Notes under the pieces: generated by a model
The model's input: only the letters and a program-made list of their open reading frames with translations
What the model was told of the DNA's origin: nothing
Databases searched by the model: none
Part shown: positions 1-40,397 of the stretch, in pieces
How positions within the stretch are numbered: the first letter of the stretch is position 1
How the letters are laid out: each line of letters begins with the position of its first letter
Position numbers and translations under genes: made by a program
Source: a virus
Lineage: Duplodnaviria; Heunggongvirae; Uroviricota; Caudoviricetes
Length of the DNA stretch: 40,397 nt
Direction: 5' to 3' (one strand)
Virus record (IMG/VR): IMGVR_UViG_2663763428_000010

Positions 1-1251
1 GTGCTTACCGATACAAAATTAAAAAACCTCAAGCCGCAGGACAAACTGTACAAGGTCTCCGATCGTGACGGGCTGTATGTAGCTGTGCTTACGTCAGGCA
101 CGGTCTCGTTTCGCTATGACTACCGTATCAACGGTCGCCGCGAAACACTGGTAATCGGGCAGTATGGGCGTGACGGTATCAGTCTAGCAGAAGCGCGAGA
201 AGAACTGATTGCTGCAAAGAAGCTGCTTAAAGCAGGCCAGTCGCCGGCTGCGGCTAAACGTGACGGTATCAAAAAGATTCGTGGTGCCGAGACGTTTGCG
301 GTACATACCGACAGTTATATGAAACACGTCATCCTGGCTGACAGTACCCGCGCAATGAAGCAGGCGGTGATCGACCGTGACATACTTCCGGTTCTTGGCA
401 ACAAAATGATGGCTGAAATTACCACATCGATGGTTCGTGATTTGTGTGACCGGATTGTCGAACGTGGTGGTCGGGCAACAGCAGTACAGGCCAGGGAGAT
501 CATCAGCAGCGTATACCGTCACGCCAATGACCGTGGTCATGGTTTGTTTAATCCTGCGGCTGACATTAAACCTTCGTCTATCGCCATATTTAAACCACGA
601 GAGCGAACACTGACACCAGAAGAAATTGGCCTGTTCTTCCGCACGCTGGATGCCATTGGTGCTATGGGCACTATGAAAATGGCTTTAAAACTGGTGCTTA
701 TCACTATGGTTCGTAAGGGCGAATTCACCAATGCAACGTGGGATGAAATAGATTTTAAAAAATGGACATGGACAATTCCTCCAGACCGCATGAAGGGAAG
801 CCGGGCGCACGTTATTTACCTGCCTAAACAGGCACAGGATATATTGGTCGGGTTGCAGATGTGCGCTGGTGGAAGTGAATATCTGGTTCCTGGTCGTTAC
901 AATTTCCGGAAGCCATTATCTAATGCCGCGCTGAACTCTCTGATCGACAGAACGGTGAAAATAATAAATGAAGATGGTGAGCATATTCAGGATTTTACCG
1001 TACACGATATGCGCCGTACAGCCAGTACGTTGTTGCATGAGGCTGGTTATCCTTCAGACTGGATTGAAAAGGCTCTGGCACATGAGCAGAAAGGTGTGCG
1101 CGCCGTATATAACAAAGCGGAATACGCCAGACAGCGCGCCTACATGTTGCAGCAGTGGGCCGATATGATTGATTCCTGGATTAACGGGGAGCATACGGAT
1201 CTGATTCCGTTCTCCCCGTCGAAGTTTGAGAAGTGGATGGCGGGGGAATAA
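1..1251 (+). CDS. int: Tyrosine site-specific integrase, P4-like; start at window edge (GTG at 1, possibly a few codons missing)
   Basis: 416 aa ORF; N-terminus LTDTKLKNLKP..DGLY resembles P4/CP4-57-type integrases as recalled; C-terminal HDMRRTAST..Y region typical of tyrosine recombinases. Confidence 0.85.
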   Translation: MLTDTKLKNLKPQDKLYKVSDRDGLYVAVLTSGTVSFRYDYRINGRRETLVIGQYGRDGISLAEAREELIAAKKLLKAGQSPAAAKRDGIKKIRGAETFAVHTDSYMKHVILADSTRAMKQAVIDRDILPVLGNKMMAEITTSMVRDLCDRIVERGGRATAVQAREIISSVYRHANDRGHGLFNPAADIKPSSIAIFKPRERTLTPEEIGLFFRTLDAIGAMGTMKMALKLVLITMVRKGEFTNATWDEIDFKKWTWTIPPDRMKGSRAHVIYLPKQAQDILVGLQMCAGGSEYLVPGRYNFRKPLSNAALNSLIDRTVKIINEDGEHIQDFTVHDMRRTASTLLHEAGYPSDWIEKALAHEQKGVRAVYNKAEYARQRAYMLQQWADMIDSWINGEHTDLIPFSPSKFEKWMAGE

Positions 1252-1254
1252 CGT

Positions 1255-1449
1255 TTAATAGTTCTGCTGATTTTCTTCCATCTCGGCTTCTGCTGCCAGT
1301 GATTCAATTTTATCTGTGAATATTGCTGACAGTGTTGCAAATTCAGCATCAGTGACAGCGGGAATTGGAACAAACCTGATCCCGCTGTGTGCAAGCATGT
1401 TTGCAGTTTCAAGGCATTTCCTTAAATCTGCTGGTGATGCCCTGTTCAT
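1255..1449 (-). CDS. Small hypothetical protein (64 aa), last gene of leftward early operon
   Basis: ATG at 1449-1447 overlaps the methyltransferase TGA stop (ATGA coupling); below the 60 aa start-to-stop threshold so only seen as part of a longer track ORF. Confidence 0.35.
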   Translation of the reverse strand: MNRASPADLRKCLETANMLAHSGIRFVPIPAVTDAEFATLSAIFTDKIESLAAEAEMEENQQNY

Positions 1450-2096
1450 GCTGCACGCTCCCGTCCCTGGTTGTCTGTTGGTGACAGCGGAGCATTGCTG
1501 AATGCATTTGTTAATCTGGCAATATCCAACGCGTATCCAGGGTGTAGTTGCACTGCCGGGTCTTCGCACTGATTACCCCAAACATCGAAGCCATGAGACG
1601 ACTGGCGGGCGAACAGTTCAATGCGAGAAACATCGCCTAACAATTGCACAAGTTTTTCACGAACGACATCTGGTTTTCTTGAATGCTCAAGCCGCGGTGC
1701 GGTAAATGACTGAACGATCCATGCATTAATGCGCGGAGGTAGTTTTCCCTTTACTGCAAACAGGCAATCTTCACTATTGGCGCGAGTCATGTGACCCATA
1801 CCCATAACCAGTTTATCTGGTTGTCGACTACCACATTTTATCCACGTGAAGCCCTTCATCGTCATCAGACGAAATCCCCAGGCTTCAACAACTTTTAGTG
1901 CTTCGAGTGGTTGTGTTGGCACCCACCACATGGCCAACAGACAGTTTTCAGCGGTCAAATCCCACACAGGAAGGCGGCAGATATCCAGCACACTCATAAC
2001 CGGATATTTAAAACCGGCACCGCGATTACCATCTGCGGCTTTGTCCCGGTATACCCAGGGTGGATCTGCATAGATTAGTGTGTATTTCTTAGTCAT
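1446..2096 (-). CDS. MT-A70 family DNA N6-adenine methyltransferase
   Basis: DPPW motif (LIYADPPWVY) near N-terminus; ATG at 2096 preferred over the upstream GTG used by the ORF track. Confidence 0.8.
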   Translation of the reverse strand: MTKKYTLIYADPPWVYRDKAADGNRGAGFKYPVMSVLDICRLPVWDLTAENCLLAMWWVPTQPLEALKVVEAWGFRLMTMKGFTWIKCGSRQPDKLVMGMGHMTRANSEDCLFAVKGKLPPRINAWIVQSFTAPRLEHSRKPDVVREKLVQLLGDVSRIELFARQSSHGFDVWGNQCEDPAVQLHPGYALDIARLTNAFSNAPLSPTDNQGRERAA

Positions 2097-2388
2097 AAAC
2101 CACCCCACAACATCCTATGCCGCTATAGTCGCCACGGCGAAGGCCGTTACCTTTTGTGATACATTGGTCCCTGCGAACCGCGATCCTTGCACGTTCAACA
2201 TCACCAGAAGCAACATCCATACACTGAAGCCAAAGGTGAGCGGCAATGCGGAATTGCCCTTTTTTCTCTCTTTCAATCGCGCGTTTTTCGATCTCTATCG
2301 CCGCAGGAGTAACGGCGACAATCTTTGAAGGGCTGCGCATTGAAACCTTGTTCATGTGATATTTTTCAAGTCGGCTTAACTTTCTCAC
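2089..2388 (-). CDS. Hypothetical protein (99 aa as tracked; true start uncertain)
   Basis: ORF whose stop overlaps the methyltransferase start by a few nt; no recognisable domain. Confidence 0.4.
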   Translation of the reverse strand: MRKLSRLEKYHMNKVSMRSPSKIVAVTPAAIEIEKRAIEREKKGQFRIAAHLWLQCMDVASGDVERARIAVRRDQCITKGNGLRRGDYSGIGCCGVVYD

Positions 2389-2497
2389 TTAATCCAACCC
2401 TCTCTGAAAATTAATGCCAGCAGATAAAGCCATGCTGAAACAGAGGCCAGGAATAAGTACCATCCTGACCATTTGCTCCAGTGCCTTAGCAGCACAC

Positions 2498-2746
2498 TCA
2501 TGCCGCGTTGCTCACGGGACGATATACACGTTGCTGAACAGGAGGTTTTTTACCCTGGAACTCTGCCGGGCTTGCTGCCTGACGTTCATCAAGCCAACGC
2601 TCAACTTCATCACGGTTCCATGCGCAGCGTTTATCGGTGATATACCAGCGTTTAGGAAATTCCCCTGCGCGCTCCATACGGTCGATAGTGCTCCATGACA
2701 GTGGCACCACCGCCAGGAGTTCCTTCTTACCTAATGCACCTTTCAT
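2498..2746 (-). CDS. AlpA-family DNA-binding protein (excisionase/regulator-like)
   Basis: 82 aa; short HTH protein with the W..E(V/I)..W(L) signature typical of AlpA/Xis-like phage regulators. Confidence 0.65.
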   Translation of the reverse strand: MKGALGKKELLAVVPLSWSTIDRMERAGEFPKRWYITDKRCAWNRDEVERWLDERQAASPAEFQGKKPPVQQRVYRPVSNAA

Positions 2747-2795
2747 AAATACCTCTCTTGGTTGCAGTGCGGCGCGCGTGGCGCCGCGGTGGTGG

Positions 2796-3677
2796 TTACA
2801 TAGATGTTTCGTTTAATTCTTCCCGACGAACGCTGTAAACGTCGGTGGCTTTTGCCAGCAGTTCGTCATCATCTGAAAGTTTTTGTGCAATGTATTTGTA
2901 AGCCTTATCCAGTTCGGAGACAGTGCTGTAATTCATCGCTGCGCTGGTAAAGGCCATCAGCATTTCTTCTGGCTCACGGCTATCCGCTTTACGCGTTTGC
3001 TCATCAGGCTTTTTCACTGATTTAGCGTTGATCAGACTGTTCATTCCCGCAGCCGTAGTCATTTGCGGAGTAATGTCTCGCTCAACGCGCGGTGCCGTTT
3101 CCTGTAATTCGTCAGGGGTGTAAACACCGAGAAGTACATCAGGAGCGTGCAGGCGAGCCCATCGTTTCGTGCAAAGATAGGCAAGTTGCTGGCGCGGATC
3201 CTGTTCCCACAATGGAGAGTTACGCACTCCTGCTTGCGCCATACTGATGGTAAGCTCACGTGGTTCTGCTTCTCCTTTAAGAACTGCTGACACAGTTACC
3301 GTCAGATTCGGTGATTTATCTGTTTTGCCGTTAACATTCGACCAGTCACCGCTCCAGCGATAATTCAGGCGTGTCGCCAGCAGGCTGGAAGAGGATACGA
3401 CCGCGTTTACCAACTGTGCTTCGTAGCCTAACGTTCCGTTTACCACATGCGTTTTCTGCGCCACGGCGAAAGGGTTCATTCCCCACTGTGCCGCCTGCAT
3501 GGTCACCGCCAGGCAATCGGCAGGTTTGCCTTCAAGATGTTTCGGTACAGTCGCTTTGCTTTGTGACATCAACTCCGCGAAACGCACCAGTTGATTCATG
3601 CCCTCGGGGCTGAAGATTGCCGCAGCAGTGCCTACAGTTGCGCCTGGTTGTGATGTGATTGCGATATCATTGCTCAT
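2796..3677 (-). CDS. bet: Bet/RecT-superfamily single-strand annealing protein
   Basis: 293 aa; C-terminal ERDITP segment and overall layout resemble lambda Bet as recalled; sits directly downstream of the exonuclease with overlapping stop/start. Confidence 0.7.
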   Translation of the reverse strand: MSNDIAITSQPGATVGTAAAIFSPEGMNQLVRFAELMSQSKATVPKHLEGKPADCLAVTMQAAQWGMNPFAVAQKTHVVNGTLGYEAQLVNAVVSSSSLLATRLNYRWSGDWSNVNGKTDKSPNLTVTVSAVLKGEAEPRELTISMAQAGVRNSPLWEQDPRQQLAYLCTKRWARLHAPDVLLGVYTPDELQETAPRVERDITPQMTTAAGMNSLINAKSVKKPDEQTRKADSREPEEMLMAFTSAAMNYSTVSELDKAYKYIAQKLSDDDELLAKATDVYSVRREELNETSM

Positions 3678-4495
3678 ACGTACATATCCTGTTTACGTGC
3701 CCAGTCAGGGCGTTTAATAATTTCCACTCCGCCCCATTCATCGTTGATGCGGCATTCGTGATAGGTATTCAGATCCCGGCGGAACAGAGCGTGCCCGGCA
3801 TCGACATCCGGCGCATCCAGCTCGAACACGCGTACCGGATACCGACCACAATCAATGCTTTCGCTCACGGCAAGAAAGAAAAAACCATGTGGCTGACCAG
3901 TAACCCTCATTGCGCCTTCGCGGTACATTGCGTCCTGCACGTGGTAGCGGAACTCCTCGATGTGGCGTGCAAAACGGTCCATATCTGCAACCTTTTTCAC
4001 GTCGACGATCACGTTGTGCTCTTTCAGCCATTTGTCTGGACGAATTCGGCACAACTCACCCGTATCTTCATCGTTCCAGTACATTGATGCTTCGCAGTAA
4101 CCAGGTGCTTCCAACATCCAGCGTGCCGCCGGGTGAGCCATTGCGCTATCACGCATCAGCTCCAGTTTTCGCCACTGCTCTGCATCAAGTACCGAAATCC
4201 CCATATCCGCTACATCACGAATAAATGCCTCTTCGTCAGCTTTACCTTGTTTTGTCCGACGATCGAATTTCGGTGAAACGATGAAGCGTTTGTCAAACTC
4301 TCCAGGTTCCAGAAGCAGACAGTGCAGAGCAGTACCCATGTCCAGTGCAGACTTCTTCTCTTCGTCTTCCGGAGCAGCCTTCACCCATTTCAGAAGGGCA
4401 GGGTTCTTAGCCACCATATCTAGCTGCGACTTACTCACGCCGTCACCGGCGTGGTAGTCCTCGTTGCTGATATCGAAATAAATTCCCGGATTCAT
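3674..4495 (-). CDS. PD-(D/E)xK recombination exonuclease (RecE/exonuclease VIII-like)
   Basis: 273 aa; RPD...IVDVKK fits a PD-(D/E)xK motif; N-terminal GIYFDISNEDYHAG segment typical of phage RecE-like exonucleases; paired with bet. Confidence 0.6.
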   Translation of the reverse strand: MNPGIYFDISNEDYHAGDGVSKSQLDMVAKNPALLKWVKAAPEDEEKKSALDMGTALHCLLLEPGEFDKRFIVSPKFDRRTKQGKADEEAFIRDVADMGISVLDAEQWRKLELMRDSAMAHPAARWMLEAPGYCEASMYWNDEDTGELCRIRPDKWLKEHNVIVDVKKVADMDRFARHIEEFRYHVQDAMYREGAMRVTGQPHGFFFLAVSESIDCGRYPVRVFELDAPDVDAGHALFRRDLNTYHECRINDEWGGVEIIKRPDWARKQDMYV

Positions 4496-4791
4496 GCCGC
4501 GTCCCTCTGCCCATCAATCTGATCAGCCAGATCCCAGCGGGCGATAATTGCCATTGCCTCGCGCCGGTAGGCATCCATTAGTTCTTCGAACTCAGGGCTG
4601 TCTTTAGCGGCCTCCAGTACTTCCTGGCGAACGCCTTTAACTGTTACAACGTCGAAAGTTGATGCCAGTTGATGAAGCCGGATACTCTCAATCAGTTCAA
4701 CTTGTCGGTCATATAGCTGTTCTGACAGGCGGTAGTCCTTGTCGAATGCCAGCATGATTTTTTGAAGATTTTTCTGCTGATTAACGTTCAT
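4492..4791 (-). CDS. Hypothetical early protein (99 aa from ATG MNVNQQ)
   Basis: GGAGGG Shine-Dalgarno upstream of the ATG at 4791; stop overlaps exonuclease start. Confidence 0.5.
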   Translation of the reverse strand: MNVNQQKNLQKIMLAFDKDYRLSEQLYDRQVELIESIRLHQLASTFDVVTVKGVRQEVLEAAKDSPEFEELMDAYRREAMAIIARWDLADQIDGQRDAA

Positions 4792-4796
4792 TATCA

Positions 4797-4946
4797 GCCC
4801 TCCCATATCTCGTTATCGTTGGCCACATCGCGAGCTTCTTTGCTGACGAAAGCCCACTTAATGCCTTCCTGTAAGGTGCGGAACTTCCAGCTCATGAATC
4901 CGCATGCAGTAACGCAGTACCAACCGTTGATGATTTTCCACTGCAT
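4797..4946 (-). CDS. Small hypothetical protein (49 aa), first gene of leftward early operon
   Basis: ATG at 4946 preceded by GAGGTAA Shine-Dalgarno that lies inside an operator half-site; TGA stop just before the next gene RBS. Confidence 0.35.
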
Positions 4947-4965
4947 AACTTGTTACCTCGGTCTG

Positions 4966-5042
4966 TTACCGTTGAGGTAATAATTATTCGTATCTGGTTT
5001 GATGTCAATAGATATGAGTTAAAAAAATTACCCATTAGGTAA
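4966..5042 (-). promoter_or_regulatory. Leftward early promoter region with two operator palindromes (4966-4980 TTACCGTTGAGGTAA; 5028-5042 TTACCCATTAGGTAA)
   Basis: Two perfect TTACC-N5-GGTAA palindromes between the repressor terminator and the first leftward gene. Confidence 0.6.
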
Positions 5043-5052
5043 TCGAATAGGC

Positions 5053-5078
5053 AATAAAAAAGCCGCCAGAAGGCGGCT
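5053..5078 (-). terminator. Rho-independent terminator downstream of repressor gene
   Basis: AGCCGCC-AGAA-GGCGGCT hairpin preceded on plus strand by an A-tract (U-tract on minus strand). Confidence 0.65.
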
Positions 5079-5099
5079 TACTTACTGAAAAATATGATT

Positions 5100-5684
5100 T
5101 TATTGTTTGTTTTTTTCGTTCTGGTTGATGACAAATTCAATGTAACTTTCGATCTTTGCTTTCTCGGTTTCGGGTAACAATGCGTAGCGCGAGCGATCAT
5201 AGTTGATGGTCGCAGGGTCGTGCGGGTGAATCAGTAATTCATAGCCGTGACGCCCGAATGCGGATGCAACATTCTCCAGGGTGGAAATGGAAACGCTGAC
5301 CTCATTGTTTAACAGGCGGCTGATTGTCACCTGGGCGACGCCGGATGCGCGGTGAAGTTTTCCCTGTGTTGAAAGGTCGCGGCTTTCGCTCATCCAGCGT
5401 TCCAGGTTGTGAGCCGCAAGCTGACCTATATCGCTCGGGCCGACAGGCTGAAAACCCTCCTGAGAAAGCGAACGATCAATATCAAGCCAGTTACGGGGTT
5501 TATTGGCGGCAGCTTCAATTTTTCGTGCAACCTGGTCGCCGATAACCTTCTTGCCAAGAGCCCAGCGGTTTACCAGATTTGCCTGAGTTCCAAGTTTTTC
5601 TGCCATCCGCGTCTGAACACCATTGAATTCACGGTCGATCAAGTCGTTGAGATTTTGCCTGCGGACGTCCTGGATACTTTTCAT
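5100..5684 (-). CDS. Prophage repressor, tandem HTH_XRE domains, no S24 peptidase domain
   Basis: 194 aa; two Cro/CI-type HTH-like segments; divergent from a Cro-like gene across an operator-rich intergenic region. Confidence 0.7.
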   Translation of the reverse strand: MKSIQDVRRQNLNDLIDREFNGVQTRMAEKLGTQANLVNRWALGKKVIGDQVARKIEAAANKPRNWLDIDRSLSQEGFQPVGPSDIGQLAAHNLERWMSESRDLSTQGKLHRASGVAQVTISRLLNNEVSVSISTLENVASAFGRHGYELLIHPHDPATINYDRSRYALLPETEKAKIESYIEFVINQNEKNKQ

Positions 5685-5739
5685 TTTCTGGAAAATCGCC
5701 TCATATATGAATCAGTAGATGATTCAATTTAAAGCAATA

Positions 5740-5802
5740 TTACCCAACAGGTAAATGCACCCCACAGGTAACTATCCTTGATTTTTGTTACCTTATGGGT
5801 GA
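5740..5802. promoter_or_regulatory. Immunity-region operator cluster with three sites (5740-5754 perfect; 5757-5771 degenerate left half; 5788-5802 near perfect) and divergent promoters
   Basis: TTACCCAACAGGTAA, GCACCCCACAGGTAA, TTACCTTATGGGTGA between divergent repressor and cro-like genes; TTGATT -35-like hexamer at 5778-5783. Confidence 0.65.
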
Positions 5803-5838
5803 ATATTTATTATCTGAAATAAATATCAGGCAATAGCT

Positions 5839-6069
5839 ATGAGCGATAACGGACATTTCGATTTCAAAAAGCACTGGCTTGCACTTACTCCGGATGAGCG
5901 TGAAGCCTTCGCACAGGAAGCCGGAACGACGAGTCACTATATCCAGACTCACTTAACAGGTAAGCGCAAAATGCCAGGTAAGGTATTGATGAATGGGCTT
6001 TTTAAAGCCTGTAAAACAAGACAATGGCTGCGCTCAAAAGCAGAACTGGCATACTTCTTCTACTCATGA
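5839..6069 (+). CDS. Cro-like small DNA-binding protein
   Basis: 76 aa ORF divergent from the repressor, immediately downstream of the operator cluster. Confidence 0.55.
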   Translation: MSDNGHFDFKKHWLALTPDEREAFAQEAGTTSHYIQTHLTGKRKMPGKVLMNGLFKACKTRQWLRSKAELAYFFYS

Positions 6070-6090
6070 TATCCAGCCACAACCCTCTGT

Positions 6091-6116
6091 AGACCGCCAT
6101 CCGGCGGTCTTTTCAT
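6091..6116 (+). terminator. Rho-independent terminator after cro-like gene
   Basis: AGACCGCC-ATCC-GGCGGTCT hairpin followed by TTTTC. Confidence 0.6.
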
Positions 6117-6124
6117 ATCTATTC

Positions 6125-6139
6125 GTACCTCAAAGGTAA
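6125..6139. promoter_or_regulatory. Operator palindrome (GTACCTCAAAGGTAA) upstream of the replication operon
   Basis: Family member of TTACC-N5-GGTAA with one mismatch, directly after the cro terminator. Confidence 0.5.
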
Positions 6140-6219
6140 TAAAAAACCAAATATGGTTGATCTTTTTTTTGTGTCAGCACAAAATAACCGTAATCCCAAT
6201 ACTAATAACAGGGCTTACC

Positions 6220-6420
6220 ATGGAAATCATTACACGTATTGATGCCGCAAAGCGCGGACTTAAACGCTACTACACCGGAAAACCATGTAAGCACGGACAT
6301 GACAGTGAACGCTGGGTTTACAACGGACACTGTGTTGAGTGCACCATGGAATCAAACCGTCGCATCAGGGCAGAGATTAAGCAGATCATGATTAATTCCT
6401 CCCCACAACACTCAAGCTGA
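6220..6420 (+). CDS. Small Cys/His-rich hypothetical protein at the cII-equivalent position
   Basis: 66 aa from ATG at 6220; track ORF begins upstream at a TTG, rejected; PCKHGH...GHCVEC motif. Confidence 0.45.
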   Translation: MEIITRIDAAKRGLKRYYTGKPCKHGHDSERWVYNGHCVECTMESNRRIRAEIKQIMINSSPQHSS

Positions 6421-6435
6421 TAGCGGAGATTAATC

Positions 6436-7251
6436 ATGAGCAGACATGCAACAGATTGGGCCTGGGAGACAGATCCAGGTAGCTCATCATTAAAGCTCAT
6501 ACTGCTCTCGATGGCTGACAGAGCCGATGAATATAACCTCTGCTACCCCAGCATAGAACGCCTCGTTAAAGACACTTGCCTGAATAAAAAAACCGTGCAG
6601 GCCGGGCTTATATCGCTCATGAAAATGGGGCTTATTTCAGATACCGGAGAGAGAAAGGGAGCGACAAAAAGAGTGCGGGTTTTCTCTCTTAATATAACCA
6701 AAAACGGGAACATTAAAGGCAACCGGGAGGGGGGCAATGAACCAGAAAACGGTAATGTTACCGAAAACGGGAATATACCCAAAAACGGGATGTTGAATGA
6801 TCCCAAAAACGGGATGTTGAATGATCCCAAAAACGGGATCCAGAACCAGTCATATAACCAGTCATTTAACCAAGAGAGGGAGAGCAGGACAAAAAACGGG
6901 GATTCTGTGCATCATGACCCCGGCGCAAACAACGCCGTGATGAATAACTTTGTTCCTCCTGGTGGGCCAGGGCAATTAGGCAAATTTGTCATGCATGAAC
7001 AATGGCAGCCATCAGATGACTTTCTTCGGAAAAGCTCATTGCAGGGGATCTACCTGGACAGTCTGCCAACGGCACAGGAACTTGCAGAGTTCAGAATTTA
7101 CTGGATGGCTGAGGGTAAGGCATACCATCAGGCACAGTGGGAGCAGAAGCTGGCAAGGCGGCTGCAGATTAGCAGACAGAAGCAATCAACATTATCTGAT
7201 AACAACGTTCCGCACTGGAACAGCCCTGAAGCATGGGAGGATTTCTTGTGA
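6436..7251 (+). CDS. Replication initiator, lambda O-like, N-terminal HTH
   Basis: 271 aa; N-terminal HTH-like domain; internal iteron-like DNA repeats; stop overlaps the P-like gene start. Confidence 0.7.
   Translation: MSRHATDWAWETDPGSSSLKLILLSMADRADEYNLCYPSIERLVKDTCLNKKTVQAGLISLMKMGLISDTGERKGATKRVRVFSLNITKNGNIKGNREGGNEPENGNVTENGNIPKNGMLNDPKNGMLNDPKNGIQNQSYNQSFNQERESRTKNGDSVHHDPGANNAVMNNFVPPGGPGQLGKFVMHEQWQPSDDFLRKSSLQGIYLDSLPTAQELAEFRIYWMAEGKAYHQAQWEQKLARRLQISRQKQSTLSDNNVPHWNSPEAWEDFL
6697..6841. repeat. Iteron-like direct repeats (core CCAAAAACGGGA) including an exact 24-bp tandem duplication at 6778-6825; candidate replication origin
   Basis: Repeated motif at 6697, 6741, 6759, 6778, 6802, 6826 and 6888; followed by AT-rich repeated CCAGTCAT(A/T)TAACCA. 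Confidence 0.55.
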
Positions 7252-8033
7252 ACAACGTTTTTACCGCGATACAAAACCGTGACGGAGAAGCCCTTTCTCG
7301 CATGTCAGGTTATGAGCATCAGTACGTCAACAATGACAATGTGGTTAACATGTCAGCAGAGAGGCTTGTTGATGCCCTTTTCAAACAGCTGAAACAACTG
7401 TTTCCGGCGGCAGTGGTAACCAACCTGAAGACGCCAGAGCAGGAAGTAGCTGCAAAACAGCAGTGGATTGCTGCGTTTGCCGAAGGGGGGATCCGAACCC
7501 GTGAACAGGTTTCTGCTGGTATGCGCCACGCCCGCGCCAGTGAATCTCCGTTCTGGCCGTCGCCTGGGCAATTCATCAAGTGGTGTAAAGACAGCAAGAT
7601 GGTTCTTGGCGTCACCATTGACGATGTGATGGCGGAGTTTCACCGGTACAGCAAGGAAAAAAGTTTATATCCTGGTGGTCCCGAAAGATTCCCGTGGCGA
7701 CATCCGGTTATGTACTGGGTCGTATGTGATACCCGCCGTGCAATGTATCAGCGCCAGCTTAGCGAGATTGAGGTTGAGAAACACGCGCGCAGGCTGCTCG
7801 ATGATTGGGCGAAAAAGGTGGCTTCCGGACAGCAGATACCCGATCCGGTGATCAGCATACAGGCAAAGCCAGAACCCATGAGTACACCTCCGGACACAGG
7901 GAGAGACGTTTACCATCCACCAGGGCGAAGTTTCGGGTGCATGCCTAACGCCGCCACCCTTGGTGGAATAACACCGGCGCAGTGGCTGATGGAGGAATAC
8001 AGGCGAGGAAAGGCGGCAGGATTTATCAAGTAA
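7248..8033 (+). CDS. Replication protein P-like (helicase loader)
   Basis: Central region RTREQVSAGMRHARA..PFWPSPGQFIKWC resembles lambda P as recalled; GTG at 7248 with GGAGG RBS overlapping O stop (GTGA). Confidence 0.75.
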   Translation: MNNVFTAIQNRDGEALSRMSGYEHQYVNNDNVVNMSAERLVDALFKQLKQLFPAAVVTNLKTPEQEVAAKQQWIAAFAEGGIRTREQVSAGMRHARASESPFWPSPGQFIKWCKDSKMVLGVTIDDVMAEFHRYSKEKSLYPGGPERFPWRHPVMYWVVCDTRRAMYQRQLSEIEVEKHARRLLDDWAKKVASGQQIPDPVISIQAKPEPMSTPPDTGRDVYHPPGRSFGCMPNAATLGGITPAQWLMEEYRRGKAAGFIK

Positions 8034-8038
8034 TACCA

Positions 8039-8058
8039 GCGCGATAGCGCATTTTTTT
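8039..8058 (+). terminator. Weak terminator-like hairpin after P-like gene
   Basis: GCGC-GATA-GCGC short stem followed by ATTTTTTT. Confidence 0.35.
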
Positions 8059-8070
8059 ACGCCTCAACAA

Positions 8071-8147
8071 TTACCTGTTAGGTAATAAAACATTCTAAAA
8101 TCTATTGATTTCGTGTCTTATGTGGTTTTTAATTACCTCAGAGGTAA
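8071..8147 (+). promoter_or_regulatory. Promoter flanked by two operator palindromes (8071-8085 TTACCTGTTAGGTAA; 8133-8147 TTACCTCAGAGGTAA)
   Basis: -35-like TTGATT 8105-8110, 17-bp spacer, -10-like TTTAAT 8128-8133 overlapping the second operator, whose right half also supplies the GAGG RBS for the ATG at 8151. Confidence 0.55.
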
Positions 8148-8150
8148 ATC

Positions 8151-8495
8151 ATGAGAAAACAGATACAGGCTCTTGGTCGACTCAAAACAGGTCAGATGAA
8201 CAAAACAGAATCTGCGTATTGCCAGCACCTTGAGCTGCGTAAACGTGCAGGAGAAATCGTCTGGTATCGATTTGAGGGTATCAAGCTGCGGTTAGCTGAC
8301 AACACGTTCTATACGCCCGATTTTGCTGTGATGCTCGCCACCGGCGAGATGGAACTGCACGAAGTGAAAGGTTTCTGGACCGACGACGCCAGGGTGAAAA
8401 CCAAAGTCGCCGCAGATCAGTATCCGTTCCGAATCATCGGGGTAACGGTTAAACCAAAGAAAGCAGGTGGTGGCTGGATCATCGAAGAGTTCTGA
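8151..8495 (+). CDS. DUF1064-like phage protein (possible PD-(D/E)xK/resolvase-like fold)
   Basis: 114 aa ORF with RBS; family assignment recalled from similar lambdoid prophage proteins, not verified. Confidence 0.5.
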   Translation: MRKQIQALGRLKTGQMNKTESAYCQHLELRKRAGEIVWYRFEGIKLRLADNTFYTPDFAVMLATGEMELHEVKGFWTDDARVKTKVAADQYPFRIIGVTVKPKKAGGGWIIEEF

Positions 8496-8556
8496 ATCGA
8501 CGATCTTTTTAGTTATCAATGTTATCAATAAGTTATGTGGATAAGCGAGGGTAAAT

Positions 8557-9069
8557 ATGGAAAGTAATATCAAAGGGTTAGTTTCTGCCGGGCATGAGAT
8601 GGCTTCGGAACTGAAAGCTGAATGTGGTGCCGTTGATATGCGCAGTGTGGCAAAGCTGCTCAGCGATTTGGCAACGCAACTGGAAGTGCAACTGGTGCGT
8701 GCTAATGCGCTGGCCGAAGACCACCAGAGCGCGATTGAGTCAATTAAGCAGGCTGATGCTGCTGTTAAGTTGGCACACGAGAAGTTTTCAGCGCTGGCAG
8801 CGGAGAATGCAAAGCTGAAGAAGTTCTGCAAAGACGCTGCATTCGATGCCGATTACGAAGCAGAGCTAGGTATGGAGAGAGGTGGCTTCAGTGATGCACT
8901 TAACGAAATCAAAACCCCGGCCACCGACGCATTCCTTGCTGAAGTCCGGGCGCAGGGCGTGGAGATGGCTATGGAGCATATGCAGTCGAGCGGTTCGTTA
9001 ACATTTGGAGATTGCTACATATCACTTAACGAGTTCGCCGCAGAGCTTCGCAAAGGAGGCAACCAGTGA
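8557..9069 (+). CDS. Hypothetical protein, coiled-coil rich
   Basis: 170 aa ORF with GAGGGTAAAT RBS. Confidence 0.55.
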   Translation: MESNIKGLVSAGHEMASELKAECGAVDMRSVAKLLSDLATQLEVQLVRANALAEDHQSAIESIKQADAAVKLAHEKFSALAAENAKLKKFCKDAAFDADYEAELGMERGGFSDALNEIKTPATDAFLAEVRAQGVEMAMEHMQSSGSLTFGDCYISLNEFAAELRKGGNQ

Positions 9070-9824
9070 GCAAGATTGACTATCAGGCACTGCGTGAGTT
9101 AGCAAAACAGGCAACACAGGGCGAATGGGTCGCATTTATTTCGCCGGGTACTGGTACGTATGCGGTGCATACGCCAGGTGATAAACGATGCGAAGATGTT
9201 ATCAAATGGCCTGGGTTTGATGGACAGAAAAAAGCTGCTGCTAATGCTCGTTATATCGCAGCTTTCAACCCTGAAGTAGTGCAGGCACTGCTGGATGAAC
9301 GGGAAAGAAACCAGCAATACATCAAACGCCGCGACCAGGAGAACGAGGATATTGCGCTAACGGTAGGGAAGCTGTTAATCGAAAACGGTCAGCTTGTTGC
9401 CGATACGCTACGCCACTTAGCTGATAACGAAATCGACTCTGATTATTTTGCTATCACCTCAACTAATGAGAACGGTACTGAAATTGATCATGAGATGTCT
9501 ATTACCGATTACGCACTGCAAGCTGCCGGAACTGTAGACGAATTGGTTGCGGCGCTGGAAGCCGCAAAATCAAAACTCAACGAGCAGCGTGAATATTACG
9601 AGGGAGTAATCGCGGATGGAAGTAAGCGCATAGCAGAGTTAGAAAGTGGTTCTCAGGCACAAAAGTTAGTTGAAGCAATCATTGTTGCGATAGAAAACGA
9701 ACAGGAACGTCTTTTTGATGAAGATTACCTAATGGATTCGAAAGAATGCATTGACGTAATTCGTGAAGAAGTAAAGCGATGGAATGATTCCCGCGCCGCT
9801 GGCATTCGCATCAAAGGAGAGTGA
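9066..9824 (+). CDS. Ead/Ea22-like protein
   Basis: 252 aa; N-terminus MSKIDYQALRELAKQATQGEW characteristic of Ea22-like proteins; GTG start overlapping previous stop. Confidence 0.6.
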   Translation: MSKIDYQALRELAKQATQGEWVAFISPGTGTYAVHTPGDKRCEDVIKWPGFDGQKKAAANARYIAAFNPEVVQALLDERERNQQYIKRRDQENEDIALTVGKLLIENGQLVADTLRHLADNEIDSDYFAITSTNENGTEIDHEMSITDYALQAAGTVDELVAALEAAKSKLNEQREYYEGVIADGSKRIAELESGSQAQKLVEAIIVAIENEQERLFDEDYLMDSKECIDVIREEVKRWNDSRAAGIRIKGE

Positions 9825-9825
9825 T

Positions 9826-10062
9826 ATGGCAACTTTGAAAAAAGAAGATCGTTTTACCAAAAAACAAATCGCCGAGGCAAAAATCCTCGATAACAACGGA
9901 ACCTACTTCATCAACGGTTCCATTCTTCCAGTTTATATCAATGAGGATGGAGACACTTACCTTATTGAAGAGTACGAAAAAGGCGAGCCGAGCGAACACC
10001 TCATTAAAGATTTGTTCGCGGATGGCGTTATTGTTGCGGTTAATCCAATCGGATACAACTGA
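9826..10062 (+). CDS. Hypothetical protein (78 aa)
   Basis: ATG at 9826 preceded by AAAGGAGAG RBS; track ORF start further upstream rejected. Confidence 0.5.
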   Translation: MATLKKEDRFTKKQIAEAKILDNNGTYFINGSILPVYINEDGDTYLIEEYEKGEPSEHLIKDLFADGVIVAVNPIGYN

Positions 10063-10072
10063 GGCATAATTT

Positions 10073-10243
10073 ATGACCACTTTAACCGACAAAGAACTGA
10101 TTAAAGAAATCAAAGAGCGTATCAGCAGCCTGGACGTTCGAGACAATATTGAACGCCGGGCTTATGAAATTGCACTGGCATCGCTGGAAGCAGACCCGGT
10201 TGTGTTCTGGTTTGAAAAATATCAAGAAGGGGCTACGGCATGA
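10073..10243 (+). CDS. Small hypothetical protein (56 aa)
   Basis: ATG with GAGG RBS; stop overlaps next start (ATGA); N-terminus MTTLTDKEL resembles next gene N-terminus MTTFTNSKL. Confidence 0.4.
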   Translation: MTTLTDKELIKEIKERISSLDVRDNIERRAYEIALASLEADPVVFWFEKYQEGATA

Positions 10244-11022
10244 CCACTTTTACCAATAGCAAACTAACAGACGAATACGTTTCAAATGCAACGTTGATTC
10301 GGCTCATTCTGTGGGCTGACCAGCACAATAGCCATTATGTTGTAGCGGCTCTGCGCGAGCTACAGGAGCGCCGCAAGGCTGATAGTGCCGAACCTGCAAG
10401 TAATCATGAAGAGTTGCCACTTGATTATCTCCAAGGTCAAAAAGATGGTCTTGAATGGGCTGCGCAGCTTGCAGAAGCAAATCACCCACAAACTGGCGAC
10501 TGGCTTTACGATGACCCGCTGGAGCTGGCTAAAGCTATCAGAAAAGGTCCTGACATGCCCGAATTCGATGGACCAACTCCGGTAACTCCGGCTCTTCTGC
10601 CTGGTGGTTTCACCATTGAGGAGGCGAAGGAATTACATGAAAACCTGGTACGCAGCCACATAAGCAAGGCCTTAAGTGGCGAAAAGATGAAAAAGAAAGA
10701 TCGCGATGCTGATTTGCGCTGGATTCATGGCGTAATAGTTCAGGCCGCGTGGTTTATAAAAGCATCACTGGAGCAGACCGCGCTATCGGGCACTCCTCCG
10801 GTAATTCCAGATGGTTGGATAAGCTGTAGTGAGCGAATGCCGGAAGACAACAAAATGTTACTGGCATTTAGTCAAGGTCAAATAGTGGCAGCATATTGGA
10901 ACTGGGTAATGAGTCCAATTGATTACAAAAAATATAGAGCTTTCACATATTTATCAGGAAATATCTTGGATGACGTAACCCACTGGATGCCGCTACCAGA
11001 ACCGCCGCAGGAGGTTAAGTGA
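10240..11022 (+). CDS. DUF551-domain protein
   Basis: 260 aa; C-terminal THWMPLPEPP segment typical of DUF551 as recalled. Confidence 0.55.
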   Translation: MTTFTNSKLTDEYVSNATLIRLILWADQHNSHYVVAALRELQERRKADSAEPASNHEELPLDYLQGQKDGLEWAAQLAEANHPQTGDWLYDDPLELAKAIRKGPDMPEFDGPTPVTPALLPGGFTIEEAKELHENLVRSHISKALSGEKMKKKDRDADLRWIHGVIVQAAWFIKASLEQTALSGTPPVIPDGWISCSERMPEDNKMLLAFSQGQIVAAYWNWVMSPIDYKKYRAFTYLSGNILDDVTHWMPLPEPPQEVK

Positions 11023-11372
11023 TGGACTATTCACAGTTAAGTGATTTTGAAATTAACAGAATGGTAGGAGACATAATTTTTAAAGGCCTTTGGGCGTGTA
11101 AACCGGAAACATCAGGGAATAACACCAACAAATGGTATTACGGAAATACTGATACAACTTTTGAGCCATTAAACCCTTTACCTGACTACTGCAATAATCC
11201 ATCGGATGCATGGCCTATTATTGTTGATAATAAAATCAGTCTAACCTGCCACCACTCTCGCGGTGAGTGGTCAGCTGTTTTTAATGCCGAGAACATTTGC
11301 TTTCATGCGAATAATCCACTCCGAGCCGCCATGATTGTATTTCTCATGATGCAGGAAAATCAGAATGGCTAA
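11019..11372 (+). CDS. Hypothetical phage protein (possibly DUF2591-like)
   Basis: 117 aa ORF overlapping neighbours; family guess unverified. Confidence 0.5.
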   Translation: MMDYSQLSDFEINRMVGDIIFKGLWACKPETSGNNTNKWYYGNTDTTFEPLNPLPDYCNNPSDAWPIIVDNKISLTCHHSRGEWSAVFNAENICFHANNPLRAAMIVFLMMQENQNG

Positions 11373-11703
11373 ATCAGCAGCAGAGCGCAAAGCCGCTCAG
11401 AGAGCCAGACAAGCTGAATCCGGTGTGCGTAAGCTGGAAATTATGCTTGATGCTCAGGAAATTGAAATGCTGGAGCGTAACTGTGCCACGCGTCGCCCCG
11501 GGCGTGCGCCTTACGAATTTGGTGAGTATATAGCGTTACTGATCCGCCAGGATGATGCACGCGTGCGTGGGCGTATGAAATCGATCAGCAGAAAACGTTG
11601 CGGTAAGTGCGGAGAGAGAGTTCCTGTGAATTCATGCCCGTGTAATGGTGACTCGCAATGCTGGGTGACTAAAGGCTGGCATGAAACGAAATTAATAGTG
11701 TGA
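11365..11703 (+). CDS. Hypothetical protein with C-terminal Cys cluster
   Basis: 112 aa; CGKCG...CPC motif; TGA stop lies inside the GTGACATGTCAC palindrome. Confidence 0.5.
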   Translation: MAKSAAERKAAQRARQAESGVRKLEIMLDAQEIEMLERNCATRRPGRAPYEFGEYIALLIRQDDARVRGRMKSISRKRCGKCGERVPVNSCPCNGDSQCWVTKGWHETKLIV

Positions 11704-11711
11704 CATGTCAC
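11700..11711. repeat. Exact 12-bp palindrome GTGACATGTCAC, copy 1 of 3
   Basis: Direct read; overlaps stop codon of the preceding gene. Confidence 0.9.
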
Positions 11712-11752
11712 GAGTAGATTATACATGATGAATTTGATGGGTTTTGAATACT

Positions 11753-11778
11753 GCCGCCAACTATGGCGGCTTTATTTT
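11753..11778 (+). terminator. Rho-independent terminator at end of early-right region
   Basis: GCCGCC-AACTAT-GGCGGC hairpin followed by TTTATTTT. Confidence 0.65.
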
Positions 11779-11789
11779 GCATGGTACTA

Positions 11790-11822
11790 TTACCACAACG
11801 GTAACTATTACCACGGTGGTTA
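11790..11822 (+). promoter_or_regulatory. Two operator palindromes immediately upstream of terminase small subunit (11790-11804 TTACCACAACGGTAA; 11808-11822 TTACCACGGTGGTTA)
   Basis: Tandem ACTATTACCAC direct repeats forming two TTACC-N5-GGTAA-type sites; second site abuts the terS start codon. Confidence 0.55.
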
Positions 11823-12418
11823 TGATGTCTGCTGAACCTAAAACCTATAAACGCAAATCAACGCAATTTAAGCCACTAACAGCAATGCAGGAGGCTTATT
11901 GCCAGTCATACATCAAAACGCCTGAAAACCAGACTCAGGCAGCGATTAACGCAGGATTCTCCCCAAATACAGCGGCAGTTAAAGCCAGTGTCATGATGCG
12001 CGATGAACGCATTCAAAAACGGATTGCCGAGTTGATGGAGGAGCGCAACAAACGAATGCGCGTCAGTGCTGATTACGTTCTCATGCGCCTGGTGGAGATC
12101 GACCAGATGGACGTGATCGACATCCTCAACGACGATGGGAGCCTTAAGCCAATCCGCGAGTGGCCGAAAATCTGGCGCACTACGCTTAGCGGCTTTGATC
12201 TGTCATCGACCATCATGAACATGAACGAGGATTCGATAGAGACAATCCTCAAAAAAATTAAATGGCCTGACAAGGTGAAGAACCTCGAACTGATTGGTAA
12301 GCACGTCGACGTCAACGCATTCAAAGAACGCCTGGATGTTAATGTGAATGTGACAATTGCTGATCGCATAGCAGCAGCCAGGAAGCGACTCAAAGAACGT
12401 CAGGATTGTAATCAGTGA
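11822..12418 (+). CDS. Terminase small subunit
   Basis: About 198 aa from ATG at 11822; position immediately upstream of large terminase; track ORF N-terminal extension crosses terminator and operators and is rejected. Confidence 0.65.
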   Translation: MMSAEPKTYKRKSTQFKPLTAMQEAYCQSYIKTPENQTQAAINAGFSPNTAAVKASVMMRDERIQKRIAELMEERNKRMRVSADYVLMRLVEIDQMDVIDILNDDGSLKPIREWPKIWRTTLSGFDLSSTIMNMNEDSIETILKKIKWPDKVKNLELIGKHVDVNAFKERLDVNVNVTIADRIAAARKRLKERQDCNQ

Positions 12419-13890
12419 CAGATACAGCGTTATCTCCTGAAGAGCAGTTGATCGAGGATATTGCAGGGTTCACTCACGATCCGCTTGGCTATGCCCTCTA
12501 TGCGTTCCCGTGGGGGGAAGAGGGGACTGAACTGGCACATGCTACCGGCCCACGTCAGTGGCAGGCTGATGCGTTCCGAGAGATACGTGATCACCTGCAG
12601 AATCCGGAGACGCGCTATCAGCCGCTTATGCTGGCACGCGCTTCTGGTCACGGTATTGGTAAATCCGCATTTATCTCAATGCTGATCAACTGGGGCATGT
12701 CCACTTGCGAGGATTGTAAGGTCGTGGTGACCGCCAACACCGACAACCAGCTACGAACGAAGACCTGGCCGGAAATTATCAAGTGGTCGAACCTTGCTAT
12801 CACGAAAGACTGGTTTACCTGTACCGCTACCGCGATGTACAGCAATGACCCTGGGCACGACAAGCGGTGGCGAGCTGACGCAATCCCCTGGTCTGAGCAC
12901 AACACTGAGGCATTCGCCGGACTACACAACGAGCGCAAACGCATCATCGTGGTATTCGATGAAGCGTCGAACATTGCGGATCTGGTGTGGGAAGTCGCTG
13001 AGGGTGCGCTTACGGACGAAGACACTGAGATTATTTGGGTGGCGTTCGGAAACCCGACGCGTAATACCGGACGTTTCCGCGAATGTTTCCGCAAATATAA
13101 ACACCGCTGGAAAACTGCGCAGATTGACAGCCGGACGGTGGAAGGCACCAACAAACAGCAGTTGCAGAAATGGGTTGATGACTACGGGGAAGACAGCGAC
13201 TTCGTTAAAATCCGTGTGCGCGGCATATTCCCTGATGCATCTGAATTGCAGTTTATCCCTACCGGTCTTACTGACGAGGCAATGAAACGGGTGGTAACTG
13301 CTGCGCAGGTGGCACATGCTCCGGTGATAATCGGCGTTGACCCTGCATACTCCGGTGTTGATGACGCGGTGATATACCTGCGGCAGGGGCTGCACAGTAA
13401 GGTGCTGTGGACCGGCAACAAGACCACTGACGATCTGATTATGGCAAAGCGTATCGCTGACTTTGAAGACCAGTATCAGGCTGACGCGGTGTTCATCGAC
13501 TTCGGTTACGGTACCGGGCTGAAGTCAATCGGTGACGGTTGGGGGCGCACATGGCAACTTGTTCCGTTCGGTGGCGCGTCTACTGACCCGCAGATGCTCA
13601 ACAAGCGTGGGGAGATGTTCAACTCATGCAAGACATGGCTGAGGCTGGGCGGCATGCTGGATGACCAGGAAACAGCGGACGACCTGTCGGCGGCAGAGTA
13701 CAAAGTTCGAGTGGACGGTAAAATCGTTATCGAACCGAAGGAAGATATCAAGGAGCGGCTTGGGCGTTCGCCGGGTAAAGGCGATGCGCTACTGCTGACG
13801 TTTGCGTTCCCTGTGTCTAAGCGTCTGCGAATTCCCGGGCAGCAGAACCAGCAAGGCAAGGCCATTACAGATTACGATCCCTATGCTTAA
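12415..13890 (+). CDS. Terminase large subunit
   Basis: 491 aa; Walker A-like GHGIGKS; nuclease-like C-terminal region; overlaps terS stop. Confidence 0.85.
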   Translation: MTDTALSPEEQLIEDIAGFTHDPLGYALYAFPWGEEGTELAHATGPRQWQADAFREIRDHLQNPETRYQPLMLARASGHGIGKSAFISMLINWGMSTCEDCKVVVTANTDNQLRTKTWPEIIKWSNLAITKDWFTCTATAMYSNDPGHDKRWRADAIPWSEHNTEAFAGLHNERKRIIVVFDEASNIADLVWEVAEGALTDEDTEIIWVAFGNPTRNTGRFRECFRKYKHRWKTAQIDSRTVEGTNKQQLQKWVDDYGEDSDFVKIRVRGIFPDASELQFIPTGLTDEAMKRVVTAAQVAHAPVIIGVDPAYSGVDDAVIYLRQGLHSKVLWTGNKTTDDLIMAKRIADFEDQYQADAVFIDFGYGTGLKSIGDGWGRTWQLVPFGGASTDPQMLNKRGEMFNSCKTWLRLGGMLDDQETADDLSAAEYKVRVDGKIVIEPKEDIKERLGRSPGKGDALLLTFAFPVSKRLRIPGQQNQQGKAITDYDPYA

Positions 13891-13932
13891 TCCGTTAGCG
13901 GGGATAATGACGGAGATATCCTCTGGTGAGGA

Positions 13933-13960
13933 TAAAACAAAGCCAGCTCATCGGCTGGCT
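13933..13960. terminator. Bidirectional rho-independent terminator between terminase and Gp49-like gene
   Basis: AGCCAGC-TCATCG-GCTGGCT hairpin flanked by A-tract upstream and GTTTGT downstream. Confidence 0.6.
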
Positions 13961-13964
13961 GTTT

Positions 13965-13976
13965 GTGACATGTCAC
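13965..13976. repeat. Exact 12-bp palindrome GTGACATGTCAC, copy 2 of 3
   Basis: Direct read; 4 nt from the stop codon of the Gp49-like gene and adjacent to the terminator hairpin. Confidence 0.9.
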
Positions 13977-13980
13977 GGTG

Positions 13981-14337
13981 TTATTGCTCGCTTAACTTCT
14001 GCTTCAGCAAGTAACCTTCAAGCATCCAGATTTTGTTTACAGCATTCTGCCGGGCAATCTTCCGACCAATTTCCGCATCAAAGTTTTCCGGGCTTGCACA
14101 GGCGCTCTCTCCGGTGACGGTGAAGCCGTTGCGCAGCACCAGAACGCAGAAAGTCAGGAGGTCTGTAGATTTATGCGCTGTCCATGAATCGCCAACGCCC
14201 ATATTGGCAGCACGAATGCCGTCATAAGCAGTAAAGAAATGCTCTTCAAGAATAATGCTTTCGATATATTGAGGCGTAACGCGCGGCGCGGCTAAACCTT
14301 TAGCCTGAATTTCAGATTCAATGTCTTTGTCACTCAT
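13981..14337 (-). CDS. N4 Gp49 / Sf6 Gp66-family protein (moron, function unknown)
   Basis: 118 aa minus-strand ORF inside an otherwise plus-strand late region; AAGGTGAG RBS; family assignment from recalled sequence pattern. Confidence 0.6.
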   Translation of the reverse strand: MSDKDIESEIQAKGLAAPRVTPQYIESIILEEHFFTAYDGIRAANMGVGDSWTAHKSTDLLTFCVLVLRNGFTVTGESACASPENFDAEIGRKIARQNAVNKIWMLEGYLLKQKLSEQ

Positions 14338-14353
14338 AGTCTAATCTCACCTT

Positions 14354-14377
14354 AAAAAAATGCCCGGCGAACCGGGC
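14354..14377 (-). terminator. Rho-independent terminator downstream of tRNA gene (minus strand)
   Basis: GCCCGG-TTCG-CCGGGC hairpin followed on the minus strand by U7; sits directly upstream of the Gp49-like gene RBS. Confidence 0.65.
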
Positions 14378-14540
14378 GAACTGGAAGCAATGAGTTATGC
14401 CTTCCGTGGCTGTACTGGTTTACAGCATGAAGTCATCGCAATGGCGTCCTGCTGTAAAAAGGGCGGTGATAGTCCTTCAAGGGAAACCATCACCGCCAAG
14501 CCCCTGGAACTTCTGGCATCACGGTCCTTAGGCGTGATTC

Positions 14541-14617
14541 TGGCGTGGCATGCAGGATTCGAACCTGCGACCAACCGCTTAGAAGGCGGTTGCTCTGTCC
14601 AACTGAGCTAATGCCAC
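14541..14617 (-). tRNA. tRNA-Arg, anticodon UCU (reads AGA)
   Basis: Reverse complement folds as full cloverleaf: acceptor GTGGCAT/ATGCCAC, D-arm GCTC...GAGC, anticodon stem ACCGC/GCGGT with loop CTTCTAA, T-arm GCAGG-TTCGAAT-CCTGC, discriminator G and encoded CCA. Confidence 0.85.
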
Positions 14618-14939
14618 AACGCTGAGAGCACTTAGCCTGTTAAGGCACCACACTTTGTCGCGGCTCCATAAATGCTCTCATCGTTGTACCCTCGCCTCTT
14701 CCGAGGCGTCACACCGAATCGCCGGGATGGTGAATCCCCGTGCGCGGAATAAAACCGCTCGACTTGCACATTCCGGCTACCTGGTTCGTTTGCCCGAGCA
14801 AGGGAGGGTGCCCCTTAAACGTATCCAGACCGCTATCGTCGCATGTGCCATACGCCGTACTGCTCAAAATAAAAGCTCACTCCACCTGTTCAATTTAACG
14901 ACAAGCCAGTCAGGTTAGTAACCGGAATGAACCCTTTAG

Positions 14940-14954
14940 TTACCTGAAGGGTAA
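14940..14954 (+). promoter_or_regulatory. Operator palindrome (TTACCTGAAGGGTAA) upstream of head gene operon
   Basis: TTACC-N5-GGTAA family member about 90 bp upstream of the ATG at 15045. Confidence 0.5.
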
Positions 14955-15044
14955 TAATTCGCGCGTTAAATGTCAACTGTCTACGATAAATAAATCATAT
15001 GTGGTTAAATTGGTAATGATTTAATTGCGTACGGAGTCATTGAT

Positions 15045-15251
15045 ATGTGCATGGGTAGCTCATCATCAGTGCCTGCAACACCAGAAGTTCAGGCAGCACC
15101 ACAGGAGCAGGATGCCGCCGTTGTTGATGCCCGCGACGAAGAAACTCGTCGCCGTCGCGCTGCTGCTGGTCGTAGTTCTACGCTGCTTACCGGTTCTCAG
15201 GGCGACACATCAACCGCTAATACCAGCGGTAAAACGCTGCTTGGTCAGTAA
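15045..15251 (+). CDS. Small hypothetical protein preceding portal (68 aa)
   Basis: GGAGTCATTGAT-ATG RBS context nearly identical to the portal RBS context. Confidence 0.45.
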   Translation: MCMGSSSSVPATPEVQAAPQEQDAAVVDARDEETRRRRAAAGRSSTLLTGSQGDTSTANTSGKTLLGQ

Positions 15252-15265
15252 CCGGAGTCATTGAA

Positions 15266-16945
15266 ATGGCGGAAACAACTAAAGAGCGATTGAACAAACA
15301 GTTCGCACAACTTGAAAGCGAGCGTCAGTCGTTCGAGCCGCACTGGCGCGAGTTGAGTGATTACATCAACCCGCGTGGTTCCCGCTTTCTGACTTCTGAG
15401 GTCAACCGTAACGATCGACGCAATACACGCATTATTGATTCGACCGGGACTATGGCGGCGCGCACTCTCGCCAGCGGCATGATGTCAGGCATCACAAGCC
15501 CCGCGCGTCCGTGGTTTCGCCTGGCTACGCCAGATCCTGAAATGATGGATTATGGCCCTGTTAAGTTGTGGCTTGAGGCGGTGCAGAACCGCATGAACGA
15601 TATGTTCAATAAGTCGAATCTCTATCAGTCGCTGCCGCAGTTATACGGAAGCCTCGGCACATACAGCACTGGTGCAATGGCAGTGCTGGAAGATGACGAG
15701 GACATCATTCGCACAATGCCATTCCCGATAGGCAGTTACTACCTGGCTAACTCACCTCGTGGCAGTGTGGACACCTGTTTTCGCAAGTTCGCTATGACTG
15801 TTCGTCAGCTTGTTCAGGAGTTCGGGCTAAATAACGTCAGCGAATCCGTAAAAAGCATGTGGGAAAGCGGCACCTACGAGAAGTGGATTGAAGTGATGCA
15901 TTCGGTTTACCCGAACATTGACCGCGATACATCGAAGCTGGATAGCAAGAACAAGCCATTCAAATCGGTTTATTACGAGGTTGGTGGCGATAACGACAAG
16001 TTGTTGCGTGAGTCCGGATTCGATGAGTTTCCAATTATGGCTCCGCGCTGGGAAGTTAACGGCGAAGATGTTTATGGATCATCATGCCCGGGTATGCTGG
16101 CGCTTGGACCTGTTAAGGCATTGCAGCTTCTTCAGAAGCGCAAGTCGCAGTTGATTGATAAAGCCACCAATCCGCCGATGGTTGCTCCGACTTCCCTCAA
16201 GAATCAGCGTGCCTCCCTTCTTCCTGGCGACATCACGTATATCGATCAGATTACTGGTCAGGATGGTTTCAGGCCTGCTTATCTGGTTAACCCCAGTACA
16301 GCAGATCTGGTAGCAGACATTCAGGACACTCGGCAAATCATTAACAGCGCCTACTTTGTCGATCTGTTCATGATGTTGCAGAACATCAATACCCGCTCGA
16401 TGCCTGTTGAAGCGGTGATCGAAATGAAAGAAGAAAAACTTCTGATGTTGGGGCCGGTTCTGGAGCGTCTGAACGACGAATGTCTTAATCCTCTCATTGA
16501 CCGCGCTTTCTCGATGATGGTGCGTAAAAACATGCTGCCGCCACCGCCTGACGCGATGGAAGGTATGCCCCTGAAGGTCGAATACATTTCCGTCATGGCT
16601 CAGGCGCAGAAGTCTATCGGCCTGTCCAGTCTGGCATCCACGGTCAACTTCATTGGTCAACTTGCGCAAGCGAAACCAGAAGCTCTCGACAAACTCAACG
16701 TTGATCAGGCGATCGATGCATTCGCTGATATGTCCGGAGTGTCTCCAACCGTCATTGTTCCGCAGGAACAGGTTGAGCAGGCTCGCCAGCAACGGGCACA
16801 GCAACAACAGCAGCAACAAATGATGGCGATGGGGATGGCGGCGGCACAGGGGGCCAAGACGCTAAGCGAAGCTAAAACTTCGGATCCGAGTGTGTTGTCA
16901 GCTATGGCGAATGCAGTTAGTGGTCAGGGTGGGCAATCACAATGA
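15266..16945 (+). CDS. Portal protein, T7 gp8-like head-to-tail connector
   Basis: 559 aa; size, position after terminase and poly-Q/acidic C-terminal tail; family call by recalled similarity. Confidence 0.8.
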   Translation: MAETTKERLNKQFAQLESERQSFEPHWRELSDYINPRGSRFLTSEVNRNDRRNTRIIDSTGTMAARTLASGMMSGITSPARPWFRLATPDPEMMDYGPVKLWLEAVQNRMNDMFNKSNLYQSLPQLYGSLGTYSTGAMAVLEDDEDIIRTMPFPIGSYYLANSPRGSVDTCFRKFAMTVRQLVQEFGLNNVSESVKSMWESGTYEKWIEVMHSVYPNIDRDTSKLDSKNKPFKSVYYEVGGDNDKLLRESGFDEFPIMAPRWEVNGEDVYGSSCPGMLALGPVKALQLLQKRKSQLIDKATNPPMVAPTSLKNQRASLLPGDITYIDQITGQDGFRPAYLVNPSTADLVADIQDTRQIINSAYFVDLFMMLQNINTRSMPVEAVIEMKEEKLLMLGPVLERLNDECLNPLIDRAFSMMVRKNMLPPPPDAMEGMPLKVEYISVMAQAQKSIGLSSLASTVNFIGQLAQAKPEALDKLNVDQAIDAFADMSGVSPTVIVPQEQVEQARQQRAQQQQQQQMMAMGMAAAQGAKTLSEAKTSDPSVLSAMANAVSGQGGQSQ

Positions 16946-17238
16946 CAGATTACGAAGACGATCAACTGAAAGAAGAAAACGCCCGTAAGCAACGTGACAT
17001 GGCGCAGCGTGAAATTGATGACATTCGCTTTGTCATGAGCAGTGAACAGGGGCGTCGCGTTGTCTGGTCGGTGCTGGAGAAAGGCCGTGTGTTTTCCGCT
17101 ATCTCACCGATGGACGCTATGGCAATGGCATTTAATGAGGGGCAACGCAATCTGGCGCTGGAACTGTTTCAGCGCGTTATGGCGCATTGCCCTGAACAGT
17201 ATTTGAAGATGGCCAAAGAGGCCAGTGAACAGGAGTGA
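16942..17238 (+). CDS. Hypothetical head-associated protein
   Basis: 98 aa; ATGA overlap with portal stop. Confidence 0.5.
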   Translation: MTDYEDDQLKEENARKQRDMAQREIDDIRFVMSSEQGRRVVWSVLEKGRVFSAISPMDAMAMAFNEGQRNLALELFQRVMAHCPEQYLKMAKEASEQE

Positions 17239-17240
17239 TC

Positions 17241-17936
17241 ATGAATTTATTTGAGCGTTTGCCGTATCGCCGTCTTTGCAATGAGCAACCAGTCGATGGT
17301 GGAGCAGCTCCGGCTGCGTCAGAACCGTCAGCGCCTGCAGGTGATACCCCTGCTCCAGTTGGTGATCCATCACAACAGGAAGGTGATAAGACACAACCTG
17401 TTGCTGATGGCGATAAACCTGCTGATGACAAAAAGCCTGAAAGCGATAAGCAGGGTGAAAAAAAGGACGGCGATAAACCGGAGGGTGCGCCGGAGAAGTA
17501 CGAGTTTCAGGCTGCCGAAGGCGTAGAGCTGGATACAGAAGCGTTGAAGGAATTCGAGCCGGTGGCGCGAGAACTAAACCTGACCAACGAGCAAGCGCAA
17601 AAGCTGGTTGATGCTTATCCGAAGATTCTGGCAGGTGTGCAGCAGCGCCAGGCAGAAGCCTGGCAGAAAACAACCGAGCAGTGGGCTGCTGATGTAAAAG
17701 CTGACAAAGAAATCGGTGGCGACAAGTTGATTTCTAACCTTAGCGCCGCACAGCGTGCGCTTGACCAGTTCGGGACACCTGAACTCAAAGAATATCTGAA
17801 CACCACCGGGCTCGGTAATCACCCTGATCTGGTCAAAACGTTCGTGAAAATCGGAAAGGCGATGTCTGAAGATGGCATGGTCACCGGTGGTAATGAAGGC
17901 CAGCGTAGTGCGGCCGAAGTGCTCTATGGCAAATAA
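17241..17936 (+). CDS. Scaffolding protein candidate
   Basis: Acidic, Pro/Ala-rich N-terminus and helical C-terminus; located between portal and major capsid; ATG at 17241 with AGGAG RBS. Confidence 0.5.
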   Translation: MNLFERLPYRRLCNEQPVDGGAAPAASEPSAPAGDTPAPVGDPSQQEGDKTQPVADGDKPADDKKPESDKQGEKKDGDKPEGAPEKYEFQAAEGVELDTEALKEFEPVARELNLTNEQAQKLVDAYPKILAGVQQRQAEAWQKTTEQWAADVKADKEIGGDKLISNLSAAQRALDQFGTPELKEYLNTTGLGNHPDLVKTFVKIGKAMSEDGMVTGGNEGQRSAAEVLYGK

Positions 17937-17944
17937 GAGAGGAA

Positions 17945-18937
17945 ATGACAATGGCTGTTAAAGGCTTAACTGCGCTAACGCTGGCTGACTGGGGTAAGCG
18001 CGTCGATCCAAACGGGAAAGTCGATAAGATTATCGAGCTTCTCGGTCAAACTAACCCGATCCTTCAGGATATGCCTTTTGTCGAAGGGAATCTTCCTACC
18101 GGACACCGAACCACCATTCGTTCTGGTTTACCTTCAGCTACCTGGCGTTTGCTGAACTATGGCGTACAGCCAAGCAAATCAACCACAGTGCAGGTCACCG
18201 ATTCCGTTGGCATGCTGGAAACCTATGCTGAAGTCGATAAGTCACTGGCTGATCTGAACGGTAATACCGCCGAATTCCGCCTGTCTGAAGACCGCGCATT
18301 TATTGAAGCGATGAATCAGCAGATGGCGCAGACGTTGTTTTATGGTGATTCCAGCGTTAACCCTCAGCAGTTTATGGGACTGTCCTCCCGCTATTCCAGC
18401 CTGTCTGCGGGTAATGCTCAGAACATCATTGATGCTGGTGGCACGGGTACAGATAACACCTCAATCTGGTTAGTGGTGTGGGGCGAAAACACCGTGCATG
18501 GCATCTTCCCGAAAGGGCAGAAGGCTGGCATCCAGATGGAAGATAAAGGCCAGGTGACACTGGAAGATGCTAATGGCGGCAAGTACGAAGGCTATCGCAC
18601 CCATTACAAATGGGACAACGGACTTGCTCTGCGTGACTGGCGTTATGTTGTTCGCATTGCAAACATCGATGTCAGCAATCTTTCAGAACCTTCCTATGCC
18701 GCAAATATTGCGAAGTTGATGGTTAAAGCACTGCATCGCATTCCAAACCGTGGAATGGGTCGCCCGGTGTTCTACATGAACCGCACTGTAGGCCAGGCTC
18801 TTGATCTGCAATCTCTGGAGAAAACATCTCTGGCGATCAGCGTAAAAGAGACAGAAGGCGAGTGGTGGACTTCATTCCGTGGTGTACCAATCCGTGAAAC
18901 TGATGCGCTTCTGGAAACAGAAGCCCGCGTGGTGTAA
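17945..18937 (+). CDS. Major capsid protein
   Basis: 330 aa ORF after scaffold with AGAGAGGAA RBS; followed by small virion genes and a strong terminator. Confidence 0.7.
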   Translation: MTMAVKGLTALTLADWGKRVDPNGKVDKIIELLGQTNPILQDMPFVEGNLPTGHRTTIRSGLPSATWRLLNYGVQPSKSTTVQVTDSVGMLETYAEVDKSLADLNGNTAEFRLSEDRAFIEAMNQQMAQTLFYGDSSVNPQQFMGLSSRYSSLSAGNAQNIIDAGGTGTDNTSIWLVVWGENTVHGIFPKGQKAGIQMEDKGQVTLEDANGGKYEGYRTHYKWDNGLALRDWRYVVRIANIDVSNLSEPSYAANIAKLMVKALHRIPNRGMGRPVFYMNRTVGQALDLQSLEKTSLAISVKETEGEWWTSFRGVPIRETDALLETEARVV

Positions 18938-18988
18938 CGCCTGTTATTAACCTGTGGGTCGTAACAGACCCACTAATGGAGAAAGAAG

Positions 18989-19426
18989 ATGATCACCGAC
19001 AAACTGTTGATGTTCTCCGAAGCTCAGGCGGTTACGAATACCGCGGCTTCTACTGACGTAATCGATCTCGGTCCAATTGATGGAAACCGTCGCGATATCG
19101 GTGTGGGTTACCCGCTTGAGTTTTGGGTGCTGGTTAACGAAGCCGCCACGGCAAGTGGTGATGCAACTGTAAACATCCAGTTGCAGACGAGTGAGAATAA
19201 CAGCTCATGGACCACTATTTATGATAGTGGCGCACTGGCAAAGACCGCCCTGACAGCAGGTAAACGAGTTGTTTCTGCAAAGGTGCCTGCCGGTGTTCAG
19301 CGATATCTGCGTGTTAACTACTCCGTCGCAACTGGCCCACTAACGGCTGGCGAATTCACTGCTGGTATCAGTCTTGATGTTGATGCCAATACGCCGTATC
19401 CGATCCGCTCAAAAGTAACTGGTTAA
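18989..19426 (+). CDS. Hypothetical virion protein (possible capsid decoration protein)
   Basis: 145 aa ORF directly after capsid gene. Confidence 0.45.
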   Translation: MITDKLLMFSEAQAVTNTAASTDVIDLGPIDGNRRDIGVGYPLEFWVLVNEAATASGDATVNIQLQTSENNSSWTTIYDSGALAKTALTAGKRVVSAKVPAGVQRYLRVNYSVATGPLTAGEFTAGISLDVDANTPYPIRSKVTG

Positions 19427-19427
19427 G

Positions 19428-19772
19428 GTGATATCGATGTCAGGTGAGAAACCAAGATACCGCGTTCTGCGCCTCTCTCATATCCATAACACTCTGTGGC
19501 CGGAGGGGGCAGAAATCGAATACGAAGGTGAGCCTGGTAGCGCACTGGAACCTGTTAACGATGCAGCCAGACAGGCAAAAGCAAAAGTTGCAGGAAAGGT
19601 GTCAATGGCAGCAACCAGCACCAAAATCATCAACGATGTGTCAGATGATGGTGAACTGGATAAGCTCCGTGAAGAGTACGAATTGCTCTTTAACGAGAAG
19701 CCACACCATAACGCCAAAGCCGAAACGCTCCGCGAGAAGATCGCAGATAAGCGTAAAGAACTGGGCGTGTAA
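19428..19772 (+). CDS. Hypothetical protein
   Basis: 114 aa ORF; followed by terminator. Confidence 0.5.
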   Translation: MISMSGEKPRYRVLRLSHIHNTLWPEGAEIEYEGEPGSALEPVNDAARQAKAKVAGKVSMAATSTKIINDVSDDGELDKLREEYELLFNEKPHHNAKAETLREKIADKRKELGV

Positions 19773-19788
19773 GCCTCGCGAATCAGAC

Positions 19789-19810
19789 AAGGGGCTTCGG
19801 CCCCTTTATT
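19789..19810 (+). terminator. Rho-independent terminator after capsid gene block
   Basis: AAGGGGC-TTCG-GCCCCTT hairpin followed by TATT. Confidence 0.65.
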
Positions 19811-19822
19811 GCAGGAGTGTAT

Positions 19823-20146
19823 ATGGAACTCGTAAACCTCAAAACCGGCACTGACAGCTACCAGGATGAGAGCGGAGAAACCAGAACTCGCGATGAATAC
19901 CCGTGGGGGCTGTGCATCAATCTTAATAACGACACATTGAATAAGCTGAAGGCGCAACCTCAGGGCGTCGGAACAGAAGTGATGATAACTGCAAAGGCTG
20001 TTATTCGAGGCCTGTCTGCCAGAGAAACTGACGATGGTGTTAATCGCAGCGCCGATCTGCAGATCACTGATATGGCGATCGCTCATGTTTCCGGGGATGT
20101 AGAAAAATCAGCGGCTGAAACCCTGTACGGCAATGGGGGTGAGTAA
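19823..20146 (+). CDS. Hypothetical virion protein
   Basis: ATG at 19823 with GGAG RBS; track start 19817 less likely. Confidence 0.5.
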   Translation: MELVNLKTGTDSYQDESGETRTRDEYPWGLCINLNNDTLNKLKAQPQGVGTEVMITAKAVIRGLSARETDDGVNRSADLQITDMAIAHVSGDVEKSAAETLYGNGGE

Positions 20147-20751
20147 TGGCCTCTGTAGTAGAGATCTGTAATCGTGCGCTGTCCAATATTGGCAACAGCC
20201 GCAGCATTAACAGCCTGACGGAAGCCAGCAAGGAAGCGGGGGAATGTTCGCTGCACTTTGAGGCCTGCCGTGATGCTGTTCTTTCTGATTTTGACTGGAA
20301 CTTTGCTACCAAACGCGTGGCGCTTGCAGATACGAGCAATCCACCACCTGACTGGGAATATGCGTACCAGTACCCGTCCGATTGTCTGCGCATTACTGAA
20401 ATTATGCTTCCTGGTGTACGCAATCCAACAGCAGCAATGCGCGTTCAGTACGAAGTTGGTGCAGACACCAACGGAACAGGAAAGTTGATCTACACAGACC
20501 AGCCGCAGGCATGGCTCAAGTATGTCTCTCGCGTTTCAGATGTGAACATGTTTGATGCCATTTTTATGGAGGCGTTGGCCTGGCGTCTTGCGGCAGCTAT
20601 TAACATGGCGCTGACTGGGAATGCAGACCTCGGTACGTTTGCCCTCAATATGTACAATCGCGTGATTCTTAGTGCTGGCTCGCATAGCCAGAATGAATCA
20701 CAGGAACCACAGCCACCGGTTGACGAGTTTACCATTGCGAGGTTGTCCTGA
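20146..20751 (+). CDS. Tail tubular protein A-like (T7 gp11 analogue)
   Basis: 201 aa; size and position immediately before an 823 aa protein mirror the T7 gp11/gp12 pair. Confidence 0.5.
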   Translation: MASVVEICNRALSNIGNSRSINSLTEASKEAGECSLHFEACRDAVLSDFDWNFATKRVALADTSNPPPDWEYAYQYPSDCLRITEIMLPGVRNPTAAMRVQYEVGADTNGTGKLIYTDQPQAWLKYVSRVSDVNMFDAIFMEALAWRLAAAINMALTGNADLGTFALNMYNRVILSAGSHSQNESQEPQPPVDEFTIARLS

Positions 20752-23222
20752 TGGCTATCAGTTGGATCCAGCCCAGCTTTGCCGGTGGTGAGATTGGACC
20801 GTCGTTGTACGGTCGTATCGACATGGCGAAGTACCAGGTGGCATTGCGCAAGTGCGATAACTTTATCGTGCGGCAGTATGGCGGCGTTGAGAATCGACCT
20901 GGTACGCGTTTTGTCGGTGCCGCCAAATACCCAAATCGGAAATGCCGCCTGATCCCGTTCCAGTTCTCGACGGTTCAGACTTATGCTCTGGAGTTCGGAC
21001 ACCAGTACATGCGCGTTATCAAAGATGGTGCGTTGGTGCTGAACAGCAGCAATGTTATTTATGAAATTGCCACGCCATATACTGAAGCCGATCTGTTCCG
21101 AATTAAATTCACGCAAAGCGCAGACGTGCTTACGCTGGTTCACCCGGCATACCCGCCGAAAGAGTTGCGCCGCTACGCGCATGACAACTGGCAACTGGTT
21201 GATGTGGTAACGAAGAACGGGCCATTTGAAGATATCAATATTGACGAGTCAGTGACGGTTTATGCCAGCGCCAGCACCGGGACAATTACGTTAACGGCAA
21301 GCGCCTCTATTTTTGGCGCGGAGCAGGCAGGCAAATTGTTCTATCTGGAACAGCCTGCAGTGGATTCAGTGCCGGTATGGGAAACCAGTAAGAGTACGTC
21401 GATTGGCGATATTCGCCGTGCAGACAGTAATTACTATCGCGCCGTTACAGCAGGCAAAACAGGCACTTTGCGCCCTTCGCATACAGAAGGCACATCATGG
21501 GATGGCTGGGGCGGATCCGGTGATGATGATACTGGCATTGAGTGGGAGTATCTGCACAGTGGGTTTGGCATTGCCCGTATCACTGCTGTAAACGGCACTA
21601 CTGCAACTGCCGAGGTGATTTCCTATATCCCTTCGCAGGTCGTTGGCGAGGATAATGCCAGCTATAAATGGGCTAAATATGCCTGGAACAGTGTTAATGG
21701 TTATCCTGGCACTGTTGTTTATTATCAACAACGTCTTTACTTCGCCGCATCGACTGCGTTCCCTCAGACTATCTGGGCCAGCCGTACCGGGGATTATAAG
21801 GATTTTGGCAAAAGCAATCCTACGCAGGATGACGACAGAATTATCTACACCTATGCCGGGCGTCAGGTTAATGAGATCCGCCACCTGATTGATGTCGGCT
21901 CGCTGGTGGCACTGACTTCCGGAGGTGAGTACGTCATCACCGGCGACCAGAACAAAGTGTTAACCCCATCATCATTTGCATTCAGCTCTCAGGGATCAAA
22001 TGGCTCGAGCAATGTCCCACCAATTGCCGTGGCGAATATTGCTCTGTTCGTCCAGGATAAAGGCAGTGTTGTCCGTGATCTGGCCTACTCATTCGATGTT
22101 GACGGCTATCAGGGGAACGACCTGACCATCCTTGCCAATCATCTTTTTCAGAAGCACAGCATTGTTGACTGGTGCTTCTCTATTGTCCCTTACTCCAGCG
22201 CCTTCTGCATTCGTGATGACGGTAAATTACTGGTGATGACCTATTTGCGTGATCAGCAGGTTTTTGCATGGGCACCACAATCCAGTGCCGGAAAATATGA
22301 AAGCACATGCAGCATCAGCGAAGGCAATGAAGATGCAGTGTATTTCGTCGTTAACCGTACCGTTAACGGGCAAACAGTGAGATACATCGAGAGACTGTCC
22401 AGCCGTTTATTTACCAGCGATGAAGATGCTTTCTTTGTTGATTCTGGCCTTAGCTATGATGGAAGAAATACGTCTGACAGAACGATGACCATCACTGGTG
22501 GTTCTGGTGAATGGGATTACCGTGCGGAATATACAATCAGTGTTTCTGGTGGTGCGTACTTCACCGGTAGTGATGTCGGTGCGCAACTACAGTTCCCTTA
22601 TACCGGAGCTGATCCTGATACTGGCGATGAAGTGTCAAAAGAATTACGTTGCGACATTATTTCTGTAACCAGCAATACCGCTGTAGTGGTTCGTGCTAAC
22701 AGGAACGTCCCGCCATCCCTCAGGAATGTGGCCACCACGAACTGGCAGATGGCGCGCCGGACATTTGGAGGCCTGTCTCATCTTGAAGGCCAGACCGTAA
22801 ACATTCTCTCTGATGCGAACGTGGAACCACAGAAAGTGGTTTCCGGAGGTGCCGTCACGCTGGAATCTCCGGGGGCTGTAGTGCACATCGGCCTGCCAAT
22901 AACTGCTGAATTCGAAACACTGGATATCAACATTAACGGACAGGAAACGCTGCTGGACAAAAAACAGGTGATCCCGTCCGTTACTCTGGTTGTGAATGCC
23001 AGTCGCGGCATCTGGGCGACTACGCCCGGCGGTAAATGGTACGAATATCCACAGCGTGAATTCGAGTTCTATGATGATCCTGTTGATGACGCTACCGGAA
23101 AAGTAGAAGTGAAACTGGACAGTAACTGGGGCAAAAACGGACGTGTAAAAATCCGTCAGCTTGACCCGTTGCCGCTGTCTGTTCTTGCCGTTATTCCTCG
23201 CCTTACTGTTGGGGGATTCTGA
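20751..23222 (+). CDS. Tail tubular protein B-like (T7 gp12 analogue)
   Basis: 823 aa; ATGA overlap with preceding gene. Confidence 0.55.
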   Translation: MAISWIQPSFAGGEIGPSLYGRIDMAKYQVALRKCDNFIVRQYGGVENRPGTRFVGAAKYPNRKCRLIPFQFSTVQTYALEFGHQYMRVIKDGALVLNSSNVIYEIATPYTEADLFRIKFTQSADVLTLVHPAYPPKELRRYAHDNWQLVDVVTKNGPFEDINIDESVTVYASASTGTITLTASASIFGAEQAGKLFYLEQPAVDSVPVWETSKSTSIGDIRRADSNYYRAVTAGKTGTLRPSHTEGTSWDGWGGSGDDDTGIEWEYLHSGFGIARITAVNGTTATAEVISYIPSQVVGEDNASYKWAKYAWNSVNGYPGTVVYYQQRLYFAASTAFPQTIWASRTGDYKDFGKSNPTQDDDRIIYTYAGRQVNEIRHLIDVGSLVALTSGGEYVITGDQNKVLTPSSFAFSSQGSNGSSNVPPIAVANIALFVQDKGSVVRDLAYSFDVDGYQGNDLTILANHLFQKHSIVDWCFSIVPYSSAFCIRDDGKLLVMTYLRDQQVFAWAPQSSAGKYESTCSISEGNEDAVYFVVNRTVNGQTVRYIERLSSRLFTSDEDAFFVDSGLSYDGRNTSDRTMTITGGSGEWDYRAEYTISVSGGAYFTGSDVGAQLQFPYTGADPDTGDEVSKELRCDIISVTSNTAVVVRANRNVPPSLRNVATTNWQMARRTFGGLSHLEGQTVNILSDANVEPQKVVSGGAVTLESPGAVVHIGLPITAEFETLDININGQETLLDKKQVIPSVTLVVNASRGIWATTPGGKWYEYPQREFEFYDDPVDDATGKVEVKLDSNWGKNGRVKIRQLDPLPLSVLAVIPRLTVGGF

Positions 23223-23686
23223 TGATCGATGTTCAAATTATTCCCGCTACCGAAGAGCATCTTCAGATGATTTTGCCGGATGTTCGTCAGGCTGATATTG
23301 ACGAACTGTATGCGGTATCGCTGATGACTACCGAAGATGCGCTGCGTGTTGGTCTTCGCACTGCGACTATGGCCTGGTCAGGATTTGCGAACGGAGAACT
23401 GGTAACCATGTTTGGCGTATCTCCGGCGTCAATGATCGGTGGCAATGGTACGCCCTGGCTGGTAGGAACCAGCCGTATTGAAAAATATCAGAAGACATTT
23501 CTTCGCCACTGCCGCCCTGTATTGCAGCAGATGCTGGCAGTTTATCCGCGCCTGGAAAACTACGTCGACGAGCGAAACCATGTTGCCAAAGCATGGCTGC
23601 ACTGGCTTGGATTCAGGCTTGAAGAAGCCGCGCCTTATGGTGCTCTTGGTCTTAATTTCCACAGATTTCACATGGAGAGAAAATAA
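23222..23686 (+). CDS. Internal virion protein candidate
   Basis: 154 aa; position after tail tubular genes. Confidence 0.4.
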   Translation: MIDVQIIPATEEHLQMILPDVRQADIDELYAVSLMTTEDALRVGLRTATMAWSGFANGELVTMFGVSPASMIGGNGTPWLVGTSRIEKYQKTFLRHCRPVLQQMLAVYPRLENYVDERNHVAKAWLHWLGFRLEEAAPYGALGLNFHRFHMERK

Positions 23687-24225
23687 TGTGTAACCCAGCC
23701 ATCGCTTTGGTTGCCGTCACAGTGGCATCCACAGCAGCGTCAATGTACAGCCAGAGCAAGCAGGCAAAATACCAGTCAGCCATAGCAGATCGGAATGCTG
23801 AAATTGCTGAAGCTCAGGCACAGGATTCAATCAATCGTGGGAATATTGAAGCGGATCAGCGTCGTCGTGAAATGCGTCAACGCTCAGGCACTGCGGCGGC
23901 TACTATGGGGGCTACCGGTGCGGAATTAAGTAGCGGAACAGCTCTTGACGTTTTTGCGGATAATGCTCAGTTCGGCACTCTTGATGCGTTAACGACAGTG
24001 AATAATGCTCAGCGTGAGGCATATGGGTATCAGGTTCAGGGAATGAATGCTCAGGCACAGGGGGCTGCTGCTCAGTCGGCTGCTAAATCATCGATGACCA
24101 GCACTTTGTTAACGGCACCACTAAAAGCATACGGTGCATACCAGATGGGCGGCGGAACGTGGAGCCCGTTCTCTCAGAAGGCTGCGCCGATTTCTGCTGC
24201 TGTTGGCACTCCAACCGGTCGATAA
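23686..24225 (+). CDS. Internal virion protein candidate (Ala/Gln-rich)
   Basis: 179 aa; low-complexity helical protein in the ejection-protein block. Confidence 0.4.
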   Translation: MCNPAIALVAVTVASTAASMYSQSKQAKYQSAIADRNAEIAEAQAQDSINRGNIEADQRRREMRQRSGTAAATMGATGAELSSGTALDVFADNAQFGTLDALTTVNNAQREAYGYQVQGMNAQAQGAAAQSAAKSSMTSTLLTAPLKAYGAYQMGGGTWSPFSQKAAPISAAVGTPTGR

Positions 24226-24237
24226 GGGGATAATAAG

Positions 24238-26751
24238 ATGCCAGTTGTACCAACAACATCGGGCCGTCAGGTTCAGAGCAGAGGGATTTCGACGCAGGGA
24301 TTCTCATCGTTTCAGACACCAAATGTCGGTGATGTACTTGGCGATGTTGCAGAGCAATATGCAGGTATTATTGCGCAGGCAAAACAGCGTGCGAATGTTG
24401 CTATGGCTCAGGATGCTTCTCTTAGCTTAAGCCAGATAAGCAGCGATCTGCTGAATAACCCTGAAACAGGTTTGCTTAACCTGAAAGGGAAAAATGCTAT
24501 TGGAAAAGGTCAGGAGTATACGCAGCAGTTTGATGCTCAGATCGAACAACTGGCTATGTCGCTGCCGGATGAACAGGCTCGTAATGCTTTCATGCAGCAG
24601 GCGCAGCAGCAGCGTATTCAGTTCACTACGCAGGCCGGGCGGCACGAGATAGGGCAAATAAATGCCTACGAAGAAGGCCAGTTTCAGGCGACGCTGCTGA
24701 ACAATGGTAAAAATGCCGCAGCATTGTATGGCGACAACGCCGCATACGTATTGGCTAATAAGCAAACTTTCCAGCAAATTGAGGATTACGGCATTGCGCA
24801 TGGCTGGAGCGACGAGCAAATACAGGCCAAGAAAATCGAGTTTAAAGAGAAGGTTGCTGATGCCGCATTGTCCCAGTGGTCGGCAAACAATGCGACCGCA
24901 TTCATCCAAAGTAATGGTGAGTTAAGTGATACTGCTGCTGGATCTCGCCGTGCTGTAGCAGATAGTGGCTATTCCGATCGTGCTCGAGGTATACGCAACA
25001 ATAACCCCGGCAATCTTGAATACAGCAAAACTAATCCGTGGGTAGGCCAGACCGGTGATGATGGCCGATTTGCTAAATTTGAAACGCCTGAACACGGGAT
25101 TCGTGCATTAGGGCGAAACCTGATGTCGTATCAGCGGCAGGGTATTGATACCGTCAACGAGATAATTAATCGCTGGGCACCGCCTACTGATAAAAATGAC
25201 ACAATGTCGTATATCAAAGCCGTGTGCGAACAACTTGGCGTTTCTGCTGATGAGCCTCTCGATGCATCTAATCCGGATACCCTGAAGGCGCTTTGTGCAG
25301 CCATTATCCATCATGAGAACGGTAGCCAGCCATACAGTGATCAGCAGTTAACTGCTGGTGTCAACGCAGCACTTGGTTTATCAACAATTCCAACCAACAC
25401 CAAACGCTATACCGGTAATGCAGCATTCGATGCGGCATCTCCTGAGGCTCAGGCAAGTTTTATGCGGCAGGCGGATCAACTGCGTCGGCAGCAGCAGGCT
25501 GAATATAAAACGATGATTGACAGCCAGGTTCGCGATGCGACGGCTGCGTATATGCGTGGCGTTGAATTTCCTAACCCACCAGGTGAGGCTGATTTTATTG
25601 CAGCTTATGGCGTCAGAGAAGGAAACCTGCGATATACCGAGTTCAGAAATACGCAGATCGCTGGACAGTATATAGGCTCTTTCCGCAACATGCCGACAAG
25701 CAGCATTACAGCATATGTTGAGCAATTACGCCCGGATACTGGTGATACAGGGGAGGGGTATGCGGCACGCGCAGCTCTTTATGACAACGTTGTTTCTGCT
25801 GCAAATCAGGTGATAAAGCAGCGGCAGTCGGATCCTGTGCAGTTCTCTCTTTCCTCCGGACAGGCAAAGCCTATCGACATGAGCAATAAGGATAACTTTG
25901 GACAGAGCGTTGCCTTGCGTGCCGCTCAGGTCAGTGACCTTGCTAAGTCATATGGCACTCCACTGACGTTCTTTTCCAAAGACGAGGCCAATCAGATCGG
26001 TGTTTTCTTTCGTGATGCTCCAGTTTCCCAACAGGCAGCATATCTCGATACCATCAGGCAGAGCACTGGTGGTGGGCAGGTGTATATGTCAGCACTACAG
26101 CAGATCAGTGCCAACGCTCCATCTGCTGCCGTTGCCGGGATACTGATGGACAAGCCTGGTGGTATTTTGGCAGAAAAAAACTGGTTTAATCCGGATGTTT
26201 CCGTGTCTCCTGAAACCGCTGCGCAGACAATTCTTGCTGGCGCGGCGGCTCGTAAAGGTACTGATGATGCGAAAGGTATTCCGATGCCTAAAGATGCTGA
26301 TCTTCGCCTTGAGTTTTCTGACATGGTGAAGGATGCATTTGCTGGTGATGCTCAGGGGGCATCAATGGCATACGAGATCGCAAAGGACTATTACGCTGGT
26401 GTGATGGCGAAAAAAGGCGTGGTATCAGGCGAAATTGACACTGATATCTGGAAACAGGCTGTTAACGTAGCTACAGGTGGCGTGCATGACTATAACGGAA
26501 TGGGGAATGTCCTTTTGCCGTGGGGAATGTCTGCAGAGCAATTCGATAAGCAGGTTAATCAGGCTTGGAATGAACAAGTTGTCGGCACCGGGATAAAAAC
26601 ACCGCCTGGTCAGTATGGTTTGCAAAGTTACGGCGATAGTCAGTACCTGGTGAAACTTGGTACTGGTTATCTGCTGAAAGATGATGGTTCTCCTGTTGTT
26701 CTTGATCTGACACAGAAGCGTCAGAGATTCTCCGGAGATATTCCGCAATGA
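24238..26751 (+). CDS. Internal virion / ejection protein (large)
   Basis: 837 aa; part of three consecutive large proteins typical of podovirus core/ejection proteins. Confidence 0.55.
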   Translation: MPVVPTTSGRQVQSRGISTQGFSSFQTPNVGDVLGDVAEQYAGIIAQAKQRANVAMAQDASLSLSQISSDLLNNPETGLLNLKGKNAIGKGQEYTQQFDAQIEQLAMSLPDEQARNAFMQQAQQQRIQFTTQAGRHEIGQINAYEEGQFQATLLNNGKNAAALYGDNAAYVLANKQTFQQIEDYGIAHGWSDEQIQAKKIEFKEKVADAALSQWSANNATAFIQSNGELSDTAAGSRRAVADSGYSDRARGIRNNNPGNLEYSKTNPWVGQTGDDGRFAKFETPEHGIRALGRNLMSYQRQGIDTVNEIINRWAPPTDKNDTMSYIKAVCEQLGVSADEPLDASNPDTLKALCAAIIHHENGSQPYSDQQLTAGVNAALGLSTIPTNTKRYTGNAAFDAASPEAQASFMRQADQLRRQQQAEYKTMIDSQVRDATAAYMRGVEFPNPPGEADFIAAYGVREGNLRYTEFRNTQIAGQYIGSFRNMPTSSITAYVEQLRPDTGDTGEGYAARAALYDNVVSAANQVIKQRQSDPVQFSLSSGQAKPIDMSNKDNFGQSVALRAAQVSDLAKSYGTPLTFFSKDEANQIGVFFRDAPVSQQAAYLDTIRQSTGGGQVYMSALQQISANAPSAAVAGILMDKPGGILAEKNWFNPDVSVSPETAAQTILAGAAARKGTDDAKGIPMPKDADLRLEFSDMVKDAFAGDAQGASMAYEIAKDYYAGVMAKKGVVSGEIDTDIWKQAVNVATGGVHDYNGMGNVLLPWGMSAEQFDKQVNQAWNEQVVGTGIKTPPGQYGLQSYGDSQYLVKLGTGYLLKDDGSPVVLDLTQKRQRFSGDIPQ

Positions 26752-28550
26752 GTTACTTTGGCCTTAATCCAGTAAACCAGAATCAGCAACTTGACGAAGC
26801 AGCATCAAATCCAGCGGGCTTTAACAGCGATGTTGGTTTTTTCGACAATGCTGTAGGAGCGGCATTGTCTGGTTTGTACTCCGGGCTGGTGGCAAAGCCA
26901 GATCAGTTGCTATGGGCAGGGATGGATAAAATCGTATCCCCGATTGCTCAGTTTATTAACGAAAACACCTCGCTCAATGATACTTCAGTTTCATACATTG
27001 CCGAGCAGAGAAAACTAGCAGAGCAGCAGGTTAAGCGGCTGACGCCTGATGCCGCGACAACCGGAACCGCCGGGCAGGTTCTTTATGGGTTGTTCGATAT
27101 GGGCGGGCAGGCTGTTGTCGGTACAACGCTCGGTGGTCCTGTCGGAGGTGCAGCGGCGGTAACTTCGCTACAGGGTTTTTCTGAGTTTGAACGGCTGACA
27201 GCACAGGGTGTTGATTTCAGGACGGCGCAGGAAGCGGGATTAGTGCAGGGCATTACTGCTGGTGCCGGAACACTGATCCCTATGAGCCTCGGGTTACGTG
27301 CTGGTGGTGCGCTGGCGGAAGGTGTGGCGGCTCAGCTTGCGCGGACGGGTGAGAGTTCAGTGCGACGCGCCGCAGCAACAGCAGTACGTGCAACGCCAGA
27401 TATTGCCTATGCCGCAGGTACAAATATTGCGTTCGGTATGGCACAGCGTGGGCTTACTGCAAAAACGCTTCGTGATGGTGGCTATAGCGAAATGGCTAAC
27501 CAGTATGATGTGTTGGATCGACAGGCAATTGCTATTGATGCTGTTCTTGGGGTGGCGTTTGGTGGTGTCGGCAGATTTATTAACTCTCGCGGCGAGTCTA
27601 CAAGCGCACCAAATTTTTCACCAGTTGATGTCGATGCTGCACTGGCGGCGAATGCCGCTCATCATGCTGAAATTGATATTGCTCCTGGCGTCCCGATCAA
27701 CGTGCTTTCGCGCAATTCTCACATTCAGGCTCTGCGAAAAGCCATGTCTGATGTTAGCCAGGGGAGACCTGTAGACGTTGCCAGCATTGTTGAGTCTGCA
27801 TCTTTCAGTGAAATTCCTGGGCGCAAGAGTCTGCTGTCTCAGGCAGTTAATGAGGCTCTGTCATCTGTAGATGATGGAGTAACGGCGCGCGCTATAGAAA
27901 ATCGGTTGCTTGAAGAACAGGCCGCGCAGCTTTTGCCGCGTGGCGATAGACAGGTTTACCAGTCTGAAATCGCTAATAGCCAACGAATTATTGAAAATCT
28001 CACTGAACAGCGCGCACAAATTCTTGCAGAAGAGCCAACCGGTAGCGGTAAGGCTTTATCTCGTGCTCGATCAGATAAACAGGCCAGACTTCGCGATATT
28101 GACCAACGAATCCGGCAGGCGCAAGAACGCCTGGAATTTTCTCGTAACGCGTTGGCACCGCATGAGCCTGGCGGTCAGTTTTTTGAAGCTCGAGCAGAAC
28201 TGGCACGGCGACAGCAGGCAGAAAGTGAACTTAATGCTCAGGCTGTTTCATTCTATAAAACAGCAGAGGTCAGGACGCCAGACGAAGTAGCTCCTTTTGA
28301 GCCCGGTAAGATATTGCAACAGACAGAACAAAAAATGATGGCAGATCCGGCAGGAGATATTGATCTGCGTATAGCTGAAGACTCGCTGCTTGAATCTCCG
28401 GACATGATAATCACCGTGCTGGATGATGATGGTAATCCACAATCGCGCAGTGCGCGTGAAGTACTGGATGAAGCGAACAGGGAAAGTGAGCAGGCAATAC
28501 AGGATTCCAGCCTGTTTGATGTTGCTGTGGCGTGTTTCTTGAGAGGTTAA
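26748..28550 (+). CDS. Internal virion / ejection protein with Gly-rich hydrophobic segments
   Basis: 600 aa; ATGA overlap; glycine/alanine-rich hydrophobic stretches suggest membrane insertion. Confidence 0.55.
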   Translation: MSYFGLNPVNQNQQLDEAASNPAGFNSDVGFFDNAVGAALSGLYSGLVAKPDQLLWAGMDKIVSPIAQFINENTSLNDTSVSYIAEQRKLAEQQVKRLTPDAATTGTAGQVLYGLFDMGGQAVVGTTLGGPVGGAAAVTSLQGFSEFERLTAQGVDFRTAQEAGLVQGITAGAGTLIPMSLGLRAGGALAEGVAAQLARTGESSVRRAAATAVRATPDIAYAAGTNIAFGMAQRGLTAKTLRDGGYSEMANQYDVLDRQAIAIDAVLGVAFGGVGRFINSRGESTSAPNFSPVDVDAALAANAAHHAEIDIAPGVPINVLSRNSHIQALRKAMSDVSQGRPVDVASIVESASFSEIPGRKSLLSQAVNEALSSVDDGVTARAIENRLLEEQAAQLLPRGDRQVYQSEIANSQRIIENLTEQRAQILAEEPTGSGKALSRARSDKQARLRDIDQRIRQAQERLEFSRNALAPHEPGGQFFEARAELARRQQAESELNAQAVSFYKTAEVRTPDEVAPFEPGKILQQTEQKMMADPAGDIDLRIAEDSLLESPDMIITVLDDDGNPQSRSAREVLDEANRESEQAIQDSSLFDVAVACFLRG

Positions 28551-28555
28551 ATTAA

Positions 28556-31030
28556 ATGAGACAGGAATGTATACAAGCGGTCCAGCAGGCGGCGCAGCGC
28601 ACGTTAACGGCGCGAGAAATACAGAACATTGAAGACCGCATTTATCGAAATATGCGCTCCATTGCTCGTGATGACCCGATGTCGTGGCGACAACTTTCCG
28701 AATCAGAACGGTTGTATCGTGCAGCACAATTGGCATCTGAAGAATTACAGCGAGAAGCGGCATTAAAGAAACGTCGTGTGGCTCTCACTATAGCCGCACG
28801 TCAGAGATTGGATAAATTTATCAATAGCTATCAAGGGGCTGATGGGAAACTTGGCGCTCTTAACCGTACTATTGCTTTTAATGCAGACGGTAAATCGAAT
28901 TTCCTCTCTGTTGAATCCAGAACAAAAGCCACTCGTGATTATGCATTGAGTCAATTGCAGGAGGCATTTGAAGCAGTTGATCCTCGCTTTTTTGGTCTGT
29001 TTGAAGATGAAGCGGGCGTACGTGACCTGGTATATGAAATGCGGGGGCAAAATACTGGCAATGCTAAAGCAAGAAAAGGTGCTAAGGCGTGGAGAGAAGT
29101 TACAGAGCTGCTGCGCCGCCGGTTTAATGATGCTGGTGGGGACATTGGCTATCTCGAAAACTGGGGGATCCCTCAACATCATTCTATGGAAAAGGTTGGG
29201 GCGGTATCAAAGGATAAGTGGGTTAGCGATGTTATAGGTAAGCTGGATCGCAAATATTATACCCGAGCCGATGGACAACTGATGAACGATGCCGAGTTGT
29301 CTGCATTTCTTGGAGAGGCTTATAACACGATCGCTACTGGTGGGCTGAATAAGCTTACTGATACCGGAATGCGAATTTCCGGCGCACGTGCTAACCGTGG
29401 TAATGCATCACGACAGATACATTTCAAAGATGCAGATTCCTATCTCCAATATCAACAACTTTATGGCGATCGCTCTCTATGGGAAATCATGGTCGGTCAC
29501 CTGGAAGGTATCAGTAAAGATATTTCTCTGGTGGAAACATATGGTCCAAACCCCGATCATGTTTTCCGCTCACTTCTTGATCAGGTTAAGGCAGAAACGG
29601 CAACAGCTAACCCGAGTAAAACCGGTAAAGTCGAGCGGCTGGCGAACAACACAGAGAATCTGTACAACTTTATTTCCGGAAAGACACAGCCTGTAGCGAA
29701 TCCGCACATCGCGCAATGGTCTGACAATATCCGCAACTGGCTGGTTGCCAGCAGACTCGGATCCGCGTTGCTGTCATCGTTCTCTGATCTTGGAACCATG
29801 TATCTGTCTGCGAAGGTGACCAACCTTCCAATGAACCAGTTATTCCGCAACCAGCTTGAAGCTATGGACCCAACGAACCGTACTGAGCTTGCGCGGGCGC
29901 GACGCGCTGGTCTGGCGATGGAATCTCTACTTGGCAGCGTTAACCGCTGGGCGATGGATAATATGGGGCCGTCTGTGTCTCGTTGGGCTGCAACGGCGGT
30001 AATGCGTGCTAGTGGGCTTACAGCATGGTCAGATGCGCACAAGCGCGCCTATGGCGTAACCATGATGGGAAGCCTGGGAGAAGTAGTGTCACGGACACCA
30101 GACCTTCATAGCCTCGATGATTCTGATTTTCGTATCCTGAAAAGCAAAGGGATTACTGACACAGACTGGAGCGTATGGAGGCTGGCGCAACAGGAGGACT
30201 GGGGGAACGGCAATAATACGATGTTGACACCGGAAAGCATTATGCGTATCCCTGATTCAGCAGTTAAACATCTTGGTGAGCCTGAACGCGTGAAATTTGA
30301 GGCAATGCGTAAATTGCTCGGTGCCGTAACTGAAGAAGTTGATATGGCTGTTATTACACCGGGAGCACGTGAGCAACTGATAACTGGTTCTGGTATTCAG
30401 CGTGGAACATGGAAAGGTGAATTAACGAGAAGTGTTTTCCTGTTTAAATCGTTCCCTATCTCGGTGGTTATGCGTCACTGGTCACGCGCTATGGGTATGC
30501 CGTCTGCTGGTGGGCGTGCGGCATATATTGCGACGTTTATTGCCAGTACGACCATTCTTGGCGCTTTGTCGCAGCAACTTAACGACCTTGCGTCTGGTCG
30601 TAATCCTCGAGAGATGACAGGAGAAGATGCCGCAAAATTCTGGCTTGGTGCTCTACTGAAAGGTGGTGGTCTTGGCCTTTACGGTGACTTTTTATTGTCA
30701 GATCACACTAGGTACGGAAGCGGCGCGCTGGCGTCGATGCTTGGCCCGGTAGCTGGTCTGGTTGATGACGTAGTGAAGATTGCTCAGGGCATACCGTTAA
30801 ATGCTGTGGAAGGGAAGAATGAGCAGACTGGTGGTGATCTGGTTAAGCTGGGGAAAGGTTTGATGCCTGGTGCGAATCTCTGGTACTTGAAGGCGGCTCT
30901 CGATCACATGATCTTTAACCAGATGCAGGAGTATTTTTCACCAGGCTATTTGCGTAAAATGGAGCAACGTTCGAAGAAAGAGTTTAACCAGACATACTGG
31001 TGGAGACCTCAGGATGTCACTCCGCAATAA
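28556..31030 (+). CDS. Internal virion / ejection protein (large)
   Basis: 824 aa ORF completing the ejection-protein block. Confidence 0.55.
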   Translation: MRQECIQAVQQAAQRTLTAREIQNIEDRIYRNMRSIARDDPMSWRQLSESERLYRAAQLASEELQREAALKKRRVALTIAARQRLDKFINSYQGADGKLGALNRTIAFNADGKSNFLSVESRTKATRDYALSQLQEAFEAVDPRFFGLFEDEAGVRDLVYEMRGQNTGNAKARKGAKAWREVTELLRRRFNDAGGDIGYLENWGIPQHHSMEKVGAVSKDKWVSDVIGKLDRKYYTRADGQLMNDAELSAFLGEAYNTIATGGLNKLTDTGMRISGARANRGNASRQIHFKDADSYLQYQQLYGDRSLWEIMVGHLEGISKDISLVETYGPNPDHVFRSLLDQVKAETATANPSKTGKVERLANNTENLYNFISGKTQPVANPHIAQWSDNIRNWLVASRLGSALLSSFSDLGTMYLSAKVTNLPMNQLFRNQLEAMDPTNRTELARARRAGLAMESLLGSVNRWAMDNMGPSVSRWAATAVMRASGLTAWSDAHKRAYGVTMMGSLGEVVSRTPDLHSLDDSDFRILKSKGITDTDWSVWRLAQQEDWGNGNNTMLTPESIMRIPDSAVKHLGEPERVKFEAMRKLLGAVTEEVDMAVITPGAREQLITGSGIQRGTWKGELTRSVFLFKSFPISVVMRHWSRAMGMPSAGGRAAYIATFIASTTILGALSQQLNDLASGRNPREMTGEDAAKFWLGALLKGGGLGLYGDFLLSDHTRYGSGALASMLGPVAGLVDDVVKIAQGIPLNAVEGKNEQTGGDLVKLGKGLMPGANLWYLKAALDHMIFNQMQEYFSPGYLRKMEQRSKKEFNQTYWWRPQDVTPQ

Positions 31031-31039
31031 GGAAGTGTT

Positions 31040-31213
31040 GTGTTTTTAATTATTTTGAGTGTGATAATTTCTGGTGGATTGTTATTTATTGACCGCTACA
31101 AATATTTTCTTAACCCTCAGACTCAAGCTATTTGCTGGTTCATCTTTGCTGTGCAGGGAGTAGTTCTTGTTGCAAGCCTTATTGAGGGGAGGCCTCTTAT
31201 TTTTATTGGGTAA
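31040..31213 (+). CDS. Small hydrophobic protein candidate (57 aa, two predicted TM helices)
   Basis: GTG start with GGAAG RBS; below the 60 aa track threshold, read directly from sequence. Confidence 0.3.
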   Translation: MFLIILSVIISGGLLFIDRYKYFLNPQTQAICWFIFAVQGVVLVASLIEGRPLIFIG

Positions 31214-31225
31214 ATAGGTGACTAC

Positions 31226-31522
31226 ATGCAAGCTATAGGATTCATTGTTTATATCGTCGTTGGTCTTTTTCAGTTGGCAGCAATTATGGCTGGGCTTGAA
31301 TCATGGTGGGGATTGCACTGGATAATTGCAGCCCCCATTGCTTTCATCGTGAGCTATATTCCATTTGTTGGAGCGATTGTTGGTATGGTTGGCGCTGTGG
31401 ATGTATGGCGGTGGGAGTGGTGGCAGGCTGGCCTTCTATTCTTTGGTGGGATAATCTTTGCTATTGTCTGCGGTGGAATGTCATCATTTTTCGAATGGCT
31501 ATCATTCAGAAAAGGGACGTGA
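31226..31522 (+). CDS. Integral membrane protein (moron; possible superinfection exclusion)
   Basis: 98 aa, three to four hydrophobic helices, Trp-rich; AGGTGA RBS; stop inside GTGACATGTCAC palindrome. Confidence 0.55.
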   Translation: MQAIGFIVYIVVGLFQLAAIMAGLESWWGLHWIIAAPIAFIVSYIPFVGAIVGMVGAVDVWRWEWWQAGLLFFGGIIFAIVCGGMSSFFEWLSFRKGT

Positions 31523-31530
31523 CATGTCAC
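31519..31530. repeat. Exact 12-bp palindrome GTGACATGTCAC, copy 3 of 3
   Basis: Direct read; overlaps stop codon and abuts the terminator. Confidence 0.9.
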
Positions 31531-31556
31531 AGGCCGCTTTCGCGGCCTTGTTTTTA
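31531..31556 (+). terminator. Rho-independent terminator
   Basis: AGGCCGC-TTTC-GCGGCCT hairpin followed by TGTTTTTA. Confidence 0.7.
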
Positions 31557-31715
31557 ACGAATGCCACCGCCGCCCGGGCGGGAATCCGCAGAACGCCCAC
31601 CGCAGCGGGAGCCGTCAGCGGCAGTATCGCTGTCGTGCTGACAACGGCCGGCAAAGGCCTGAGTTGAAGCTACCAGAGACAACAAAACGAACAGTGCAGC
31701 AAATGCTTTTTTCAT
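31554..31715 (-). CDS. Small signal-peptide protein candidate
   Basis: MKKAFAALFVLLSLVASTQAFA signal-like N-terminus followed by a short GC-rich Cys-containing tail; weak RBS. Confidence 0.25.
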   Translation of the reverse strand: MKKAFAALFVLLSLVASTQAFAGRCQHDSDTAADGSRCGGRSADSRPGGGGIR

Positions 31716-31798
31716 TGTGAAAAATTTCCATCTATAAGCCACCTCAATGTGGCGTCAATGAGTGTAGCACTGACTTTTGTTTCGTCCATAAAAAACTA

Positions 31799-32311
31799 CT
31801 ATGCAGGCTTTTTGGATTTGTACGAATAATCCCACGGATAAACATTTCTACTAAGTGGAGCTGTATTCGTTCGTTCATGAAATAATTTTGTGAAATTCAA
31901 TACGGAATCCATCCAAACTTTTGCGTTAGCTTTGGTGTGTGCGGGCGGGTCCCAATAAGCTAGTAAGGCTGCATCTCTTATTTCATTGACTGCATATATG
32001 AGATATGCGTTACTGGTTGGTTTTGGCCTGTAATTTCCTTGTTCATCAATCAATCCATATGACCACTCATCCCAACACTGTTCAGTACATGAGTATGAAT
32101 ATGATGCATATTCACCAATATTGACATGAACCTTTCTGAGATGGAAGCCTAATACTTCCTCTGGTCTTTCAAAAAGAGTATCTTTTCCCAGATCAGGATG
32201 ATGACCATGACGCCAGTGTTGTTTAAAAGCATCTTTTAGCGAAATCAGAAAGTCATCAGTTTTAAACTCACCAGTAGGTATAACCTTCCCGCTATACTCA
32301 CTCAAAAACAT
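31799..32311 (-). CDS. Toxin-like protein, tentatively YafO-family
   Basis: 170 aa; segments HGHHPDLGKDTLF, LRKVHVNI and TSNAYLIY...LLAYWDPPAH resemble E. coli YafO as recalled from memory; ATG embedded in the end of the upstream gene with GGAAGAGGAA RBS. Confidence 0.45.
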   Translation of the reverse strand: MFLSEYSGKVIPTGEFKTDDFLISLKDAFKQHWRHGHHPDLGKDTLFERPEEVLGFHLRKVHVNIGEYASYSYSCTEQCWDEWSYGLIDEQGNYRPKPTSNAYLIYAVNEIRDAALLAYWDPPAHTKANAKVWMDSVLNFTKLFHERTNTAPLSRNVYPWDYSYKSKKPA

Positions 32312-32624
32312 CGAATTCCTCTTCCTTCATATGCGTTTCTAATGAGTTAAGCTGGCGGAAAGATATCTCTTTTGATTCTGCAGATGAGAGTTTTTTTATC
32401 CGCTTTATATTCTTTGTGATAGGAATAGACATTGTATGCACATCAGCGGATGCTCTTGGCTTTGTGCTGATAAAAATATGGCGCAATGCCGCATTTTCAC
32501 TATTGAACGAGCCAATAGCTGATTTACGTGCTACAACCTTACCAGTAAAAATACGACTCTTGCTACGCTTTGCATGAGTTCCGCTTCTTACCGGACCTCT
32601 CATCACGAATCCAAGTTTTGTCAT
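32298..32624 (-). CDS. Basic small protein, candidate partner/antitoxin of the downstream toxin-like gene
   Basis: 108 aa; GGAG RBS; overlaps the downstream gene by 14 nt; acidic C-terminus EEEFDVFE. Confidence 0.45.
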   Translation of the reverse strand: MTKLGFVMRGPVRSGTHAKRSKSRIFTGKVVARKSAIGSFNSENAALRHIFISTKPRASADVHTMSIPITKNIKRIKKLSSAESKEISFRQLNSLETHMKEEEFDVFE

Positions 32625-32666
32625 CTTTAATCTCCGGTAAGTTACAGGTATAAAATAAAAACAGGT

Positions 32667-32681
32667 TTACCTTTAAGGTAA
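32667..32681 (-). promoter_or_regulatory. Operator palindrome (TTACCTTTAAGGTAA) upstream of the two-gene toxin-like operon
   Basis: Perfect TTACC-N5-GGTAA about 45 bp upstream of the start at 32624, in an AT-rich promoter-like region. Confidence 0.5.
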
Positions 32682-32753
32682 TAGTACGCTATTCACCCCC
32701 GGTCTGCAATCTGTACAGAATTATTTAAAGGCACATCCCTGTGCCGCCGCCCG

Positions 32754-33464
32754 TCAGAAGAACCCTGCCTTGTCGTTGATGTACTCCGCGTGCGTCTGGA
32801 TATCACGCAGGCATTTACTCACACCGACGATGTAGCAGAACATGGTGGTCAGCTCCGCCGCCGCGCCCGATACGTCGTGCCCGTCGTCCTGCAACTGATT
32901 CAGCAGATTCATCAGCAATGAGTTCTCCGTCAGGCCGAGAACACCAGACGGCGAATGAATCAGACTGCGGTAGCCGGGCTTCAGTGGGGCACTGTAGGTT
33001 TTGTTCTCTATCTTCATTGCCTGCATCACTGCTGACGCCGTGGCGTTGGCTACCTGGTCGGCAACCATCTTTATGCGTTCTTCCTGCGGGAACGAGTTTT
33101 TAATGTAGCTTCCTGTTCGACGGATCTGAGGAAGTACCTCACCTGTAACCCATTTACGAAAGCGGTAGGGGATAGTGCCTAGTGTCACTGCGTCGCGGCA
33201 GCGGAGGATCAGTGTGTAGAGGCCTGACTCGGAGATGATGTTGATCTCTTTTACTCGGCTGTCAAAAATTGCACGATGTTCATGCCCTATGTTGAACATA
33301 GACCTTTCATCATCATCCAGTTTTTCAAGTGCTTGGGTGACGTTTTGGATACGCAGCGCACTACAAACGTCTTGGGCTACAAACCATGGTTGGCCATCGA
33401 TAATGATGGAACGGATAGGGTTAACAGATTCAAATTTGAAGATGGCAGTTTGAGCATTAGCCAT
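32754..33464 (-). CDS. Bro-N domain antirepressor-like protein
   Basis: N-terminal Bro-N-like segment; ATG at 33464 with GGAG RBS; C-terminal domain homologous to the small protein at 34613-34870. Confidence 0.65.
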   Translation of the reverse strand: MANAQTAIFKFESVNPIRSIIIDGQPWFVAQDVCSALRIQNVTQALEKLDDDERSMFNIGHEHRAIFDSRVKEINIISESGLYTLILRCRDAVTLGTIPYRFRKWVTGEVLPQIRRTGSYIKNSFPQEERIKMVADQVANATASAVMQAMKIENKTYSAPLKPGYRSLIHSPSGVLGLTENSLLMNLLNQLQDDGHDVSGAAAELTTMFCYIVGVSKCLRDIQTHAEYINDKAGFF

Positions 33465-33733
33465 GGTGGTTATCTCCACTTAGTGATTTTAATCACCACC
33501 GCAACGCCAATTACTGGTGGTGAACTGGACAAGGTTGGCGTACCGGCCTAAGTGGTACCGGTGTCCTTTCGGACCCCTGCCCAGCCCACCATAATTCGGA
33601 TATAGCTGTGCTTAACGCATAAAAAAACCACGTCTGGCGTGGTATGCGCCACTTAGTAACCCGGGACGCCAATCCCGGCACTGGATTTTGCCAGTGCCCG
33701 ATTACTATGGCACAAGAGGAGTGCGATGTAAAT

Positions 33734-33748
33734 TTACCGCAAAGGTAA
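33734..33748 (-). promoter_or_regulatory. Operator palindrome (TTACCGCAAAGGTAA) upstream of antirepressor gene
   Basis: Perfect TTACC-N5-GGTAA in the long leader upstream of the Bro-N gene. Confidence 0.5.
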
Positions 33749-33826
33749 TGATAAGCGCGGATAAATATTAAAATCAACCGTATTTGGTTGATTACGTTTA
33801 ACGCTTGATCACCTGAAAGCAAGATA

Positions 33827-33841
33827 TTACCTTTAAGGTAA
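33827..33841 (+). promoter_or_regulatory. Operator palindrome (TTACCTTTAAGGTAA) upstream of membrane zinc-ribbon gene
   Basis: Perfect palindrome 20 bp upstream of ATG 33862; TTGATC -35-like hexamer at 33804-33809. Confidence 0.5.
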
Positions 33842-33861
33842 TGTTATTGTGAGGAAAAGCA

Positions 33862-34590
33862 ATGGAAGTTTTCTGGATAGTTGTTGGTGTGGTTGCGGTG
33901 ATTATTTACGTTATCAACCAGAACAAGACTAAGATCTCTGATCGTACGGTCGTTAATCATAACAAAACGATAAAGACCGAAGATGGGGAGATAACGATTA
34001 ATCGTACACAGGTGATAGAACACACCTCTACTCAGTTTCAAAAAACTGGAGGTAATGCGCCTGATATTTCCGCACCTCCTGCTTATGATAGTGCGGTAAT
34101 CCAGACATATTATAAACAGCAGGAGTTAGCAAAAGAGAGGCAACTGATTCAGCCAAAGCCGTTTACAGCTGAGCTTCCACCTGGAGTGTCAACGCGTCCG
34201 GCATATCATGGAAGATTCCCTGGTGATGACATATCGTCTCAGTCATCTAAAAAAGCACCTCAGGCAGTATCAGAGCCAGCAAGAATAACTTCTGTATCGC
34301 CGCCAAAAGAAGAATCAGCTAACAGAGTTTCAAGTGGTAGCAAGCAGTGCTTGCGATGCAGAATAAACCTTCCATATGAAAAATTCAGGAAATCGTCAAA
34401 AAATCCAGATGGATTGACTAAGTGGTGTGCAAGGTGTCTCGATGGCCCAAAGAATACACGCCATATGAAGTGGTGCCCAATTTGTAATGTCCGCAGAAAA
34501 CGAACCAGCTTTTACCCTAATAATCAAAATGCGGACGGCTTAATGGCATGGTGCAAAACGTGCTGGGATGAGCACAAAGCGAAACGATAG
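33862..34590 (+). CDS. Membrane-anchored protein with two tandem C4 zinc-ribbon repeats
   Basis: 242 aa; N-terminal TM helix; two repeats of CxxC-x21/22-CxxC sharing DGL...WC...C. Confidence 0.6.
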   Translation: MEVFWIVVGVVAVIIYVINQNKTKISDRTVVNHNKTIKTEDGEITINRTQVIEHTSTQFQKTGGNAPDISAPPAYDSAVIQTYYKQQELAKERQLIQPKPFTAELPPGVSTRPAYHGRFPGDDISSQSSKKAPQAVSEPARITSVSPPKEESANRVSSGSKQCLRCRINLPYEKFRKSSKNPDGLTKWCARCLDGPKNTRHMKWCPICNVRRKRTSFYPNNQNADGLMAWCKTCWDEHKAKR

Positions 34591-34614
34591 GCCGCTCTTG
34601 CGGCCTTTAAATTT
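34589..34614. terminator. Hairpin terminator between convergent genes
   Basis: AGGCCGC-TCTT-GCGGCCT followed by TTAAATTT. Confidence 0.45.
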
Positions 34615-34870
34615 ACCGGGTTTGTTTTCGTAATTGTTCGGCACAATAGTCGAGATGTGTTTGCAGATCCCGCATAGACATCTGTGAGCTGGTGACGTAG
34701 TTAATCAGTGCAGTCAGTTCGGCAAGTGGGCCATCGACATTAAATCCATCCTTATCGAGATCCCGGAGTAATTTCATCAAGTGCGATCCCTCCACCAGTG
34801 ACCTGACGCCTCCCGGCGTGTGAATCCTTTCGGTAAATCCGTCTTCCAGTGGATAGTGATACTGCTGCAT
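34613..34870 (-). CDS. Small protein paralogous to the C-terminal domain of the Bro-N antirepressor
   Basis: 85 aa from ATG at 34870 with GGAGAAG RBS; alignable by eye to Bro-N protein residues about 150-235 (shared LRDIQTH / MRDLQTH block). Confidence 0.55.
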   Translation of the reverse strand: MQQYHYPLEDGFTERIHTPGGVRSLVEGSHLMKLLRDLDKDGFNVDGPLAELTALINYVTSSQMSMRDLQTHLDYCAEQLRKQTR

Positions 34871-34946
34871 CTTATCTTCTCCATGCAATAACTGTATATT
34901 TATACAGTATCAAATAATTTGTTTGCTATCCAGCACGTTTTGCAAA

Positions 34947-34961
34947 TCACCTGAAAGGTAA
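34947..34961. promoter_or_regulatory. Operator palindrome variant (TCACCTGAAAGGTAA) between small Bro-C paralog and tailspike
   Basis: One-mismatch family member in the divergent intergenic region 34871-35065. Confidence 0.45.
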
Positions 34962-35065
34962 TATCTATTCGTATTTACAGCCTTTCTATCCATATATGGT
35001 TTTTCAGGTAATAGAATAACCAGATATGCGGCGCAACGGGTGCTGCGGCTATCTGGAGATTTAAC

Positions 35066-37228
35066 ATGACGGTCTCAACCGAAGTTAACCACAACGAATA
35101 CACAGGTAATGGTGTTACGACCACATTCCCTTACACCTTTAGGGTTTTCAATAAATCTGATCTGGTGGTGCAGGTGATTGACCTTGAAGAAAATATCGCT
35201 GTGCTGGCTCCTGATACTGATTACACAGTTACCGGGGCGGGAAGCTATTCAGGTGGGAGCGTTGTGTTGATGTCACCTCTGGCCAACGGATGGCAAATCT
35301 CTATCTCACGTGACTTGCCTGTTACCCAGGAGACTGATCTGCGTAACCAGGGGAAATTTTTCGCAGAGGTACATGAGGATGCGTTCGACAAGCTGACCAT
35401 GCTTATCCAGCAGTGCTTCAGCTTTCTCCGCCTGGCGCTGCGTAAGCCGTCGTTCATCGCGAACTATTACGACGCACTCAACAACCGCATTCGTAATCTG
35501 CGTGACCCGTCACAGGCACAGGATGCAGCAACAAAATCTTATGTGGACTCGGGAGATAATGACAGCACTCATCATGCAGATGGTCTTTTCCAGCGAACTT
35601 TGCGAGTTCCGGAAAGTCAGGTAGGAATCATGGCATCTGTACGAGCCAGAGCAAATATGCTGATTGGATTCAATGACCAGGGGGATCCTGTTCCGATTGC
35701 AGGGCAAACTGAAACGGCAGATTTGGCAATCAAGCTAGCATCAAAAGACGGTGCTGGCTTAGTTGCTACGGAAACAGGAAGAACGGTAGAGGCTTCTATT
35801 CGTGCTGCGTCTGGATCATCACAGGCCCTTTTCCCAAATTTCGTCAATAAATTAACAGCTTATCGGCATGGGGTTTCTGGCTATCAGAACTTATTTCGAC
35901 TCTATGGGTTTGGTTCTTCTGTTGGGGTTGGTGCTACGCTTCCTGATCCAGCAACACAGGCACCAGTTGCTAAATTTTTTGAGTATATGAACGATACGCT
36001 AAATAAGCAGCGTATTTATCCCATTAACTTCACAAACAAATCTGTTAATGGTTCAACGATAAATAATTTTATTGTTAACCAATGGCCTGAAGTTGTTGCT
36101 GAAGGAATATATCCTGATATTGCTTTGTTTATATATGGAATGAATGATTTTCCTACCGCACAATATAATGCCGGGCAAACATTCAATGAAAACGGATTTA
36201 AACAGCGCCTTCGAAATGCTATTAATTTAGTCAGGGAGGCCGGCGGGGATGTTGTGCTAACAACCACACCTCATCCGAATATTTCTGAATATAGCTGGAG
36301 CATGCCGGCTGGAATTTCTCAAATATGGCCTTCATATTCTCCGGCCCCAGTCTCTGATAATAACATTATACCATCTGCCGCAAACTCAAATGTCACGTTT
36401 GAGTGGAATGGGGTAAATATTCAAGCAGGTGTCCGCTTCCTTCGAGGAAACGATGCGATCAGGAAAATCGCTGTAGAAATGGGTTGCGTGCTTATCGATG
36501 TGGAAAAATACTGGTTTGATGCTGTTGCTAAATATGGTGAAACGGCATTATTTGACCGGACCCCTGAAATACAGACTGTTCACCCTAACCTTTTAGGTCA
36601 TCAGCAATCATACTGGCTGGCTTTCGAGGATTTCTTTAGAAATCTGGACAGGAACGGATGGATTCCTGCAGTTGCAAATCATTATGATGTTTTTGATGTC
36701 GGTGGAAAAGCGACTTTCCCTAATCCACGTACTGCAGATATTGATCTGCAGAGCAACGGGATCAGAGATAATGCATACATTCATCGAGATCAATTTGCTC
36801 GTCCTCTACTGACAATCGGTCATACTGGCGTGAGAACCAAGACCTGGTATACCTCTCAAGACCCTGCAGCAAATGCAGGTTATAGCATTAGCTGGATAGA
36901 TTACGGAACTCGTTTTCAAGGTCTGGTAAATACAGGTGAAGTCAAATCCATCGCAATACCAAACAGAACGACGCAGAGAATCCTTATCGATGCTTGGTCT
37001 TCTGCACAAAACACCTGGGCTGAATGTTTAGAGCTACTCGTTGCTAACCGTGAGGGTACCATTTCAATATCGATCACAGGTGAACTCGATACCACTCCAC
37101 CGGCGGGGGGCGGAACGTCAGGCGGACGGCGCTTATTCTCTATTTCAGCGGGGAGTGGTGTATTAAACATAACTGTTAATGTTGATCTCTCTACGCTAAA
37201 AGTTAGAGTCGGCGGTTTCAGCGCTTAA
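35066..37228 (+). CDS. Tailspike / tail fiber with T7 gp17-like N-terminal adaptor and SGNH esterase-like domain
   Basis: 720 aa; N-terminus NHNEYTGNGVTTTFPYTF typical of T7-type fiber N-domains; SGNH-like blocks GFGSS, GMND and VHPN. Confidence 0.75.
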   Translation: MTVSTEVNHNEYTGNGVTTTFPYTFRVFNKSDLVVQVIDLEENIAVLAPDTDYTVTGAGSYSGGSVVLMSPLANGWQISISRDLPVTQETDLRNQGKFFAEVHEDAFDKLTMLIQQCFSFLRLALRKPSFIANYYDALNNRIRNLRDPSQAQDAATKSYVDSGDNDSTHHADGLFQRTLRVPESQVGIMASVRARANMLIGFNDQGDPVPIAGQTETADLAIKLASKDGAGLVATETGRTVEASIRAASGSSQALFPNFVNKLTAYRHGVSGYQNLFRLYGFGSSVGVGATLPDPATQAPVAKFFEYMNDTLNKQRIYPINFTNKSVNGSTINNFIVNQWPEVVAEGIYPDIALFIYGMNDFPTAQYNAGQTFNENGFKQRLRNAINLVREAGGDVVLTTTPHPNISEYSWSMPAGISQIWPSYSPAPVSDNNIIPSAANSNVTFEWNGVNIQAGVRFLRGNDAIRKIAVEMGCVLIDVEKYWFDAVAKYGETALFDRTPEIQTVHPNLLGHQQSYWLAFEDFFRNLDRNGWIPAVANHYDVFDVGGKATFPNPRTADIDLQSNGIRDNAYIHRDQFARPLLTIGHTGVRTKTWYTSQDPAANAGYSISWIDYGTRFQGLVNTGEVKSIAIPNRTTQRILIDAWSSAQNTWAECLELLVANREGTISISITGELDTTPPAGGGTSGGRRLFSISAGSGVLNITVNVDLSTLKVRVGGFSA

Positions 37229-37317
37229 CTATTACCATTTATCCATAAACGGTTTATTGTGTATGATGAACTTACCCAACTAAGGAGGTTCATCATGCAT
37301 AGTAAACGGTGGTCATC

Positions 37318-37719
37318 ATGTCCGCATCGCTAACAGCTGATACGATAAATCAGGGGCTTAGCTACGGTGCGCTGGCGGCAGTCATCGCCGGCGTACCTCC
37401 TGAAGTGGCGCTTGGATCGCTGGCTGGGGCGGTGATTTTTGTTACCTCTGCAGTAGAGTATCCCATTCGTCGTCGTGTGCTCCTGTCGATGCTTAGCTTT
37501 CTCTGCGGACTTCTTTTCTATAAACCAGCAGCATCAATTCTTATCGGCATAGCCAGCCTGATCCCTACCATCACGCAGGACTCTTTCGAGAAAGGGATTG
37601 TTTTCTCTGCTGGTGCATTCGTGTCAGCAATCGTTGCAGTTCGAATTGGCATCTGGCTCTATCACCGTTCCGATAATCCACGCGAGTTAATTCCGAGGAG
37701 AAAAGGCGATGGTAACTAA
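37318..37719 (+). CDS. Holin (three predicted TM segments)
   Basis: About 133 aa from ATG 37318 (track start GTG 37309); hydrophobic helices and charged C-terminus; first gene of lysis cassette. Confidence 0.6.
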   Translation: MSASLTADTINQGLSYGALAAVIAGVPPEVALGSLAGAVIFVTSAVEYPIRRRVLLSMLSFLCGLLFYKPAASILIGIASLIPTITQDSFEKGIVFSAGAFVSAIVAVRIGIWLYHRSDNPRELIPRRKGDGN

Positions 37720-38017
37720 TGAGCTTGTTTTGCTTATCACCAATGCACTTATTTGTACTGGCATAGCAATTCGTGTTGTCACATTCCGGCGTAACGGTTC
37801 ACAACATCGAAGGTGGGGAGGGTGGCTTGCTTATTTCCTTATTGTTGCTGCGGCCAGTATTCCTGTTCGTGTCGTCTATGCAATCTGGTTACGCACGCCA
37901 ATGGCTGTGGATTTATCTGAGGTCATTATCAACGCTGTCATGCTTGCTGCGGTTCTTAAAACTCGCGGTAACGTCGTTCAGATTTTCAAAATAACGAGGT
38001 CTAAACATGGAGATTAA
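37709..38017 (+). CDS. Second holin-like small membrane protein (holin/antiholin candidate)
   Basis: 102 aa with hydrophobic helices; overlaps flanking lysis genes. Confidence 0.5.
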
Positions 38018-38636
38018 ACAATTCCAGCGAGCTGCTGGTATTAGCGAGGCGCTGGCCGCACGCTGGTTCTCGCATATAACTTCTGCGATGAAAGAGTTTG
38101 GTATCAGCAAACCAGAAGATCAGGCAATGTTTATTGCTCAGGTCGGGCATGAGTCTGGAGGTTTCACCCGGTTGCAGGAAAATTTCAACTACAGCGTCAG
38201 CGGACTGGCTAACTTTGTTCGGGCTGGGCGTCTCACTCAGGGGCAGGCCAACGCATTGGGGCGACGCGCAGGCGAACCACCATTGCCACCTGAGCGCCAG
38301 AGAGCGATTGCCAATCTGGTGTACAGCAAACGCATGGGCAACAATGCTCCTGGCGATGGCTGGAACTACCGTGGGCGCGGACTTATCCAGATTACCGGTT
38401 TGAATAACTATCGTGACTGTGGAAACGGCCTGAAAGTGGACCTGCTGGAAAATCCTGAACTGCTGGCGCAGGACGAATACGCGGCTCGTAGCGCGGCGTG
38501 GTTCTTCTCCAGCAAAGGCTGCATGAAGTATACCGGAGATATTGCACGTGTAACTCTGCTTATCAATGGTGGCCGGAACGGCATTGATGACCGGCGCGCG
38601 CGATACATCACTGCCAGTAAGGTGCTGGCGGTATGA
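38007..38636 (+). CDS. Endolysin, glycoside hydrolase family 19 (chitinase-like lysozyme)
   Basis: 209 aa; [12 protein letters not shown] motif characteristic of GH19; GAGG RBS. Confidence 0.8.
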
Positions 38637-39130
38637 TCTGGGCATTCGCAAAAGCATACTGGAAACAGTTGGTTATCATGGCGATGCTTGCTGTTCTGGT
38701 CATATCAGGAGTTGTAGCCTGGAATGCACACGGCAGTCGTCAGTACGACGCCGGGTATGCGCAGGCACAGGAAGATCAGAAACAGGCTGATGATAAGGCC
38801 AGGTCACAACGTGATCAGGAGAAAACACAAATTGAACGTGAAGCACAATCCCGTATCGATGTGGCGCGTGTTGATGCTGGGCATGCTAATGCCGCTGCTG
38901 ACAGCCTGCGCGCCGAGCTTGACAAAACCAAGCGACTCGCCGAACACTATACCGGATCTTTCCCCACTGGCACGCCAGCCAGCAAGGTCATCGGTGTGCT
39001 CGCCGACATGCTTGAAGAAAGCAACCGAGTTTACAACGCAACAGCAGCTGAGGCTGAAAAGTATCGGATTGCAGGAGAATCCTGCGAACAGCAATACGAT
39101 TCACTGAAGAAGCAAAAATCGTGGTACTGA
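38633..39130 (+). CDS. Rz-like i-spanin
   Basis: 165 aa; N-terminal TM helix followed by coiled-coil periplasmic domain; ATGA overlap with endolysin stop. Confidence 0.7.
38859..39107 (+). CDS. Rz1-like o-spanin lipoprotein embedded in the +1 frame of Rz
   Basis: [17 protein letters not shown] signal with lipobox LLTAC; Pro-rich mature part; fully contained within Rz; exact start among nearby ATGs uncertain. Confidence 0.5.
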   Translation: MWRVLMLGMLMPLLTACAPSLTKPSDSPNTIPDLSPLARQPARSSVCSPTCLKKATEFTTQQQLRLKSIGLQENPANSNTIH

Positions 39131-39257
39131 TTTTCGGTGACGGTATATAAAACGGTACGGTGAAAATCAGGATGCAGAAAGTTGTTGTCAGTCAATTGGT
39201 TATGTATGTCGTAAATAATTGAGTGGGAATGATTTTGATCCCTGCACTATGAATGAA

Positions 39258-39290
39258 CAAAACCCTCTGTTACTACAGAGGGTTTTTTAT
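39258..39290. terminator. Bidirectional rho-independent terminator at right end of lysis cassette
   Basis: AACCCTCTG-TTACTA-CAGAGGGTT hairpin flanked by ACAAAA and TTTTTAT. Confidence 0.7.
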
Positions 39291-39326
39291 CTTCAAGAAT
39301 TATAGGCTTGAAGTTACTTACATCGA

Positions 39327-39866
39327 TTAATTAAACCAGCTGTCCGATTTGTTCTCTTCTGCTTTGCCCACGCTTTTCATCAGATCTCGACCGCCCTCAG
39401 TCATATTCCTGTTTGCGTCAGCTTCAGATTGCACCACATCGGTTTGCGCAGCTTTGTGCTTCAGTTCCTGATCGATAAATTCGTTTTCTCGCTTAACGCG
39501 GGCTTCTTCTTTCGCCAGCGCCAGTTTTTGTTTCTGAATCTCTAAGCTGCGTAGCTCATCTTGATAACTTTGATCGCGTTTTTTGTCCGCAGAGGCTTCG
39601 GCGTCCAGTTTATCCTGACGAGCTTTCTTATTTGCCGCTGCCGTTGTCGCTCTTTTGTTAGCGGCGGCCTGGGCGTTTGCGCGACGTTGCTTCTCTTGCT
39701 GGATTTCCCTGTTGCGCTCCGCGACCCATTCGTCATGCTGCCTTTGCTCTTCATTTTTACCTTGCTGTTCCGCTTCTGCGACAGCAGAGAGTTGATCCTG
39801 CAATGATGAGGCGATAGCCGGATAGCTTAAGGAAGCTAAGATGGCGCAAAGAAAAACTTTCTTCAT
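39327..39866 (-). CDS. Secreted coiled-coil protein (signal peptide; likely host or cargo gene)
   Basis: 179 aa; MKKVFLCAILASLSYPAIA signal-like N-terminus; Lys/Glu/Ala-rich helical body. Confidence 0.55.
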   Translation of the reverse strand: MKKVFLCAILASLSYPAIASSLQDQLSAVAEAEQQGKNEEQRQHDEWVAERNREIQQEKQRRANAQAAANKRATTAAANKKARQDKLDAEASADKKRDQSYQDELRSLEIQKQKLALAKEEARVKRENEFIDQELKHKAAQTDVVQSEADANRNMTEGGRDLMKSVGKAEENKSDSWFN

Positions 39867-39881
39867 GACTCCTCCTGATTA

Positions 39882-40397
39882 TTAGCTCTTTTCAGGACAT
39901 TTGGTATTTGGCTGAATACGCGTTTCGTTATACGTCGTGGTAATAACAACGGCTAAACCTGTCGTAAACTGGCACTCTTTACCCACCTGGGTGGAGGTAT
40001 ACACTTTGGTGCCTTCCTTATACGTTAGAGAAACACCTTCCACTAAGGTTTTATCATTCACCATAGAACCCGCTGCCGCGCCAACAGCTCCGCCGCCAAC
40101 TGCACCTGCCGTCGTTCCGGAATTGCTGCCAGACCCGACGTTGTGGCCAATAACACCGCCAGCGACTGCACCAATAAGCGCGCCGAAGGCTTGTGCGTTT
40201 CGTTTATTTTGGGAGTTGTCTACGGCAACTTTTGCGGGAAGAATGGAAATAATATTAACGGTTTTAGTTTCTTGTTTGGTATTCAGTTGATCGGTTTGAT
40301 AAACATCGGCGGCATGATCATCAGCATTTGACTGGCATCCTGCCAGAGTGAATGACGCTAACATTACCACAGGCAGAAGACATTTTTTAAATTTCAT
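39882..40397 (-). CDS. Lipoprotein with glycine-zipper domain (SlyB-like)
   Basis: 171 aa; lipobox LAGC; Gly-rich GxxxG repeats; start codon at last position of window. Confidence 0.65.
   Translation of the reverse strand: MKFKKCLLPVVMLASFTLAGCQSNADDHAADVYQTDQLNTKQETKTVNIISILPAKVAVDNSQNKRNAQAFGALIGAVAGGVIGHNVGSGSNSGTTAGAVGGGAVGAAAGSMVNDKTLVEGVSLTYKEGTKVYTSTQVGKECQFTTGLAVVITTTYNETRIQPNTKCPEKS

Follow-up and report, generated by a model that had tools for sequence, protein, structure and literature searches.

Phages of the genus Uetakevirus, the epsilon15/phiV10 group of temperate podoviruses, are well described, and a patchwork of lambda, T7, and P4 likenesses is their normal published architecture. 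The guaA attP/attB core has already been published for ZX5, phiV10, and epsilon15, and control of lysogeny by ZX5 ORF21 has been shown by overexpression. The window, which is the whole stretch of 40,397 nucleotides analyzed here, is an instance of this known group: it very probably holds an apparently intact, integrated Uetakevirus at the 3' end of guaA in E. coli (Table 1).

Megablast comparison with phiv142-3, PAS61, ZX5, HEMP4, TL-2011b, and phiV10 gave 97–98% identity over 81–87% of the length for bases 1–20000 and 95–97% identity over 65–70% for the rest of the window. Taken whole, the window is ~97% identical to isolated and published Uetakevirus phages over 65–87% of its length. Gene by gene, identity reaches 96–100% with phiV10 and PAS61 and 28–94% with epsilon15. 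The chromosome of E. coli WCHEC005784 (NZ_CP028578.2) is 100% identical in the right-end and tail-module segments tested, and its gene table has the same prophage layout from guaA to yfgI. Such a prophage is carried by 535–551 of 5426 complete E. coli genomes (~10%).

The right end of the prophage is the attR core rather than position 39290; the terminator-like hairpin comes after the core and therefore belongs to the host flank. A second copy of ATTGAGTGGGAATGATT at the 3' end of guaA, 207 bp to the left of the window, is attL, and both cores match the published ones. As the sequence and the published att site show, the integrase and the AlpA/Vis-type excisionase act on this 17-bp core. The integrase, 99% identical to those of phiV10 and PAS61, aligns with P4 Int at 28% identity over 409 aa (E = 5e-41) and with lambda Int at 20% over 244 aa; together with its domain set, this bears out the P4-like assignment made in an earlier, sequence-only reading of the window. 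The excisionase resembles P4 ORF88 (38% identity, E = 6e-10), and the region of the PerC-family activator matches phrog_868 (transcriptional activator).

Table 1 Features of the window (operators are predicted TTACC-N5-GGTAA sites; an empty cell means no entry)
Feature	Position	Strand	Evidence
P4-type tyrosine integrase, 416 aa	1-1251	+	PF13356, PF22022, PF00589
DUF1382 (lambda orf63-like), MT-A70 adenine methyltransferase, PerC-family activator	1255-2340	-	RefSeq, identical E. coli locus
AlpA/Vis-type excisionase/regulator	2498-2746	-	phrog_66 (excisionase and transcriptional regulator), 2e-16
RecT	2796-3677	-	PF03837, 1.4e-31
RecE-type PD-(D/E)XK exonuclease (DUF3799/exonuclease VIII-type)	3674-4495	-	PF12684, 2e-22; phrog_412 (exonuclease VIII), 3e-124
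OL region, operators 4966-4980 and 5028-5042	4950-5084	.	motif scan
Sigma-70-like promoter in OL, top of scan	5008-4980	-	
Repressor-gene terminator in OL	5079-5060	-	
Prophage repressor, 194 aa, two HTH domains	5100-5684	-	HTH_3, HTH_26, LacI-like, YdaS-like matches; phrog_8
OR region, operators 5740-5754, 5759-5772 (variant), 5788-5802	5738-5804	.	motif scan
Cro-like repressor, 76 aa	5839-6069	+	phrog_35, 5.6e-13
Terminator downstream of cro-like gene	6091-6110		
Operator downstream of cro-like gene	6125-6139		
Replication initiator, HTH_36 N terminus, DnaT C terminus	6436-7251	+	domain search
Iterons CCCAAAAACGGG, 5-6 copies, within initiator gene	6690-6900		
Lambda P-type helicase loader	7248-8033	+	PF06992, 1.5e-56, 191 bits
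Operators preceding nin-like region	8071, 8133		
Nin-like variable region: DUF1064, Eae/Ea22-like, DUF551, NinX	8151-11372	+	domain search, RefSeq
112-aa epsilon15 gp49-like protein (PHROG 536), last gene before packaging genes	11365-11703	+	phrog_536, 1e-53
Palindrome copy 1, overlapping stop codon of 112-aa gene	11700-11711	.	motif search
Terminase small (Terminase_2 family) and large subunits, not T7-type	11744-13890	+	PF03592; phrog_2
Intrinsic terminator	11753-11770	+	terminator scan
Two operators, directly before likely terS start ATG 11824	11790-11804, 11808-11822	+	motif scan
Palindrome copy 2, adjoining hairpin 13941-13960	13965-13976	.	motif search
Gp49-family protein, accessory leftward unit	13981-14337	-	RefSeq
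tRNA-Arg(TCT), accessory leftward unit	14541-14617	-	RNA gene call
Operator upstream of accessory leftward unit	14940-14954		
Portal, T7 gp8 family	15266-16945	+	PF12236, 623 bits
Prohead protease, epsilon15-type major capsid protein (PF20911), Bbp16-type cement, gp9-like, gp10 staple	17241-20146	+	
Tail adaptor (201 aa, modeled T7 gp11 fold) and nozzle (823 aa)	20146-23222	+	AlphaFold2 and Foldseek; Carin-1 match
T7 gp13 homologue (154 aa) and T7 gp14-family core protein (179 aa)	23222-24225	+	phrog_308; PF24072
Three large virion proteins (837, 600, 824 aa)	24238-31030	+	match epsilon15 gp15-17
Palindrome copy 3, abutting terminator 31531-31548	31519-31530	+	motif search
YafO-like toxin and 108-aa partner	31799-32624	-	RefSeq, PHROG search
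Operator upstream of toxin pair	32667-32681		
ImmI-like cassette	32754-33697	-	Rfam; PF02498, phrog_130
Bro-N/Ant antirepressor	32754-33464	-	PF02498, phrog_130 (Ant)
C4 antisense RNA	33513-33596	-	Rfam, 63.6 bits, above gathering score
isrK RNA	33621-33697	-	Rfam, 67.7 bits, above gathering score
Operator at promoter-like site of immI-like cassette	33734-33748		
85-aa stand-alone Ant C-terminal-domain protein, epsilon15 gp19-like	34613-34870	-	phrog_1760 (anti-repressor)
Putative LexA box CTGTATATTTATACAG, upstream of 85-aa gene	34892-34907	-	box search
Tailspike	35066-37228	+	PHROGs 1640, 8460, 2710, 27277; PF13472
Lysis cassette: two holin-family proteins, GH19 endolysin, Rz	37318-39130	+	
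Rz1, embedded in Rz	~38859-39107		lipobox LLTAC
attR core ATTGAGTGGGAATGATT, 17 bp	39218-39234	+	att core search
Terminator-like hairpin	39259-39286		
Host yfgI and yfgH, outside phage	39327-40397	-	chromosome match, RefSeq

The repressor has the same sequence as the phiV10 repressor and ZX5 ORF21 (100% identity). Domain search returned only HTH-type matches and no S24 self-cleavage domain, indicating that the protein is not of the LexA/CI type. The lambdoid repressor/cro arrangement previously proposed stands as a divergent gene pair with repeated operators between its members. The motif TTACC-N5-GGTAA occurs 15 times in the window against 0.57 expected, with 14 of the matches intergenic; phiV10, PAS61, and epsilon15 contain 11–15 copies, and T7 and the lambda stretch one each. 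Copies lie upstream of most transcription units, including the late ones, and the corresponding sites carry a repressor-site annotation in epsilon15, which also shares the arrangement of a terminator and then operators before terS. The motif distribution suggests that lysogeny is held by the two-HTH repressor through predicted binding at OL and OR and, as we infer for the late region from sequence, also before the replication-distal genes, terS, the gp3/portal unit, the tailspike, the toxin pair, the antirepressor cassette, and the 242-aa gene. On this view the repressor itself would silence the lytic units, with no N-to-Q antitermination cascade in between. Late promoters were not located, and the sigma-70 scan of the window gave fewer sites than shuffles.

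Induction would occur by antirepression, probably through two antirepressors. The 85-aa protein, which is 43% identical to Ant residues 155–228 (E = 4e-16), is a candidate antirepressor that may provide an SOS input, as it lies behind a predicted LexA-binding site that is single in the window and conserved in epsilon15 and phiV10. The Bro-N/Ant protein lies behind the C4 and isrK antisense RNAs and may be under control of the P1 immI/Gifsy-1 type; phiV10 carries the same isrK/C4/antirepressor cassette. The published results of antirepressor overexpression in ZX5 agree with the antirepression model, as does the finding that a DNA-damaging microcin induces Uetakevirus prophages.

That no N- or Q-like antiterminator is recognizable had been noticed before, and we agree: no small ORF matched an N or Q family. 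This absence fits a different regulatory design, based on operators and antirepressors, and is not an anomaly. A conserved palindrome, GTGACATGTCAC (GTGAC-N2-GTCAC), is linked to the 112-aa gene that precedes terS. It is conceivable, though unlikely, that the 112-aa protein stands in for Q as a non-homologous antiterminator, acting at the palindromes near terminators to switch on the late genes. In the rightward early region its gene comes last, with a terminator and terS immediately after it, and the 12-bp palindrome, present in three exact copies, recurs at the same three homologous positions in epsilon15 and PAS61; phiV10 keeps two of the positions, the third coinciding with the cut end of its linear record. 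The linkage of gene and palindrome extends, with varying central bases, to ZF40, 49 of 49 N15-like contigs, and 3 of 3 Vibrio K308-type loci. However, N15 carries both gene and palindromes yet has an annotated late activator of its own, gp40, and in neither ZF40 nor N15 does a terminator follow the palindrome site. The protein had no match in Pfam or the PDB, its hhalign probability against lambda Q and N was <1%, and its AlphaFold2 model (pLDDT 59) was unusable. Moreover, the promoter-like match at 11700–11729 is a deletion remnant and not a conserved element, and the operators before the late units offer an alternative route of control.

The term "lambda-like" applies mostly to architecture, as the layout resembles the early and replication region of lambda; by tblastn, lambda homologues are limited to P, the orf63/DUF1382 protein (50% identity), and the ea22 N terminus. 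The genes taken for lambdoid Bet and exonuclease encode instead RecT and a RecE-type nuclease, with no tblastn match to lambda bet or exo. Replication would depend on the iteron-bearing initiator gene and the helicase loader. The latter is a true homologue of lambda P (31% identity over 201 aa, E = 1e-30), whereas the likeness of the initiator to O is confined to its N-terminal half, with O-like PHROGs matching residues 1–154 only and a DnaT-type C terminus. In the nin-like region, two genes of the identical locus are flagged partial by RefSeq. A small gene between the 112-aa gene and terS is present in 26 of 80 related contigs and missing in the window.

The partial flags and the missing gene would fit a defective (cryptic) remnant that merely resembles Uetakevirus, a reading we consider quite improbable. 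The element has both att cores, and the ~39.4 kb between them equals the size of the phage genomes (39.1–39.9 kb); in relatives, the variable genes are not essential. In addition, the conserved genes from int through Rz are all full-length open frames, 96–100% identical to those of plaque-forming phages. As judged from its sequence, the Uetakevirus prophage is apparently intact.

In the virion module, "T7-like" means remote homology: the likeness holds at the level of profile, fold, and synteny, whereas direct tblastn found none of the T7 virion genes in the window (E < 1). The portal had rightly been called T7-like, since its family, PF12236, is common to T7 gp8, which itself scores 379 bits; reciprocal PHROG 332/449 matches were also found, and the solved Carin-1 portal (8ck0_A) matches at E = 5e-179. 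For the two proteins read as tail tubular A/B-like, position and the adaptor fold agree with that reading, whereas neither matched Pfam Tube or Phage_nozzle. The AlphaFold2 model of the adaptor (pLDDT 88) matched 8ck1_E (E = 4e-16), T7 gp11 (7box_N; E = 4e-6, TM 0.6), and KP32 TTPA in Foldseek; its profile gave no hhalign signal against T7 gp11, and the proposed link to gp11 is one of modeled fold. The nozzle matches the Carin-1 "Tail Nozzle" at E = 7e-217. The 154-aa protein shares phrog_308 with T7 gp13, and the 179-aa core protein scores 32.8 bits in PF24072 (cutoff 27). The three large proteins read as internal are indeed present, the 837-aa one with a lysozyme/transglycosylase domain at residues 249–399 and the 824-aa one with no PDB match, whereas homology to T7 gp15/gp16 was not demonstrated for any of them, as PHROG cross-matches were absent. 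A gp17-type tailspike is confirmed by the PHROGs that its genus-conserved N-terminal anchor (~residues 1–234) has in common with the T7 gp17 N terminus. Its exchangeable receptor part carries the SGNH/GDSL esterase (PF13472), and the C-terminal part is 52–63% identical to tail fibers of K30, KpV289, and others. The lysis cassette follows at the far right, as described earlier.

Assembled from these assignments, the predicted particle would have a capsid of the epsilon15 type with the HK97 fold, equipped with protease, cement, and staple proteins, and a neck and tail that share distant homology and synteny with T7 genes 8 and 11–17 (portal, adaptor, nozzle, gp13, and gp14). It would carry large ejection proteins, one of them muralytic, and six tailspikes on gp17-type anchors, each receptor part with its SGNH esterase domain, and lysis would be effected by the holins, the GH19 endolysin, and Rz/Rz1.

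A recent, previously unseen hybrid of a lambdoid and a T7-like phage, to which the differing module affinities (P4-type int, lambda P, and T7-family portal, gp13, and gp14) and the 52–54% identity of the tailspike receptor part to the T7-like phages K30 and KpV289 might point, is extremely improbable and was refuted by the Uetakevirus megablast and gene identities, by the occurrence of the same combination and order in epsilon15, phiV10, TL-2011b, PAS61, ZX5, and ~10% of E. coli genomes, by the absence of the T7 RNA and DNA polymerases, and by the failure of tblastn to detect T7 virion genes, which makes any common ancestry ancient.

The genes listed in the sequence-only reading are present in the order given, and each part of its lambda/T7/P4 mosaic holds at some level; what falls is the implied unusual hybrid, as whole-genome comparison with temperate podoviruses identifies a Uetakevirus at ~97% identity. 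The terminase subunits are 99–100% identical to those of phiV10. Compared with T7, the virion module matches the order of genes 8–17, whereas the RNA polymerase and DNA polymerase of T7 have no counterpart in the window, the terminase and capsid are of different families, and the window has a prohead protease and cement/staple proteins. Compared with epsilon15, the gene order is identical.

The sequence-only reading had presented the window as a mosaic in which lambda-like early and replication genes are joined to a T7-like virion module and a P4-like integrase. Comparing it with known phages, it becomes clear that it holds an ordinary, already described Uetakevirus prophage, and a reading as a noteworthy mosaic is not supported; the gene listing was largely accurate, but some labels (Bet/Exo, O, and the right boundary) required correction. 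The two halves of the window were compared by megablast with 50,697 phage records. Bases 1-20000 showed 97-98% identity across 81-87% of their length to phiv142-3, PAS61, ZX5, HEMP4, TL-2011b, and phiV10, and the rest of the window showed 95-97% identity across 65-70% to the same phages. All of them are epsilon15-like temperate podoviruses of the genus Uetakevirus. When the genes were compared one by one with epsilon15, phiV10, and PAS61 by tblastn, the gene order of this genus was recovered, with terS to Rz and int to gp49 arranged as in epsilon15. All structural genes are present, and a short-tailed particle with six tailspikes and an internal core is predicted from them. This architecture is already known and is standard for a genus that has been characterized since 2007 and occurs in about one tenth of sequenced E. 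coli genomes.

The integration site is likewise that of the genus. The element carries the core ATTGAGTGGGAATGATT, described in the literature as attP/attB for ZX5, phiV10, and epsilon15, and is integrated at the 3' end of guaA. The core occurs once in the window, and a second copy lies at the guaA stop codon in the host record, 207 bp to the left of window base 1. With these two copies as its ends, the prophage is ~39.4 kb long, its left end lies just beyond the window, and its right end is the attR core at 39234 rather than position 39290, where it had been placed before. Three E. coli chromosomes match the segment 38900-40397 at 100% identity, among them NZ_CP028578.2, in which the RefSeq gene table places the element between guaA and yfgI. 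The Rz-attR-yfgI-yfgH junction was found in 551 of 5426 complete E. coli genomes (coverage of at least 80%), and the segment from the adaptor to the gp14-like gene was found in 535 genomes of the same set.

Coordinates of the prophage and host features discussed in the text
Feature	Position	Strand	Remark
PerC-family transcriptional activator gene	2089-2340	(-)	in leftward early operon
Excisionase (82 aa)	2498-2746		
Operators, OL	4966, 5028		
Promoter-like site of leftward operon	5008-4980		strong
Repressor gene	5100-5684	(-)	
Operators, OR	5740, 5788		third, more degenerate copy at 5759-5772 from repeat scan only
cro-like gene	5839-6069		divergent from repressor gene
Operator after cro terminator	6125		
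Iterons CCCAAAAACGGG	6690-6900		5 or 6, within initiator gene
Operators before nin-like block	8071, 8133		
nin-like genes	8557-11022		variable block
112-aa gene	11365-11703	(+)	epsilon15 gp49-like
Palindrome GTGACATGTCAC	11700-11711		across stop codon of 112-aa gene
Terminator	11753-11770		
Operators between this terminator and terS	11790, 11808		
Palindrome GTGACATGTCAC	13965-13976		just 3' of terL
tRNA-Arg(TCT)	14541-14617	(-)	between terL and portal gene
Operator before gp3/portal unit	14940		
Toxin pair and 242-aa gene region	31040-34600		variable block
Palindrome GTGACATGTCAC	31519-31530		just 3' of last virion-block gene
YafO-like toxin and 108-aa gene	31799-32624	(-)	
Operator before toxin pair	32667		
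Bro-N/Ant gene	32754-33464	(-)	
C4 antisense RNA	33513-33596	(-)	RF01695
isrK RNA	33621-33697	(-)	RF01394
Operator at antirepressor promoter	33734		
Operator before 242-aa gene	33827		
242-aa gene	33862-34590		phrog_6762
Terminator of 242-aa gene	34589-34606		
85-aa gene	34613-34870	(-)	epsilon15 gp19-like
LexA box CTGTATATTTATACAG	34892-34907		22 bp upstream of 85-aa gene
Operator before tailspike	34947		
Tailspike receptor part	35768-37225		
att core ATTGAGTGGGAATGATT	39218-39234		attR
Host yfgI and yfgH	39327-40397		not phage

The T7-like character of the virion module holds as distant homology and synteny, but not as a close relationship. The portal belongs to PF12236 (623 bits for the window protein and 379 bits for T7 gp8), with reciprocal PHROG matches. 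The 154-aa protein and T7 gp13 have phrog_308 in common, and PF24072 (T7_gp14) matches the 179-aa protein above its gathering cutoff. The N termini of the tailspike and T7 gp17 share four PHROGs; PF03906 (Phage_T7_tail) did not match the tailspike at E<0.01. An 837-aa protein carries a muralytic domain, as T7 gp16 does, and the three large proteins stand in the same position as T7 gp15 and gp16, though without a PHROG or Pfam family in common. Neither the adaptor nor the nozzle matched the Pfam families Tube or Phage_nozzle, and an adaptor profile built from 40 sequences gave no hhalign signal with T7 gp11; for the adaptor, fold comparison alone gave a link. A Foldseek search with the model of the 201-aa adaptor (pLDDT 88) returned the connector of the Cobetia marina phage Carin-1 (E 4e-16), followed by other podovirus adaptors, including T7 gp11 (E 4e-6, TM ~0.6) and KP32 TTPA. 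The 823-aa nozzle is closely homologous to the "Tail Nozzle" solved for Carin-1 (E 7e-217) and is linked to T7 gp12 only via Carin-1, size, and position. Overall, the sizes and order of these proteins (201, 823, 154, 179, large proteins, and fibre) mirror T7 genes 11-17. A distant likeness to T7 was already noted in the epsilon15 record, in an HHpred note on gp11.

A close relationship to T7 was rejected because no virion gene was detected at E<1 when all 54 window proteins were compared with T7 by tblastn. In addition, the capsid protein belongs to the epsilon15 GP7 family PF20911 and not to the T7-type PF21703. The module also encodes a prohead protease, which lies where the T7 scaffold would be, together with a staple protein and a cement protein of the Bbp16 type. 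TerS is a PF03592 protein encoded upstream of the portal, and the terminase family is other than that of T7. Moreover, no window protein matched T7 3171-5822 or 14353-16467, searched for the T7 RNA polymerase and T7-type DNA polymerase (tblastn, E<1), and all large window ORFs are otherwise assigned.

The tailspike consists of a genus-conserved anchor, residues 1 to ~234, which is 64-68% identical to those of epsilon15, phiV10, and PAS61, and a receptor part with an SGNH/GDSL esterase domain. The concept of such an anchor has been published. Tail fibres of Klebsiella and E. coli phages, among them the T7-like K30 and KpV289, match the receptor part at 52-63% identity, a case of normal exchange of receptor domains. 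This similarity suggests that the phage may share a receptor with Klebsiella phages and E. coli phage K30. The lysis cassette lies downstream of the tailspike, as had been read from the sequence, which is its standard position in epsilon15 and phiV10; it encodes two holin-family proteins, a GH19 endolysin, and Rz with an embedded Rz1 (lipobox LLTAC).

At the other end of the element, the integrase is P4-like, as first proposed. The first ORF combines Arm-DNA-bind_3, Phage_int_M, and Phage_integrase, the P4-type set of arm-binding (DUF4102 type), central, and catalytic domains, and aligns with P4 Int end to end (28% identity over 409 aa, E 5e-41), compared with 20% identity over 244 aligned aa for lambda Int. 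The 82-aa protein is an AlpA/Vis-type excisionase with 38% identity to P4 ORF88.

The leftward early operon comprises two small genes and the genes for a PD-(D/E)XK nuclease, RecT, the excisionase, a PerC-family activator, an MT-A70 methyltransferase, and a DUF1382 protein. Proteins of the PerC/Pch type are activators of virulence loci in pathogenic E. coli, and cross-talk of the PerC-family activator with the host is possible. Rightward, the cro-like gene is followed by a 66-aa gene, the initiator, a lambda-P homologue, and the nin-like block. Only three lambda homologues were found by tblastn, namely P (31% identity, E 1e-30), orf63/DUF1382 (50%), and the N terminus of Ea22. A recombination pair is present, as the label Bet/exonuclease implied, but its members are RecT (PF03837) and a DUF3799/exonuclease VIII-type nuclease, neither of which matches lambda bet or exo. 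No window protein matched lambda exo, bet, or gam, the Red genes of lambdoid phages. As for the proposed O/P pair, P stands, and O stands in part: the HTH_36 N terminus of the initiator matches O-like PHROGs, whereas its C terminus is a DnaT domain. Iterons lie within the initiator gene, which likely holds the replication origin, as in lambda.

The repressor has 194 aa and two HTH domains and matches HTH families only. An S24 (LexA-like) cleavage domain, as in the lambdoid CI type, was not found in it by domain search, and the protein is predicted to be incapable of self-cleavage. The ZX5 repressor, studied in published overexpression experiments, has the identical sequence. The operator TTACC-N5-GGTAA has 15 matches in the window when up to one mismatch is allowed, compared with 0.57 expected, and all but one of the 15 are intergenic. 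It is present in 11-15 copies in phiV10, PAS61, and epsilon15 and in one copy each in T7 and the lambda segment, and the corresponding positions of epsilon15 are annotated as repressor-binding sites in its RefSeq record. We infer that most transcription units, the late ones included, may be silenced directly by the repressor. Such direct repression would fit the absence of N- and Q-family proteins, which the sequence-only reading had pointed out and which our searches bear out: no early-region ORF matched an antiterminator family, and the family of the 112-aa protein was negative against lambda Q and N by hhalign. A literature search on antitermination in epsilon15 found nothing relevant. The operators also bear on the start of terS. 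The annotated TTG start at 11744 would put an intrinsic terminator and two operators within the gene, whereas an ATG at 11824 agrees better with the shorter TerS of epsilon15, and the start is therefore probably mis-called in RefSeq and in phiV10.

Two genes point to ways in which this repressor could be inactivated. The 85-aa protein, which reads as a stand-alone copy of the Bro-N/Ant C-terminal domain (43% identity), matches an anti-repressor PHROG. Upstream of its gene lies a near-consensus LexA box, the sole copy in the window, which is kept in epsilon15 and phiV10. The 85-aa protein is thus likely to act as an SOS-triggered antirepressor for a repressor unable to cleave itself. The second gene, Bro-N/Ant, is preceded on the same strand by two RNAs detected with covariance models, the Hfq-binding RNA isrK (67.7 bits, above the gathering score) and the C4 antisense RNA (63.6 bits, gathering score 45). 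A C4-family RNA upstream of an ant-type gene on one strand is the arrangement of P1 immI. The Bro-N/C4/isrK cassette is present in phiV10 and is not in epsilon15 or PAS61, hence optional within the genus. We propose that induction would proceed by two antirepressor routes, one through the LexA-box 85-aa protein and the other through Bro-N/Ant under the control of the C4 and isrK RNAs. This model fits the published overexpression of the ZX5 antirepressor as well as the finding that a DNA-damaging microcin induces Uetakevirus prophages 21- to 47-fold. The two predicted routes would account for SOS inducibility.

Two further loci lie in the same region. The YafO-like toxin (weak Pfam match; YafO family by RefSeq name) and the overlapping upstream 108-aa gene are probably toxin-antitoxin cargo, and the pair is not in phiV10, PAS61, or epsilon15. 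The 242-aa protein has repeated C-terminal zinc-ribbon-like segments resembling endonuclease VII/Lar-type motifs; its gene has its own operator and terminator and is also not in phiV10, PAS61, or epsilon15. Elsewhere, the tRNA-Arg(TCT) gene was identified by ARAGORN and Rfam (73 bits), and in phiV10 this locus is overlapped by an annotated "hypothetical protein," PhiV10p04, which is probably spurious.

The last gene before the packaging genes, encoding the 112-aa protein, is associated with an exact 12-bp palindrome that has three copies in the window. Each copy adjoins an intrinsic terminator, at 11753-11770, 13941-13960, and 31531-31548, respectively, and in Uetakevirus the copies are found at operon ends and at the borders of variable regions. 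The palindrome is at the same three homologous positions in epsilon15 (39612, 2142, and 19517) and PAS61. In phiV10, two of these positions have it, and the third coincides with the cut end of the linear record. Identity among relatives stops directly 3' of the palindrome. The link between the gene and the palindrome, in its general form GTGAC-N2-GTCAC, extends across podo-, myo-, and siphovirus-type temperate phages. In ZF40, the homologue has 66% protein identity and the palindrome lies 3 nt past the stop codon (ZF40 position 2785). In N15, the form GTGACTGGTCAC spans the stop codon of gp46 (34% identity), and palindromes are positioned at 28550, 33237, and 39269. All 49 N15-like contigs have the palindrome across the gp46-type stop, with no further copy in 3.3 kb each, and in all three loci of Vibrio K308-type phages (31% identity) it lies ~230 bp downstream. 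Diverse members of the family were obtained from the phage collection and by scans seeded with N15 and Vibrio; the related-locus search with the 112-aa family gave only loci of at least 95% identity. The half-sites stay constant whereas the bases between them differ, as would be expected if a protein bound there. A basic N terminus and a conserved C-terminal CxxC...CxC motif mark the 112-aa protein, which belongs to PHROG 536; Pfam and PDB profile searches were negative, and its AlphaFold2 model (pLDDT 59) was unusable.

The 112-aa protein and GTGAC-N2-GTCAC could form an undescribed regulator-site pair that would stand in for the absent Q in Uetakevirus, by switching late genes or by controlling read-through at operon boundaries, but we consider this rather unlikely. 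Its simplest form, in which the 112-aa protein is a straightforward analogue of Q, is weakened by N15, which has the gene and the palindromes plus its own late activator gp40; the 112-aa protein thus need not be a late switch. A late promoter at 11700-11729 (GTGACA-18-CATGAT) was rejected, since its "-10" element is the 3'-end remnant of a small gene found in relatives. This ~70-aa gene lies between the palindrome and the terminator in 26 of 80 related IMG/VR contigs (window 11712-11752 compared with 3348-3580 of the relative L007), and the window keeps only its last ~30 bases, which indicates an indel bounded by the palindrome. CRP recognizes TGTGA-N6-TCACA and LexA CTGT-N8-ACAG; the spacing of the palindrome is unlike either, and a host-factor site (CRP, LexA, or LacI type) was set aside as unlikely.

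The practical value lies in annotation: the prophage bounds and guaA att site, recombination genes of the RecT/RecE type rather than Red, a repressor predicted not to cleave itself, the candidate antirepressor routes, and an esterase-containing receptor part of the tailspike common to phages whose annotated host is Klebsiella or E. coli K30.

Comparing the window with T7 (genes 8 and 11-17), the likeness lies in the portal, gp13 PHROG, and gp14 Pfam families, an adaptor whose model has the gp11 fold, a probable gp17-type anchor, and a large protein with a muralytic domain, and in the order portal, capsid, adaptor, nozzle, gp13, gp14, large proteins, and fibre. However, the window has three large proteins where T7 has gp15 and gp16, its terminase genes lie upstream, it has a protease and cement and staple proteins instead of the gp9 scaffold, and its phage is temperate and lacks a phage RNA polymerase. 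The closest solved structures are those of Carin-1 (PDB 8CK0/8CK1), with matches to the portal (E 5e-179), nozzle (E 7e-217), adaptor (E 3e-26), and tailspike N terminus (E 5e-27), although Carin-1 is a marine phage of another host and the comparison is limited to neck and tail proteins. With lambda, the window shares the order int-xis-recombination-PL/OL-repressor-OR/PR-cro-initiator-P-nin, several operators at OL and OR, iterons within the initiator gene, and relatives of P, orf63, and ea22. It differs from lambda in having no homologues of CI, Cro, CII, N, Q, O (C-terminal part), Bet, Exo, or Gam, in a repressor without the S24 domain, in operators that also precede late units, and in lysis genes that are not beside a Q gene. 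The likeness to P4 comprises the full-length integrase with the same arm-binding domain and the Vis/AlpA-type excisionase, and nothing else in the window is P4-like; P4-type integrases typically, but not universally, target the 3' end of a tRNA gene, whereas this element targets that of guaA.

Coliphage 186 (Tum) and the Gifsy phages have LexA-controlled antirepressors, and the window resembles them in its small Ant-domain gene behind a LexA box and its repressor without a self-cleavage domain. It also resembles P1/P7 immI (C4 RNA-ant) and the isrK locus of Salmonella Gifsy-1 in having covariance-model matches to C4 and isrK directly upstream of an Ant-type gene. Within the genus, the type member epsilon15 (NC_004775) differs more from the window: its proteins are 28-94% identical, it lacks the lambda P homologue, the Bro-N/C4/isrK cassette, and the tRNA, and it carries serotype-conversion genes and a different tailspike. 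It nevertheless agrees with the window in gene order (terS to Rz, int to gp49), in its operator half-sites, in where the palindromes lie, and in having a LexA box upstream of gp19. The nearest relatives, MN187550 (phiv142-3), OQ921333 (vB_EcoP_PAS61), MW722083 (vB_EcoP_ZX5), and NC_007804 (phiV10), differ in variable blocks, that is, the nin-like genes, the region of the toxin pair and 242-aa gene, and the receptor part of the tailspike. phiV10 and PAS61 have an O-antigen acetyltransferase gene after the tailspike that the window lacks, and the RecT and nuclease genes, separate in the window, appear in the phiV10 annotation as a single fusion. Over most of the genome, however, these four phages are ~97% identical to the window in nucleotide sequence, and they share its gene order, repressor, attP core, guaA site, and tRNA-Arg.

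Follow-up and report, generated by a model that had tools for sequence, protein, structure and literature searches.

The window analysed here, 40,397 nucleotides long, represents an E. coli prophage of the Uetakevirus (epsilon15/phiV10-like) type. Its induction circuit most probably (at roughly 80%) consists of a Rep/Ant SOS switch of the SPC32H type, to which a second antirepressor cassette, governed by a C4 antisense RNA, has been added. The core of this circuit, the repressor Rep and the LexA-controlled antirepressor Ant, is already known from the Salmonella phage SPC32H, where the pair reportedly forms the lytic switch (Kim & Ryu 2013, J Virol 87:11775; Kim et al. 2016, PNAS 113:E2480); PDB entries 5D4Z and 5D50 belong to that switch. 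Modestly new is the view of the Ant domain as an exchangeable unit that is aimed at Rep and can be placed under various kinds of control. The original prediction for this DNA had placed all of its positive features correctly, while overlooking a LexA box and the C4 cassette. The wiring it proposed is supported as regards antirepressor-driven induction and a repressor lacking a cleavage domain, but the roles of the two antirepressor genes were reversed.

The repressor and its operators

The repressor gene, rep (5100..5684, minus strand), encodes a 194-residue non-cleavable protein assigned to the SPC32H Rep family by PDB and Pfam searches. It matches 5D50_A ('Repressor') over its full length (residues 1–190, E=4e-42); in 5D50, the crystal structure of the SPC32H Rep–Ant complex, an Ant tetramer binds two Rep dimers. 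Rep contains an N-terminal helix-turn-helix (HTH) DNA-binding domain and a C-terminal HTH-fold domain, consistent with the tandem-HTH layout originally proposed: Pfam places HTH_3 at residues 106–147 and a weaker HTH-like match at residues 21–61. No S24 peptidase domain was matched in Rep by the Pfam search, again as proposed. Rep is 100% identical to its counterparts in phiV10, ZX5 and PAS61, but only 42% identical to SPC32H Rep, which marks it as a different immunity type.

It has to be considered that RecA might stimulate Rep to cleave itself at a cryptic position, leaving the antirepressors dispensable. Lambda and P22 offer a general precedent for this, but it has no support in the sequence and is extremely unlikely: Rep lacks an S24 domain and is homologous over its full length to SPC32H Rep, which was solved as an Ant-bound complex. 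PMC7380047 moreover counts the Rep/Ant family among the antirepressor-induced phages. The earlier expectation that RecA-mediated autocleavage is unlikely agrees with a repressor devoid of a cleavage domain and with induction via an antirepressor.

The motif TTACC-N5-GGTAA occurs 15 times in the window at ≤1 mismatch, against 0.57 matches expected. An OR-like operator cluster (5740..5802) lies between rep and a divergent cro-like gene (5839..6069, plus strand; 76 residues; phrog_35 transcriptional repressor, E=6e-13). It comprises TTACCCAACAGGTAA (5740–5754) and TTACCTTATGGGTGA (5788–5802), both from the motif scan, and GCACCCCACAGGTAA (5757–5771), recognised by eye with 2 mismatches. Two OL-like operators from the scan (4966–4980 and 5028–5042) lie between the rep terminator and the leftward early operon. 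Operator palindromes had also been predicted upstream of both antirepressor genes, and the scan locates them at 33734–33748 and 33827–33841 for the Bro-N gene and at 34947–34961 for the small gene. The last of these, TCACCTGAAAGGTAA, lies in the ant–tailspike intergenic region, and its homologue is annotated as protein_bind 'repressor' in the epsilon15 GenBank record. The operator TTACCTTTAAGGTAA (33827..33841) is situated 21 nt upstream of a plus-strand ORF starting at 33862, and a second, identical copy is present at 32667–32681.

The small antirepressor gene

The ant gene (34613..34870, minus strand) encodes an 85-residue orthologue of SPC32H Ant, with 87% identity (5D50_E 'Anti-repressor protein', E=1.4e-46). 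It is syntenic with SPC32H ant and epsilon15 gp19, beside the tailspike gene, from which it diverges as in SPC32H; the SPC32H GenBank record annotates 'ant' and 'rep' at the syntenic positions. A LexA (SOS) box, AACTGTATATTTATACAGTA (34890..34909), an exact CTGT-N8-ACAG, precedes the ATG of ant by about 20 nt. It agrees with the 20-mer consensus at 18/20 positions and is the sole match in the window at ≤3 mismatches (0 expected). The box is kept in SPC32H, epsilon15, phiV10 and TL-2011b, and the upstream Rep operator is likewise conserved in SPC32H. SPC32N differs from SPC32H by a single C>A change within the ACAG half-site of this box.

The LexA scan of the window bears on the earlier statement that no LexA box precedes the antirepressor. 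This holds for the Bro-N gene, where no CTGT-N8-ACAG at ≤1 mismatch was found in the upstream region 33465–33860, and fails for the small gene.

Ant is the universal partner of Rep: a Rep homologue is present in 36 records of the phage collection and an Ant homologue in 35, with nearly identical host breakdowns, and the two sets of records are essentially the same. PMC7380047, citing Kim and Ryu 2013, describes a LexA-controlled Ant that inhibits the repressor, and, according to PMC9638917, the SPC32H Ant tetramer binds two Rep dimers. Because the 85-residue protein is the SPC32H Ant orthologue and has a LexA box directly upstream, it is most likely the primary SOS-controlled antirepressor, and not a decoy.

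The Bro-N-headed protein

The second antirepressor-like gene (32754..33464, minus strand) encodes a 236-residue fusion, Bro-N::Ant, recognised through Pfam, PDB and phrog matches. The predicted Bro-N head occupies residues 17–112 (Pfam E=1e-19); after it come a linker and, at about residues 155–231, a C-terminal domain resembling Ant. Residues 155–228 align with the 85-residue Ant without gaps at 43% identity (BLASTP E=4e-20), so that the stand-alone paralogue of the C-terminus, as first described, is real; tblastn with either Ant-domain copy against the whole window finds these two copies only. The sole PDB match of the fusion is 5D50_E (E=2e-13, residues 155–231), and it matches phrog_450, the Ant family, at E=6e-36. 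An AlphaFold model of the fusion has a poor, low-confidence pLDDT of 58.

Ant-like domains are found behind five N-terminal heads (Bro-N, AntA, pRha, ORF6N and P22_AR_N), always at the C-terminus, and in the phage records examined the genomes that encode such fusions also encode a Rep homologue. P0139 carries a natural chimera of the N-terminal half of Ant and the C-terminal half of the Bro-N type. In vB_EcoP_ZX5, whose Rep (the ORF21 repressor) is identical to that of the window, the ORF4 'anti-repressor' is 80% identical to Bro-N::Ant. When ORF4 was overexpressed, the prophage titre fell from 1e9 to 1e6 and the level of rep mRNA dropped by 75% (PMC9782041), which supports antirepressor activity indirectly. 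In the ZX5 paper the small ant gene goes unmentioned, as do the C4/isrK RNAs and the Ant-like C-terminal domain, and its text contains 0 occurrences of 'LexA', 'SPC32H' or 'Bro-N' (PMC9782041).

In the original prediction, the Bro-N protein was the principal antirepressor and the 85-residue copy modulated it as an anti-antirepressor or decoy. The two proteins do have a common domain, mixed oligomers are conceivable given the Ant tetramer of SPC32H (reported in PMC9638917), and the Bro-N homologue of ZX5 has antirepressor-like effects (PMC9782041). This arrangement is nevertheless very unlikely, since the 85-residue protein is the orthologue of a characterised antirepressor and has its own SOS box. 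Furthermore, SPC32H, epsilon15 and PAS61 lack a Bro-N::Ant gene and have the 85-residue type as their only copy; PAS61 Rep is 100% identical to that of the window. In phiV10 it is the Ant-like part of the Bro-N gene that is split over two annotated ORFs, while ant is intact.

Another possibility is that the Bro-N protein is not aimed at Rep at all but acts through its DNA-binding head, in regulation or host takeover, with the C-terminal domain serving only as an oligomerisation module. Ant being a tetramer, it may be oligomerisation and not Rep binding that has conserved the domain common to both proteins; in addition, this domain is only about 40% identical to Ant, the structural model is of low confidence, and Bro-N heads are found on numerous functionally diverse proteins (1161 phage records). 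We regard this as improbable. It sits poorly with an Ant-like domain that is always C-terminal behind five unrelated heads, with the co-occurrence of the fusions and Rep homologues, with the P0139 chimera and with the lowered lysogeny and rep mRNA caused by ZX5 ORF4 (PMC9782041). The examined cassettes are, moreover, all under classic antirepressor controls: C4, Arc/sar (in TL-2011b) or LexA (stand-alone Ant). N15 gp30 has a similar head and another C-terminus, matching its different repressor. Bro-N::Ant is best viewed as a probable accessory antirepressor copy, which may bind Rep via its C-terminal domain.

The leader of the second cassette

Judged by its sequence elements, the Bro-N::Ant leader appears to be an immI cassette of the P1/N15 type that places the Bro-N copy under C4 antisense RNA control. 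All elements are on the minus strand. A promoter-like site found by sequence match, TTGATT-18-TATCAT (33777–33748, within the feature 33734..33777), has its -10 abutted or overlapped by the Rep operator TTACCGCAAAGGTAA (33734–33748; motif scan). An isrK-like short RNA follows (33621..33697; Rfam RF01394, 67.7 bits, gathering score 50), with an intrinsic terminator (33643–33627) and a T run at its 3' end. Within it are the upstream (a1/b1) copies of the C4 targets, TTGGCGT (33672–33666) and CTAAGTGG (33656–33649); the c4-a1b1 family RF03163 scores 44.1 bits here, slightly below its gathering score of 46.7.

The C4 antisense RNA itself (33513..33596; Rfam RF01695, 63.6 bits, gathering score 45) has a minimum free energy fold that matches the consensus and leaves both antisense segments unpaired, namely the hairpin loop CCACUUAG and the junction ACGCCAA. 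Exact a2/b2-like downstream targets lie at 33476..33510, with TTGGCGT at 33510–33504 and CTAAGTGG at 33483–33476, the latter overlapping the Shine-Dalgarno GGAG of the Bro-N::Ant gene. Each unpaired C4 segment therefore has two exact target copies. Across seven phages (the window and six others), the loops and targets fall into four specificity types with perfect covariation. The Rep operator precedes the 5' end of isrK by 37 nt in 6/7 Uetakevirus loci, the window included, and by 34 nt in phiV10; its N5 spacer varies among the loci. The sole ORF of the leader, identified by eye, has 14 codons and lies inside C4. On this basis, C4 is expected to repress Bro-N::Ant.

Proposed mechanism

The proposed mechanism draws on the homologies, LexA box, operators and covarying RNA elements observed here. 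In close relatives, others have shown LexA control of Ant and its binding to Rep, and lower lysogeny with an overexpressed Bro-N homologue. In the lysogen, Rep, which would not be open to RecA-mediated cleavage, would sit on the TTACC-N5-GGTAA sites of the rep/cro and leftward promoters. It would also occupy operators at most other transcription units, including the promoter of the second cassette, while LexA would hold the SOS box at the ant promoter. Following DNA damage, autocleavage of LexA would permit synthesis of the 85-residue Ant, which would bind Rep and remove it from its operators, turning on the lytic genes. As Ant is 87% but Rep 42% identical to the SPC32H proteins, cognate Ant–Rep binding in this immunity type is suggested by their co-occurrence.

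The second cassette (about 33777 to 32754, minus strand) would be a unit of the P1 immI or N15 immA type, comprising in order a Rep-controlled promoter, the isrK-like RNA with decoy sites and terminator, C4 and the Bro-N-headed Ant paralogue. The two unpaired segments of C4 are predicted to pair with sites spanning the Bro-N::Ant Shine-Dalgarno. Such pairing would prevent translation, except where C4 is missing, is titrated by the a1/b1 short RNA or is of the wrong specificity. Once made, Bro-N::Ant could inactivate the same Rep independently of SOS through the shared domain. The cassette may fire when a relative of another C4 type superinfects, giving anti-immunity (compare P1 versus P7), or when Rep has left the cassette promoter, giving feed-forward reinforcement. 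As a counterpoint, were Rep to shut both promoter-like sites of the cassette in the lysogen, the source of C4 would be in question.

Comparison with other phages

SPC32H resembles the window in the full-length homology of Rep without S24 and in its highly similar Ant, but lacks the Bro-N::Ant gene, isrK and C4, and its ant directly follows a small membrane-protein gene. The C4/isrK cassette is likewise absent from epsilon15 and PAS61.

The heteroimmunity of P1 and P7 stems from their immI operon (c4 antisense RNA, icd, ant); the comparison with this operon rests on established knowledge and on Rfam RF01695 and RF03163. Common to both are a C4 RNA within the leader of an antirepressor operon, targets present twice, as a1/b1 further upstream and as a2/b2 at the ribosome-binding site, a primary-repressor operator at the promoter, and differing loop/target specificity types in phages with a common repressor. 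The window differs from P1/P7 in lacking an ORF resembling icd, in having a target that overlaps the antirepressor gene's own Shine-Dalgarno, and in a Bro-N head with an Ant-like tail in place of P1 Ant1/2.

N15 has isrK and C4 matches upstream of its operon, and the Bro-N head of gp30 is 43% identical to residues 7–121 of the window protein. According to PMC4488713, summarising Mardanov & Ravin 2007 and Ravin et al. 1999, N15 combines a LexA-controlled antC with immA, an anti-immunity operon that a small, processed RNA controls. Like the window, it thus directs two antirepressor routes, one through LexA and one through a C4-type RNA, against a single non-cleavable repressor (PMC4488713). In contrast to the window, the C-terminal domain of gp30 is unrelated to Ant, extra ORFs (genes 32 and 31) separate C4 from gene 30, and the TTACC-N5-GGTAA operator is absent from N15; in the window, both routes deliver paralogous effector domains.

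The isrK-orf45-anrP region of Gifsy-1 (Hershko-Shalev et al. 2016, PMC4825925) is similar in that its isrK RNA carries a terminator of its own, that transcription partly continues into an antirepressor gene, and that an RNA leader controls the translation of this gene, but orf45 is absent from the window. In Gifsy-1, IsrK is described as a trans-activator that promotes translation via the upstream ORF, and a C4 model is not invoked (PMC4825925); this difference weighs against the reading proposed for the second cassette.

As in P22 immI (mnt-arc-ant-sar), the antirepressor locus of the window lies between ejection/tail genes and the tailspike gene, although arc, mnt and sar are missing. At this place TL-2011b combines an Arc-like gene with a sar RNA and a P22_AR_N-headed protein, and this protein ends in the Ant-like domain instead of the P22 C-terminal domain. 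In all, three cassettes of TL-2011b end in an Ant-like domain, one controlled by LexA, one by C4 and one by Arc/sar.

The small antirepressor gene and its SOS box

The 85-aa product of the antirepressor gene ant (34613-34870, minus strand) matches chain E of PDB 5D50 ('Anti-repressor protein') with E=1.4e-46. It is 87% identical to the ant product of SPC32H, the Salmonella phage that provides the reference Rep/Ant switch and in whose GenBank record the genes at syntenic positions are labelled ant and rep; chains A and E of 5D50 are the Rep/Ant pair of this phage. About 20 nt upstream of the ant start codon lies a near-consensus SOS (LexA) box, AACTGTATATTTATACAGTA (34890-34909), containing an exact CTGT-N8-ACAG. 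No other stretch of the 40 kb matches the 20-mer LexA consensus with three or fewer mismatches, and 100 shuffles yielded no match. The original prediction had been that no LexA box precedes the antirepressor. This holds for the leader of the Bro-N gene, upstream of which a scan for CTGT-N8-ACAG found none, and fails for ant, where the sole match of the LexA motif scan in the window is located.

In an alignment of ant promoters the LexA box is kept in the window, SPC32H, phiV10, TL-2011b and epsilon15. The constitutive induction of SPC32N is reportedly caused by a single base change in the LexA box, an account supported by the same alignment, in which the SPC32H and SPC32N promoters differ by C>A within the ACAG half-site. 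The SPC32H repressor, Rep, is said to stay uncleaved upon SOS induction.

For this group of phages, LexA self-cleavage has been described as leading to antirepressor synthesis, with the repressor then inactivated by protein–protein contact (PMC7380047, citing Kim and Ryu 2013). A Rep tetramer is described as binding DNA, and an Ant tetramer as binding two Rep dimers and breaking the Rep tetramer (PMC9638917). The biochemistry of the Ant–Rep interaction is taken here from such secondary descriptions and from PDB molecule names; the binding of Rep by Ant and its release from DNA are known only for SPC32H (PDB 5D50; PMC9638917; PMC7380047). Every sequence-testable defining feature of the SPC32H-type Rep/Ant family is present in the window. 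In the phage collection, 36 records contain a Rep homologue and 35 an Ant homologue, and the two sets are distributed over hosts in almost the same way. Its homology and its promoter mark the small ORF as the primary antirepressor under SOS control. It had earlier been viewed as a possible anti-antirepressor or decoy; it is instead an orthologue of SPC32H Ant with an SOS box of its own, and no accessory of the Bro-N protein.

The gene order resembles that of SPC32H, with ant divergent from the tailspike gene and downstream of large internal/tail protein genes, but the window carries approximately 3.6 kb of additional genes between the gene for an 824-aa protein and ant. The two partners are unevenly conserved: relative to SPC32H, Ant is 87% identical and Rep just 42%, and in Klebsiella relatives the values are 60–64% for Ant and 45% for Rep. 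The greater conservation of Ant could reflect contact with a conserved Rep surface, which would permit cross-induction, or constraint from Ant's own tetramer.

Rep and its operators

The repressor gene rep (5100-5684, minus strand) was expected to encode a tandem helix–turn–helix protein lacking a cleavage domain, and Pfam bears this out: the 194-aa product has an HTH_3 domain at residues 106–147 and a weaker HTH-like match at 21–61, and Peptidase_S24 gave no Pfam match at E of 0.01 or less. Rep thus differs from autocleavable repressors of the LexA/lambda CI type, whose C-terminal domain is an S24 peptidase with an Ala-Gly cleavage region. Residues 1–190 align to 5D50 chain A ('Repressor') with E=4e-42, the C-terminal half aligns to the structure of the Rep C-terminal domain, 5D4Z, and homology with SPC32H Rep (42% identity) extends over the full length.

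The Rep operator motif, TTACC-N5-GGTAA, has 15 matches at no more than one mismatch in the whole window, against 0.57 expected. Sites of the motif lie at 4966, 5028, 5740, 5757, 5788, 6125, 8071, 8133, 11790, 11808, 14940, 32667, 33734, 33827 and 34947. They include a three-operator cluster between rep and a divergent cro-like gene, and two more operators to the left of rep. Operator palindromes had been proposed upstream of both antirepressor genes, and sites were indeed found on both sides: at 33734-33748 and 33827-33841 on the Bro-N side, and at 34947-34961 on the ant side, where the GenBank record of epsilon15 annotates the homologous site as repressor-binding. Operators precede nearly every transcription unit, including the replication, packaging/structural and accessory operons.

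A second copy of the Ant domain

The gene at 32754-33464 (minus strand) had been identified as Bro-N antirepressor-like, and its 236-aa product does contain a Bro-N domain (PF02498) at residues 17–112, with 71.3 bits (Pfam gathering score 25.6). The further suggestion that its C-terminal domain has a stand-alone paralogue in the 85-aa protein is equally well founded: residues 155–228 align without gaps to the product of 34613-34870 (minus strand) at 43% identity (E=4e-20). The sole PDB match of this protein, referred to here as Bro-N::Ant, is 5D50_E (E=2e-13; residues 155–231 against Ant residues 3–79), and it also matches phrog_450, the PHROG family of Ant, with E=6e-36. The window holds these two copies only, no third Ant-like copy being found in it. 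An AlphaFold2 model of Bro-N::Ant built from a 29-sequence alignment had a mean pLDDT of 58, with values of about 40–65 in the C-terminal half; its quality did not permit a fold search, and the sequence match to 5D50_E was therefore used.

When 1.84 billion representatives were searched with a profile of the domain, a small family of 65 clusters was recovered. Its members either stand alone (80–95 aa) or form the very C-terminal end of longer proteins, the heads of which are Bro-N, AntA/AntB (PF08346), Phage_pRha (PF09669) or ORF6N (PF10543); P0269, P0278, P0313, P0316 and P0147 in the sequence set carry it behind heads of the latter three kinds. A word-indexed homologue search with Ant returned close stand-alone homologues only, and the fusions surfaced only with a C-terminal query and an exhaustive profile search. 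Fourteen residues (Ant numbering) are invariant across both paralogue classes: Y4, H17, G21, L25, S29, M32, L35, D41, G42, V45, A50, E51, Y58 and H72. The 84-aa protein P0139 is a natural chimera, joining the N-terminal half of Ant to a C-terminal half of the Bro-N type.

A further head occurs in TL-2011b (L001). Adjoining its Bro-N cassette, this phage has a P22-type immI cassette (1780-2964) comprising an Arc-like gene, a sar RNA (1951-2018, 44.8 bits) and a 314-aa protein headed by P22_AR_N, residues 235–306 of which form an Ant-like domain that differs little from the Bro-N version. TL-2011b therefore has one domain driven by three control systems, since its three copies are placed under LexA, C4 and Arc/sar. 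The sar RNA, the Arc/Mnt repressors and the P22_AR_N antirepressor, which characterise P22 immI (arc/mnt/ant/sar), all have counterparts in TL-2011b and are lacking in the window, where Rfam gave no match to sar.

The Bro-N cassette is accessory, being absent from SPC32H, epsilon15 and PAS61, and Bro-N::Ant accompanies three Rep types (100%, 78% and 45% identity). It might be supposed that Rep of the E. coli type has the Bro-N paralogue as its cognate partner and that Ant is a relic. This was rejected because PAS61 has an identical Rep with the small Ant only, and because Bro-N::Ant spans the three Rep types. In phiV10 (3060-3739) the annotation gives, for the Bro-N gene, a 194-aa 'anti-immunity protein' with a 29-aa ORF after it; the Ant-like tail is probably frameshifted there, as tblastn needs two pieces to cover it. 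In the phage vB_EcoP_ZX5 (ZX5), whose Rep is identical to that of the window and whose ORF4 is 80% identical to Bro-N::Ant, overexpression of ORF4 lowered the prophage titre by approximately 1000-fold and rep mRNA by 75% (PMC9782041).

Leader RNAs of the Bro-N gene

The leader of the Bro-N gene, approximately 400 nt on the minus strand from 33860 to 33465, is by its RNA elements a cassette of the P1 immI / N15 immA type. It contains an isrK element (33697-33621, minus strand; Rfam, 67.7 bits, gathering score 50), an a1/b1 target motif (c4-a1b1; 33710-33658, minus strand) that at 44.1 bits falls just below the gathering score of 46.7, and a C4 antisense RNA (RF01695; 33596-33513, minus strand; 63.6 bits, gathering score 45). 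A promoter-like site, TTGATT-18-TATCAT (33777-33748, minus strand), has its -10 element abutting the Rep operator TTACCGCAAAGGTAA at 33734-33748. This operator precedes the isrK 5' end by 37 nt in six of seven Uetakevirus loci (the window and five others) and by 34 nt in phiV10, with a variable N5 spacer.

In the Rfam consensus structure, as reproduced by the minimum free energy fold, two segments of C4 stay unpaired, the hairpin loop CCACUUAG and the junction ACGCCAA. For each, the same transcript contains two exact complements (7-mer or 8-mer): an upstream target pair inside the isrK element (33672-33666 and 33656-33649, minus strand) and a downstream pair just beyond C4 (33510-33504 and 33483-33476, minus strand). 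The last of these, CTAAGTGG, overlaps the GGAG Shine–Dalgarno sequence of the Bro-N ATG at 33464. The gap between C4 and this ATG is 48 nt, and no icd-like ORF is found in it.

The same cassette is present in six other Uetakeviruses that carry the Bro-N gene. Four loop/junction types occur over the seven phages, the others being CCUUUUAG/ACGCCAA, CCUUUGUAG/AGACCAA and CCUUUGUAG/GUCUCAA; loop CCUUUUAG belongs to the phiV10, TL-2011b and ZX5 types, which share the Rep of the window. Wherever the target set was detected among the seven, the targets had changed in step with the C4 loops; in Tyrion and EC.W1-9, an exact-match search did not find the upstream copy of the loop target. Such covariation is the comparative signature expected of functional antisense pairing. 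It is stronger evidence for C4 pairing than the duplex energies of segments and targets, for which a fraction of 0.006–0.12 of mononucleotide shuffles was at least as stable. Downstream of C4, GGTGGTGA at 33493-33500 is complementary to the 3' strand of the C4 closing stem (nt 74–81), a complementarity conserved at homologous positions in L001 (TL-2011b), L002 (phiV10) and the loci L006-L009; this pairing may represent an alternative structure or a processing signal.

Two proposed routes to one repressor

From the distribution of its operators, Rep looks like a genome-wide repressor that is not confined to one immunity region. In the lysogen, Rep would occupy the early promoters and the promoter of the Bro-N cassette, with LexA on ant. 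DNA damage would remove LexA, allowing Ant to be made and Rep to be stripped from its operators. The Bro-N cassette would be an SOS-independent source of the same effector domain. It could be expressed only where Rep is missing or has been removed and where C4, which is predicted to be processed from the transcript and to repress translation of Bro-N::Ant, is absent, titrated by a short RNA bearing a1/b1, or of a non-matching type. It would probably fire when a lysogen is superinfected by a relative that shares its Rep and has another C4 type, and as reinforcement after Rep removal. The window and phiV10 form a candidate superinfection pair, having identical Rep and loops CCACUUAG and CCUUUUAG, respectively.

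Precedents for such control of expression are the heteroimmunity between P1 and P7 and, in Gifsy-1, the activation of anrP translation by IsrK (PMC4825925). The cassette agrees with the P1/N15 C4 family at the RNA level but lacks the icd-like ORF; where the window has no ORF between C4 and the Bro-N gene, N15 has genes 32 and 31. N15 has the same RNAs, a different repressor and no TTACC-N5-GGTAA operator, and the Bro-N head of its gp30 is 43% identical over residues 7–121, whereas the tail is not shared. A logic of two routes is already known in N15, which combines a LexA-controlled antirepressor with an RNA-controlled anti-immunity operon (PMC4488713). There is no new class of mechanism here, and every module has a characterised precedent. 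We did not find described elsewhere the convergence of the routes on paralogous copies of one small domain, or the grafting of this domain onto at least five antirepressor heads.

A broader reading, which we hold tentatively and with a probability of roughly three in ten, is that the C4 loop type constitutes a second, RNA-encoded immunity layered on a shared repressor, that a portable Rep-targeting Ant module of about 80 residues is acquired by each imported cassette, and that each Rep consequently has several independent triggers. The immunity layer would be analogous to that separating P1 from P7, and the acquiring cassettes would be those of the P1/N15-type C4, the P22-type Arc/sar, and the AntA-, Rha- and ORF6N-headed proteins. 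If this reading is true, the triggers acting on one repressor would include SOS, heterotypic superinfection and possibly others. As SPC32H Ant reportedly acts as a tetramer, mixed tetramers of the paralogues might integrate the inputs. A putative Rep-binding domain placed behind a LexA box, a C4 RNA and Arc/sar would be a clear natural example of the modular rewiring of prophage induction, and testable predictions follow for heteroimmunity, and for cross-induction between Uetakeviruses with a common repressor.

Annotation of these elements lags behind. In RefSeq (NZ_CP028578.2) ant is labelled 'hypothetical protein', and the isrK and C4 RNAs are absent among the features returned for the locus. 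In PHROGs, phrog_450 is of 'unknown function' despite the solved structure of Ant. The sole experimental paper on a near-identical phage, that on ZX5, overlooked the LexA-controlled ant gene and the C4 RNA: the words LexA and SPC32H and the Pfam name Bro-N do not occur in it, and a term search turned up no account of a small ant gene, of an Ant-like tail or of leader RNAs (PMC9782041). Given this lag for ant and C4, correct wiring matters for predicting which prophages are SOS-inducible.

Prophage setting and neighbouring genes

The genome is that of a temperate podovirus integrated in E. coli and belonging to the genus Uetakevirus (epsilon15/phiV10 group). The DNA of its repressor region is 96–98% identical to phiV10, TL-2011b, PAS61 and ZX5, and prophages in three complete E. 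coli chromosomes are 100% identical to it over the 32.6–35.1 kb region. Of 5,426 complete E. coli genomes, 100 contain at least 80% of this region, and about 535 contain part of it.

Between the two antirepressor genes lies a 242-aa ORF (33862-34590, plus strand; phrog_6762) with a Rep operator 21 nt upstream. Its product combines a hydrophobic N-terminal segment with repeated CxxC motifs resembling zinc ribbons, and gives weak matches to the endonuclease VII, Lar-like and Stc1 families; phiV10 retains only a remnant, annotated 'similar to SF0880'. On the other side of the Bro-N gene, a YafO-toxin-like 170-aa gene and an overlapping upstream 108-aa gene (31799-32624, minus strand) are associated with the operator at 32667-32681. 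The 170-aa product matches the YafO Pfam family at E=7e-4, which is below the cut-off, and is named YafO family toxin in RefSeq. The pair may be a toxin–antitoxin or defence module that would be silent in the lysogen. A tRNA-Arg gene (anticodon TCT; 14541-14617, minus strand) is situated just upstream of the packaging/structural operon, on the strand opposite to its neighbouring genes.

Follow-up and report, generated by a model that had tools for sequence, protein, structure and literature searches.

The stretch of DNA analysed here (the window, 40,397 nucleotides in length) is a phiV10/epsilon15-type (Uetakevirus) prophage of E. coli and belongs to the epsilon15-like podoviruses. The region from 4900 to 6500 is 98% identical to phiV10 and its relatives and 100% identical to several E. 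coli chromosomes, and the immunity region is found in 562 of 5426 complete E. coli genomes (~10%). Two divergent genes lie within this region, one encoding the 194-residue repressor Rep (5100..5684, minus strand) and the other encoding a small 76-residue HTH protein in the position of cro (5839..6069, plus strand), a homologue of PhiV10p41 that will be referred to as gp41. The two genes are separated by a gap of 154 bp.

Palindromes and candidate promoters in the rep/gp41 gap

Within the 154-bp gap a pattern search located three palindromes. Site 1 (5740-5754, TTACCCAACAGGTAA) lies on the repressor-gene side and matches TTACC-N5-GGTAA with no mismatches. Site 2 (5757-5771, GCACCCCACAGGTAA) reads GCACC-N5-GGTAA, with two mismatches that both fall in the left half, and site 3 (5788-5802, TTACCTTATGGGTGA) reads TTACC-N5-GGTGA, with a single mismatch in the right half. 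The site centres are at 5747, 5764 and 5795, giving spacings of 17 and 31 bp, and sites 1 and 2 directly adjoin each other when they are taken as 17-mers. The initial annotation had reported three sites of this quality (perfect, left-half degenerate, and near perfect) at these spacings, and a reading of the sequence and the pattern search both agree with that description. Three sites with two or fewer mismatches were observed in the gap compared with 0.07 in shuffled sequences, and three were reached in 0 of 5000 shuffles. The two-mismatch site 2 has no significance by itself; it is validated by its position exactly 17 bp from site 1 in all nine relatives described below and by the invariance of its ACC...GGTAA bases.

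The rightward promoter, PR, has a candidate -35 element TTGATT (5778-5783, plus strand), which as TTGATTT is invariant in the nine relatives, and a candidate -10 element GAATAT (5801-5806) that follows a 17-bp spacer, shares 3 of its 6 positions with TATAAT and aligns with AATAAT of the epsilon15 group. Site 3 takes up the whole 17-bp spacer after TTGATT as well as 2 bp of GAATAT, so the earlier placement of this site between the -35 and -10 elements of PR holds, with the addition that it runs into the candidate -10 element. A promoter tool predicted another rightward promoter, TTGTTA(5785)-17-TATTAT(5808-5813). TTGATT is preferred as the -35 element because it is invariant, whereas TTGTTA-17-TATTAT is not conserved in the epsilon15 group. 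In the leftward direction the sole conserved candidate for a rep promoter (5726..5755, minus strand) consists of TTTACC (5755-5750), a spacer of 17 or 18 bp, and TTAAAT or TAAATT (5732-5726). Its -35 element is the right half of site 1, and site 1 overlaps both the -35 element and the spacer. The best -10 reading, TAAATT with the 18-bp spacer, matches at 4 of 6 positions (8 of 12 for the whole promoter), and GGTAAA and AATT.AA of this region are conserved. The hexamers of PR and of the rep promoter are weak, and both are treated here as candidates only. Counted from the candidate start of rep, the centre of site 1 would fall near -28 and that of site 2 near -45; counted from the candidate PR start, the centre of site 3 would fall near -18. 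A search for LexA boxes found none in or near this operator region (OR), and direct action of LexA at the switch is therefore not expected.

Conservation and distribution of the motif

The gap was aligned across nine genomes, which were the window, Tyrion, epsilon15, SPC32H, and five enterobacterial prophages from Superficieibacter, Erwinia dacicola, Klebsiella pneumoniae, Citrobacter werkmanii, and Scandinavium. A sixth bacterial genome (L090) lies outside the alignment, and its same sites were seen by scan only. The Rep proteins of the relatives are 41-78% identical to that of the window; because MKSI..RR/NLVNRW was the seed of the scan for relatives, the same recognition helix is kept by all full-length relatives. 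Matches to Rep in Paraburkholderia, Hydrogenovibrio, and Thiomicrospira were limited to the N-terminal domain and came without the motif and without the gene context.

The three-site layout is kept across the nine-genome alignment. The invariant columns are TTACC and GGTAAA at site 1, ACC and GGTAA at site 2, TTGATTT, and ACC and GGT.A at site 3, whereas variation is seen in the N5 spacers and at most flanking positions. Relative to the ATG of rep the sites start at -70, -86/87 and -116/118 in the six bacterial genomes, and in epsilon15, SPC32H, and Tyrion the three sites occupy the same alignment columns. The left half of site 2 is TTACC in the epsilon15 group and degenerate in the window, the PR site (site 3) is imperfect in all nine relatives, and the degenerate half of sites 2 and 3 differs by lineage. 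Variation at a finer scale was followed in 80 IMG/VR loci with a 100% identical Rep, which comprise 16 variants of the gap. Substitutions within the sites fall in the N5 spacers only (5762 and 5764-5766 in site 2, 5797 in site 3), and no half-site polymorphism was found among these 80 loci. Such a pattern is the footprint that would be expected of a dimeric HTH protein that contacts a pair of 5-bp half-sites separated by one helical turn. The proposal that operator-type sites lie between the divergent repressor gene and the cro-positioned HTH gene is supported.

The motif is not confined to the switch. In a scan of all inverted repeats of the form 5-N5-5 in the window, TTACC was a clear outlier with 10 exact copies (any other arm had two or fewer), compared with 0.04 expected from base composition and 0.001 in shuffled non-coding DNA. 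The exact copies start at 4966, 5028, 5740, 8071, 8133, 11790, 14940, 32667, 33734, and 33827, and copies with one mismatch start at 5788, 6125, 11808, and 34947. A further one-mismatch copy at 35229, within the tail-fibre gene, is probably a chance match. All 10 exact copies fall in non-coding DNA, which makes up ~6% of the window, at the heads of transcription units. An apparent exception within coding sequence at the small terminase is an artefact of an ORF listed with an upstream TTG extension, and a second, ORF 33511..33822, was discarded as a coding gene since its place is taken by two Rfam RNAs, isrK and C4. The palindrome described initially for the switch is real and is not special to the switch, since it recurs at about nine other intergenic control regions.

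Several of these copies lie at early promoters. The candidate leftward promoter PL (TTGACA-17-AATTAT, 4980..5008, minus strand; TTGACA at 5008-5003, AATTAT at 4985-4980) has 10 of 12 consensus matches, and its sequence TGTCAATAG is invariant in seven relatives. An exact, promoter-proximal operator (4966..4980) overlaps the -10/+1 region of PL, and an exact, distal operator (5028..5042) lies 62 bp from it. A candidate third early promoter, which is conserved, is composed of TTGATT (8106-8111), a 17-bp spacer, and TTTAAT (8129-8134). Here too there is a 62-bp pair, with the distal site at 8071..8085, upstream of gene 8151, and the proximal site at 8133..8147 overlapping the -10 element TTTAAT. 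Both 62-bp pairs thus bracket conserved promoters. Among adjacent sites in the nine genomes the spacing is 62 bp in 15 of 41 cases, 17/18 bp in 8 and 30/31 bp in 4. As 62 bp is close to six helical turns, the paired sites would be on the same face of the DNA. Past the terminator that follows the cro-like gene there is a one-mismatch site, GTACC-N5-GGTAA (6125..6139), with a counterpart in Tyrion at 35365.

The remaining copies are located farther along the window. Two sites 18 bp apart (11790..11822), one exact and one with one mismatch, lie immediately upstream of the small terminase gene, and this pair is also present in Tyrion and in epsilon15 (at 12 and 30, the first of which is annotated 'repressor'). 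The site at 14940..14954 is upstream of the gp3/portal gene block, and its epsilon15 counterpart (2931-2947) is annotated 'repressor', as is the counterpart (19895-19911) of the one-mismatch site at 34947..34961 between ant and the tail-fibre gene. Additionally, one site (32667..32681) is intergenic between 32298..32624 and 32754..33479 (both minus strand), one (33734..33748) is upstream of the isrK/C4-like RNAs and the second antirepressor gene discussed below, and one (33827..33841) is in the divergent region that precedes gene 33862.

The epsilon15 record provides a direct comparison. In RefSeq NC_004775.2 there are seven features labelled 'protein_bind: repressor, lysogeny', and when extracted all seven were found to be ATTACC-N5-GGTAAT. 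One precedes terS, one gp3/portal and one the resolvase gene; another separates gp19 (the Ant homologue) from the tail fibre, and three lie between gp37 and the repressor gene (OL). They correspond in position to sites of the window. Epsilon15, with gp38 as its repressor, therefore carries the identical palindrome at matching genome positions (terS, gp3, tail-fibre region, OL, and resolvase), with three sites at OL compared with two in the window. The repressor gp38 and the annotated binding sites are reportedly described in Kropinski et al. 2007. No operators are annotated in the gap between the repressor gene and gp39 in the epsilon15 record, and the gap still has three sites, at 33341 and 33358 (both perfect) and 33388 (TCACC), with spacings of 17 and 30 bp. 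The phiV10 stretch 28887-36487, immunity region included, has no annotated operators.

Repressor, cro-like protein and antirepressors

The Rep of the window is 100% identical to that of phiV10, whose record lists the leftward ORF as a 'putative transcriptional repressor, two helix-turn-helix motifs' and the rightward ORF as 'hypothetical'. A phmmer search matched residues 1-190 of Rep to chain A of PDB 5D50, the SPC32H Rep-Ant complex (E 4e-42, ~43% identity), and Rep also matched PDB 5D4Z, a fragment of SPC32H Rep comprising residues 92-198 (E 4e-20). By homology with SPC32H Rep, the protein would be composed of an N-terminal HTH domain, an HTH_3-like dimerisation domain, and a C-terminal domain for tetramerisation and Ant binding, the C-terminal part being homologous to the MDD/CAD of SPC32H Rep. 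Pfam places HTH_3 at residues 106-147 and a weak YdaS-type HTH at residues 21-61. Of the two HTH domains ascribed to the repressor at the outset, both are thus present as HTH-like segments; that both read DNA is not supported, since the second is the dimerisation module by homology with SPC32H Rep. The repressor had also been described as having no autocleavage domain, and in agreement with this no Pfam match to Peptidase_S24 was found in Rep. All four aligned Reps have the same putative recognition helix, (Q/S)(A/Q)NLVNRW, which fits with a half-site common to the relatives.

In SPC32H Rep, as described in the literature, the N-terminal domain binds DNA, the middle domain mediates dimerisation, and the C-terminal domain serves both tetramerisation and Ant binding (PMC9986798). 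Palindromic sites are bound by the Rep tetramer with paired DNA-binding domains that come from different dimers, and tetrameric Ant splits Rep into dimers (PMC9986798, PMC9638917). In phage ZX5, which has a repressor reported to be identical to that of phiV10, overexpression of the repressor abolished free phage and lowered the holin and endolysin mRNA levels by >99.9% (PMC9782041).

The 76-residue gp41 belongs to PHROG 35, 'transcriptional repressor' (5.6e-13). It had no match in Pfam or NCBIfam, and the best hit of a PDB profile search had an E value of 0.88. An AF2 model (pLDDT 81.6) has five helices, and its fold neighbours are YdaS (a Cro analogue), the DNA-binding domain of the 434 repressor, and the C-proteins of restriction-modification systems (probability 0.8-0.87, E>1). 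The label 'Cro-like' is reasonable given the modelled fold and the position of the gene. Cro-like proteins usually bind the same operators as their repressors, and gp41 may occupy the OR sites instead of Rep in the lytic state.

A small antirepressor, Ant, is encoded at 34613..34888 (minus strand). It is 87% identical to SPC32H Ant and falls in PHROG 450, and a perfect LexA box (CTGTATATTTATACAG, 34892..34907) is located immediately upstream of ant. A second antirepressor, fused to a BRO-N domain, is also present in the window behind isrK/C4-like RNAs identified with Rfam. By analogy with SPC32H, induction is expected to proceed through the LexA-controlled antirepressor and not through cleavage of Rep.

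Probable Rep operators and the lysogenic switch

We consider it likely, with a probability of roughly 0.85, that the three palindromes are Rep operators (OR) that control the divergent promoters of a phiV10/epsilon15-type temperate podovirus. The assignment of the motif to Rep draws on GenBank annotation, secondary descriptions and comparative genomics. It is thought that (A)TTACC-N5-GGTAA(T) is recognised by pairs of N-terminal HTH domains of Rep, which by homology with SPC32H Rep would act as a tetramer. Rep bound at site 3 would fill the spacer of PR (TTGATT-17-GAATAT) and block expression of the cro-like and replication genes. A single tetramer, with its four DNA-binding domains, might occupy both site 1 and site 2, which adjoin as 17-mers. 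Since together the two sites cover the candidate -35 element and spacer of the rep promoter, autoregulation of rep is probable. Rep would also bind about nine further operator loci, among them PL, the third early promoter, and those before the terminase, the portal, the tail-fibre/ant region, and the second antirepressor, with the consequence that most lytic transcription units would be silenced directly. Following DNA damage, LexA would leave its box at 34892-34907 and Ant would be made; Ant would then dismantle the Rep tetramer and remove Rep from the DNA.

Among the closest known systems is that of SPC32H. The Rep/Ant/LexA lytic switch of this phage is reportedly the subject of Kim & Ryu 2013 (J Virol) and Kim et al. 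2016 (PNAS). SPC32H and the window share full-length homology of Rep, the order of rep and a divergent small gene, the three-site OR, Ant, and the LexA box before ant. They differ in that the window is from E. coli as host and has a diverged immunity-region sequence. Site 2 is perfect and site 3 is TCACC in SPC32H, whereas the left half of site 2 is degenerate in the window, and the window, unlike SPC32H, has the second, BRO-N-fused antirepressor behind isrK/C4-like RNAs. At the level of sequence, every feature that marks the Rep-operator-Ant-LexA system of SPC32H and epsilon15 is found in the window: a full-length Rep homologue, the operator palindrome, a three-site array at a fixed distance from the rep ATG, and a small Ant with a LexA box. 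The switch system was already known, since the motif is annotated in epsilon15 and Rep, Ant and the LexA box are homologous to those of SPC32H, and the window is an orthologous member of this switch type and not a new lambda-like variant.

The initial annotation had compared the sites with the OR1/OR2/OR3 logic of lambda. In such a graded switch, cooperating repressor dimers would fill the three sites in order of affinity; the strongest site would shut the lytic promoter first, the middle one would activate the repressor promoter, and the weakest would shut the repressor promoter at high repressor levels. The geometry is similar, as three palindromes lie between the divergent repressor gene and a gene that is cro-type by fold and position. 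They overlap PR and may also overlap the rep promoter, whose candidate is a weak consensus match, and at about -45 of this candidate site 2 would be placed where activators can act. Relative to lambda, however, the ranking of the sites by quality is the opposite, with the perfect site on the candidate rep promoter at the repressor side and an imperfect PR site in every relative. The degenerate sites differ by lineage, and epsilon15 has two perfect sites. In addition, the half-site differs from that of lambda and the spacing is 17/31 bp compared with 24/23 bp in lambda, so that sites 1 and 2 abut at 17 bp and are not ~24 bp apart. Two traits of the lambda type are absent, namely an S24 repressor and a strongest site at the lytic promoter, as judged by consensus match and not by affinity. 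Rep has no S24/lambda-type C-terminal domain, is predicted to be non-cleavable and tetrameric by homology, and would be inactivated by an antirepressor. The homologue of known structure is tetrameric, with DNA-binding domains from different dimers paired. The lambda logic is thus not upheld, and we regard a graded switch of this kind as unlikely.

It could also be asked whether the main ligand of the sites is another phage regulator, such as the cro-like gp41 or a gp49-like, PerC-like or AlpA-like protein. The phage encodes several small DNA-binding proteins, Cro proteins normally share the operators of their repressors, and a late regulator might be expected to use sites ahead of structural genes. 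Against this, the features in the epsilon15 record name the repressor as the ligand, binding to palindromic sites has been reported for SPC32H Rep (PMC9638917), and overexpression of the repressor alone silences lytic genes (PMC9782041). The sites also overlap core elements of the early promoters, as would be expected for repression, and a principal ligand other than Rep appears quite improbable.

The inverted repeats might instead act in RNA, as hairpins for termination, processing or antitermination. A hairpin of 5-7 bp can form at each perfect site, and one copy was flagged by a terminator scan. This reading has very little to recommend it: the hairpins are of low stability (-1 to -5 kcal/mol) and lack a U-tract, site 2 barely pairs, the loops are not conserved, and the 5-bp arms do not vary even in sites that can no longer pair. 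The sites also lie upstream of or inside promoters and not in transcripts. Host-factor sites are given equally little weight, and chance is excluded by the enrichment statistics from base composition and shuffles.

Other phages resemble the Rep operator system in single respects. P1 C1 and L5 gp71 are likewise single repressors with many scattered sites, including sites before late or structural genes, and the window also has an immI-like c4-ant module. The stoperators of L5 gp71 are asymmetric, orientation-dependent, and located inside transcription units, whereas the sites in the window are symmetric, intergenic, and located at promoters. In Gifsy-1/3, Fels-2, 186 (Tum), and N15 (AntC) a LexA-controlled antirepressor inactivates a non-cleavable repressor, as is proposed for the window, but the repressor and antirepressor folds are unrelated to those of the window, where Ant is of the small SPC32H type.

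How Rep tetramers might be distributed over these operators can be considered more tentatively. It is possible, if doubtful, that they act as promoter clamps, each holding either two abutting 17-mers (sites 1 and 2 of OR, and the terS pair) or two sites at 62 bp that bracket a promoter (PL and the promoter at 8.1 kb). Site 3, which would be left as an orphan, might then be held by a tetramer that bridges through a loop to another operator, either site 2 (31 bp away), the site at 6125, or OL. If true, this arrangement would amount to a looped, genome-wide silencing network that directly covers the late and structural genes and both antirepressor modules, and to our knowledge a clamp or loop architecture has not been described for enterobacterial podoviruses.

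The operator map does not overturn existing concepts. The SPC32H papers are also said to list a palindromic Rep operator consensus, and if they do, the new part is the phiV10-specific map and the spacing rules only. The value of the map is mainly one of annotation, as about 15 Rep sites, PR, PL, the Ant/LexA module, and the second, c4-type module together give a working regulatory map for the genus, and phiV10-type phages serve as O157 typing and reporter phages. The way in which a tetrameric 'trans'-pairing repressor engages DNA had not been extensively characterised as of 2023 (PMC9986798), and the rigid 62-bp pairs and the abutting 17-mers lead to a testable prediction of that engagement.

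Spacing and sequence variation of the Rep operators

The operator pairs at 4966/5028 and 8071/8133 are separated by a rigid 62 bp (centre to centre) and bracket conserved promoters. Pairs 62 bp apart are also found in the sequences of six relatives used in the comparison (L002, L003 and L085-L088), and this is the most frequent spacing between adjacent operators in the nine genomes (15 of 41). The 62-bp spacing suggests that one Rep tetramer bridges the two sites on the same face of the DNA.

Among 80 metagenome and genome loci encoding an identical Rep, the N5 spacer of site 2 (5762-5766), with 3-4 variable positions, is the most polymorphic part of the entire gap between the repressor and cro-like genes. 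Position 5797 in the N5 spacer of site 3 is also variable, and the half-sites beside these spacers have zero changes in the same loci.

Recombination, replication and packaging genes

The RecT-like and RecE/exonuclease-like genes (2796..3677 and 3674..4495, both on the minus strand) are separate, overlapping ORFs, whereas the phiV10 record has one fused 'recET' CDS of 1761 bp; this contrast may reflect a frameshift or an annotation difference.

Directly 3' of the cro-like gene is a rho-independent terminator (6091-6110), beyond which are an operator with one mismatch (6125-6139) and TTGATC-17-CAAAAT (6157-6185), which may be a promoter. Transcription of the replication genes may therefore either begin at a separate entry point controlled by Rep or depend on read-through.

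The gp49-like regulator gene is followed by a hairpin that is rich in GC and has a T-run (about 11753-11783). Directly after this hairpin come two Rep sites with an 18-bp spacing, just ahead of the small terminase start (11753-11822 for hairpin and sites). It appears that the packaging/late block is insulated and under direct repression. A tRNA-Arg (anticodon TCT; 14541-14617, minus strand) lies between the terminase and portal genes, and a tRNA-Arg is found in the corresponding position in SPC32H.

Two antirepressor loci

The small antirepressor Ant has 87% identity with SPC32H Ant, and its gene is preceded by a perfect LexA box, CTGTATATTTATACAG (34892-34907; 34613-34907 with the gene). Between ant and the tail-fibre gene there is also a Rep site with one mismatch, at 34947.

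A second antirepressor gene (32754..33479, minus strand) encodes a BRO-N-type Ant domain fused to a C-terminal small-Ant-family domain (PHROG 450). Upstream are two minus-strand RNAs identified with Rfam, a C4 antisense RNA (33513-33596, 63.6 bits) and an isrK-like RNA (33621-33697, 67.7 bits), and farther upstream are perfect Rep palindromes at 33734 and 33827. The 103-aa 'ORF' at 33511..33822 is probably not a gene; the two RNAs occupy the same stretch. Together, the RNAs (33513-33697), the antirepressor gene and the operators look like a P1 immI-type c4-ant module under Rep control.

Follow-up and report, generated by a model that had tools for sequence, protein, structure and literature searches.

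A cluster of short repeats lies inside the coding sequence of a 271-aa protein (positions 6436–7251, plus strand) in a phiV10-like (Uetakevirus) E. coli prophage, raising the question of whether these repeats act as DNA and, if so, in what role. On comparative sequence evidence, we consider it very likely that they form the vegetative replication origin of this temperate phage, within the segment of its own initiator gene that encodes the linker. Throughout, the window denotes the whole 40,397-bp stretch of phage DNA that was analysed.

We located six copies of a 16-bp dyad repeat of the ATCCC-AAAAAC-GGGAT type at 6695–6839, all on the plus strand. These iterons are in frame with the open reading frame at 6436–7251 and encode aa 87–135, as expected from a preliminary description that had placed an iteron array within the coding sequence. 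Their consensus is a/tATCCC-AAAAAC-GGGATg, with an A5 tract in each copy, and their start-to-start distances from iteron 1 to iteron 6 are 45, 18, 18, 24 and 24 bp. Iteron 1 (TAACCAAAAACGGGAA, 6695–6710) thus stands 45 bp ahead of iteron 2 (AACCAGAAAACGGTAA, 6740–6755), which together with iteron 3 (TTACCGAAAACGGGAA, 6758–6773) is of the 18-bp-unit type. Iteron 4 (TACCCAAAAACGGGAT, 6776–6791) is the opening copy of an exact 24-bp unit, and iterons 5 (6800–6815) and 6 (6824–6839), both ATCCCAAAAACGGGAT, read ATCCC-N6-GGGAT, with 5-bp inverted arms flanking AAAAAC in iteron 5. GATC sites overlap the arms of three iterons, among them the left arm of iteron 5.

The array stands out in the window. 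Allowing at most one mismatch, CCMAAAACGGGA has five matches in the 40,397 bp, every one inside 6698–6838, against 0.36 expected, and none of 100 shuffles reached five. A tandem-repeat scan (TRF) returned as the three best arrays of the whole window a 24-bp unit in 2.6 copies at 100% identity (6778–6839), an 18-bp unit in 2.8 copies (6740–6790) and a 12-mer, AACCAGTCATAT, in 2.4 copies (6844–6872). The first of these bears out the exact 24-bp tandem duplication that had been claimed, and the peptide PKNGMLND, said to be duplicated with it, is seen twice in the translated protein. In a direct-repeat scan of the 40 kb, no local family other than the iterons exceeded two copies. Neither scan of the whole window found another candidate origin. 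A minus-strand open reading frame at 6543–6830 was set aside as a by-product of the repeats.

We then examined the protein that carries the repeats. It matches phrog_1032, “replication initiation protein” (E 2.6e-108), is 97–99% identical to phiV10 gp43 and relatives, and its gene is present in 424 of 5,426 complete E. coli genomes, among them lysogens such as WCHEC005784 and ML35 that carry it at 99.8–100% identity. Its N-terminal DNA-binding part (aa 1–87, 6436–6696), the presumed reader of the iterons, contains a Pfam HTH_36 winged helix (aa 18–67, E 1.8e-10), and its C-terminal part (aa 184–251, 6985–7188) matches Pfam DnaT (E 1.4e-15). The iterons lie between the two, encoding an N/G/P/K/E-rich linker with [PT][KE]NG repeats. 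Databases name the gene variously “primosomal protein”, “primosomal protein I”, “DnaT”, “DnaT-like” and “HTH domain protein”. The protein is not a full-length DnaT: only aa 180–264 match E. coli DnaT, at residues 85–169 (PDB 4ou6, 6aep and 9zbt; E about 1e-19 to 1e-20). The common part is the C-terminal 70–85 residues, an ssDNA-binding domain, and the N-terminal two thirds of the initiator are unrelated to DnaT. Since only this C-terminal domain is common to both proteins, it is misleading to call a phage initiator “primosomal protein I” or “DnaT”.

The surroundings of the gene are those of a lambdoid replication module. Upstream lie a repressor, a cro-like gene and a terminator. Downstream, as in lambda, comes a P-type helicase loader gene (7248–8033, plus strand; Pfam Phage_lambda_P, E 1.5e-56), whose GTG start overlaps the initiator stop by 4 nt (GTGA, 7248–7251); the identical overlap is annotated in phiV10 and in lambda O/P. 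In overall layout, the region corresponds to the O-P replication module of lambda (PMC7466680). The preliminary designation of the gene as O-like therefore holds by position and architecture; it fails by Pfam family, which is HTH_36 plus DnaT. Lambda O matches Phage_rep_O (PF04492) at 5.7e-36, whereas the N-terminus of the initiator matches HTH_36 only, even at E values up to 10. BLASTP gave no match between the initiator and lambda O, and aligning an N-terminal profile of 40 sequences to lambda O with hhalign yielded a probability of 5%. The N-termini of the two proteins do match the same regions of phrog_678, phrog_345 and phrog_270. Given the BLASTP and hhalign results, we claim only an indirect link to lambda O, at the level of these PHROGs. 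A search of the PDB with the N-terminal profile gave only insignificant matches to winged-helix regulators.

Just past iteron 6 lie tandem 12-mers (AGAACCAGTCATAT, AACCAGTCATTT and a partial AACCA; 6842–6872, plus strand), a locally AT-rich candidate unwinding element. They are followed by a purine-rich tract (6873–6903) occupying the place that in relatives is filled by A-rich, AAAAATAAAAA-type runs. The AT-rich stretch reported earlier at this point stands as a patch of 24–28 nt at 33% GC (24 nt at 6844–6867); it is short and modest, appearing only at the scale of 20–25 nt, and a 40-nt sliding composition profile shows nothing unusual. The best 20-mer is 75% AT against a gene mean of 52%; in the 90 nt past iteron 4 of lambda the best 20-mer is 85% AT, and among relatives the median is 90%. 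The AT-rich element here is short, only 67–75% AT, and weaker than that of lambda or most relatives. Even so, only one other 25-mer of the gene is less stable than that of the 12-mer region, which ranks at the 97th percentile of the window, and the array is flanked by the gene's two least stable 25-mers (6680–6704 and 6852–6876). phiV10 has three copies of the 12-mer.

The purine-rich tract also contains a degenerate sequence, ACAAAAAACGGGGAT, which accounts for the earlier count of six to seven iterons. Six are confirmed. The letters of the seventh (6889–6901) do match, but no part of the gene varies more among 47 aligned haplotypes: 5 of its 13 sites are polymorphic, with three alleles at 6896. 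Because of this hypervariability we rejected it as a functional iteron; it is probably neither an initiator site nor a constrained one.

Comparing repeat number across related prophages, as the preliminary description had proposed, we found 4 to 9 iterons among 86 near-identical prophage genes, always in frame. Copy-number changes come in multiples of 6, 12, 18 or 24 nt, and gene length ranges from 792 to 864 bp among the 424 E. coli genomes carrying the gene. Since the iterons are part of the reading frame, adding or removing 18-bp or 24-bp units, through slippage or unequal recombination, alters both the number of sites and the length of the linker, and the linker evidently tolerates the change. 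The copies themselves vary little: across 47 haplotypes, 1 of 63 sites is polymorphic in iterons 4–6 (6778–6840) and 1 of 13 in iteron 1, against 82 of 816 in the whole gene. In iteron 2, C at 6744 is found in 47 of 48 haplotypes, and the A in the window is a private change. Low polymorphism within the tandem copies could partly reflect concerted evolution instead of selection.

We next turned to distant relatives. An alignment scan of viral contigs returned only near-identical phiV10-like loci, and the best 120 matches of a protein homologue search were E. coli length variants only; the diverse set consists of 76 species-level relatives drawn from a species-level genome collection. The HTH_36 N-terminal part was conserved in 71 of 71 species-level relatives. 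Across the 76, the iteron core CCRAWWHBGG occurs at 6.18 per kb in the 400 bp past the HTH-coding part and at 0.11 per kb elsewhere, an enrichment of about 56-fold, and relatives without this core have other dyad iterons at the equivalent place. Of 31 arrays with at least three core matches, 24 use at least two reading frames and five use all three. In EBPR podovirus 1, one motif encodes TKNG, SQKRD, VPKTE, SPENG and VPKSG; in GF-2 and PPompW, ACCCAAAAACGGGA lies in the T-Q-K-R frame. A core kept in several reading frames indicates that the DNA, not the peptide, is conserved. Past the last iteron, 67 of 74 relatives have a homologous tandem GAAYC pair (2.30 per kb against 0.04 per kb elsewhere), so that the layout of iterons, tandem GAAYC 12-mers and A-rich run is common to these 67. 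The array accompanies the HTH_36 N-terminal segment in phages of Gamma-, Beta- and Alphaproteobacteria and of Desulfovibrionaceae, with unrelated virion types and differing neighbour genes. Through recombination the module has been paired with several C-terminal domains and with several helicases or loaders, the behaviour expected of a cassette of initiator and origin.

The arrangement was said beforehand to mirror lambda, whose origin lies inside the O gene, and the dyad repeats, their placement between domains, the P homolog, the multi-frame motif and the hybrid phage described below all favour that comparison. In lambda, too, the origin sits mid-gene in the linker-coding part of the initiator, with several dyad iterons (ATCCCTCAAAACGAGGGA, NC_001416) that have ATCCC/GGGAT-type arms, an A-rich centre and a spacing of about 18–24 bp, and with easily melted, strand-asymmetric DNA on the promoter-distal side, the place of the candidate unwinding element here. 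The two systems differ in the N-terminus of the initiator (HTH_36 here, Phage_rep_O in lambda), in its C-terminus (DnaT-like here, lambda-O-C in lambda), in the iterons (six of 16 bp here, four of 18–19 bp in lambda), in the tandem 12-mer element that here separates the last iteron from the A-rich tract, and in the weakness of the AT-rich tract here. The origins of the Stx phages 933W and P27 have six iterons, of which the distal ones bind more weakly yet matter (PMC7466680). Iteron number varies between close relatives among these phages, like the 4–9 copies here, and the restriction of near-perfect dyads to the proximal iteron copies here resembles their weaker distal iterons. The Stx phages are, however, true lambda-O (Phage_rep_O) replicons with lambda-type iterons, differing from the present system in both protein family and iteron length.

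A further comparison is with Edwardsiella phage GF-2. Its “replication initiation O-like” protein gp62 is 50% identical to the initiator over aa 1–139, and the phage carries three copies of ATCCCAAAATTGGGAT. In common with the present array, it has 24-bp-spaced ATCCCAAAA(C/T)(C/T)GGGAT iterons, with CAGAA(C/T)CAGTCAT after the last one. From aa 137 onward, gp62 is 62% identical to lambda O residues 156–299, unlike the DnaT-like C-terminus here, and GF-2 keeps the lambda GAGAATTCTG.CGAATCCTC.GAC element and, on the right side of the origin, a palindrome resembling that of lambda. GF-2 therefore reads as a natural hybrid of both replicon types, in which an HTH_36-type N-terminus and its iterons are joined to a lambda-type O C-terminus.

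Iteron plasmids (RepA/RepE/pi, Rep_3) likewise combine clustered repeats with a winged-helix initiator, an adjoining unwinding element and repeat number tied to control. Their iterons, in contrast, lie outside the rep gene and are usually 17–22-bp direct repeats without dyads, accompanied by DnaA boxes. The array here is coding and dyad, no DnaA box occurs in 5700–8100, and the initiator has no Rep_3 or RepA Pfam match; the only Rep-type Pfam matches were sub-threshold RP-C hits in two relatives. We accordingly rejected a plasmid replicon of the Rep_3/RepA-pi kind.

These comparisons suggest how the origin might work. HTH_36 winged-helix dimers would bind the six 16-bp dyad iterons and build an O-some-like nucleoprotein complex. 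The resulting strain would open the neighbouring DNA of lowest stability, promoter-distal to the iterons (6842–6903), where the GAACCAGTCAT 12-mers stand in tandem ahead of the purine-rich tract. The DnaT-like C-terminal domain and the lambda-P-like protein would then bring in host DnaB. An intragenic origin of the lambda style is supported in that it agrees with all comparative tests run.

Could the repeats instead matter only to the protein, as a low-complexity, slippage-prone linker, without any function at the DNA level and with the real origin elsewhere? They are in frame, the N/G/P/K/E-rich segment joins two folded domains, and copy number shifts freely by 6, 12, 18 and 24 nt, as in a tolerant linker. 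However, single genes and relatives alike retain the DNA motif in two or three frames, in which it specifies unrelated peptides, and this largely refutes such an explanation. The motif is moreover a dyad, a symmetry without meaning in a peptide; in GF-2 it travels together with the N-terminal domain and lies exactly at the lambda iteron position; and the window has no other repeat array. We regard a purely protein-level role as very unlikely. Another protein, such as a host factor, a phage repressor or a partition or packaging protein unrelated to the encoded one, might bind the repeats, and the GATC sites in three iteron arms would allow SeqA or Dam to act. GATC is missing, however, from most relatives' iterons, and the array's constant pairing with the HTH_36 N-terminal segment, despite unrelated virions and neighbours, is hard to explain unless the HTH_36 domain is the reader. 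Such a foreign reader is highly improbable.

The iterons could also be genuine initiator sites with a regulatory role while the DNA is opened at another locus. They might then serve autoregulation of the O-P operon, copy control or handcuffing, or incompatibility with and exclusion of related phages. Control roles of this kind are ascribed to plasmid iterons in a review (PMC4980987), and inhibition of lambda by ectopic copies of ori-lambda is reported (PMC4488673, PMC3349717); the AT-rich part is weak in this phage, and copy-number polymorphism could tune such control. Against an opening site elsewhere, the three-part layout of the 67 relatives and the lambda-type right half of the GF-2 origin point to one beside the array, whose flanks hold the gene's least stable DNA, and a second candidate origin was not seen in the window. 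Control roles would moreover supplement origin function, not supplant it. We consider a regulatory role without origin function unlikely, and retain the intragenic origin as the preferred reading.

The origin has apparently escaped annotation and description so far. In the literature searched we found neither the origin nor its motif described, nor experimental binding, unwinding or origin activity for this phage or its family, though the origin or motif may be mentioned in the phiV10 and epsilon15 genome papers. More tentatively, and as the less likely case, we raise the possibility that phages across Proteobacteria share a large and so far undescribed class of origins linked to HTH_36-type initiators, with a fixed three-part grammar of (G/A)TNCC-N6-GGNA(C/T) dyad iterons, two to three tandem GAAYC 12-mers and an A-run, the 12-mers being a new conserved origin element. 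If this were so, the 12-mers might offer the initiator a periodic motif for single-strand binding or for unwinding, in a role comparable to that of the oriC 13-mers or of DnaA-trios, and in-frame gain and loss of iterons might allow rapid tuning of replication or of incompatibility between co-resident prophages.

The arrangement is familiar from lambda and leaves the understanding of how such origins work unchanged. The copy-number polymorphism is usable as a strain marker. Derivatives of phiV10 serve as reporter phages (PMC9689055), so knowledge of the origin aids their engineering. For Uetakevirus (phiV10/epsilon15-like) prophages, the array provides a concrete origin candidate, and for prophages of Gamma-, Beta- and Alphaproteobacteria more generally it suggests a sequence rule for finding origins: an HTH_36 initiator, followed by dyad iterons, GAAYC 12-mers and an A-run.

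The repeat region (6690-6903) lies inside an ORF (6436-7251) that encodes a 271-aa product (ORF scan). Read directly from the DNA, it holds six copies of a 16-bp dyad element, here called iterons, each made of a 5-bp arm, an AAAAAC-type centre and a second 5-bp arm: iteron 1 at 6695-6710 (TAACCAAAAACGGGAA), iteron 2 at 6740-6755 (AACCAGAAAACGGTAA), iteron 3 at 6758-6773 (TTACCGAAAACGGGAA), iteron 4 at 6776-6791 (TACCCAAAAACGGGAT), and iterons 5 and 6 at 6800-6815 and 6824-6839 (both ATCCCAAAAACGGGAT), with start-to-start distances of 45, 18, 18, 24 and 24. TRF reported a 24-bp unit repeated 2.6 times at 100% identity (6778-6839), an 18-bp unit repeated 2.8 times (6740-6790) and the 12-mer AACCAGTCATAT repeated 2.4 times (6844-6872). 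The exact 24-bp tandem repeat within coding sequence noted in the preliminary description is thus confirmed, and the duplicated peptide that it named, PKNGMLND, is seen in the translated protein. Allowing at most one mismatch, CCMAAAACGGGA matched five times in the 40-kb window, always within the array (0.36 expected), a count reached by none of 100 shuffles. Scans of the whole window turned up no second family of local repeats exceeding two copies, and the only tandem matches outside the array were two weak, two-copy ones.

Several details of the array stand apart. At position 6744, a C>A change private to the window prophage (CCAGAAAACGG versus CCCGAAAACGG; 1/48 haplotypes) weakens the left arm of iteron 2. 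Iterons 5 and 6 have arms overlapped by three GATC (Dam) sites in a span of 42 bp (6799, 6823 and 6837), the joint densest GATC cluster of the window. Control by SeqA or hemimethylation through these sites is conceivable; GATC is absent from most relatives' iterons. On the minus strand, 6750-6829 contains three terminator-like hairpins (6829-6810, 6805-6786 and 6763-6750), each pairing one iteron's right arm with the following iteron's left arm (GGGAT...ATCCC) ahead of a T5 run. Such hairpins probably just follow from having dyad iterons in tandem, but could act as an antisense transcription block or as alternative hairpins in single-stranded DNA. The core of iteron 3, ACCGAAAACGG (6760-6771), has the form of a papillomavirus E2 binding site, ACC-N6-GGT, with matching half-site geometry and A-tract spacer, almost certainly through convergence between dimeric origin-binding proteins.

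The gene carrying the array has counterparts of 97-99% identity in Escherichia phage phiV10 and further temperate podoviruses of the epsilon15-like genus Uetakevirus, and is present in 424 of 5,426 complete E. coli genomes. Its protein belongs to phrog_1032, "replication initiation protein", with an HTH_36 domain at aa 18-67 and a DnaT-type domain at aa 184-251 (Pfam), the latter resembling residues 85-169 of E. coli DnaT in solved structures (E ~1e-19). Databases variously name it "primosomal protein I", "DnaT", "DnaT-like ssDNA-binding domain-containing protein", "HTH domain protein" and "pyocin large subunit"; the likeness to DnaT is limited to the last ~85 residues, whereas the gene as a whole encodes a replication initiator of the phage. 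Upstream, 5100-6420 looks like the immunity and early-right region of a lambdoid phage: a divergent minus-strand repressor carrying two HTH motifs (5100-5684) is followed by a promoter-like site at 5785-5813, a short cro-like ORF at 5839-6069, a hairpin resembling a terminator at 6091-6110 and, at 6220-6420, a small ORF rich in Cys and His that has no Pfam match. Downstream, a lambda-P homolog (E 1.5e-56) begins at a GTG overlapping the initiator stop (GTGA, 7248-7251), a 4-nt overlap also annotated in phiV10 and in lambda O/P. Repressor, cro-like gene, terminator, initiator and P homolog thus form a lambdoid early-right operon layout. The gene had been called O-like, which holds for this setting but not for family membership, as the protein has no match to Pfam Phage_rep_O. 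The phiV10 annotation marks no origin. A phiV10-type temperate early region also lies near a record end in Escherichia phage BP9 (PP488543, 132437-138228; a 138-kb record classed as Vequintavirus) and in phage PH444 (PP350014; a 115-kb "UNVERIFIED_ORG" record), both likely chimeric assemblies or prophage contamination.

Phages sharing the initiator's N-terminal domain, including Edwardsiella GF-2, Vibrio H20 and VaK, Acinetobacter AP22 and Ab105-2phi, E. coli PPompW, EBPR podovirus 1 and Burkholderia Bcep176, all carry same-motif arrays directly after the HTH-coding part. Were the repeats purely a peptide-level feature, they should keep one reading frame. This is contradicted: within one gene of EBPR podovirus 1, GTCCCAAAAACGGGAC-type sites encode TKNG, SQKRD, VPKTE, SPENG and VPKSG, and GF-2 and PPompW carry ACCCAAAAACGGGA in a T-Q-K-R frame beside P-K-N-G-frame copies. 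We gathered 80 species-level loci from Gamma-, Beta- and Alphaproteobacteria and Desulfovibrionaceae, 76 of them long enough for scoring. The 10-mer core CCRAWWHBGG matched 188 times (6.18/kb) in the first 400 bp downstream of the HTH-coding segment, against 18 times (0.11/kb) elsewhere on the same strand, and among 31 loci with at least three matches, 24 used at least two reading frames and five used all three. Where this core is missing, different dyad repeats occupy the position, for example AACAGTNCCAACAAYGGAAC (many Acinetobacter prophages) or GTACCAAAAGTGGTAC. A dyad DNA word kept whatever the frame cannot be accounted for by a peptide repeat; judged from these comparisons, it can be explained as the binding site of a dimeric DNA-binding protein. 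A purely regulatory role for the sites is possible but less probable, because the three-part layout of iterons, 12-mers and A-rich run is conserved, and binding by some other protein is hard to square with how strictly the sites are tied to the HTH_36 segment.

In the textbook arrangement of lambdoid phages, the origin sits within the initiator gene and has iterons with AT-rich DNA beside them. The annotated lambda iterons (ATCCCTCAAAACGAGGGA, ATCCCCTAAAACGAGGGA, ATCCCTCAAATTGGGGGA and ATCCCTCAAAACAGGGGG; spacing 20, 24 and 23 bp) share ATCCC/GGGAT arms and an A-rich centre with the window elements, which are 2-3 bp shorter. GF-2 provides a natural swap experiment for the two replicon types. 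Over aa 1-139, its "O" protein shares 50% identity with the window protein, and from aa 137 on it shares 62% with lambda O 156-299; its gene carries ATCCCAAAATTGGGAT three times at 24-bp spacing, and the DNA continues with GAGAATTCTGACGAATCCTCAGAC, the counterpart of lambda GAGAATTCTGGCGAATCCTCTGAC to the right of ori-lambda. This hybrid places the window-type iteron exactly in the lambda iteron position and shows it to be inherited with the N-terminal, not the C-terminal, domain. The window and lambda O N-terminal domains may be homologous: they align to shared parts of phrog_678, 345 and 270, but BLASTP gave no match between them and hhalign a 5% probability.

The AT-rich stretch reported after the array is the gene's second least stable 25-mer, but it spans only 24-28 nt at 33% GC and gives no signal in a composition profile at 40-nt resolution. 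Within the gene, the 25-mer TTTTCTCTCTTAATATAACCAAAAA (6680-6704; 99.7th percentile of the window) is the least stable of all; it lies directly upstream of iteron 1, and the array is therefore bracketed by the gene's two most easily melted segments. The repeat described there as CCAGTCAT(A/T)TAACCA is a tandem element of 12-mers beginning GAAYC (6842-6872), with three copies of the 12-mer in phiV10. A tandem pair or triplet of such ~12-mers follows the last iteron, the most palindromic copy, in 67 of 74 relatives, at 2.30/kb versus 0.04/kb elsewhere, and in several reading frames in Bcep176 and EBPR podovirus 1. The 20-mer beyond it is very AT-rich in relatives (median 90%); the best 20-mer reaches 75% AT in the window and 85% in lambda after iteron 4. 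Because of their position, we infer that the 12-mers are the best candidate unwinding element.

Repeat number, proposed for comparison across related prophages, does vary: 86 near-identical genes carry 4 to 9 iterons, with a mode of six in 63 genes. Gene length ranges from 792 to 888 bp. All copy-number changes are in frame. Regex counts per gene were 2-6 for the 24-bp unit, 1-4 for the 18-bp unit and 2-3 for the 12-mer, with at least one unit variant missed by the patterns, since eight 834-bp genes score like the 816-bp majority. Across 47 aligned 816-bp haplotypes, 82/816 sites of the gene are polymorphic, compared with 1/63 in iterons 4-6, 2/32 in the 12-mers and 6/33 in the iteron 1-2 spacer; concerted evolution may partly explain the low values in tandem copies. 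Six to seven copies had been counted initially. Six stand at 6695-6839, whereas the seventh (6889-6901) is the gene's most variable spot (5/13), which argues against a constrained site. The C-terminal domains joined to HTH_36 and iterons include DnaT (7/71), Phg_2220_C (5/71) and DnaA_N (2/71), with many C-termini in species-level loci L101-L180 lacking a Pfam match. Downstream genes are lambda-P (14/46), DnaB-like (2-3/46) or IstB/DnaC-like (2/46). The cassette is thus plainly shuffled as a module, with the joint at the linker that encodes the origin.

If initiation proceeds as in lambda (PMC7466680), dimers of the N-terminal domain would bind to the iterons, wrapping the DNA, the adjoining 12-mer and purine-rich DNA would then open, and the DnaT-like domain and P-like protein would bring host DnaB. 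A literature search, with the original phiV10 and epsilon15 genome papers outside its reach, found no description of the proposed origin or of its motif. The origin assignment will not surprise specialists and is of use for annotation and phage engineering; the GAAYC 12-mers may represent a new origin element, conserved in a very large family of initiators.

Follow-up and report, generated by a model that had tools for sequence, protein, structure and literature searches.

The window, the whole stretch of viral DNA analysed here (40,397 nucleotides; IMGVR_UViG_2663763428_000010), derives from a Uetakevirus, an ε15/phiV10-like podophage, and not from a lambdoid phage. Its control features are listed below, with the strand where one applies and with the palindromes that we propose as operators so labelled:

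4966–5042, left operator region: operators at 4966–4980 and 5028–5042, 62 bp apart
5008–4980, minus strand: leftward promoter TTGACA-17-AATTAT, flanked by the left operators
5100–5684, minus strand: rep, a 194-aa prophage repressor homologous to SPC32H Rep
5740–5802, right operator region between rep and the cro-like gene: sites at 5740, 5757 (2 mismatches) and 5788
5785–5813, plus strand: rightward promoter TTGTTA-17-TATTAT, overlapping the 5788 operator
5839–6069, divergent from rep: cro-like gene (76 aa, PHROG 35 'transcriptional repressor')
6091–6110, plus strand: terminator 3' of the cro-like gene (ΔG −15 kcal/mol)
6125–6139: operator after that terminator, 1 mismatch
8039–8058, plus strand: weak intrinsic terminator 3' of the P-like replication gene
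8071–8147, plus strand: operator-promoter-operator module, operators at 8071–8085 and 8133–8147, 62 bp apart
8105–8133, plus strand: promoter TTGATT-17-TTTAAT (−35 at 8105–8110, −10 at 8128–8133)
11753–11778, plus strand: strong intrinsic terminator closing the early-right operon
11782–11790, plus strand: extended −10 element TGgTACTAT, predicted transcription start near 11797
11790–11822, plus strand: two terS operators 18 bp apart, O1 at 11790–11804 (perfect) and O2 at 11808–11822 (1 mismatch)
14940–14954: lone perfect operator; the head operon's first gene (15045) lies 90 nt further downstream
14955–15044, plus strand: block downstream of that operator, conserved in a five-genome alignment
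32667–32681: operator abutting a leftward promoter-like TTGCAG-17-TACTAT, read from the sequence
33734–33841: two operators, at 33734–33748 and 33827–33841
34613–34888, minus strand: ant, a small antirepressor homologous to SPC32H Ant
34890–34909: perfect LexA box, CTGT-N8-ACAG at 34892–34907, directly upstream of ant
34947–34961: operator, 1 mismatch, between ant and the tailspike/lysis operon

An earlier sequence-only reading had named the palindromes at 8071–8085, 8133–8147, 11790–11804, 11808–11822 (with its single mismatch) and 14940–14954, together with the terminators at 8039–8058 and 11753–11778, and all of these were confirmed. The operator network is wider than that reading had it, extending also to 4966, 5028, 5740, 5757, 5788, 6125, 32667, 33734, 33827 and 34947. 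The full operator is a two-fold symmetric 17-bp palindrome, ATTACC-N5-GGTAAT. Across the whole window, its core TTACC-N5-GGTAA has 15 matches at no more than one mismatch against 0.57 expected, a count reached by none of 100 shuffles. Non-coding DNA, which makes up 7.7% of the window, holds 14 of these 15 matches, including all 10 perfect ones; at least 14 intergenic sites are dispersed over about 9 intergenic regions. Another candidate palindrome, AACC-N6-GGTT, was rejected, having just 2 matches, a number reached in 9 of 100 shuffles.

This arrangement recurs in relatives. The motif occupies matching relative positions in ε15, SPC32H, BUCT554, BUCT711 and six enterobacterial prophages from five other genera, and over 11 genomes its half-sites are near-invariant, with the central 5 bp free to vary. 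Among the neighbouring operator pairs of these 11 genomes (n = 53), a spacing of 62 bp is the commonest (18 pairs), followed by 17–20 bp (16 pairs), a pattern that fits a tetrameric DNA-binding repressor. A further 80 IMG/VR loci with terL add no diversity, since they are nearly identical (terL at least 99%; the repressor, where the locus reached it, at least 98.5%). The sequence-only reading's view of the layout as unusual for lambdoid late regulation does not hold: the late region is not lambdoid, and the layout is the norm of the genus Uetakevirus. It is also only partly new. Our literature search returned no paper describing an ATTACC/GGTAAT operator, but the ε15 GenBank record (NC_004775) already marks seven orthologous sites as predicted repressor-binding, located at the left operator, after the replication genes, and before terS, gp3 and the tailspike gene. 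These include the counterparts of terS O1, of the 14940 operator (2931–2947 in ε15) and of the 34947 operator (19895–19911). The record has one site before terS, where two exist, and none at the right operator, where three exist.

The candidate ligand of these sites is Rep, which aligns over its full length (residues 1–190) with PDB 5d50_A (E 4e-42), just as Ant matches 5d50_E (E 1.9e-46). Pfam places a YdaS-like HTH at residues 21–61 and an HTH_3 domain at 106–147, and the same scan found no S24 peptidase domain in Rep. The homology takes in both the N-terminal DNA-binding domain and the C-terminal domain for tetramerisation and Ant binding. Rep has been reported to bind palindromes as a tetramer that Ant breaks up (PMC9638917), and its tetramerisation domain has been likened to those of DNA-looping regulators (PMC9986798). 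One such tetramer should therefore be capable of occupying two palindromes together. In 5 genomes, the Rep helix NLVNRW does not vary, though the proteins are just 42% identical overall. All the full-length homologues found in phages and 185k species genomes combine NLVNRW with the same half-site, an agreement biased by search patterns that themselves required NLVNRW; distant homologues of the N-terminal domain only, from Hydrogenovibrio and Paraburkholderia, come without the motif. Within the window, the motif stands on either side of rep and the cro-like gene, where left and right operators are classically found and where it overlaps predicted promoters, and it reappears at the start of separate transcription units, in keeping with the earlier proposal that the palindromes belong to the repressor. 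Hence our main reading, to which we assign a probability of roughly 0.7, is that the palindromes are operators of a single master repressor, Rep, which would gate the start of nearly every transcription unit.

In lambda-type switches, Cro and CI share operators, and the product of the divergently encoded 76-aa PHROG 35 gene could likewise bind the palindromes, in addition to Rep or in its place. It would then turn modules down during lytic growth, and the dispersed sites would serve lytic-phase timing rather than lysogenic silencing. We consider this reading improbable: the invariant half-site tracks with the invariant recognition helix of Rep. Binding by the Cro-like protein would be compatible with the Rep explanation and not exclusive of it.

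The operators are mainly paired: pairs of 62 bp bracket the left promoter and the 8105–8133 promoter, while the 18-bp terS pair covers the predicted transcription start. In the module after the replication genes, the terminator consists of GCGC-GATA-GCGC followed by an A and seven Ts (ΔG −7.4 kcal/mol), its stem and T-run being invariant and its loop variable in 5 genomes. The −35 element downstream of it is conserved in 5 genomes, the operator pair recurs with identical spacing in ε15, SPC32H, BUCT554 and BUCT711, and the next gene starts at 8151.

Before terS, the terminator has a 7-bp G+C stem (ΔG −16.2 kcal/mol, z −4.96) followed by UUUAUUUU. It is kept in ε15, SPC32H, L088, L089, L090 and L091 and is absent from BUCT554, BUCT711 and L087; in some relatives another gene replaces it, and the promoter remains. 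An extended −10 element of the form TG-n-TA[C/G/T]TAT, with an invariant TG and a variable n position, abuts the first terS operator in 9 of 9 genomes, 3 of which are without the terminator. The conserved unit is thus the extended −10 element with its operators and not the terminator, and its persistence in relatives without the terminator favours transcription of the packaging genes from a promoter gated by the repressor. The right half of O2 doubles as the ribosome-binding site of terS, whose ATG is at 11825; like the 6125 site, O2 lies downstream of a predicted transcription start or terminator. A packaging site as the meaning of the terS-proximal repeats was rejected, since the left and right operators consist of this same palindrome.

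At the remaining units, several operators are single. The 32667 operator and its promoter-like element stand ahead of the genes at 32624–31799, and the 33734 and 33827 operators head a leftward module of C4/isrK RNA and a Bro-N/Ant fusion. The sequence-only reading had each operon begin with a terminator, which is true of two of its three modules, as no plus-strand terminator lies directly before the 14940 site. A motif scan detected a half-operator, TGGTT-AAATT-GGTAA (15002–15016), exactly 62 bp from this site. A sigma-70 promoter was sought for the head operon around 14955–15044 and for the tailspike operon, whose tailspike gene starts at 35066, beside the 34947 site; neither search gave a convincing candidate, and none was conserved, suggesting that these late units may need an activator. 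A leftward TAGACA-18-AATTAT (14983–14954) was not adopted since, although the E. coli, Enterobacter and Klebsiella types have it, the Salmonella types do not.

The single sites raise the question of whether the late-region palindromes are mainly architectural, with the sites as anchors across which Rep tetramers would join far-apart operators and compact or silence the prophage, or with the sites acting as sinks that buffer Rep concentration, and no local promoter being controlled. Those at 14940, 32667, 34947 and 6125 would each depend on a remote or weak partner, the 14940 operator overlaps no recognisable −10 element, and a tetramer with a looping-type tetramerisation domain would suit such a role. 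Against this stand the operators that abut or overlap a −10 hexamer at the left promoter, 8133, 11790 and 32667, and the conserved local spacings of 62 and 17–20 bp argue for local action; we accordingly give a chiefly architectural role little credence.

A different challenge to repressor-gated late initiation comes from the gene preceding the terS terminator and from a second palindrome associated with it:

11365–11703, plus strand: encodes a Cys-rich regulator of 112 aa (PHROG 536); no other gene follows before the terS terminator
11700–11711: second palindrome, GTGACATGTCAC (GTGAC-N2-GTCAC), overlapping the PHROG 536 stop codon
13965–13976 and 31519–31530: further GTGAC-N2-GTCAC copies, each near an intrinsic terminator

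The PHROG 536 protein has 709 homologues, every one annotated 'hypothetical', and its AlphaFold model has a pLDDT of 58. The palindrome lies at or just past the PHROG 536 stop codon in the Uetakevirus phages and prophages examined, and also in ZF40, N15, Chlobot and a P2-like Yersinia phage. In Uetakeviruses, two extra copies adjoin intrinsic terminators, one after terL and one at the end of the structural operon. A literature search did not find GTGACATGTCAC in any paper. GTGAC-N2-GTCAC is a previously unreported palindrome, tied to a small regulator gene and placed near operon ends. The PHROG 536 protein may recognise this palindrome, which may represent a new type of control element at operon ends, acting for instance by protein-assisted termination or antitermination to set the readthrough into the late genes.

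Late expression might depend mainly on readthrough or antitermination, with a phage factor carrying RNA polymerase past the terminators ending at 8058 and 11778 and the operators after them serving only as roadblocks or as a lysogen safety lock. The uncharacterised PHROG 536 gene directly before the terS terminator, the closeness of its associated palindrome to three terminators, the PerC-like activator encoded in the left operon and the lack of a clear promoter found for the head operon would all suit such a factor. Further, a weak sigma-70-like GTGACA-18-CATGAT (11700–11729) just before the 11753–11778 terminator recalls lambda PR'-tR'; its spacing is not conserved, and 3 relatives lack the terminator. 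The distance of the second palindrome from the terminator and terS also varies, with a whole gene intervening in BUCT554 and BUCT711, while opposite-strand genes separate the late units and the early-operon proteins scanned (Pfam, PHROGs, NCBIfam) include no Q- or N-type antiterminator. Together with the conservation of the extended −10 element and operators over that of the terminator, these points make readthrough as the main route rather unlikely. The sequence-only reading is partly supported: the conserved extended −10 element overlapped by the terS operator pair and the lack of Q- or N-type matches speak for repressor gating, but in setting antitermination or readthrough aside it overstated its case.

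Taking Rep as the master repressor, the genome would be partitioned by intrinsic terminators or opposite-strand genes into transcription units: left early, right early, a post-replication accessory unit and terS-terL, followed by the head/internal-protein genes, a tailspike and lysis unit, and two accessory modules. Rep would occupy these exact sites in the lysogen, with one tetramer probably bridging each operator pair, and would shut initiation at all units simultaneously. Once freed of Rep, the terS promoter would presumably fire unaided by an activator. The terminators, in a presumed insulating role, would block leakage of stray transcription from lysogen-expressed genes into the lytic modules. 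DNA damage would lead to LexA cleavage and release of Ant, which would dismantle the Rep tetramer and free all modules. In phage ZX5, overexpression of an identical repressor lowered the transcripts of holin and endolysin by over 99.9%, in an experiment that did not separate direct from indirect repression (PMC9782041).

Joint release of all units leaves the timing of early and late genes unexplained by the Rep model. Uetakeviruses may do without a dedicated late activator or antiterminator, with one tetrameric repressor directly gating the packaging, head and tail/lysis promoters; temporal order may then come from operator architecture only, that is from 62-bp pairs, 18-bp pairs and single sites. 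Activator-free gating of this kind and a role of GTGAC-N2-GTCAC as a PHROG 536 control element are both speculative, rather unlikely readings.

Textbook temperate phages mostly lock early promoters only, late genes following through a cascade; this genus appears to let the lysogenic repressor act directly on the packaging, head and tail/lysis units. If true, this would show in compact form how a tetrameric repressor, itself controlled by an antirepressor, silences a whole genome, and would explain the quiet lytic modules beside expressed accessory genes in these prophages. Since orthologous sites had already been predicted in ε15, the practical gain is modest. As a target for experiments, the terS promoter-operator unit is small, conserved and straightforward.

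Among known systems, the closest likeness is to Salmonella phage SPC32H, also a Uetakevirus (PDB 5D4Z, 5D50): its Rep and Ant are homologues of those in the window, and a LexA box precedes ant there too. SPC32H and ε15 share ATTACC-N5-GGTAAT at the left and right operators and before terS, gp3 and the tailspike gene, as well as the 62-bp operator pair after the replication genes. In contrast, the overall identity of the window Rep to the Salmonella proteins is just about 42%, and the window adds the Bro-N/Ant fusion, which lies behind C4/isrK RNAs and has operators of its own.

Phage P1 is alike in logic only: C1, with 22 dispersed operators, controls many separate operons and is inactivated by antirepressor proteins, and an operator-controlled ant module lies behind C4 antisense RNA (PMC8546580). 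P1 operators are, however, asymmetric 17-mers, and its late genes are controlled indirectly via the activator Lpa, whereas the window has operators directly at the packaging, head and tailspike units. No match to an Lpa-like factor was found in the window, in which PerC-like and PHROG 536 regulators are present. The stoperators of L5 and cluster A phages also comprise more than 20 repressor sites, early and late, mostly in short intergenic gaps, and silence the whole prophage (PMC9283540). They are asymmetric, monomer-bound, orientation-dependent and elongation-blocking, unlike the palindromic, paired sites of the window, which mostly overlap promoter elements. Finally, lambda Q (PR'-tR') offers the same order of regulator gene, terminator and late genes, and the window has lambda-like replication genes (P, DnaT-like) upstream. 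It differs from lambda in that no Q homologue was found among its scanned early proteins, in the conserved extended −10 promoter downstream of the terminator, and in late genes that are distributed over several units, all of which have operators for the repressor.

Megablast of the region 4500-16000 recovered the E. coli Uetakeviruses PAS61, phiv142-3, ZX5, TL-2011b and phiV10, which are about 97% identical to it; ε15 and SPN1S reach about 80% across the terminase region. Because this region falls among the E. coli Uetakeviruses, we assign the window on sequence grounds to the ε15/phiV10-like temperate podophages. The lambdoid setting assumed in the sequence-only reading holds for the replication genes, which are lambda-like (P, DnaT-like), but not for the late region.

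Every palindrome named in that reading was recovered at its position. With at most one mismatch, the form TTACC-N5-GGTAA occurs 15 times in the window against 0.57 expected, a count reached in none of 100 shuffles. The non-coding 7.7% of the window, on a gene map built from ORFs and homologous annotation, contains 14 of these 15 sites, the 10 perfect ones among them; the sole coding-region site, at 35229 within the tailspike gene, is probably due to chance. When 141 sites from 11 genomes are pooled, the half-sites TTACC and GGTAA hardly vary, the five bases between them differ freely, and A or T predominates at the flanking base, which extends the motif to the 17-mer ATTACC-N5-GGTAAT. Near-invariant half-sites about a variable centre fit a protein-binding site and not an RNA hairpin. 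We identify the palindromes as the predicted operators of the prophage repressor, Rep, around whose gene the switch region is laid out as follows:

4966 and 5028: left operator sites, bracketing a leftward promoter TTGACA-17-AATTAT
5100-5684 (-): rep
5740, 5757 (2 mismatches) and 5788: right operator sites, between the divergent rep and cro-like gene
5839-6069: cro-like gene, divergent from rep

Rep is homologous over its full length to the Rep of Salmonella phage SPC32H (PDB 5d50_A, E 4e-42), and a domain search of the protein found no S24 peptidase domain. Residues 8-90 of the 91-aa product of 34613-34888 (-) match SPC32H Ant (5d50_E, E 1.9e-46), and a perfect LexA box, CTGT-N8-ACAG, lies ahead of this gene at 34892-34907. 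As a later summary of the SPC32H structural work has it, tetrameric Rep binds palindromic DNA, the Rep dimer binds weakly, and the Ant tetramer breaks the Rep tetramer into dimers (PMC9638917). The Rep tetramerisation domain is similar to that of DNA-looping regulators (PMC9986798). In phage ZX5, repressor overexpression lowered holin and endolysin transcripts by more than 99.9% (PMC9782041). By sequence comparison, the ZX5 repressor is identical to the window's Rep.

Rep homologues are 42-76% identical to the window's Rep, with the helix NLVNRW of the N-terminal domain invariant and one operator specificity common to all relatives compared. The alignment takes in E. coli, Salmonella, Klebsiella and Enterobacter phages down to 42% identity; since Reps this diverged still share a single recognition helix and operator sequence, the genus may, as far as DNA binding goes, be largely homoimmune. 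A leftward promoter-like CTGACA-16-CATATT (6150-6177 (-)), lying downstream of the cro-like gene, reads back across the 6125 operator, antisense to the cro-like gene and toward rep, a position that recalls lambda PRE; ε15 has a similar sequence at 33753 (-).

Among 53 neighbouring site pairs at most 120 bp apart, a spacing of 62 bp is commonest (18), followed by 17-20 bp (16). The 62-bp pairs bracket a promoter at both the left and the post-replication promoter in all five phage genomes, with the left pair of Klebsiella phage BUCT711 at 63 bp. Such pairs would suit a single Rep tetramer gripping both operators on the same helix face. Several promoters have their -10 hexamer fused to the operator, the final AT of the hexamer being the first two bases of ATTACC (a slash follows the hexamer):

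Left promoter: AATTAT/TACC
8128: TTTAAT/TACC
terS: TACTAT/TACC
32667 (-): TACTAT/TACC

After the P-like gene, the proposed weak terminator (hairpin 8039-8050 plus T7, dG -7.4 kcal/mol) is present, as is the promoter TTGATT-17-TTTAAT (8105-8133) between the 8071 and 8133 sites. Conserved here in five genomes are the terminator, with invariant stem and T-run and a variable loop, both operators and the -35 element.

A second palindrome, GTGACATGTCAC, at the stop codon (11703) of the last early gene, which encodes the PHROG 536 protein, is followed by the terS module:

11753-11778: strong terminator
11782-11790: extended -10 element TGgTACTAT
11790-11804: operator O1
11808-11822: operator O2
11825: terS ATG

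The strong terminator, likewise borne out, consists of a hairpin at 11753-11770 plus UUUAUUUU (dG -16.2, z -5). In nine genomes TG-n-TA[C/G/T]TAT abuts O1; the invariant TG with a variable n (G, T or A) is the signature of a predicted extended -10 promoter, and comparison of these genomes yielded no usable -35 element. The predicted transcription start, at about 11797, falls within O1, so that Rep bound there would prevent the open complex from forming. In Enterobacter phage BUCT554, BUCT711 and an Erwinia prophage, no terminator precedes terS and a LexA-controlled UmuD-like gene abuts the terS operators. As the promoter-operator unit is unchanged where the terminator is absent, we take the conserved unit to be the predicted promoter plus operators, which offers the best evidence for repressor-controlled initiation at terS. 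In the Enterobacter and Klebsiella relatives, the insert between the PHROG 536 gene and terS (BUCT554 ~8190-8266; BUCT711 ~364-438) comprises a LexA box (TACTGTTTAAAT[G/A]TACAGTA) and the 109-aa UmuD-like gene, and stands in place of the strong terminator.

The proposal that each operon begins with a terminator held at 8039 and 11753, but the 14940 site has no directly preceding + strand terminator. The distance from this operator to gp3 is the same as in ε15, and the strongly conserved block after it includes a half-operator, TGGTT-AAATT-GGTAA (15002-15016), whose distance to the full site is exactly 62 bp. Since we found no conserved sigma-70 promoter in this block, the head unit may need an activator; so may the tailspike/lysis unit behind the 34947 site, for which likewise none was found. 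The short motif TATNTGGTT is enriched (10 copies against 1.26 expected), with seven copies in operator-bearing intergenic regions (4991, 6145(-), 8119, 14998, 33781, 34993, 35018(-)), mostly 5-6 nt from a Rep half-site, and may represent a promoter or activator element that has gone unrecognised. Between terL and the head operon, the opposite strand carries a tRNA-Arg(TCT) gene (14541-14617 (-)) that adjoins an N4 gp49/Sf6 gp66-family gene (13981-14337 (-)); SPC32H has a tRNA-Arg in the corresponding position.

Late expression driven by antitermination, which the sequence-only reading had set aside, would be at odds with our detecting no Q or N family protein among the early genes; in its favor are two candidate regulators and the GTGACATGTCAC copies near terminators:

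2089-2388: predicted PerC-like activator
11365-11703: PHROG 536 protein, 112 aa, Cys-rich
11700-11711: GTGACATGTCAC at the PHROG 536 stop codon
13965-13976: GTGACATGTCAC after terL
31519-31530: GTGACATGTCAC at the end of the structural operon

These three copies of GTGACATGTCAC (0.05 expected) each lie near an intrinsic terminator. All three positions are kept in ε15, SPC32H and BUCT554; BUCT711 has the other two, its terL-proximal copy, at the edge of the linear record, not being recovered. Copies are present in five of six prophages, the loci covering part of each genome. The form GTGAC-N2-GTCAC occurs at or just after the PHROG 536 stop codon in the examined Uetakevirus phages and prophages, and likewise at or just past the stop codon of homologues in unrelated phages, namely ZF40, Chlobot, N15 (gp46) and a P2-like Yersinia phage (ZF40 14944; N15 1767; records L099, 1797, and L101, 1789). 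The association of gene and site is robust across these sequences. A search of the available literature found no paper with the GTGACATGTCAC sequence, and the predicted structure of the PHROG 536 protein was too poor for use. The distance from GTGACATGTCAC to terS is variable, with a whole gene in between in some genomes, which speaks against this palindrome serving as a fixed site of activation at the terS promoter. Overall, the observation of palindromes, terminators and promoter is confirmed. The reading built on it finds partial support: repressor-gated initiation is well supported for the predicted promoters of the post-replication module and terS, and plausible for the head and tailspike units, where no promoter was found; antitermination, set aside in that reading, is a less probable alternative.

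Two further leftward modules lie behind operators. Rfam matches to C4 antisense RNA and isrK (33513-33697 (-)) lie upstream of a Bro-N protein (32754-33479 (-)) whose C-terminus matches SPC32H Ant. This P1 immI-like c4-ant module, behind two Rep operators (33734, 33827), would provide a second antirepressor route beside the LexA-controlled small Ant. Behind the operator-fused promoter at 32667, a two-gene unit (31799-32624 (-)) codes for proteins of 108 aa and 170 aa, the latter with a weak YafO-toxin match, and may be a Rep-controlled accessory module resembling toxin-antitoxin systems.

The ε15 RefSeq record carries 'protein_bind: repressor' features before terS (12-27), gp3 (2931-2947) and the tailspike gene (19895-19911); three more mark the left operator, and another follows the replication genes (35906-35922). 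Our motif scans matched the annotated ε15 positions and extra sites in ε15, SPC32H, BUCT554 and BUCT711, and the motif recurs at orthologous positions in six prophages of Superficieibacter, Erwinia, Klebsiella, Citrobacter (two) and Scandinavium. Novelty is low, since the whole genus shares this layout and the ε15 annotation had already predicted it. An operator-like TTACC-N5-GGTAT (one mismatch) just upstream of int is conserved in all four relatives (ε15 26882; another relative, L084, 26960; BUCT554 19769-19783; BUCT711 12620-12634); the window begins exactly at the int start codon, and the orthologous site thus falls outside it.

On every testable feature, the window's predicted elements place it in the SPC32H/ε15 Rep-Ant family. 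In P1, C1 binds 22 dispersed operators and is relieved by antirepressors (PMC8546580). The logic of dispersed operators and antirepressor relief is similar, but for late control P1 has its operator at a late-activator gene, whereas the window has operators at the late units themselves. Cluster A mycobacteriophages, whose repressor sites number more than 20 genome-wide (PMC9283540), are alike in having many such sites across the genome; their stoperators differ from the window's sites, which are palindromic, paired and promoter-overlapping.

Follow-up and report, generated by a model that had tools for sequence, protein, structure and literature searches.

The window analysed here, a stretch of 40,397 nucleotides recorded in IMG/VR as IMGVR_UViG_2663763428_000010, belongs to a phiV10/epsilon15-like (Uetakevirus) phage. 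It contains exactly three copies of the 12-bp palindrome GTGACATGTCAC, starting at positions 11700, 13965 and 31519. A preliminary description of this DNA had drawn attention to three identical 12-mers, and the copies at 11700–11711, 13965–13976 and 31519–31530 are indeed exact; the 12-mer is absent from 100 of 100 dinucleotide-preserving shuffles of the window. The copies and their neighbours are as follows.

11365–11703, plus strand: gene for a 112-aa protein of the epsilon15 gp49/N15 gp46 family (phrog_536), the proposed binder
11700–11711, no strand: site 1, GTGACATGTCAC over the TGA stop codon (11701–11703) of the gp49-family gene
11753–11778, plus strand: intrinsic terminator at site 1 (stem 11753–11770), at the end of the early-right operon
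13931–13960, minus strand: intrinsic terminator at site 2 (stem 13941–13960), serving the minus-strand gene
13965–13976, no strand: site 2, in the gap between terL, which ends at 13890, and the 3′ end of the minus-strand PF13876 gene
13981–14337, minus strand: gene of the N4 Gp49/Sf6 gp66 family (PF13876), ending 4 nt from site 2
31226–31522, plus strand: 98-aa ORF (phrog_3075) that closes the tail block, with its stop codon within site 3
31519–31530, no strand: site 3, which includes the TGA of the tail block's last ORF
31531–31556, plus strand: intrinsic terminator at site 3 (stem 31531–31548), directly adjoining the site

As first described, every copy lies at or beside a stop codon. Site 1 holds the TGA of the ORF at 11365–11703, site 3 holds that of the ORF at 31226–31522, and site 2 is separated by 4 nt from the TAA that ends the minus-strand gene at 13981–14337. 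The last of these had been termed Gp49-like; it is the PF13876 gene and is unrelated to epsilon15 gp49.

The terminator hairpins reported beside the copies are also present, with stems that begin 41 bp past site 1, lie 4 bp from site 2 and adjoin site 3. At site 2 the order on the minus strand is stop codon, palindrome, hairpin and T-run, and because the T-run is on that strand the hairpin terminates the minus-strand gene and not terL. In each of the three cases, then, the palindrome precedes a terminator by 0–41 bp when read in the direction in which that terminator acts. No plus-strand terminator was predicted between terL and site 2, nor was a minus-strand terminator predicted before site 3 for the minus-strand Ant operon that converges on that site. 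The palindrome alone was rejected as an intrinsic terminator, as it forms a stem of 4 bp at most and lacks a T-run, and real terminators adjoin it.

The placement of the copies at module boundaries agrees with the phiV10 and epsilon15 annotations. Downstream of the site 1 terminator lie TTACC-N5-GGTAA operators, followed by terS, and every late block in the window bears operators of this type, so that the blocks look like separate units split by site-plus-terminator junctions. We found no −10 element at a fixed offset from the sites and no sigma-dependent pause element or promoter at them. Promoter-like matches at site 1 are weak and not conserved, and the terminator that starts 1 bp after site 3 leaves no room for a promoter there.

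Conservation of the site and its linkage to one gene

The preliminary description had allowed that related phages might lack the 12-mer at equivalent junctions, but they retain it. The phages phiV10, epsilon15, SPN1S and Tyrion carry it at the equivalent three junctions within diverged flanks. Site 1 is kept in epsilon15, SPN1S and Tyrion, has one mismatch in phiV10, and occurs in 77 of the 80 close relatives from IMG/VR. Site 2 is kept in four reference genomes; its 1-nt mutation or replacement in some relatives indicates that it is dispensable and, together with the phiV10 variant of site 1, that single sites are not essential. Site 3 is kept in phiV10, epsilon15, SPN1S and Tyrion although the genes upstream of it differ. 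The similarity between relatives breaks off right at the edge of the palindrome at sites 1, 2 and 3, and variable moron regions start beside sites 2 and 3.

The linkage of the site to the gp49-family gene extends far beyond this phage group. We compared 157 distinct homologues of the protein (31–100% identity) from podo-, myo- and siphoviruses, P2-like phages and N15-like plasmid prophages. The motif GTGAC-NN-GTCAC occurs between −12 and +40 of the stop codon in 134 of the 157 and within 10 kb in 21 more, giving 155/157 homologues that are accompanied by a site. It is found at or near the homologue's stop codon in ZF40, Chlobot, Yersinia P2-like phages, N15 and Vibrio K303, and the gp49-family gene is the sole gene common to these phage backgrounds beside the site. 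Judged from sequence, gene and site are inherited jointly, as a cassette in which the site is built over the gene's own stop codon. This gene-plus-site pair is present in many unrelated temperate phages and is previously undescribed; the 12-mer itself was not found in the literature searched.

Genomes typically have two or three sites, while many phages, among them Chlobot and the Yersinia P2-like phages, have a single one. Of the extra sites, 64 of 103 fall at a stop codon or no more than 40 nt after one (14% for random positions), and some lie inside genes in ZF40-like phages and N15. Paired sites 2.0–2.7 kb apart recur, flanking terS–terL here and also occurring in the ZF40-like immunity region and in Vibrio K303. 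In N15, Chlobot-type phages and many lambdoid prophages a site lies 10–50 nt ahead of the next gene's ribosome binding site, and that gene often encodes an excisionase. Chlobot, N15 and Yersinia P2-like phages possess their own Q or Ogr, with the cassette as an accessory. The site-then-terminator layout is also seen in an unrelated ZF40-like context, and the apparent excess of such cases derives mostly from one inherited junction.

The arrangement of the conserved bases suggests what is recognised. A 2-bp spacer is found at 248 sites in the 2.58 Mb of homologue loci, whereas spacers of 0, 1 and 3–8 bp yield 0–4 sites each. About 95% of sites have Y...R flanks, and the 14-bp form at site 1 is tGTGACATGTCACg. 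The half-site flank pairs number 35 C/C, 17 T/T and 49 C/T, where 37, 18 and 51 are expected; the flanks thus vary independently, which fits half-site recognition on duplex DNA and not a stem. The centre of the site differs by clade (AT, CT, GT, TT, GC, TG or AC), and the outer half-sites are invariant. Inverted YGTGAC, a fixed 2-bp spacer and independent flanks are the features of a short dyad-symmetric operator, and the palindrome is most likely a double-stranded DNA operator composed of two inverted YGTGAC half-sites.

The suggestion that the 12-mer is a nuclease or methylase target fares poorly, because its central CATG changes in other clades and conservation is confined to the two 6-bp half-sites. 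A restriction or modification target for a CATG-type enzyme is unlikely, as the core is not invariant across clades. Nor does the 12-mer look common in the host, as the preliminary description had considered: a limited 200-kb sample of E. coli K-12 (4 × 50 kb) contains no exact copy and no GTGAC-N2-GTCAC site, and within this sample the same counts speak against a REP-like or common host motif.

The gp49-family protein

The gene that ends in site 1 encodes the last product of the early-right operon. In this protein a strand-helix-helix pattern (RKLEIML...) is accompanied by a basic helix at the N-terminus and by a cluster of invariant cysteines at the C-terminus (C79, C82, C91/C93 and C99). 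The protein probably binds DNA through a ribbon-helix-helix (RHH) domain, and the C-terminal Cys cluster is probably of the zinc type. An AF2 monomer model of poor quality (pLDDT 63) has helices at residues 30–42 and 52–75 after an unstructured segment at 20–29, which in this low-confidence model are the places expected for an RHH fold. There is a weak, below-cut-off NCBIfam match to the CopG-like YbfE family in three of seven members (best E 0.004), no Pfam match even at E ≤ 10 and no PDB match. We also found no match to Q families and no recombinase-like domain. The protein was rejected as a MatP, since it lacks PF06303 and PF17414 and aligns with E. coli MatP at an hhalign probability of at most 0.1%.

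The family resembles the RHH repressors (P22 Arc, Mnt, CopG, MetJ, omega and antitoxins), which are small, dimeric strand-helix-helix proteins, in its short dyad operator beside its own gene and its likely autoregulation. However, classical RHH operators overlap an upstream promoter, whereas the gp49-family site overlaps the 3′ stop codon and is promoter-free. The gp49-family protein also differs in having an extra Cys-cluster domain, and its fold assignment falls short of statistical confirmation.

A possible boundary element

The preliminary description had proposed a protein binding site, and this is strongly supported by the co-inheritance of site and gene (155/157), the strict 2-bp spacing and the independent Y flanks. 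The candidate binder is the product of the gene that ends in site 1, and we think it very probable on this evidence that the gp49-family protein binds the palindrome. A dimer of the 11365–11703 product would bind the two inverted 5′-Y-GTGAC half-sites exactly 2 bp apart and, because the site is built over the gene's stop codon, the protein would be released beside its target. Once made, it would fill the three sites, each of which lies at the end of a transcription unit, and the bound protein could form a boundary element against elongating RNA polymerase. Such a boundary would curb the crossing of transcription between units and also the synthesis of the protein itself. Each site would complement an intrinsic terminator, as a terminator halts one direction only.

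A gp49-family dimer on its operator acting as a boundary element is the best overall explanation of the data, although we hold it with less than even confidence, and a roadblock or boundary mechanism at the ends of transcription units is a tentative proposal. A roadblock placed on the stop codon of its own gene would hold polymerase up ahead of that codon, and heavy late transcription has to cross site 3. In addition, some relatives have a mutated site 2 or none, the phiV10 site 1 has its 1-nt variant, and some ZF40-like and N15 sites lie within genes. Coupling of the element to termination, another suggestion of the preliminary description, is plausible in this phage group, where three of three sites are upstream of a terminator, but is not general, as elsewhere the site precedes the next gene and its ribosome binding site, or is within genes.

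These observations turn an anonymous family of 'hypothetical protein / transcriptional regulator' annotations into a testable regulator–operator pair whose 14-bp site is defined. The family ranges across epsilon15- and phiV10-like phages (of Salmonella and E. coli O157), ZF40-like phages, lambda-like and P2-like prophages, N15-like plasmid prophages and Vibrio phage-plasmids. The layout, with an operator over the regulator's own stop codon and more copies at operon ends, is unusual. It may show how phages of the epsilon15 group separate or time their transcription units, and may bear on excisionase expression in lambdoid prophages. It is doubtful that the gp49-family protein is a new type of transcription-elongation regulator, tethered to DNA at a 14-bp site that overlaps its own stop codon and lies a few base pairs ahead of intrinsic terminators, and deciding at operon ends whether polymerase stops or goes, be it as a terminator-proximal antiterminator or as a direction-selective boundary factor. 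If true, many temperate phages would reuse the cassette to gate late, excisionase and replication genes.

Other readings of the site

The order of gene, site, terminator and late genes suits an antiterminator as well as it suits a boundary element. The gp49-family protein would then bind its loading site and modify passing polymerase, so that the terminator is read through and the late genes are turned on, a reading that we consider unlikely. Unlike lambda Q at qut, its nearest analogue, the protein would be loaded onto polymerase that is already elongating. The arrangement is like that of lambda Q, qut and tR′: the last early gene precedes a DNA site, a terminator and the late genes (here terS/terL), and a site beside its gene favours action in cis, as in Q/qut. 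The placement of three of three sites 0–41 bp upstream of a terminator in its own direction, and the like order in the ZF40-like context, also agree with antitermination, and zinc-finger phage proteins that touch RNA polymerase exist in Q and Ogr. Yet the gp49-family protein is outside the Q families, there are three sites and not one, and the Q binding element lies inside the late promoter, whereas the gp49-family sites have no promoter or fixed −10 element beside them. Since every late block has an operator-bearing promoter region to itself, there is no obvious need for read-through. Furthermore, the terminator of site 2 belongs to the minus-strand moron and faces terL, the cassette is accessory in Chlobot, N15 and Yersinia P2-like phages that have their own Q or Ogr, and nearly all known RHH proteins are repressors.

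An architectural role is less likely again. Here putative bridging of two or three sites would loop phage DNA and organise or isolate a genome segment, as MatP tetramers do on matS. The matS consensus is 13 bp, GTGAC-RNY-GTCAC, with a 3-bp spacer (PMC6907758). The phage system shares with MatP–matS its inverted GTGAC/GTCAC half-sites, a small number of dispersed sites per replicon and the same bacterial orders, and MatP has an RHH element where the gp49-family protein is predicted to be RHH. Bridging would also suit the typical two or three sites per genome, the recurrence of pairs 2.0–2.7 kb apart in different phage types and the intragenic sites, where control of transcription is less obvious. 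By contrast with matS, the phage site is strictly 12 bp, with no 3-bp spacer against 248 sites at 2 bp in the 2.58 Mb of homologue loci, and the system is phage-borne, tied to a phage gene and has its sites at gene ends. Homology to MatP was undetected by the searches above, and the lone site of phages such as Chlobot and the Yersinia P2-like phages cannot be bridged.

It is improbable that this conserved stretch of 12–14 bp, which lies at module borders and next to a terminator at sites 2 and 3, is where phages cross over to swap modules and morons. The preliminary description had raised a recombination site, and the mosaic breakpoints at the site edges, the variable moron regions beside sites 2 and 3 and the RecT/RecE-type recombinases encoded by the phage are in keeping with it. 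However, a selected cis-acting site between freely exchanged flanks would give an equal breakpoint pattern, 12 bases are very short for homologous exchange and the protein has no recombinase-like domain. The fixed spacing, the independence of the Y flanks and the tie to a single protein family indicate protein recognition instead.

More improbable still is an RNA element, in which a protein-bound GUGAC-NN-GUCAC hairpin, either intercistronic or within the 3′ untranslated region, would control translation of the next gene or message stability. Mu Com, with which no homology is claimed, provides the precedent, being small, Cys-rich and targeted to the 3′ end of its own gene before the next cistron. 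The stop codon is overlapped in one register in nearly all lineages, and the sites 10–50 nt before the next ribosome binding site in N15, Chlobot-type phages and many lambdoid prophages, like the Com-like Cys cluster, would agree with such a role. Com binds RNA, however, whereas the gp49-family evidence favours duplex DNA: the 2-nt spacer permits a stem of only 4 bp, flank complementarity is no commoner than chance, sites occur in both orientations to transcription (one N15 site is read from the other strand), and half-sites in perfect inversion are characteristic of a dimer bound to duplex DNA.

Least probable of all is that a host factor (MatP, SlmA or another) or a restriction or methylation enzyme uses the site and the adjacent phage gene has no role: the half-sites are identical to those of matS and the hosts of all these phages are from gamma-proteobacterial orders that possess MatP, but the site was rejected as a matS because it is 12 bp and not 13, the K-12 Ter sample has four sites with a 3-bp spacer and none with 2 bp, the central CATG varies, and the site tracks one phage gene through unrelated backgrounds. 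With half-sites that match matS and no overlap with matS, the site may be of use as an orthogonal DNA-binding part.

The palindrome copies and their conservation

The window comes from a temperate podovirus resembling phiV10 and epsilon15 (genus Uetakevirus), with a terminase region 96% identical to that of phage ZX5. It holds exactly three copies of GTGACATGTCAC, starting at 11700, 13965 and 31519 (sites 1, 2 and 3), and none of 100 dinucleotide-preserving shuffles of the window contained even one, in agreement with the preliminary description of an exact 12-bp palindrome present three times, beyond chance.

Palindrome copies and neighbouring intrinsic terminators in the window
Site 1, 11700-11711: contains the TGA stop of ORF 11365-11703 (+)
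Terminator by site 1, stem 11753-11770 (element 11753-11778), + strand: 41 bp downstream of the site
Site 2, 13965-13976: 4 nt away from the stop codon of gene 13981-14337 (minus strand; PF13876, N4 Gp49/Sf6 gp66)
Terminator by site 2, stem 13941-13960, T-run on the minus strand: 4 bp from the site
Site 3, 31519-31530: contains the TGA of ORF 31226-31522
Terminator by site 3, stem 31531-31548, + strand: directly downstream of the site

The surroundings are likewise as first described: two copies hold the TGA of the upstream gene, the third lies beside the stop of the Gp49-like (PF13876) gene, which is unrelated to epsilon15 gp49, and each has a terminator hairpin within about 40 bp. At site 2 the hairpin carries its T-run on the minus strand, so that at all three sites the terminated transcript runs through the stop codon, then the palindrome, then the hairpin and its T-run. 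When the window is set against the annotated genomes of phiV10, epsilon15, SPN1S and Tyrion, site 1 falls at the end of the early-right operon, ahead of terS, site 2 between terL and a variable moron/tRNA region, and site 3 between the tail block and an island on the minus strand, so that the proposed position at module boundaries holds for each copy. In the window, the island beyond site 3 carries the operon of an Ant antirepressor, with isrK-like and C4-like RNAs ahead of it.

Identity between the window and these four phages is only about 80%, and the site flanks differ. Each of the three junctions nevertheless has the 12-mer in epsilon15, SPN1S and Tyrion, and also in phiV10, with one mismatch in site 1, which answers the earlier question of whether related phages keep it at equivalent positions. 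Site 1 is kept in 77 of 80 close IMG/VR relatives (of the other three, two loci end at the gene end and one carries a 1-nt variant) and site 2 in about 60% of them, the remainder showing a one-base difference or replacement of the whole region. Given this conservation at junctions across diverged relatives, the element is under selection, even though individual copies are sometimes lost.

The palindrome is distinct from the prophage repressor's operators. Repeats of the form ATTACC-N5-GGTAAT are annotated as repressor operators in the epsilon15 record, and the window has ten exact TTACC-N5-GGTAA copies (4966, 5028, 5740, 8071, 8133, 11790, 14940, 32667, 33734 and 33827), found on either side of the repressor gene, ahead of the terS and head blocks, and within the ant region. 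One-mismatch copies occur at 5788, 11808 and 34947, among others, one of them upstream of the tailspike gene. The existence of these separate repeats rules out the palindrome as the repressor's operator, and since operators precede the terS block, head block and tailspike gene and occur in the ant region, the late blocks look to be directly repressor-controlled.

The gene ending at site 1 and its relatives

The product of ORF 11365-11703, a 112-aa member of the epsilon15 gp49/N15 gp46 family, matches phrog_536, labelled 'transcriptional regulator', and falls in no Pfam family; in every source its relatives are named 'hypothetical' or given a generic regulator label. Using tblastn, we found homologues in unrelated phages, and inspected five of these genomes. 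GTGACATGTCAC lies 3 bp past the homologue's stop in Pectobacterium myovirus ZF40, which has two further copies, and 7 bp past it in the lambda-like phage Chlobot. The homologue's stop is spanned by GTGACGCGTCAC in a P2-like Yersinia phage and by GTGACTGGTCAC in N15 (gene 46), which has two further copies of the same type, and Vibrio phage K303 has three GTGAC-(AC/GC)-GTCAC sites.

A survey of IMG/VR loci extended this to 157 distinct homologues of 31-100% identity. GTGAC-NN-GTCAC occurs at -12 to +40 of the stop codon in 134 of them, mostly in identical register with the TGA inside the site, and elsewhere within 10 kb in a further 21; two homologues have no site, and one of those two loci is incomplete. 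The half-sites are invariant, and the central dinucleotide differs by clade. Conversely, among 120 viral-contig stretches containing TGTGACATGTCACA, at least 78 include a homologue or have a context typical of homologue-bearing phage groups. Apart from the homologue, no gene is common to all site-bearing backgrounds. It is likely that the gp49-family protein binds the palindrome.

The protein's N-terminal helix is basic and precedes a strand-helix-helix pattern (in order, RKLEIML, DAQEIEMLERNCA and EYIALLIRQDD); the C-terminal Cys cluster has three invariant residues, C79, C82 and C99, and a nearly invariant one, C91. A low-confidence AlphaFold2 monomer (pLDDT 63) has helices at 30-42 and 52-75 and is unstructured at 20-29, where a ribbon-helix-helix (RHH) strand would be expected. 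Searches of Pfam, PDB and PADLOC, by sequence and by profile, gave no match, three of seven family members gave a weak, below-cut-off match to the CopG-like YbfE family in NCBIfam (best E 0.004), and profile-versus-sequence comparison of the family with MatP, CopG and Arc was not significant. On these grounds an RHH fold is something we infer.

Geometry of the site and comparison with matS

After dereplication, the homologue loci total 2.58 Mb and contain 248 copies of GTGAC-N2-GTCAC, where about 2.5 would be expected. For each spacer length of 0, 1 or 3-8 bp the count is 0-4, and for everted or direct half-site arrangements it is 2-3. A pyrimidine precedes each half-site in about 95% of cases, which makes the full site 14 bp long. 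Each flank varies independently of the other, and flank pairs occur at expected frequencies (observed versus expected: C/C 35 versus 37, T/T 17 versus 18, C/T 49 versus 51), hence there is no selection for flank-flank pairing. These features fit a duplex DNA site that would be read by a symmetric dimer through two YGTGAC half-sites. As the main reading, an RNA or cruciform hairpin is rejected, since flank complementarity is no more frequent than chance would give. As RNA, the element forms a stem of at most 4 bp.

In the window, a fourth match to the generic pattern, GTGACCCGTCAC at 35502-35513 with Y...R flanks, lies in the tailspike gene and is probably a by-product of R-D-P-S coding; relatives encoding the same tailspike R-D-P-S mostly lack it. 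A near-match, GTGACATGGCGC at 16994-17005 (GTGACATGGCAC in many relatives), lies inside a small gene after the portal gene, and its recurrence probably reflects coding conservation.

The host element matS, the target of MatP, is GTGAC-RNY-GTCAC, with a 3-bp spacer (PMC6907758). The phage site has the same half-sites, whereas its spacer is 2 bp. The earlier concern that the palindrome might be common in the host was addressed in four 50-kb samples of E. coli K-12: the terminus sample contained four sites of the matS type and no site with 2-bp spacing, and the other three contained neither type.

Placement and possible role

Among 103 unique sites, excluding those at the homologue's own stop codon and considering ORFs of at least 60 aa, 64 lie at or up to 40 nt after an ORF stop, compared with 14% of random positions, and 21% lie inside long ORFs, compared with 60% of random positions. 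In the window's phage group and at one ZF40-like site, the next element, at most a few bp on, is a terminator; in N15 and lambda-like prophages the site precedes a ribosome binding site and its gene, which in many cases encodes an excisionase (PF07825, DUF4224). The order 'site then terminator' outnumbers the reverse by 22 to 5, an excess that we do not count as independent evidence because it is dominated by one inherited junction, Uetakevirus site 2. In ZF40-like myoviruses (L005 (ZF40), at 5125 and 7622; L133, L135 and L157), two copies of the 12-mer, 2.0-2.5 kb apart, flank the cI-cro-cII immunity region; both are inside genes, and the homologue, with a third copy, is found 7 kb downstream. 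N15-like plasmid prophages carry a GTGACTGGTCAC site inside the replication gene repA (N15 (L008), 33237; L290-L327), about 0.6 kb from the repA start in N15 and present in most N15-type loci examined.

A promoter reading, with GTGACA as the -35 element, is rejected: -10-like hexamers have no conserved fixed offset from the sites.

The partner gene is typically last or nearly last in an early operon, and the sites lie within transcribed DNA, at unit borders, without an adjoining promoter. Nearly all known RHH proteins are repressors. Upstream of every late block in the window is a separate region bearing operators, and the two convergent junctions have a predicted intrinsic terminator for one direction only. 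For these reasons we tentatively favour a boundary role for the protein-site pair, by a mechanism that we infer: the protein would be released next to site 1 and would then occupy all three sites, where it may hinder polymerase crossing between units, its own included, so that bound sites would complement the one-way terminators.

Other accounts compete with this one. An antiterminator loaded at the site would fit the order gene, site, terminator, late genes. Bridging of the sites could operate as with MatP, whose target shares the half-sites and differs in spacing. A recombination linker would fit the mosaic breakpoints, which fall at site edges. The element might have a role at the RNA level. 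Finally, a host factor or modifying enzyme might act at the site.

Small dimeric regulators that act on dyad operators are already known. What is new is the gp49 family with its 14-bp site, the overlap, in widely differing phages, of the operator with the stop codon of its regulator gene, and the further copies where transcription units end. Our literature search found the 12-mer in no paper and no paper characterizing the gp49 family; the paper on ZX5 deals with the repressor, antirepressor and integrase only. The proposed regulator-site pair is directly open to experimental testing.

Several further features were seen near the sites. In many lambdoid prophages (loci such as L249, L261, L288, L334 and L347), the homologue and site are directly upstream of an excisionase gene (PF07825, DUF4224 or HTH_17-like), which suggests that they control excision there. 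In the Klebsiella prophage ST512-KPC3phi13.3 (L369), a near-perfect LexA box, TACTGTTTAAATATACAGTA, lies just after site 1 (~19700-19740) in promoter-like sequence, ahead of a small gene inserted between the regulator gene and terS. In the window, the annotated terS start of phiV10 corresponds to the TTG at 11744, upstream of the 11753-11778 terminator and the operators; the ATGs at 11823 and 11826, which correspond to the start used in epsilon15, look likelier. A tRNA-Arg (anticodon TCT; 14541-14617, minus strand) is found between site 2 and the head genes, in the moron region. Near-identical twin terminator hairpins (AGGCCGC-NNNN-GCGGCCT) lie 3 kb apart at 31531-31548 and 34589-34606, and the palindrome adjoins only the first. 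Rfam matches above the gathering score to C4 antisense RNA and isrK Hfq-binding RNA (33513-33596 and 33621-33697, minus strand) closely precede the gene for the Ant antirepressor (32754-33479, minus strand), a layout resembling the P1 immI antirepressor control region.
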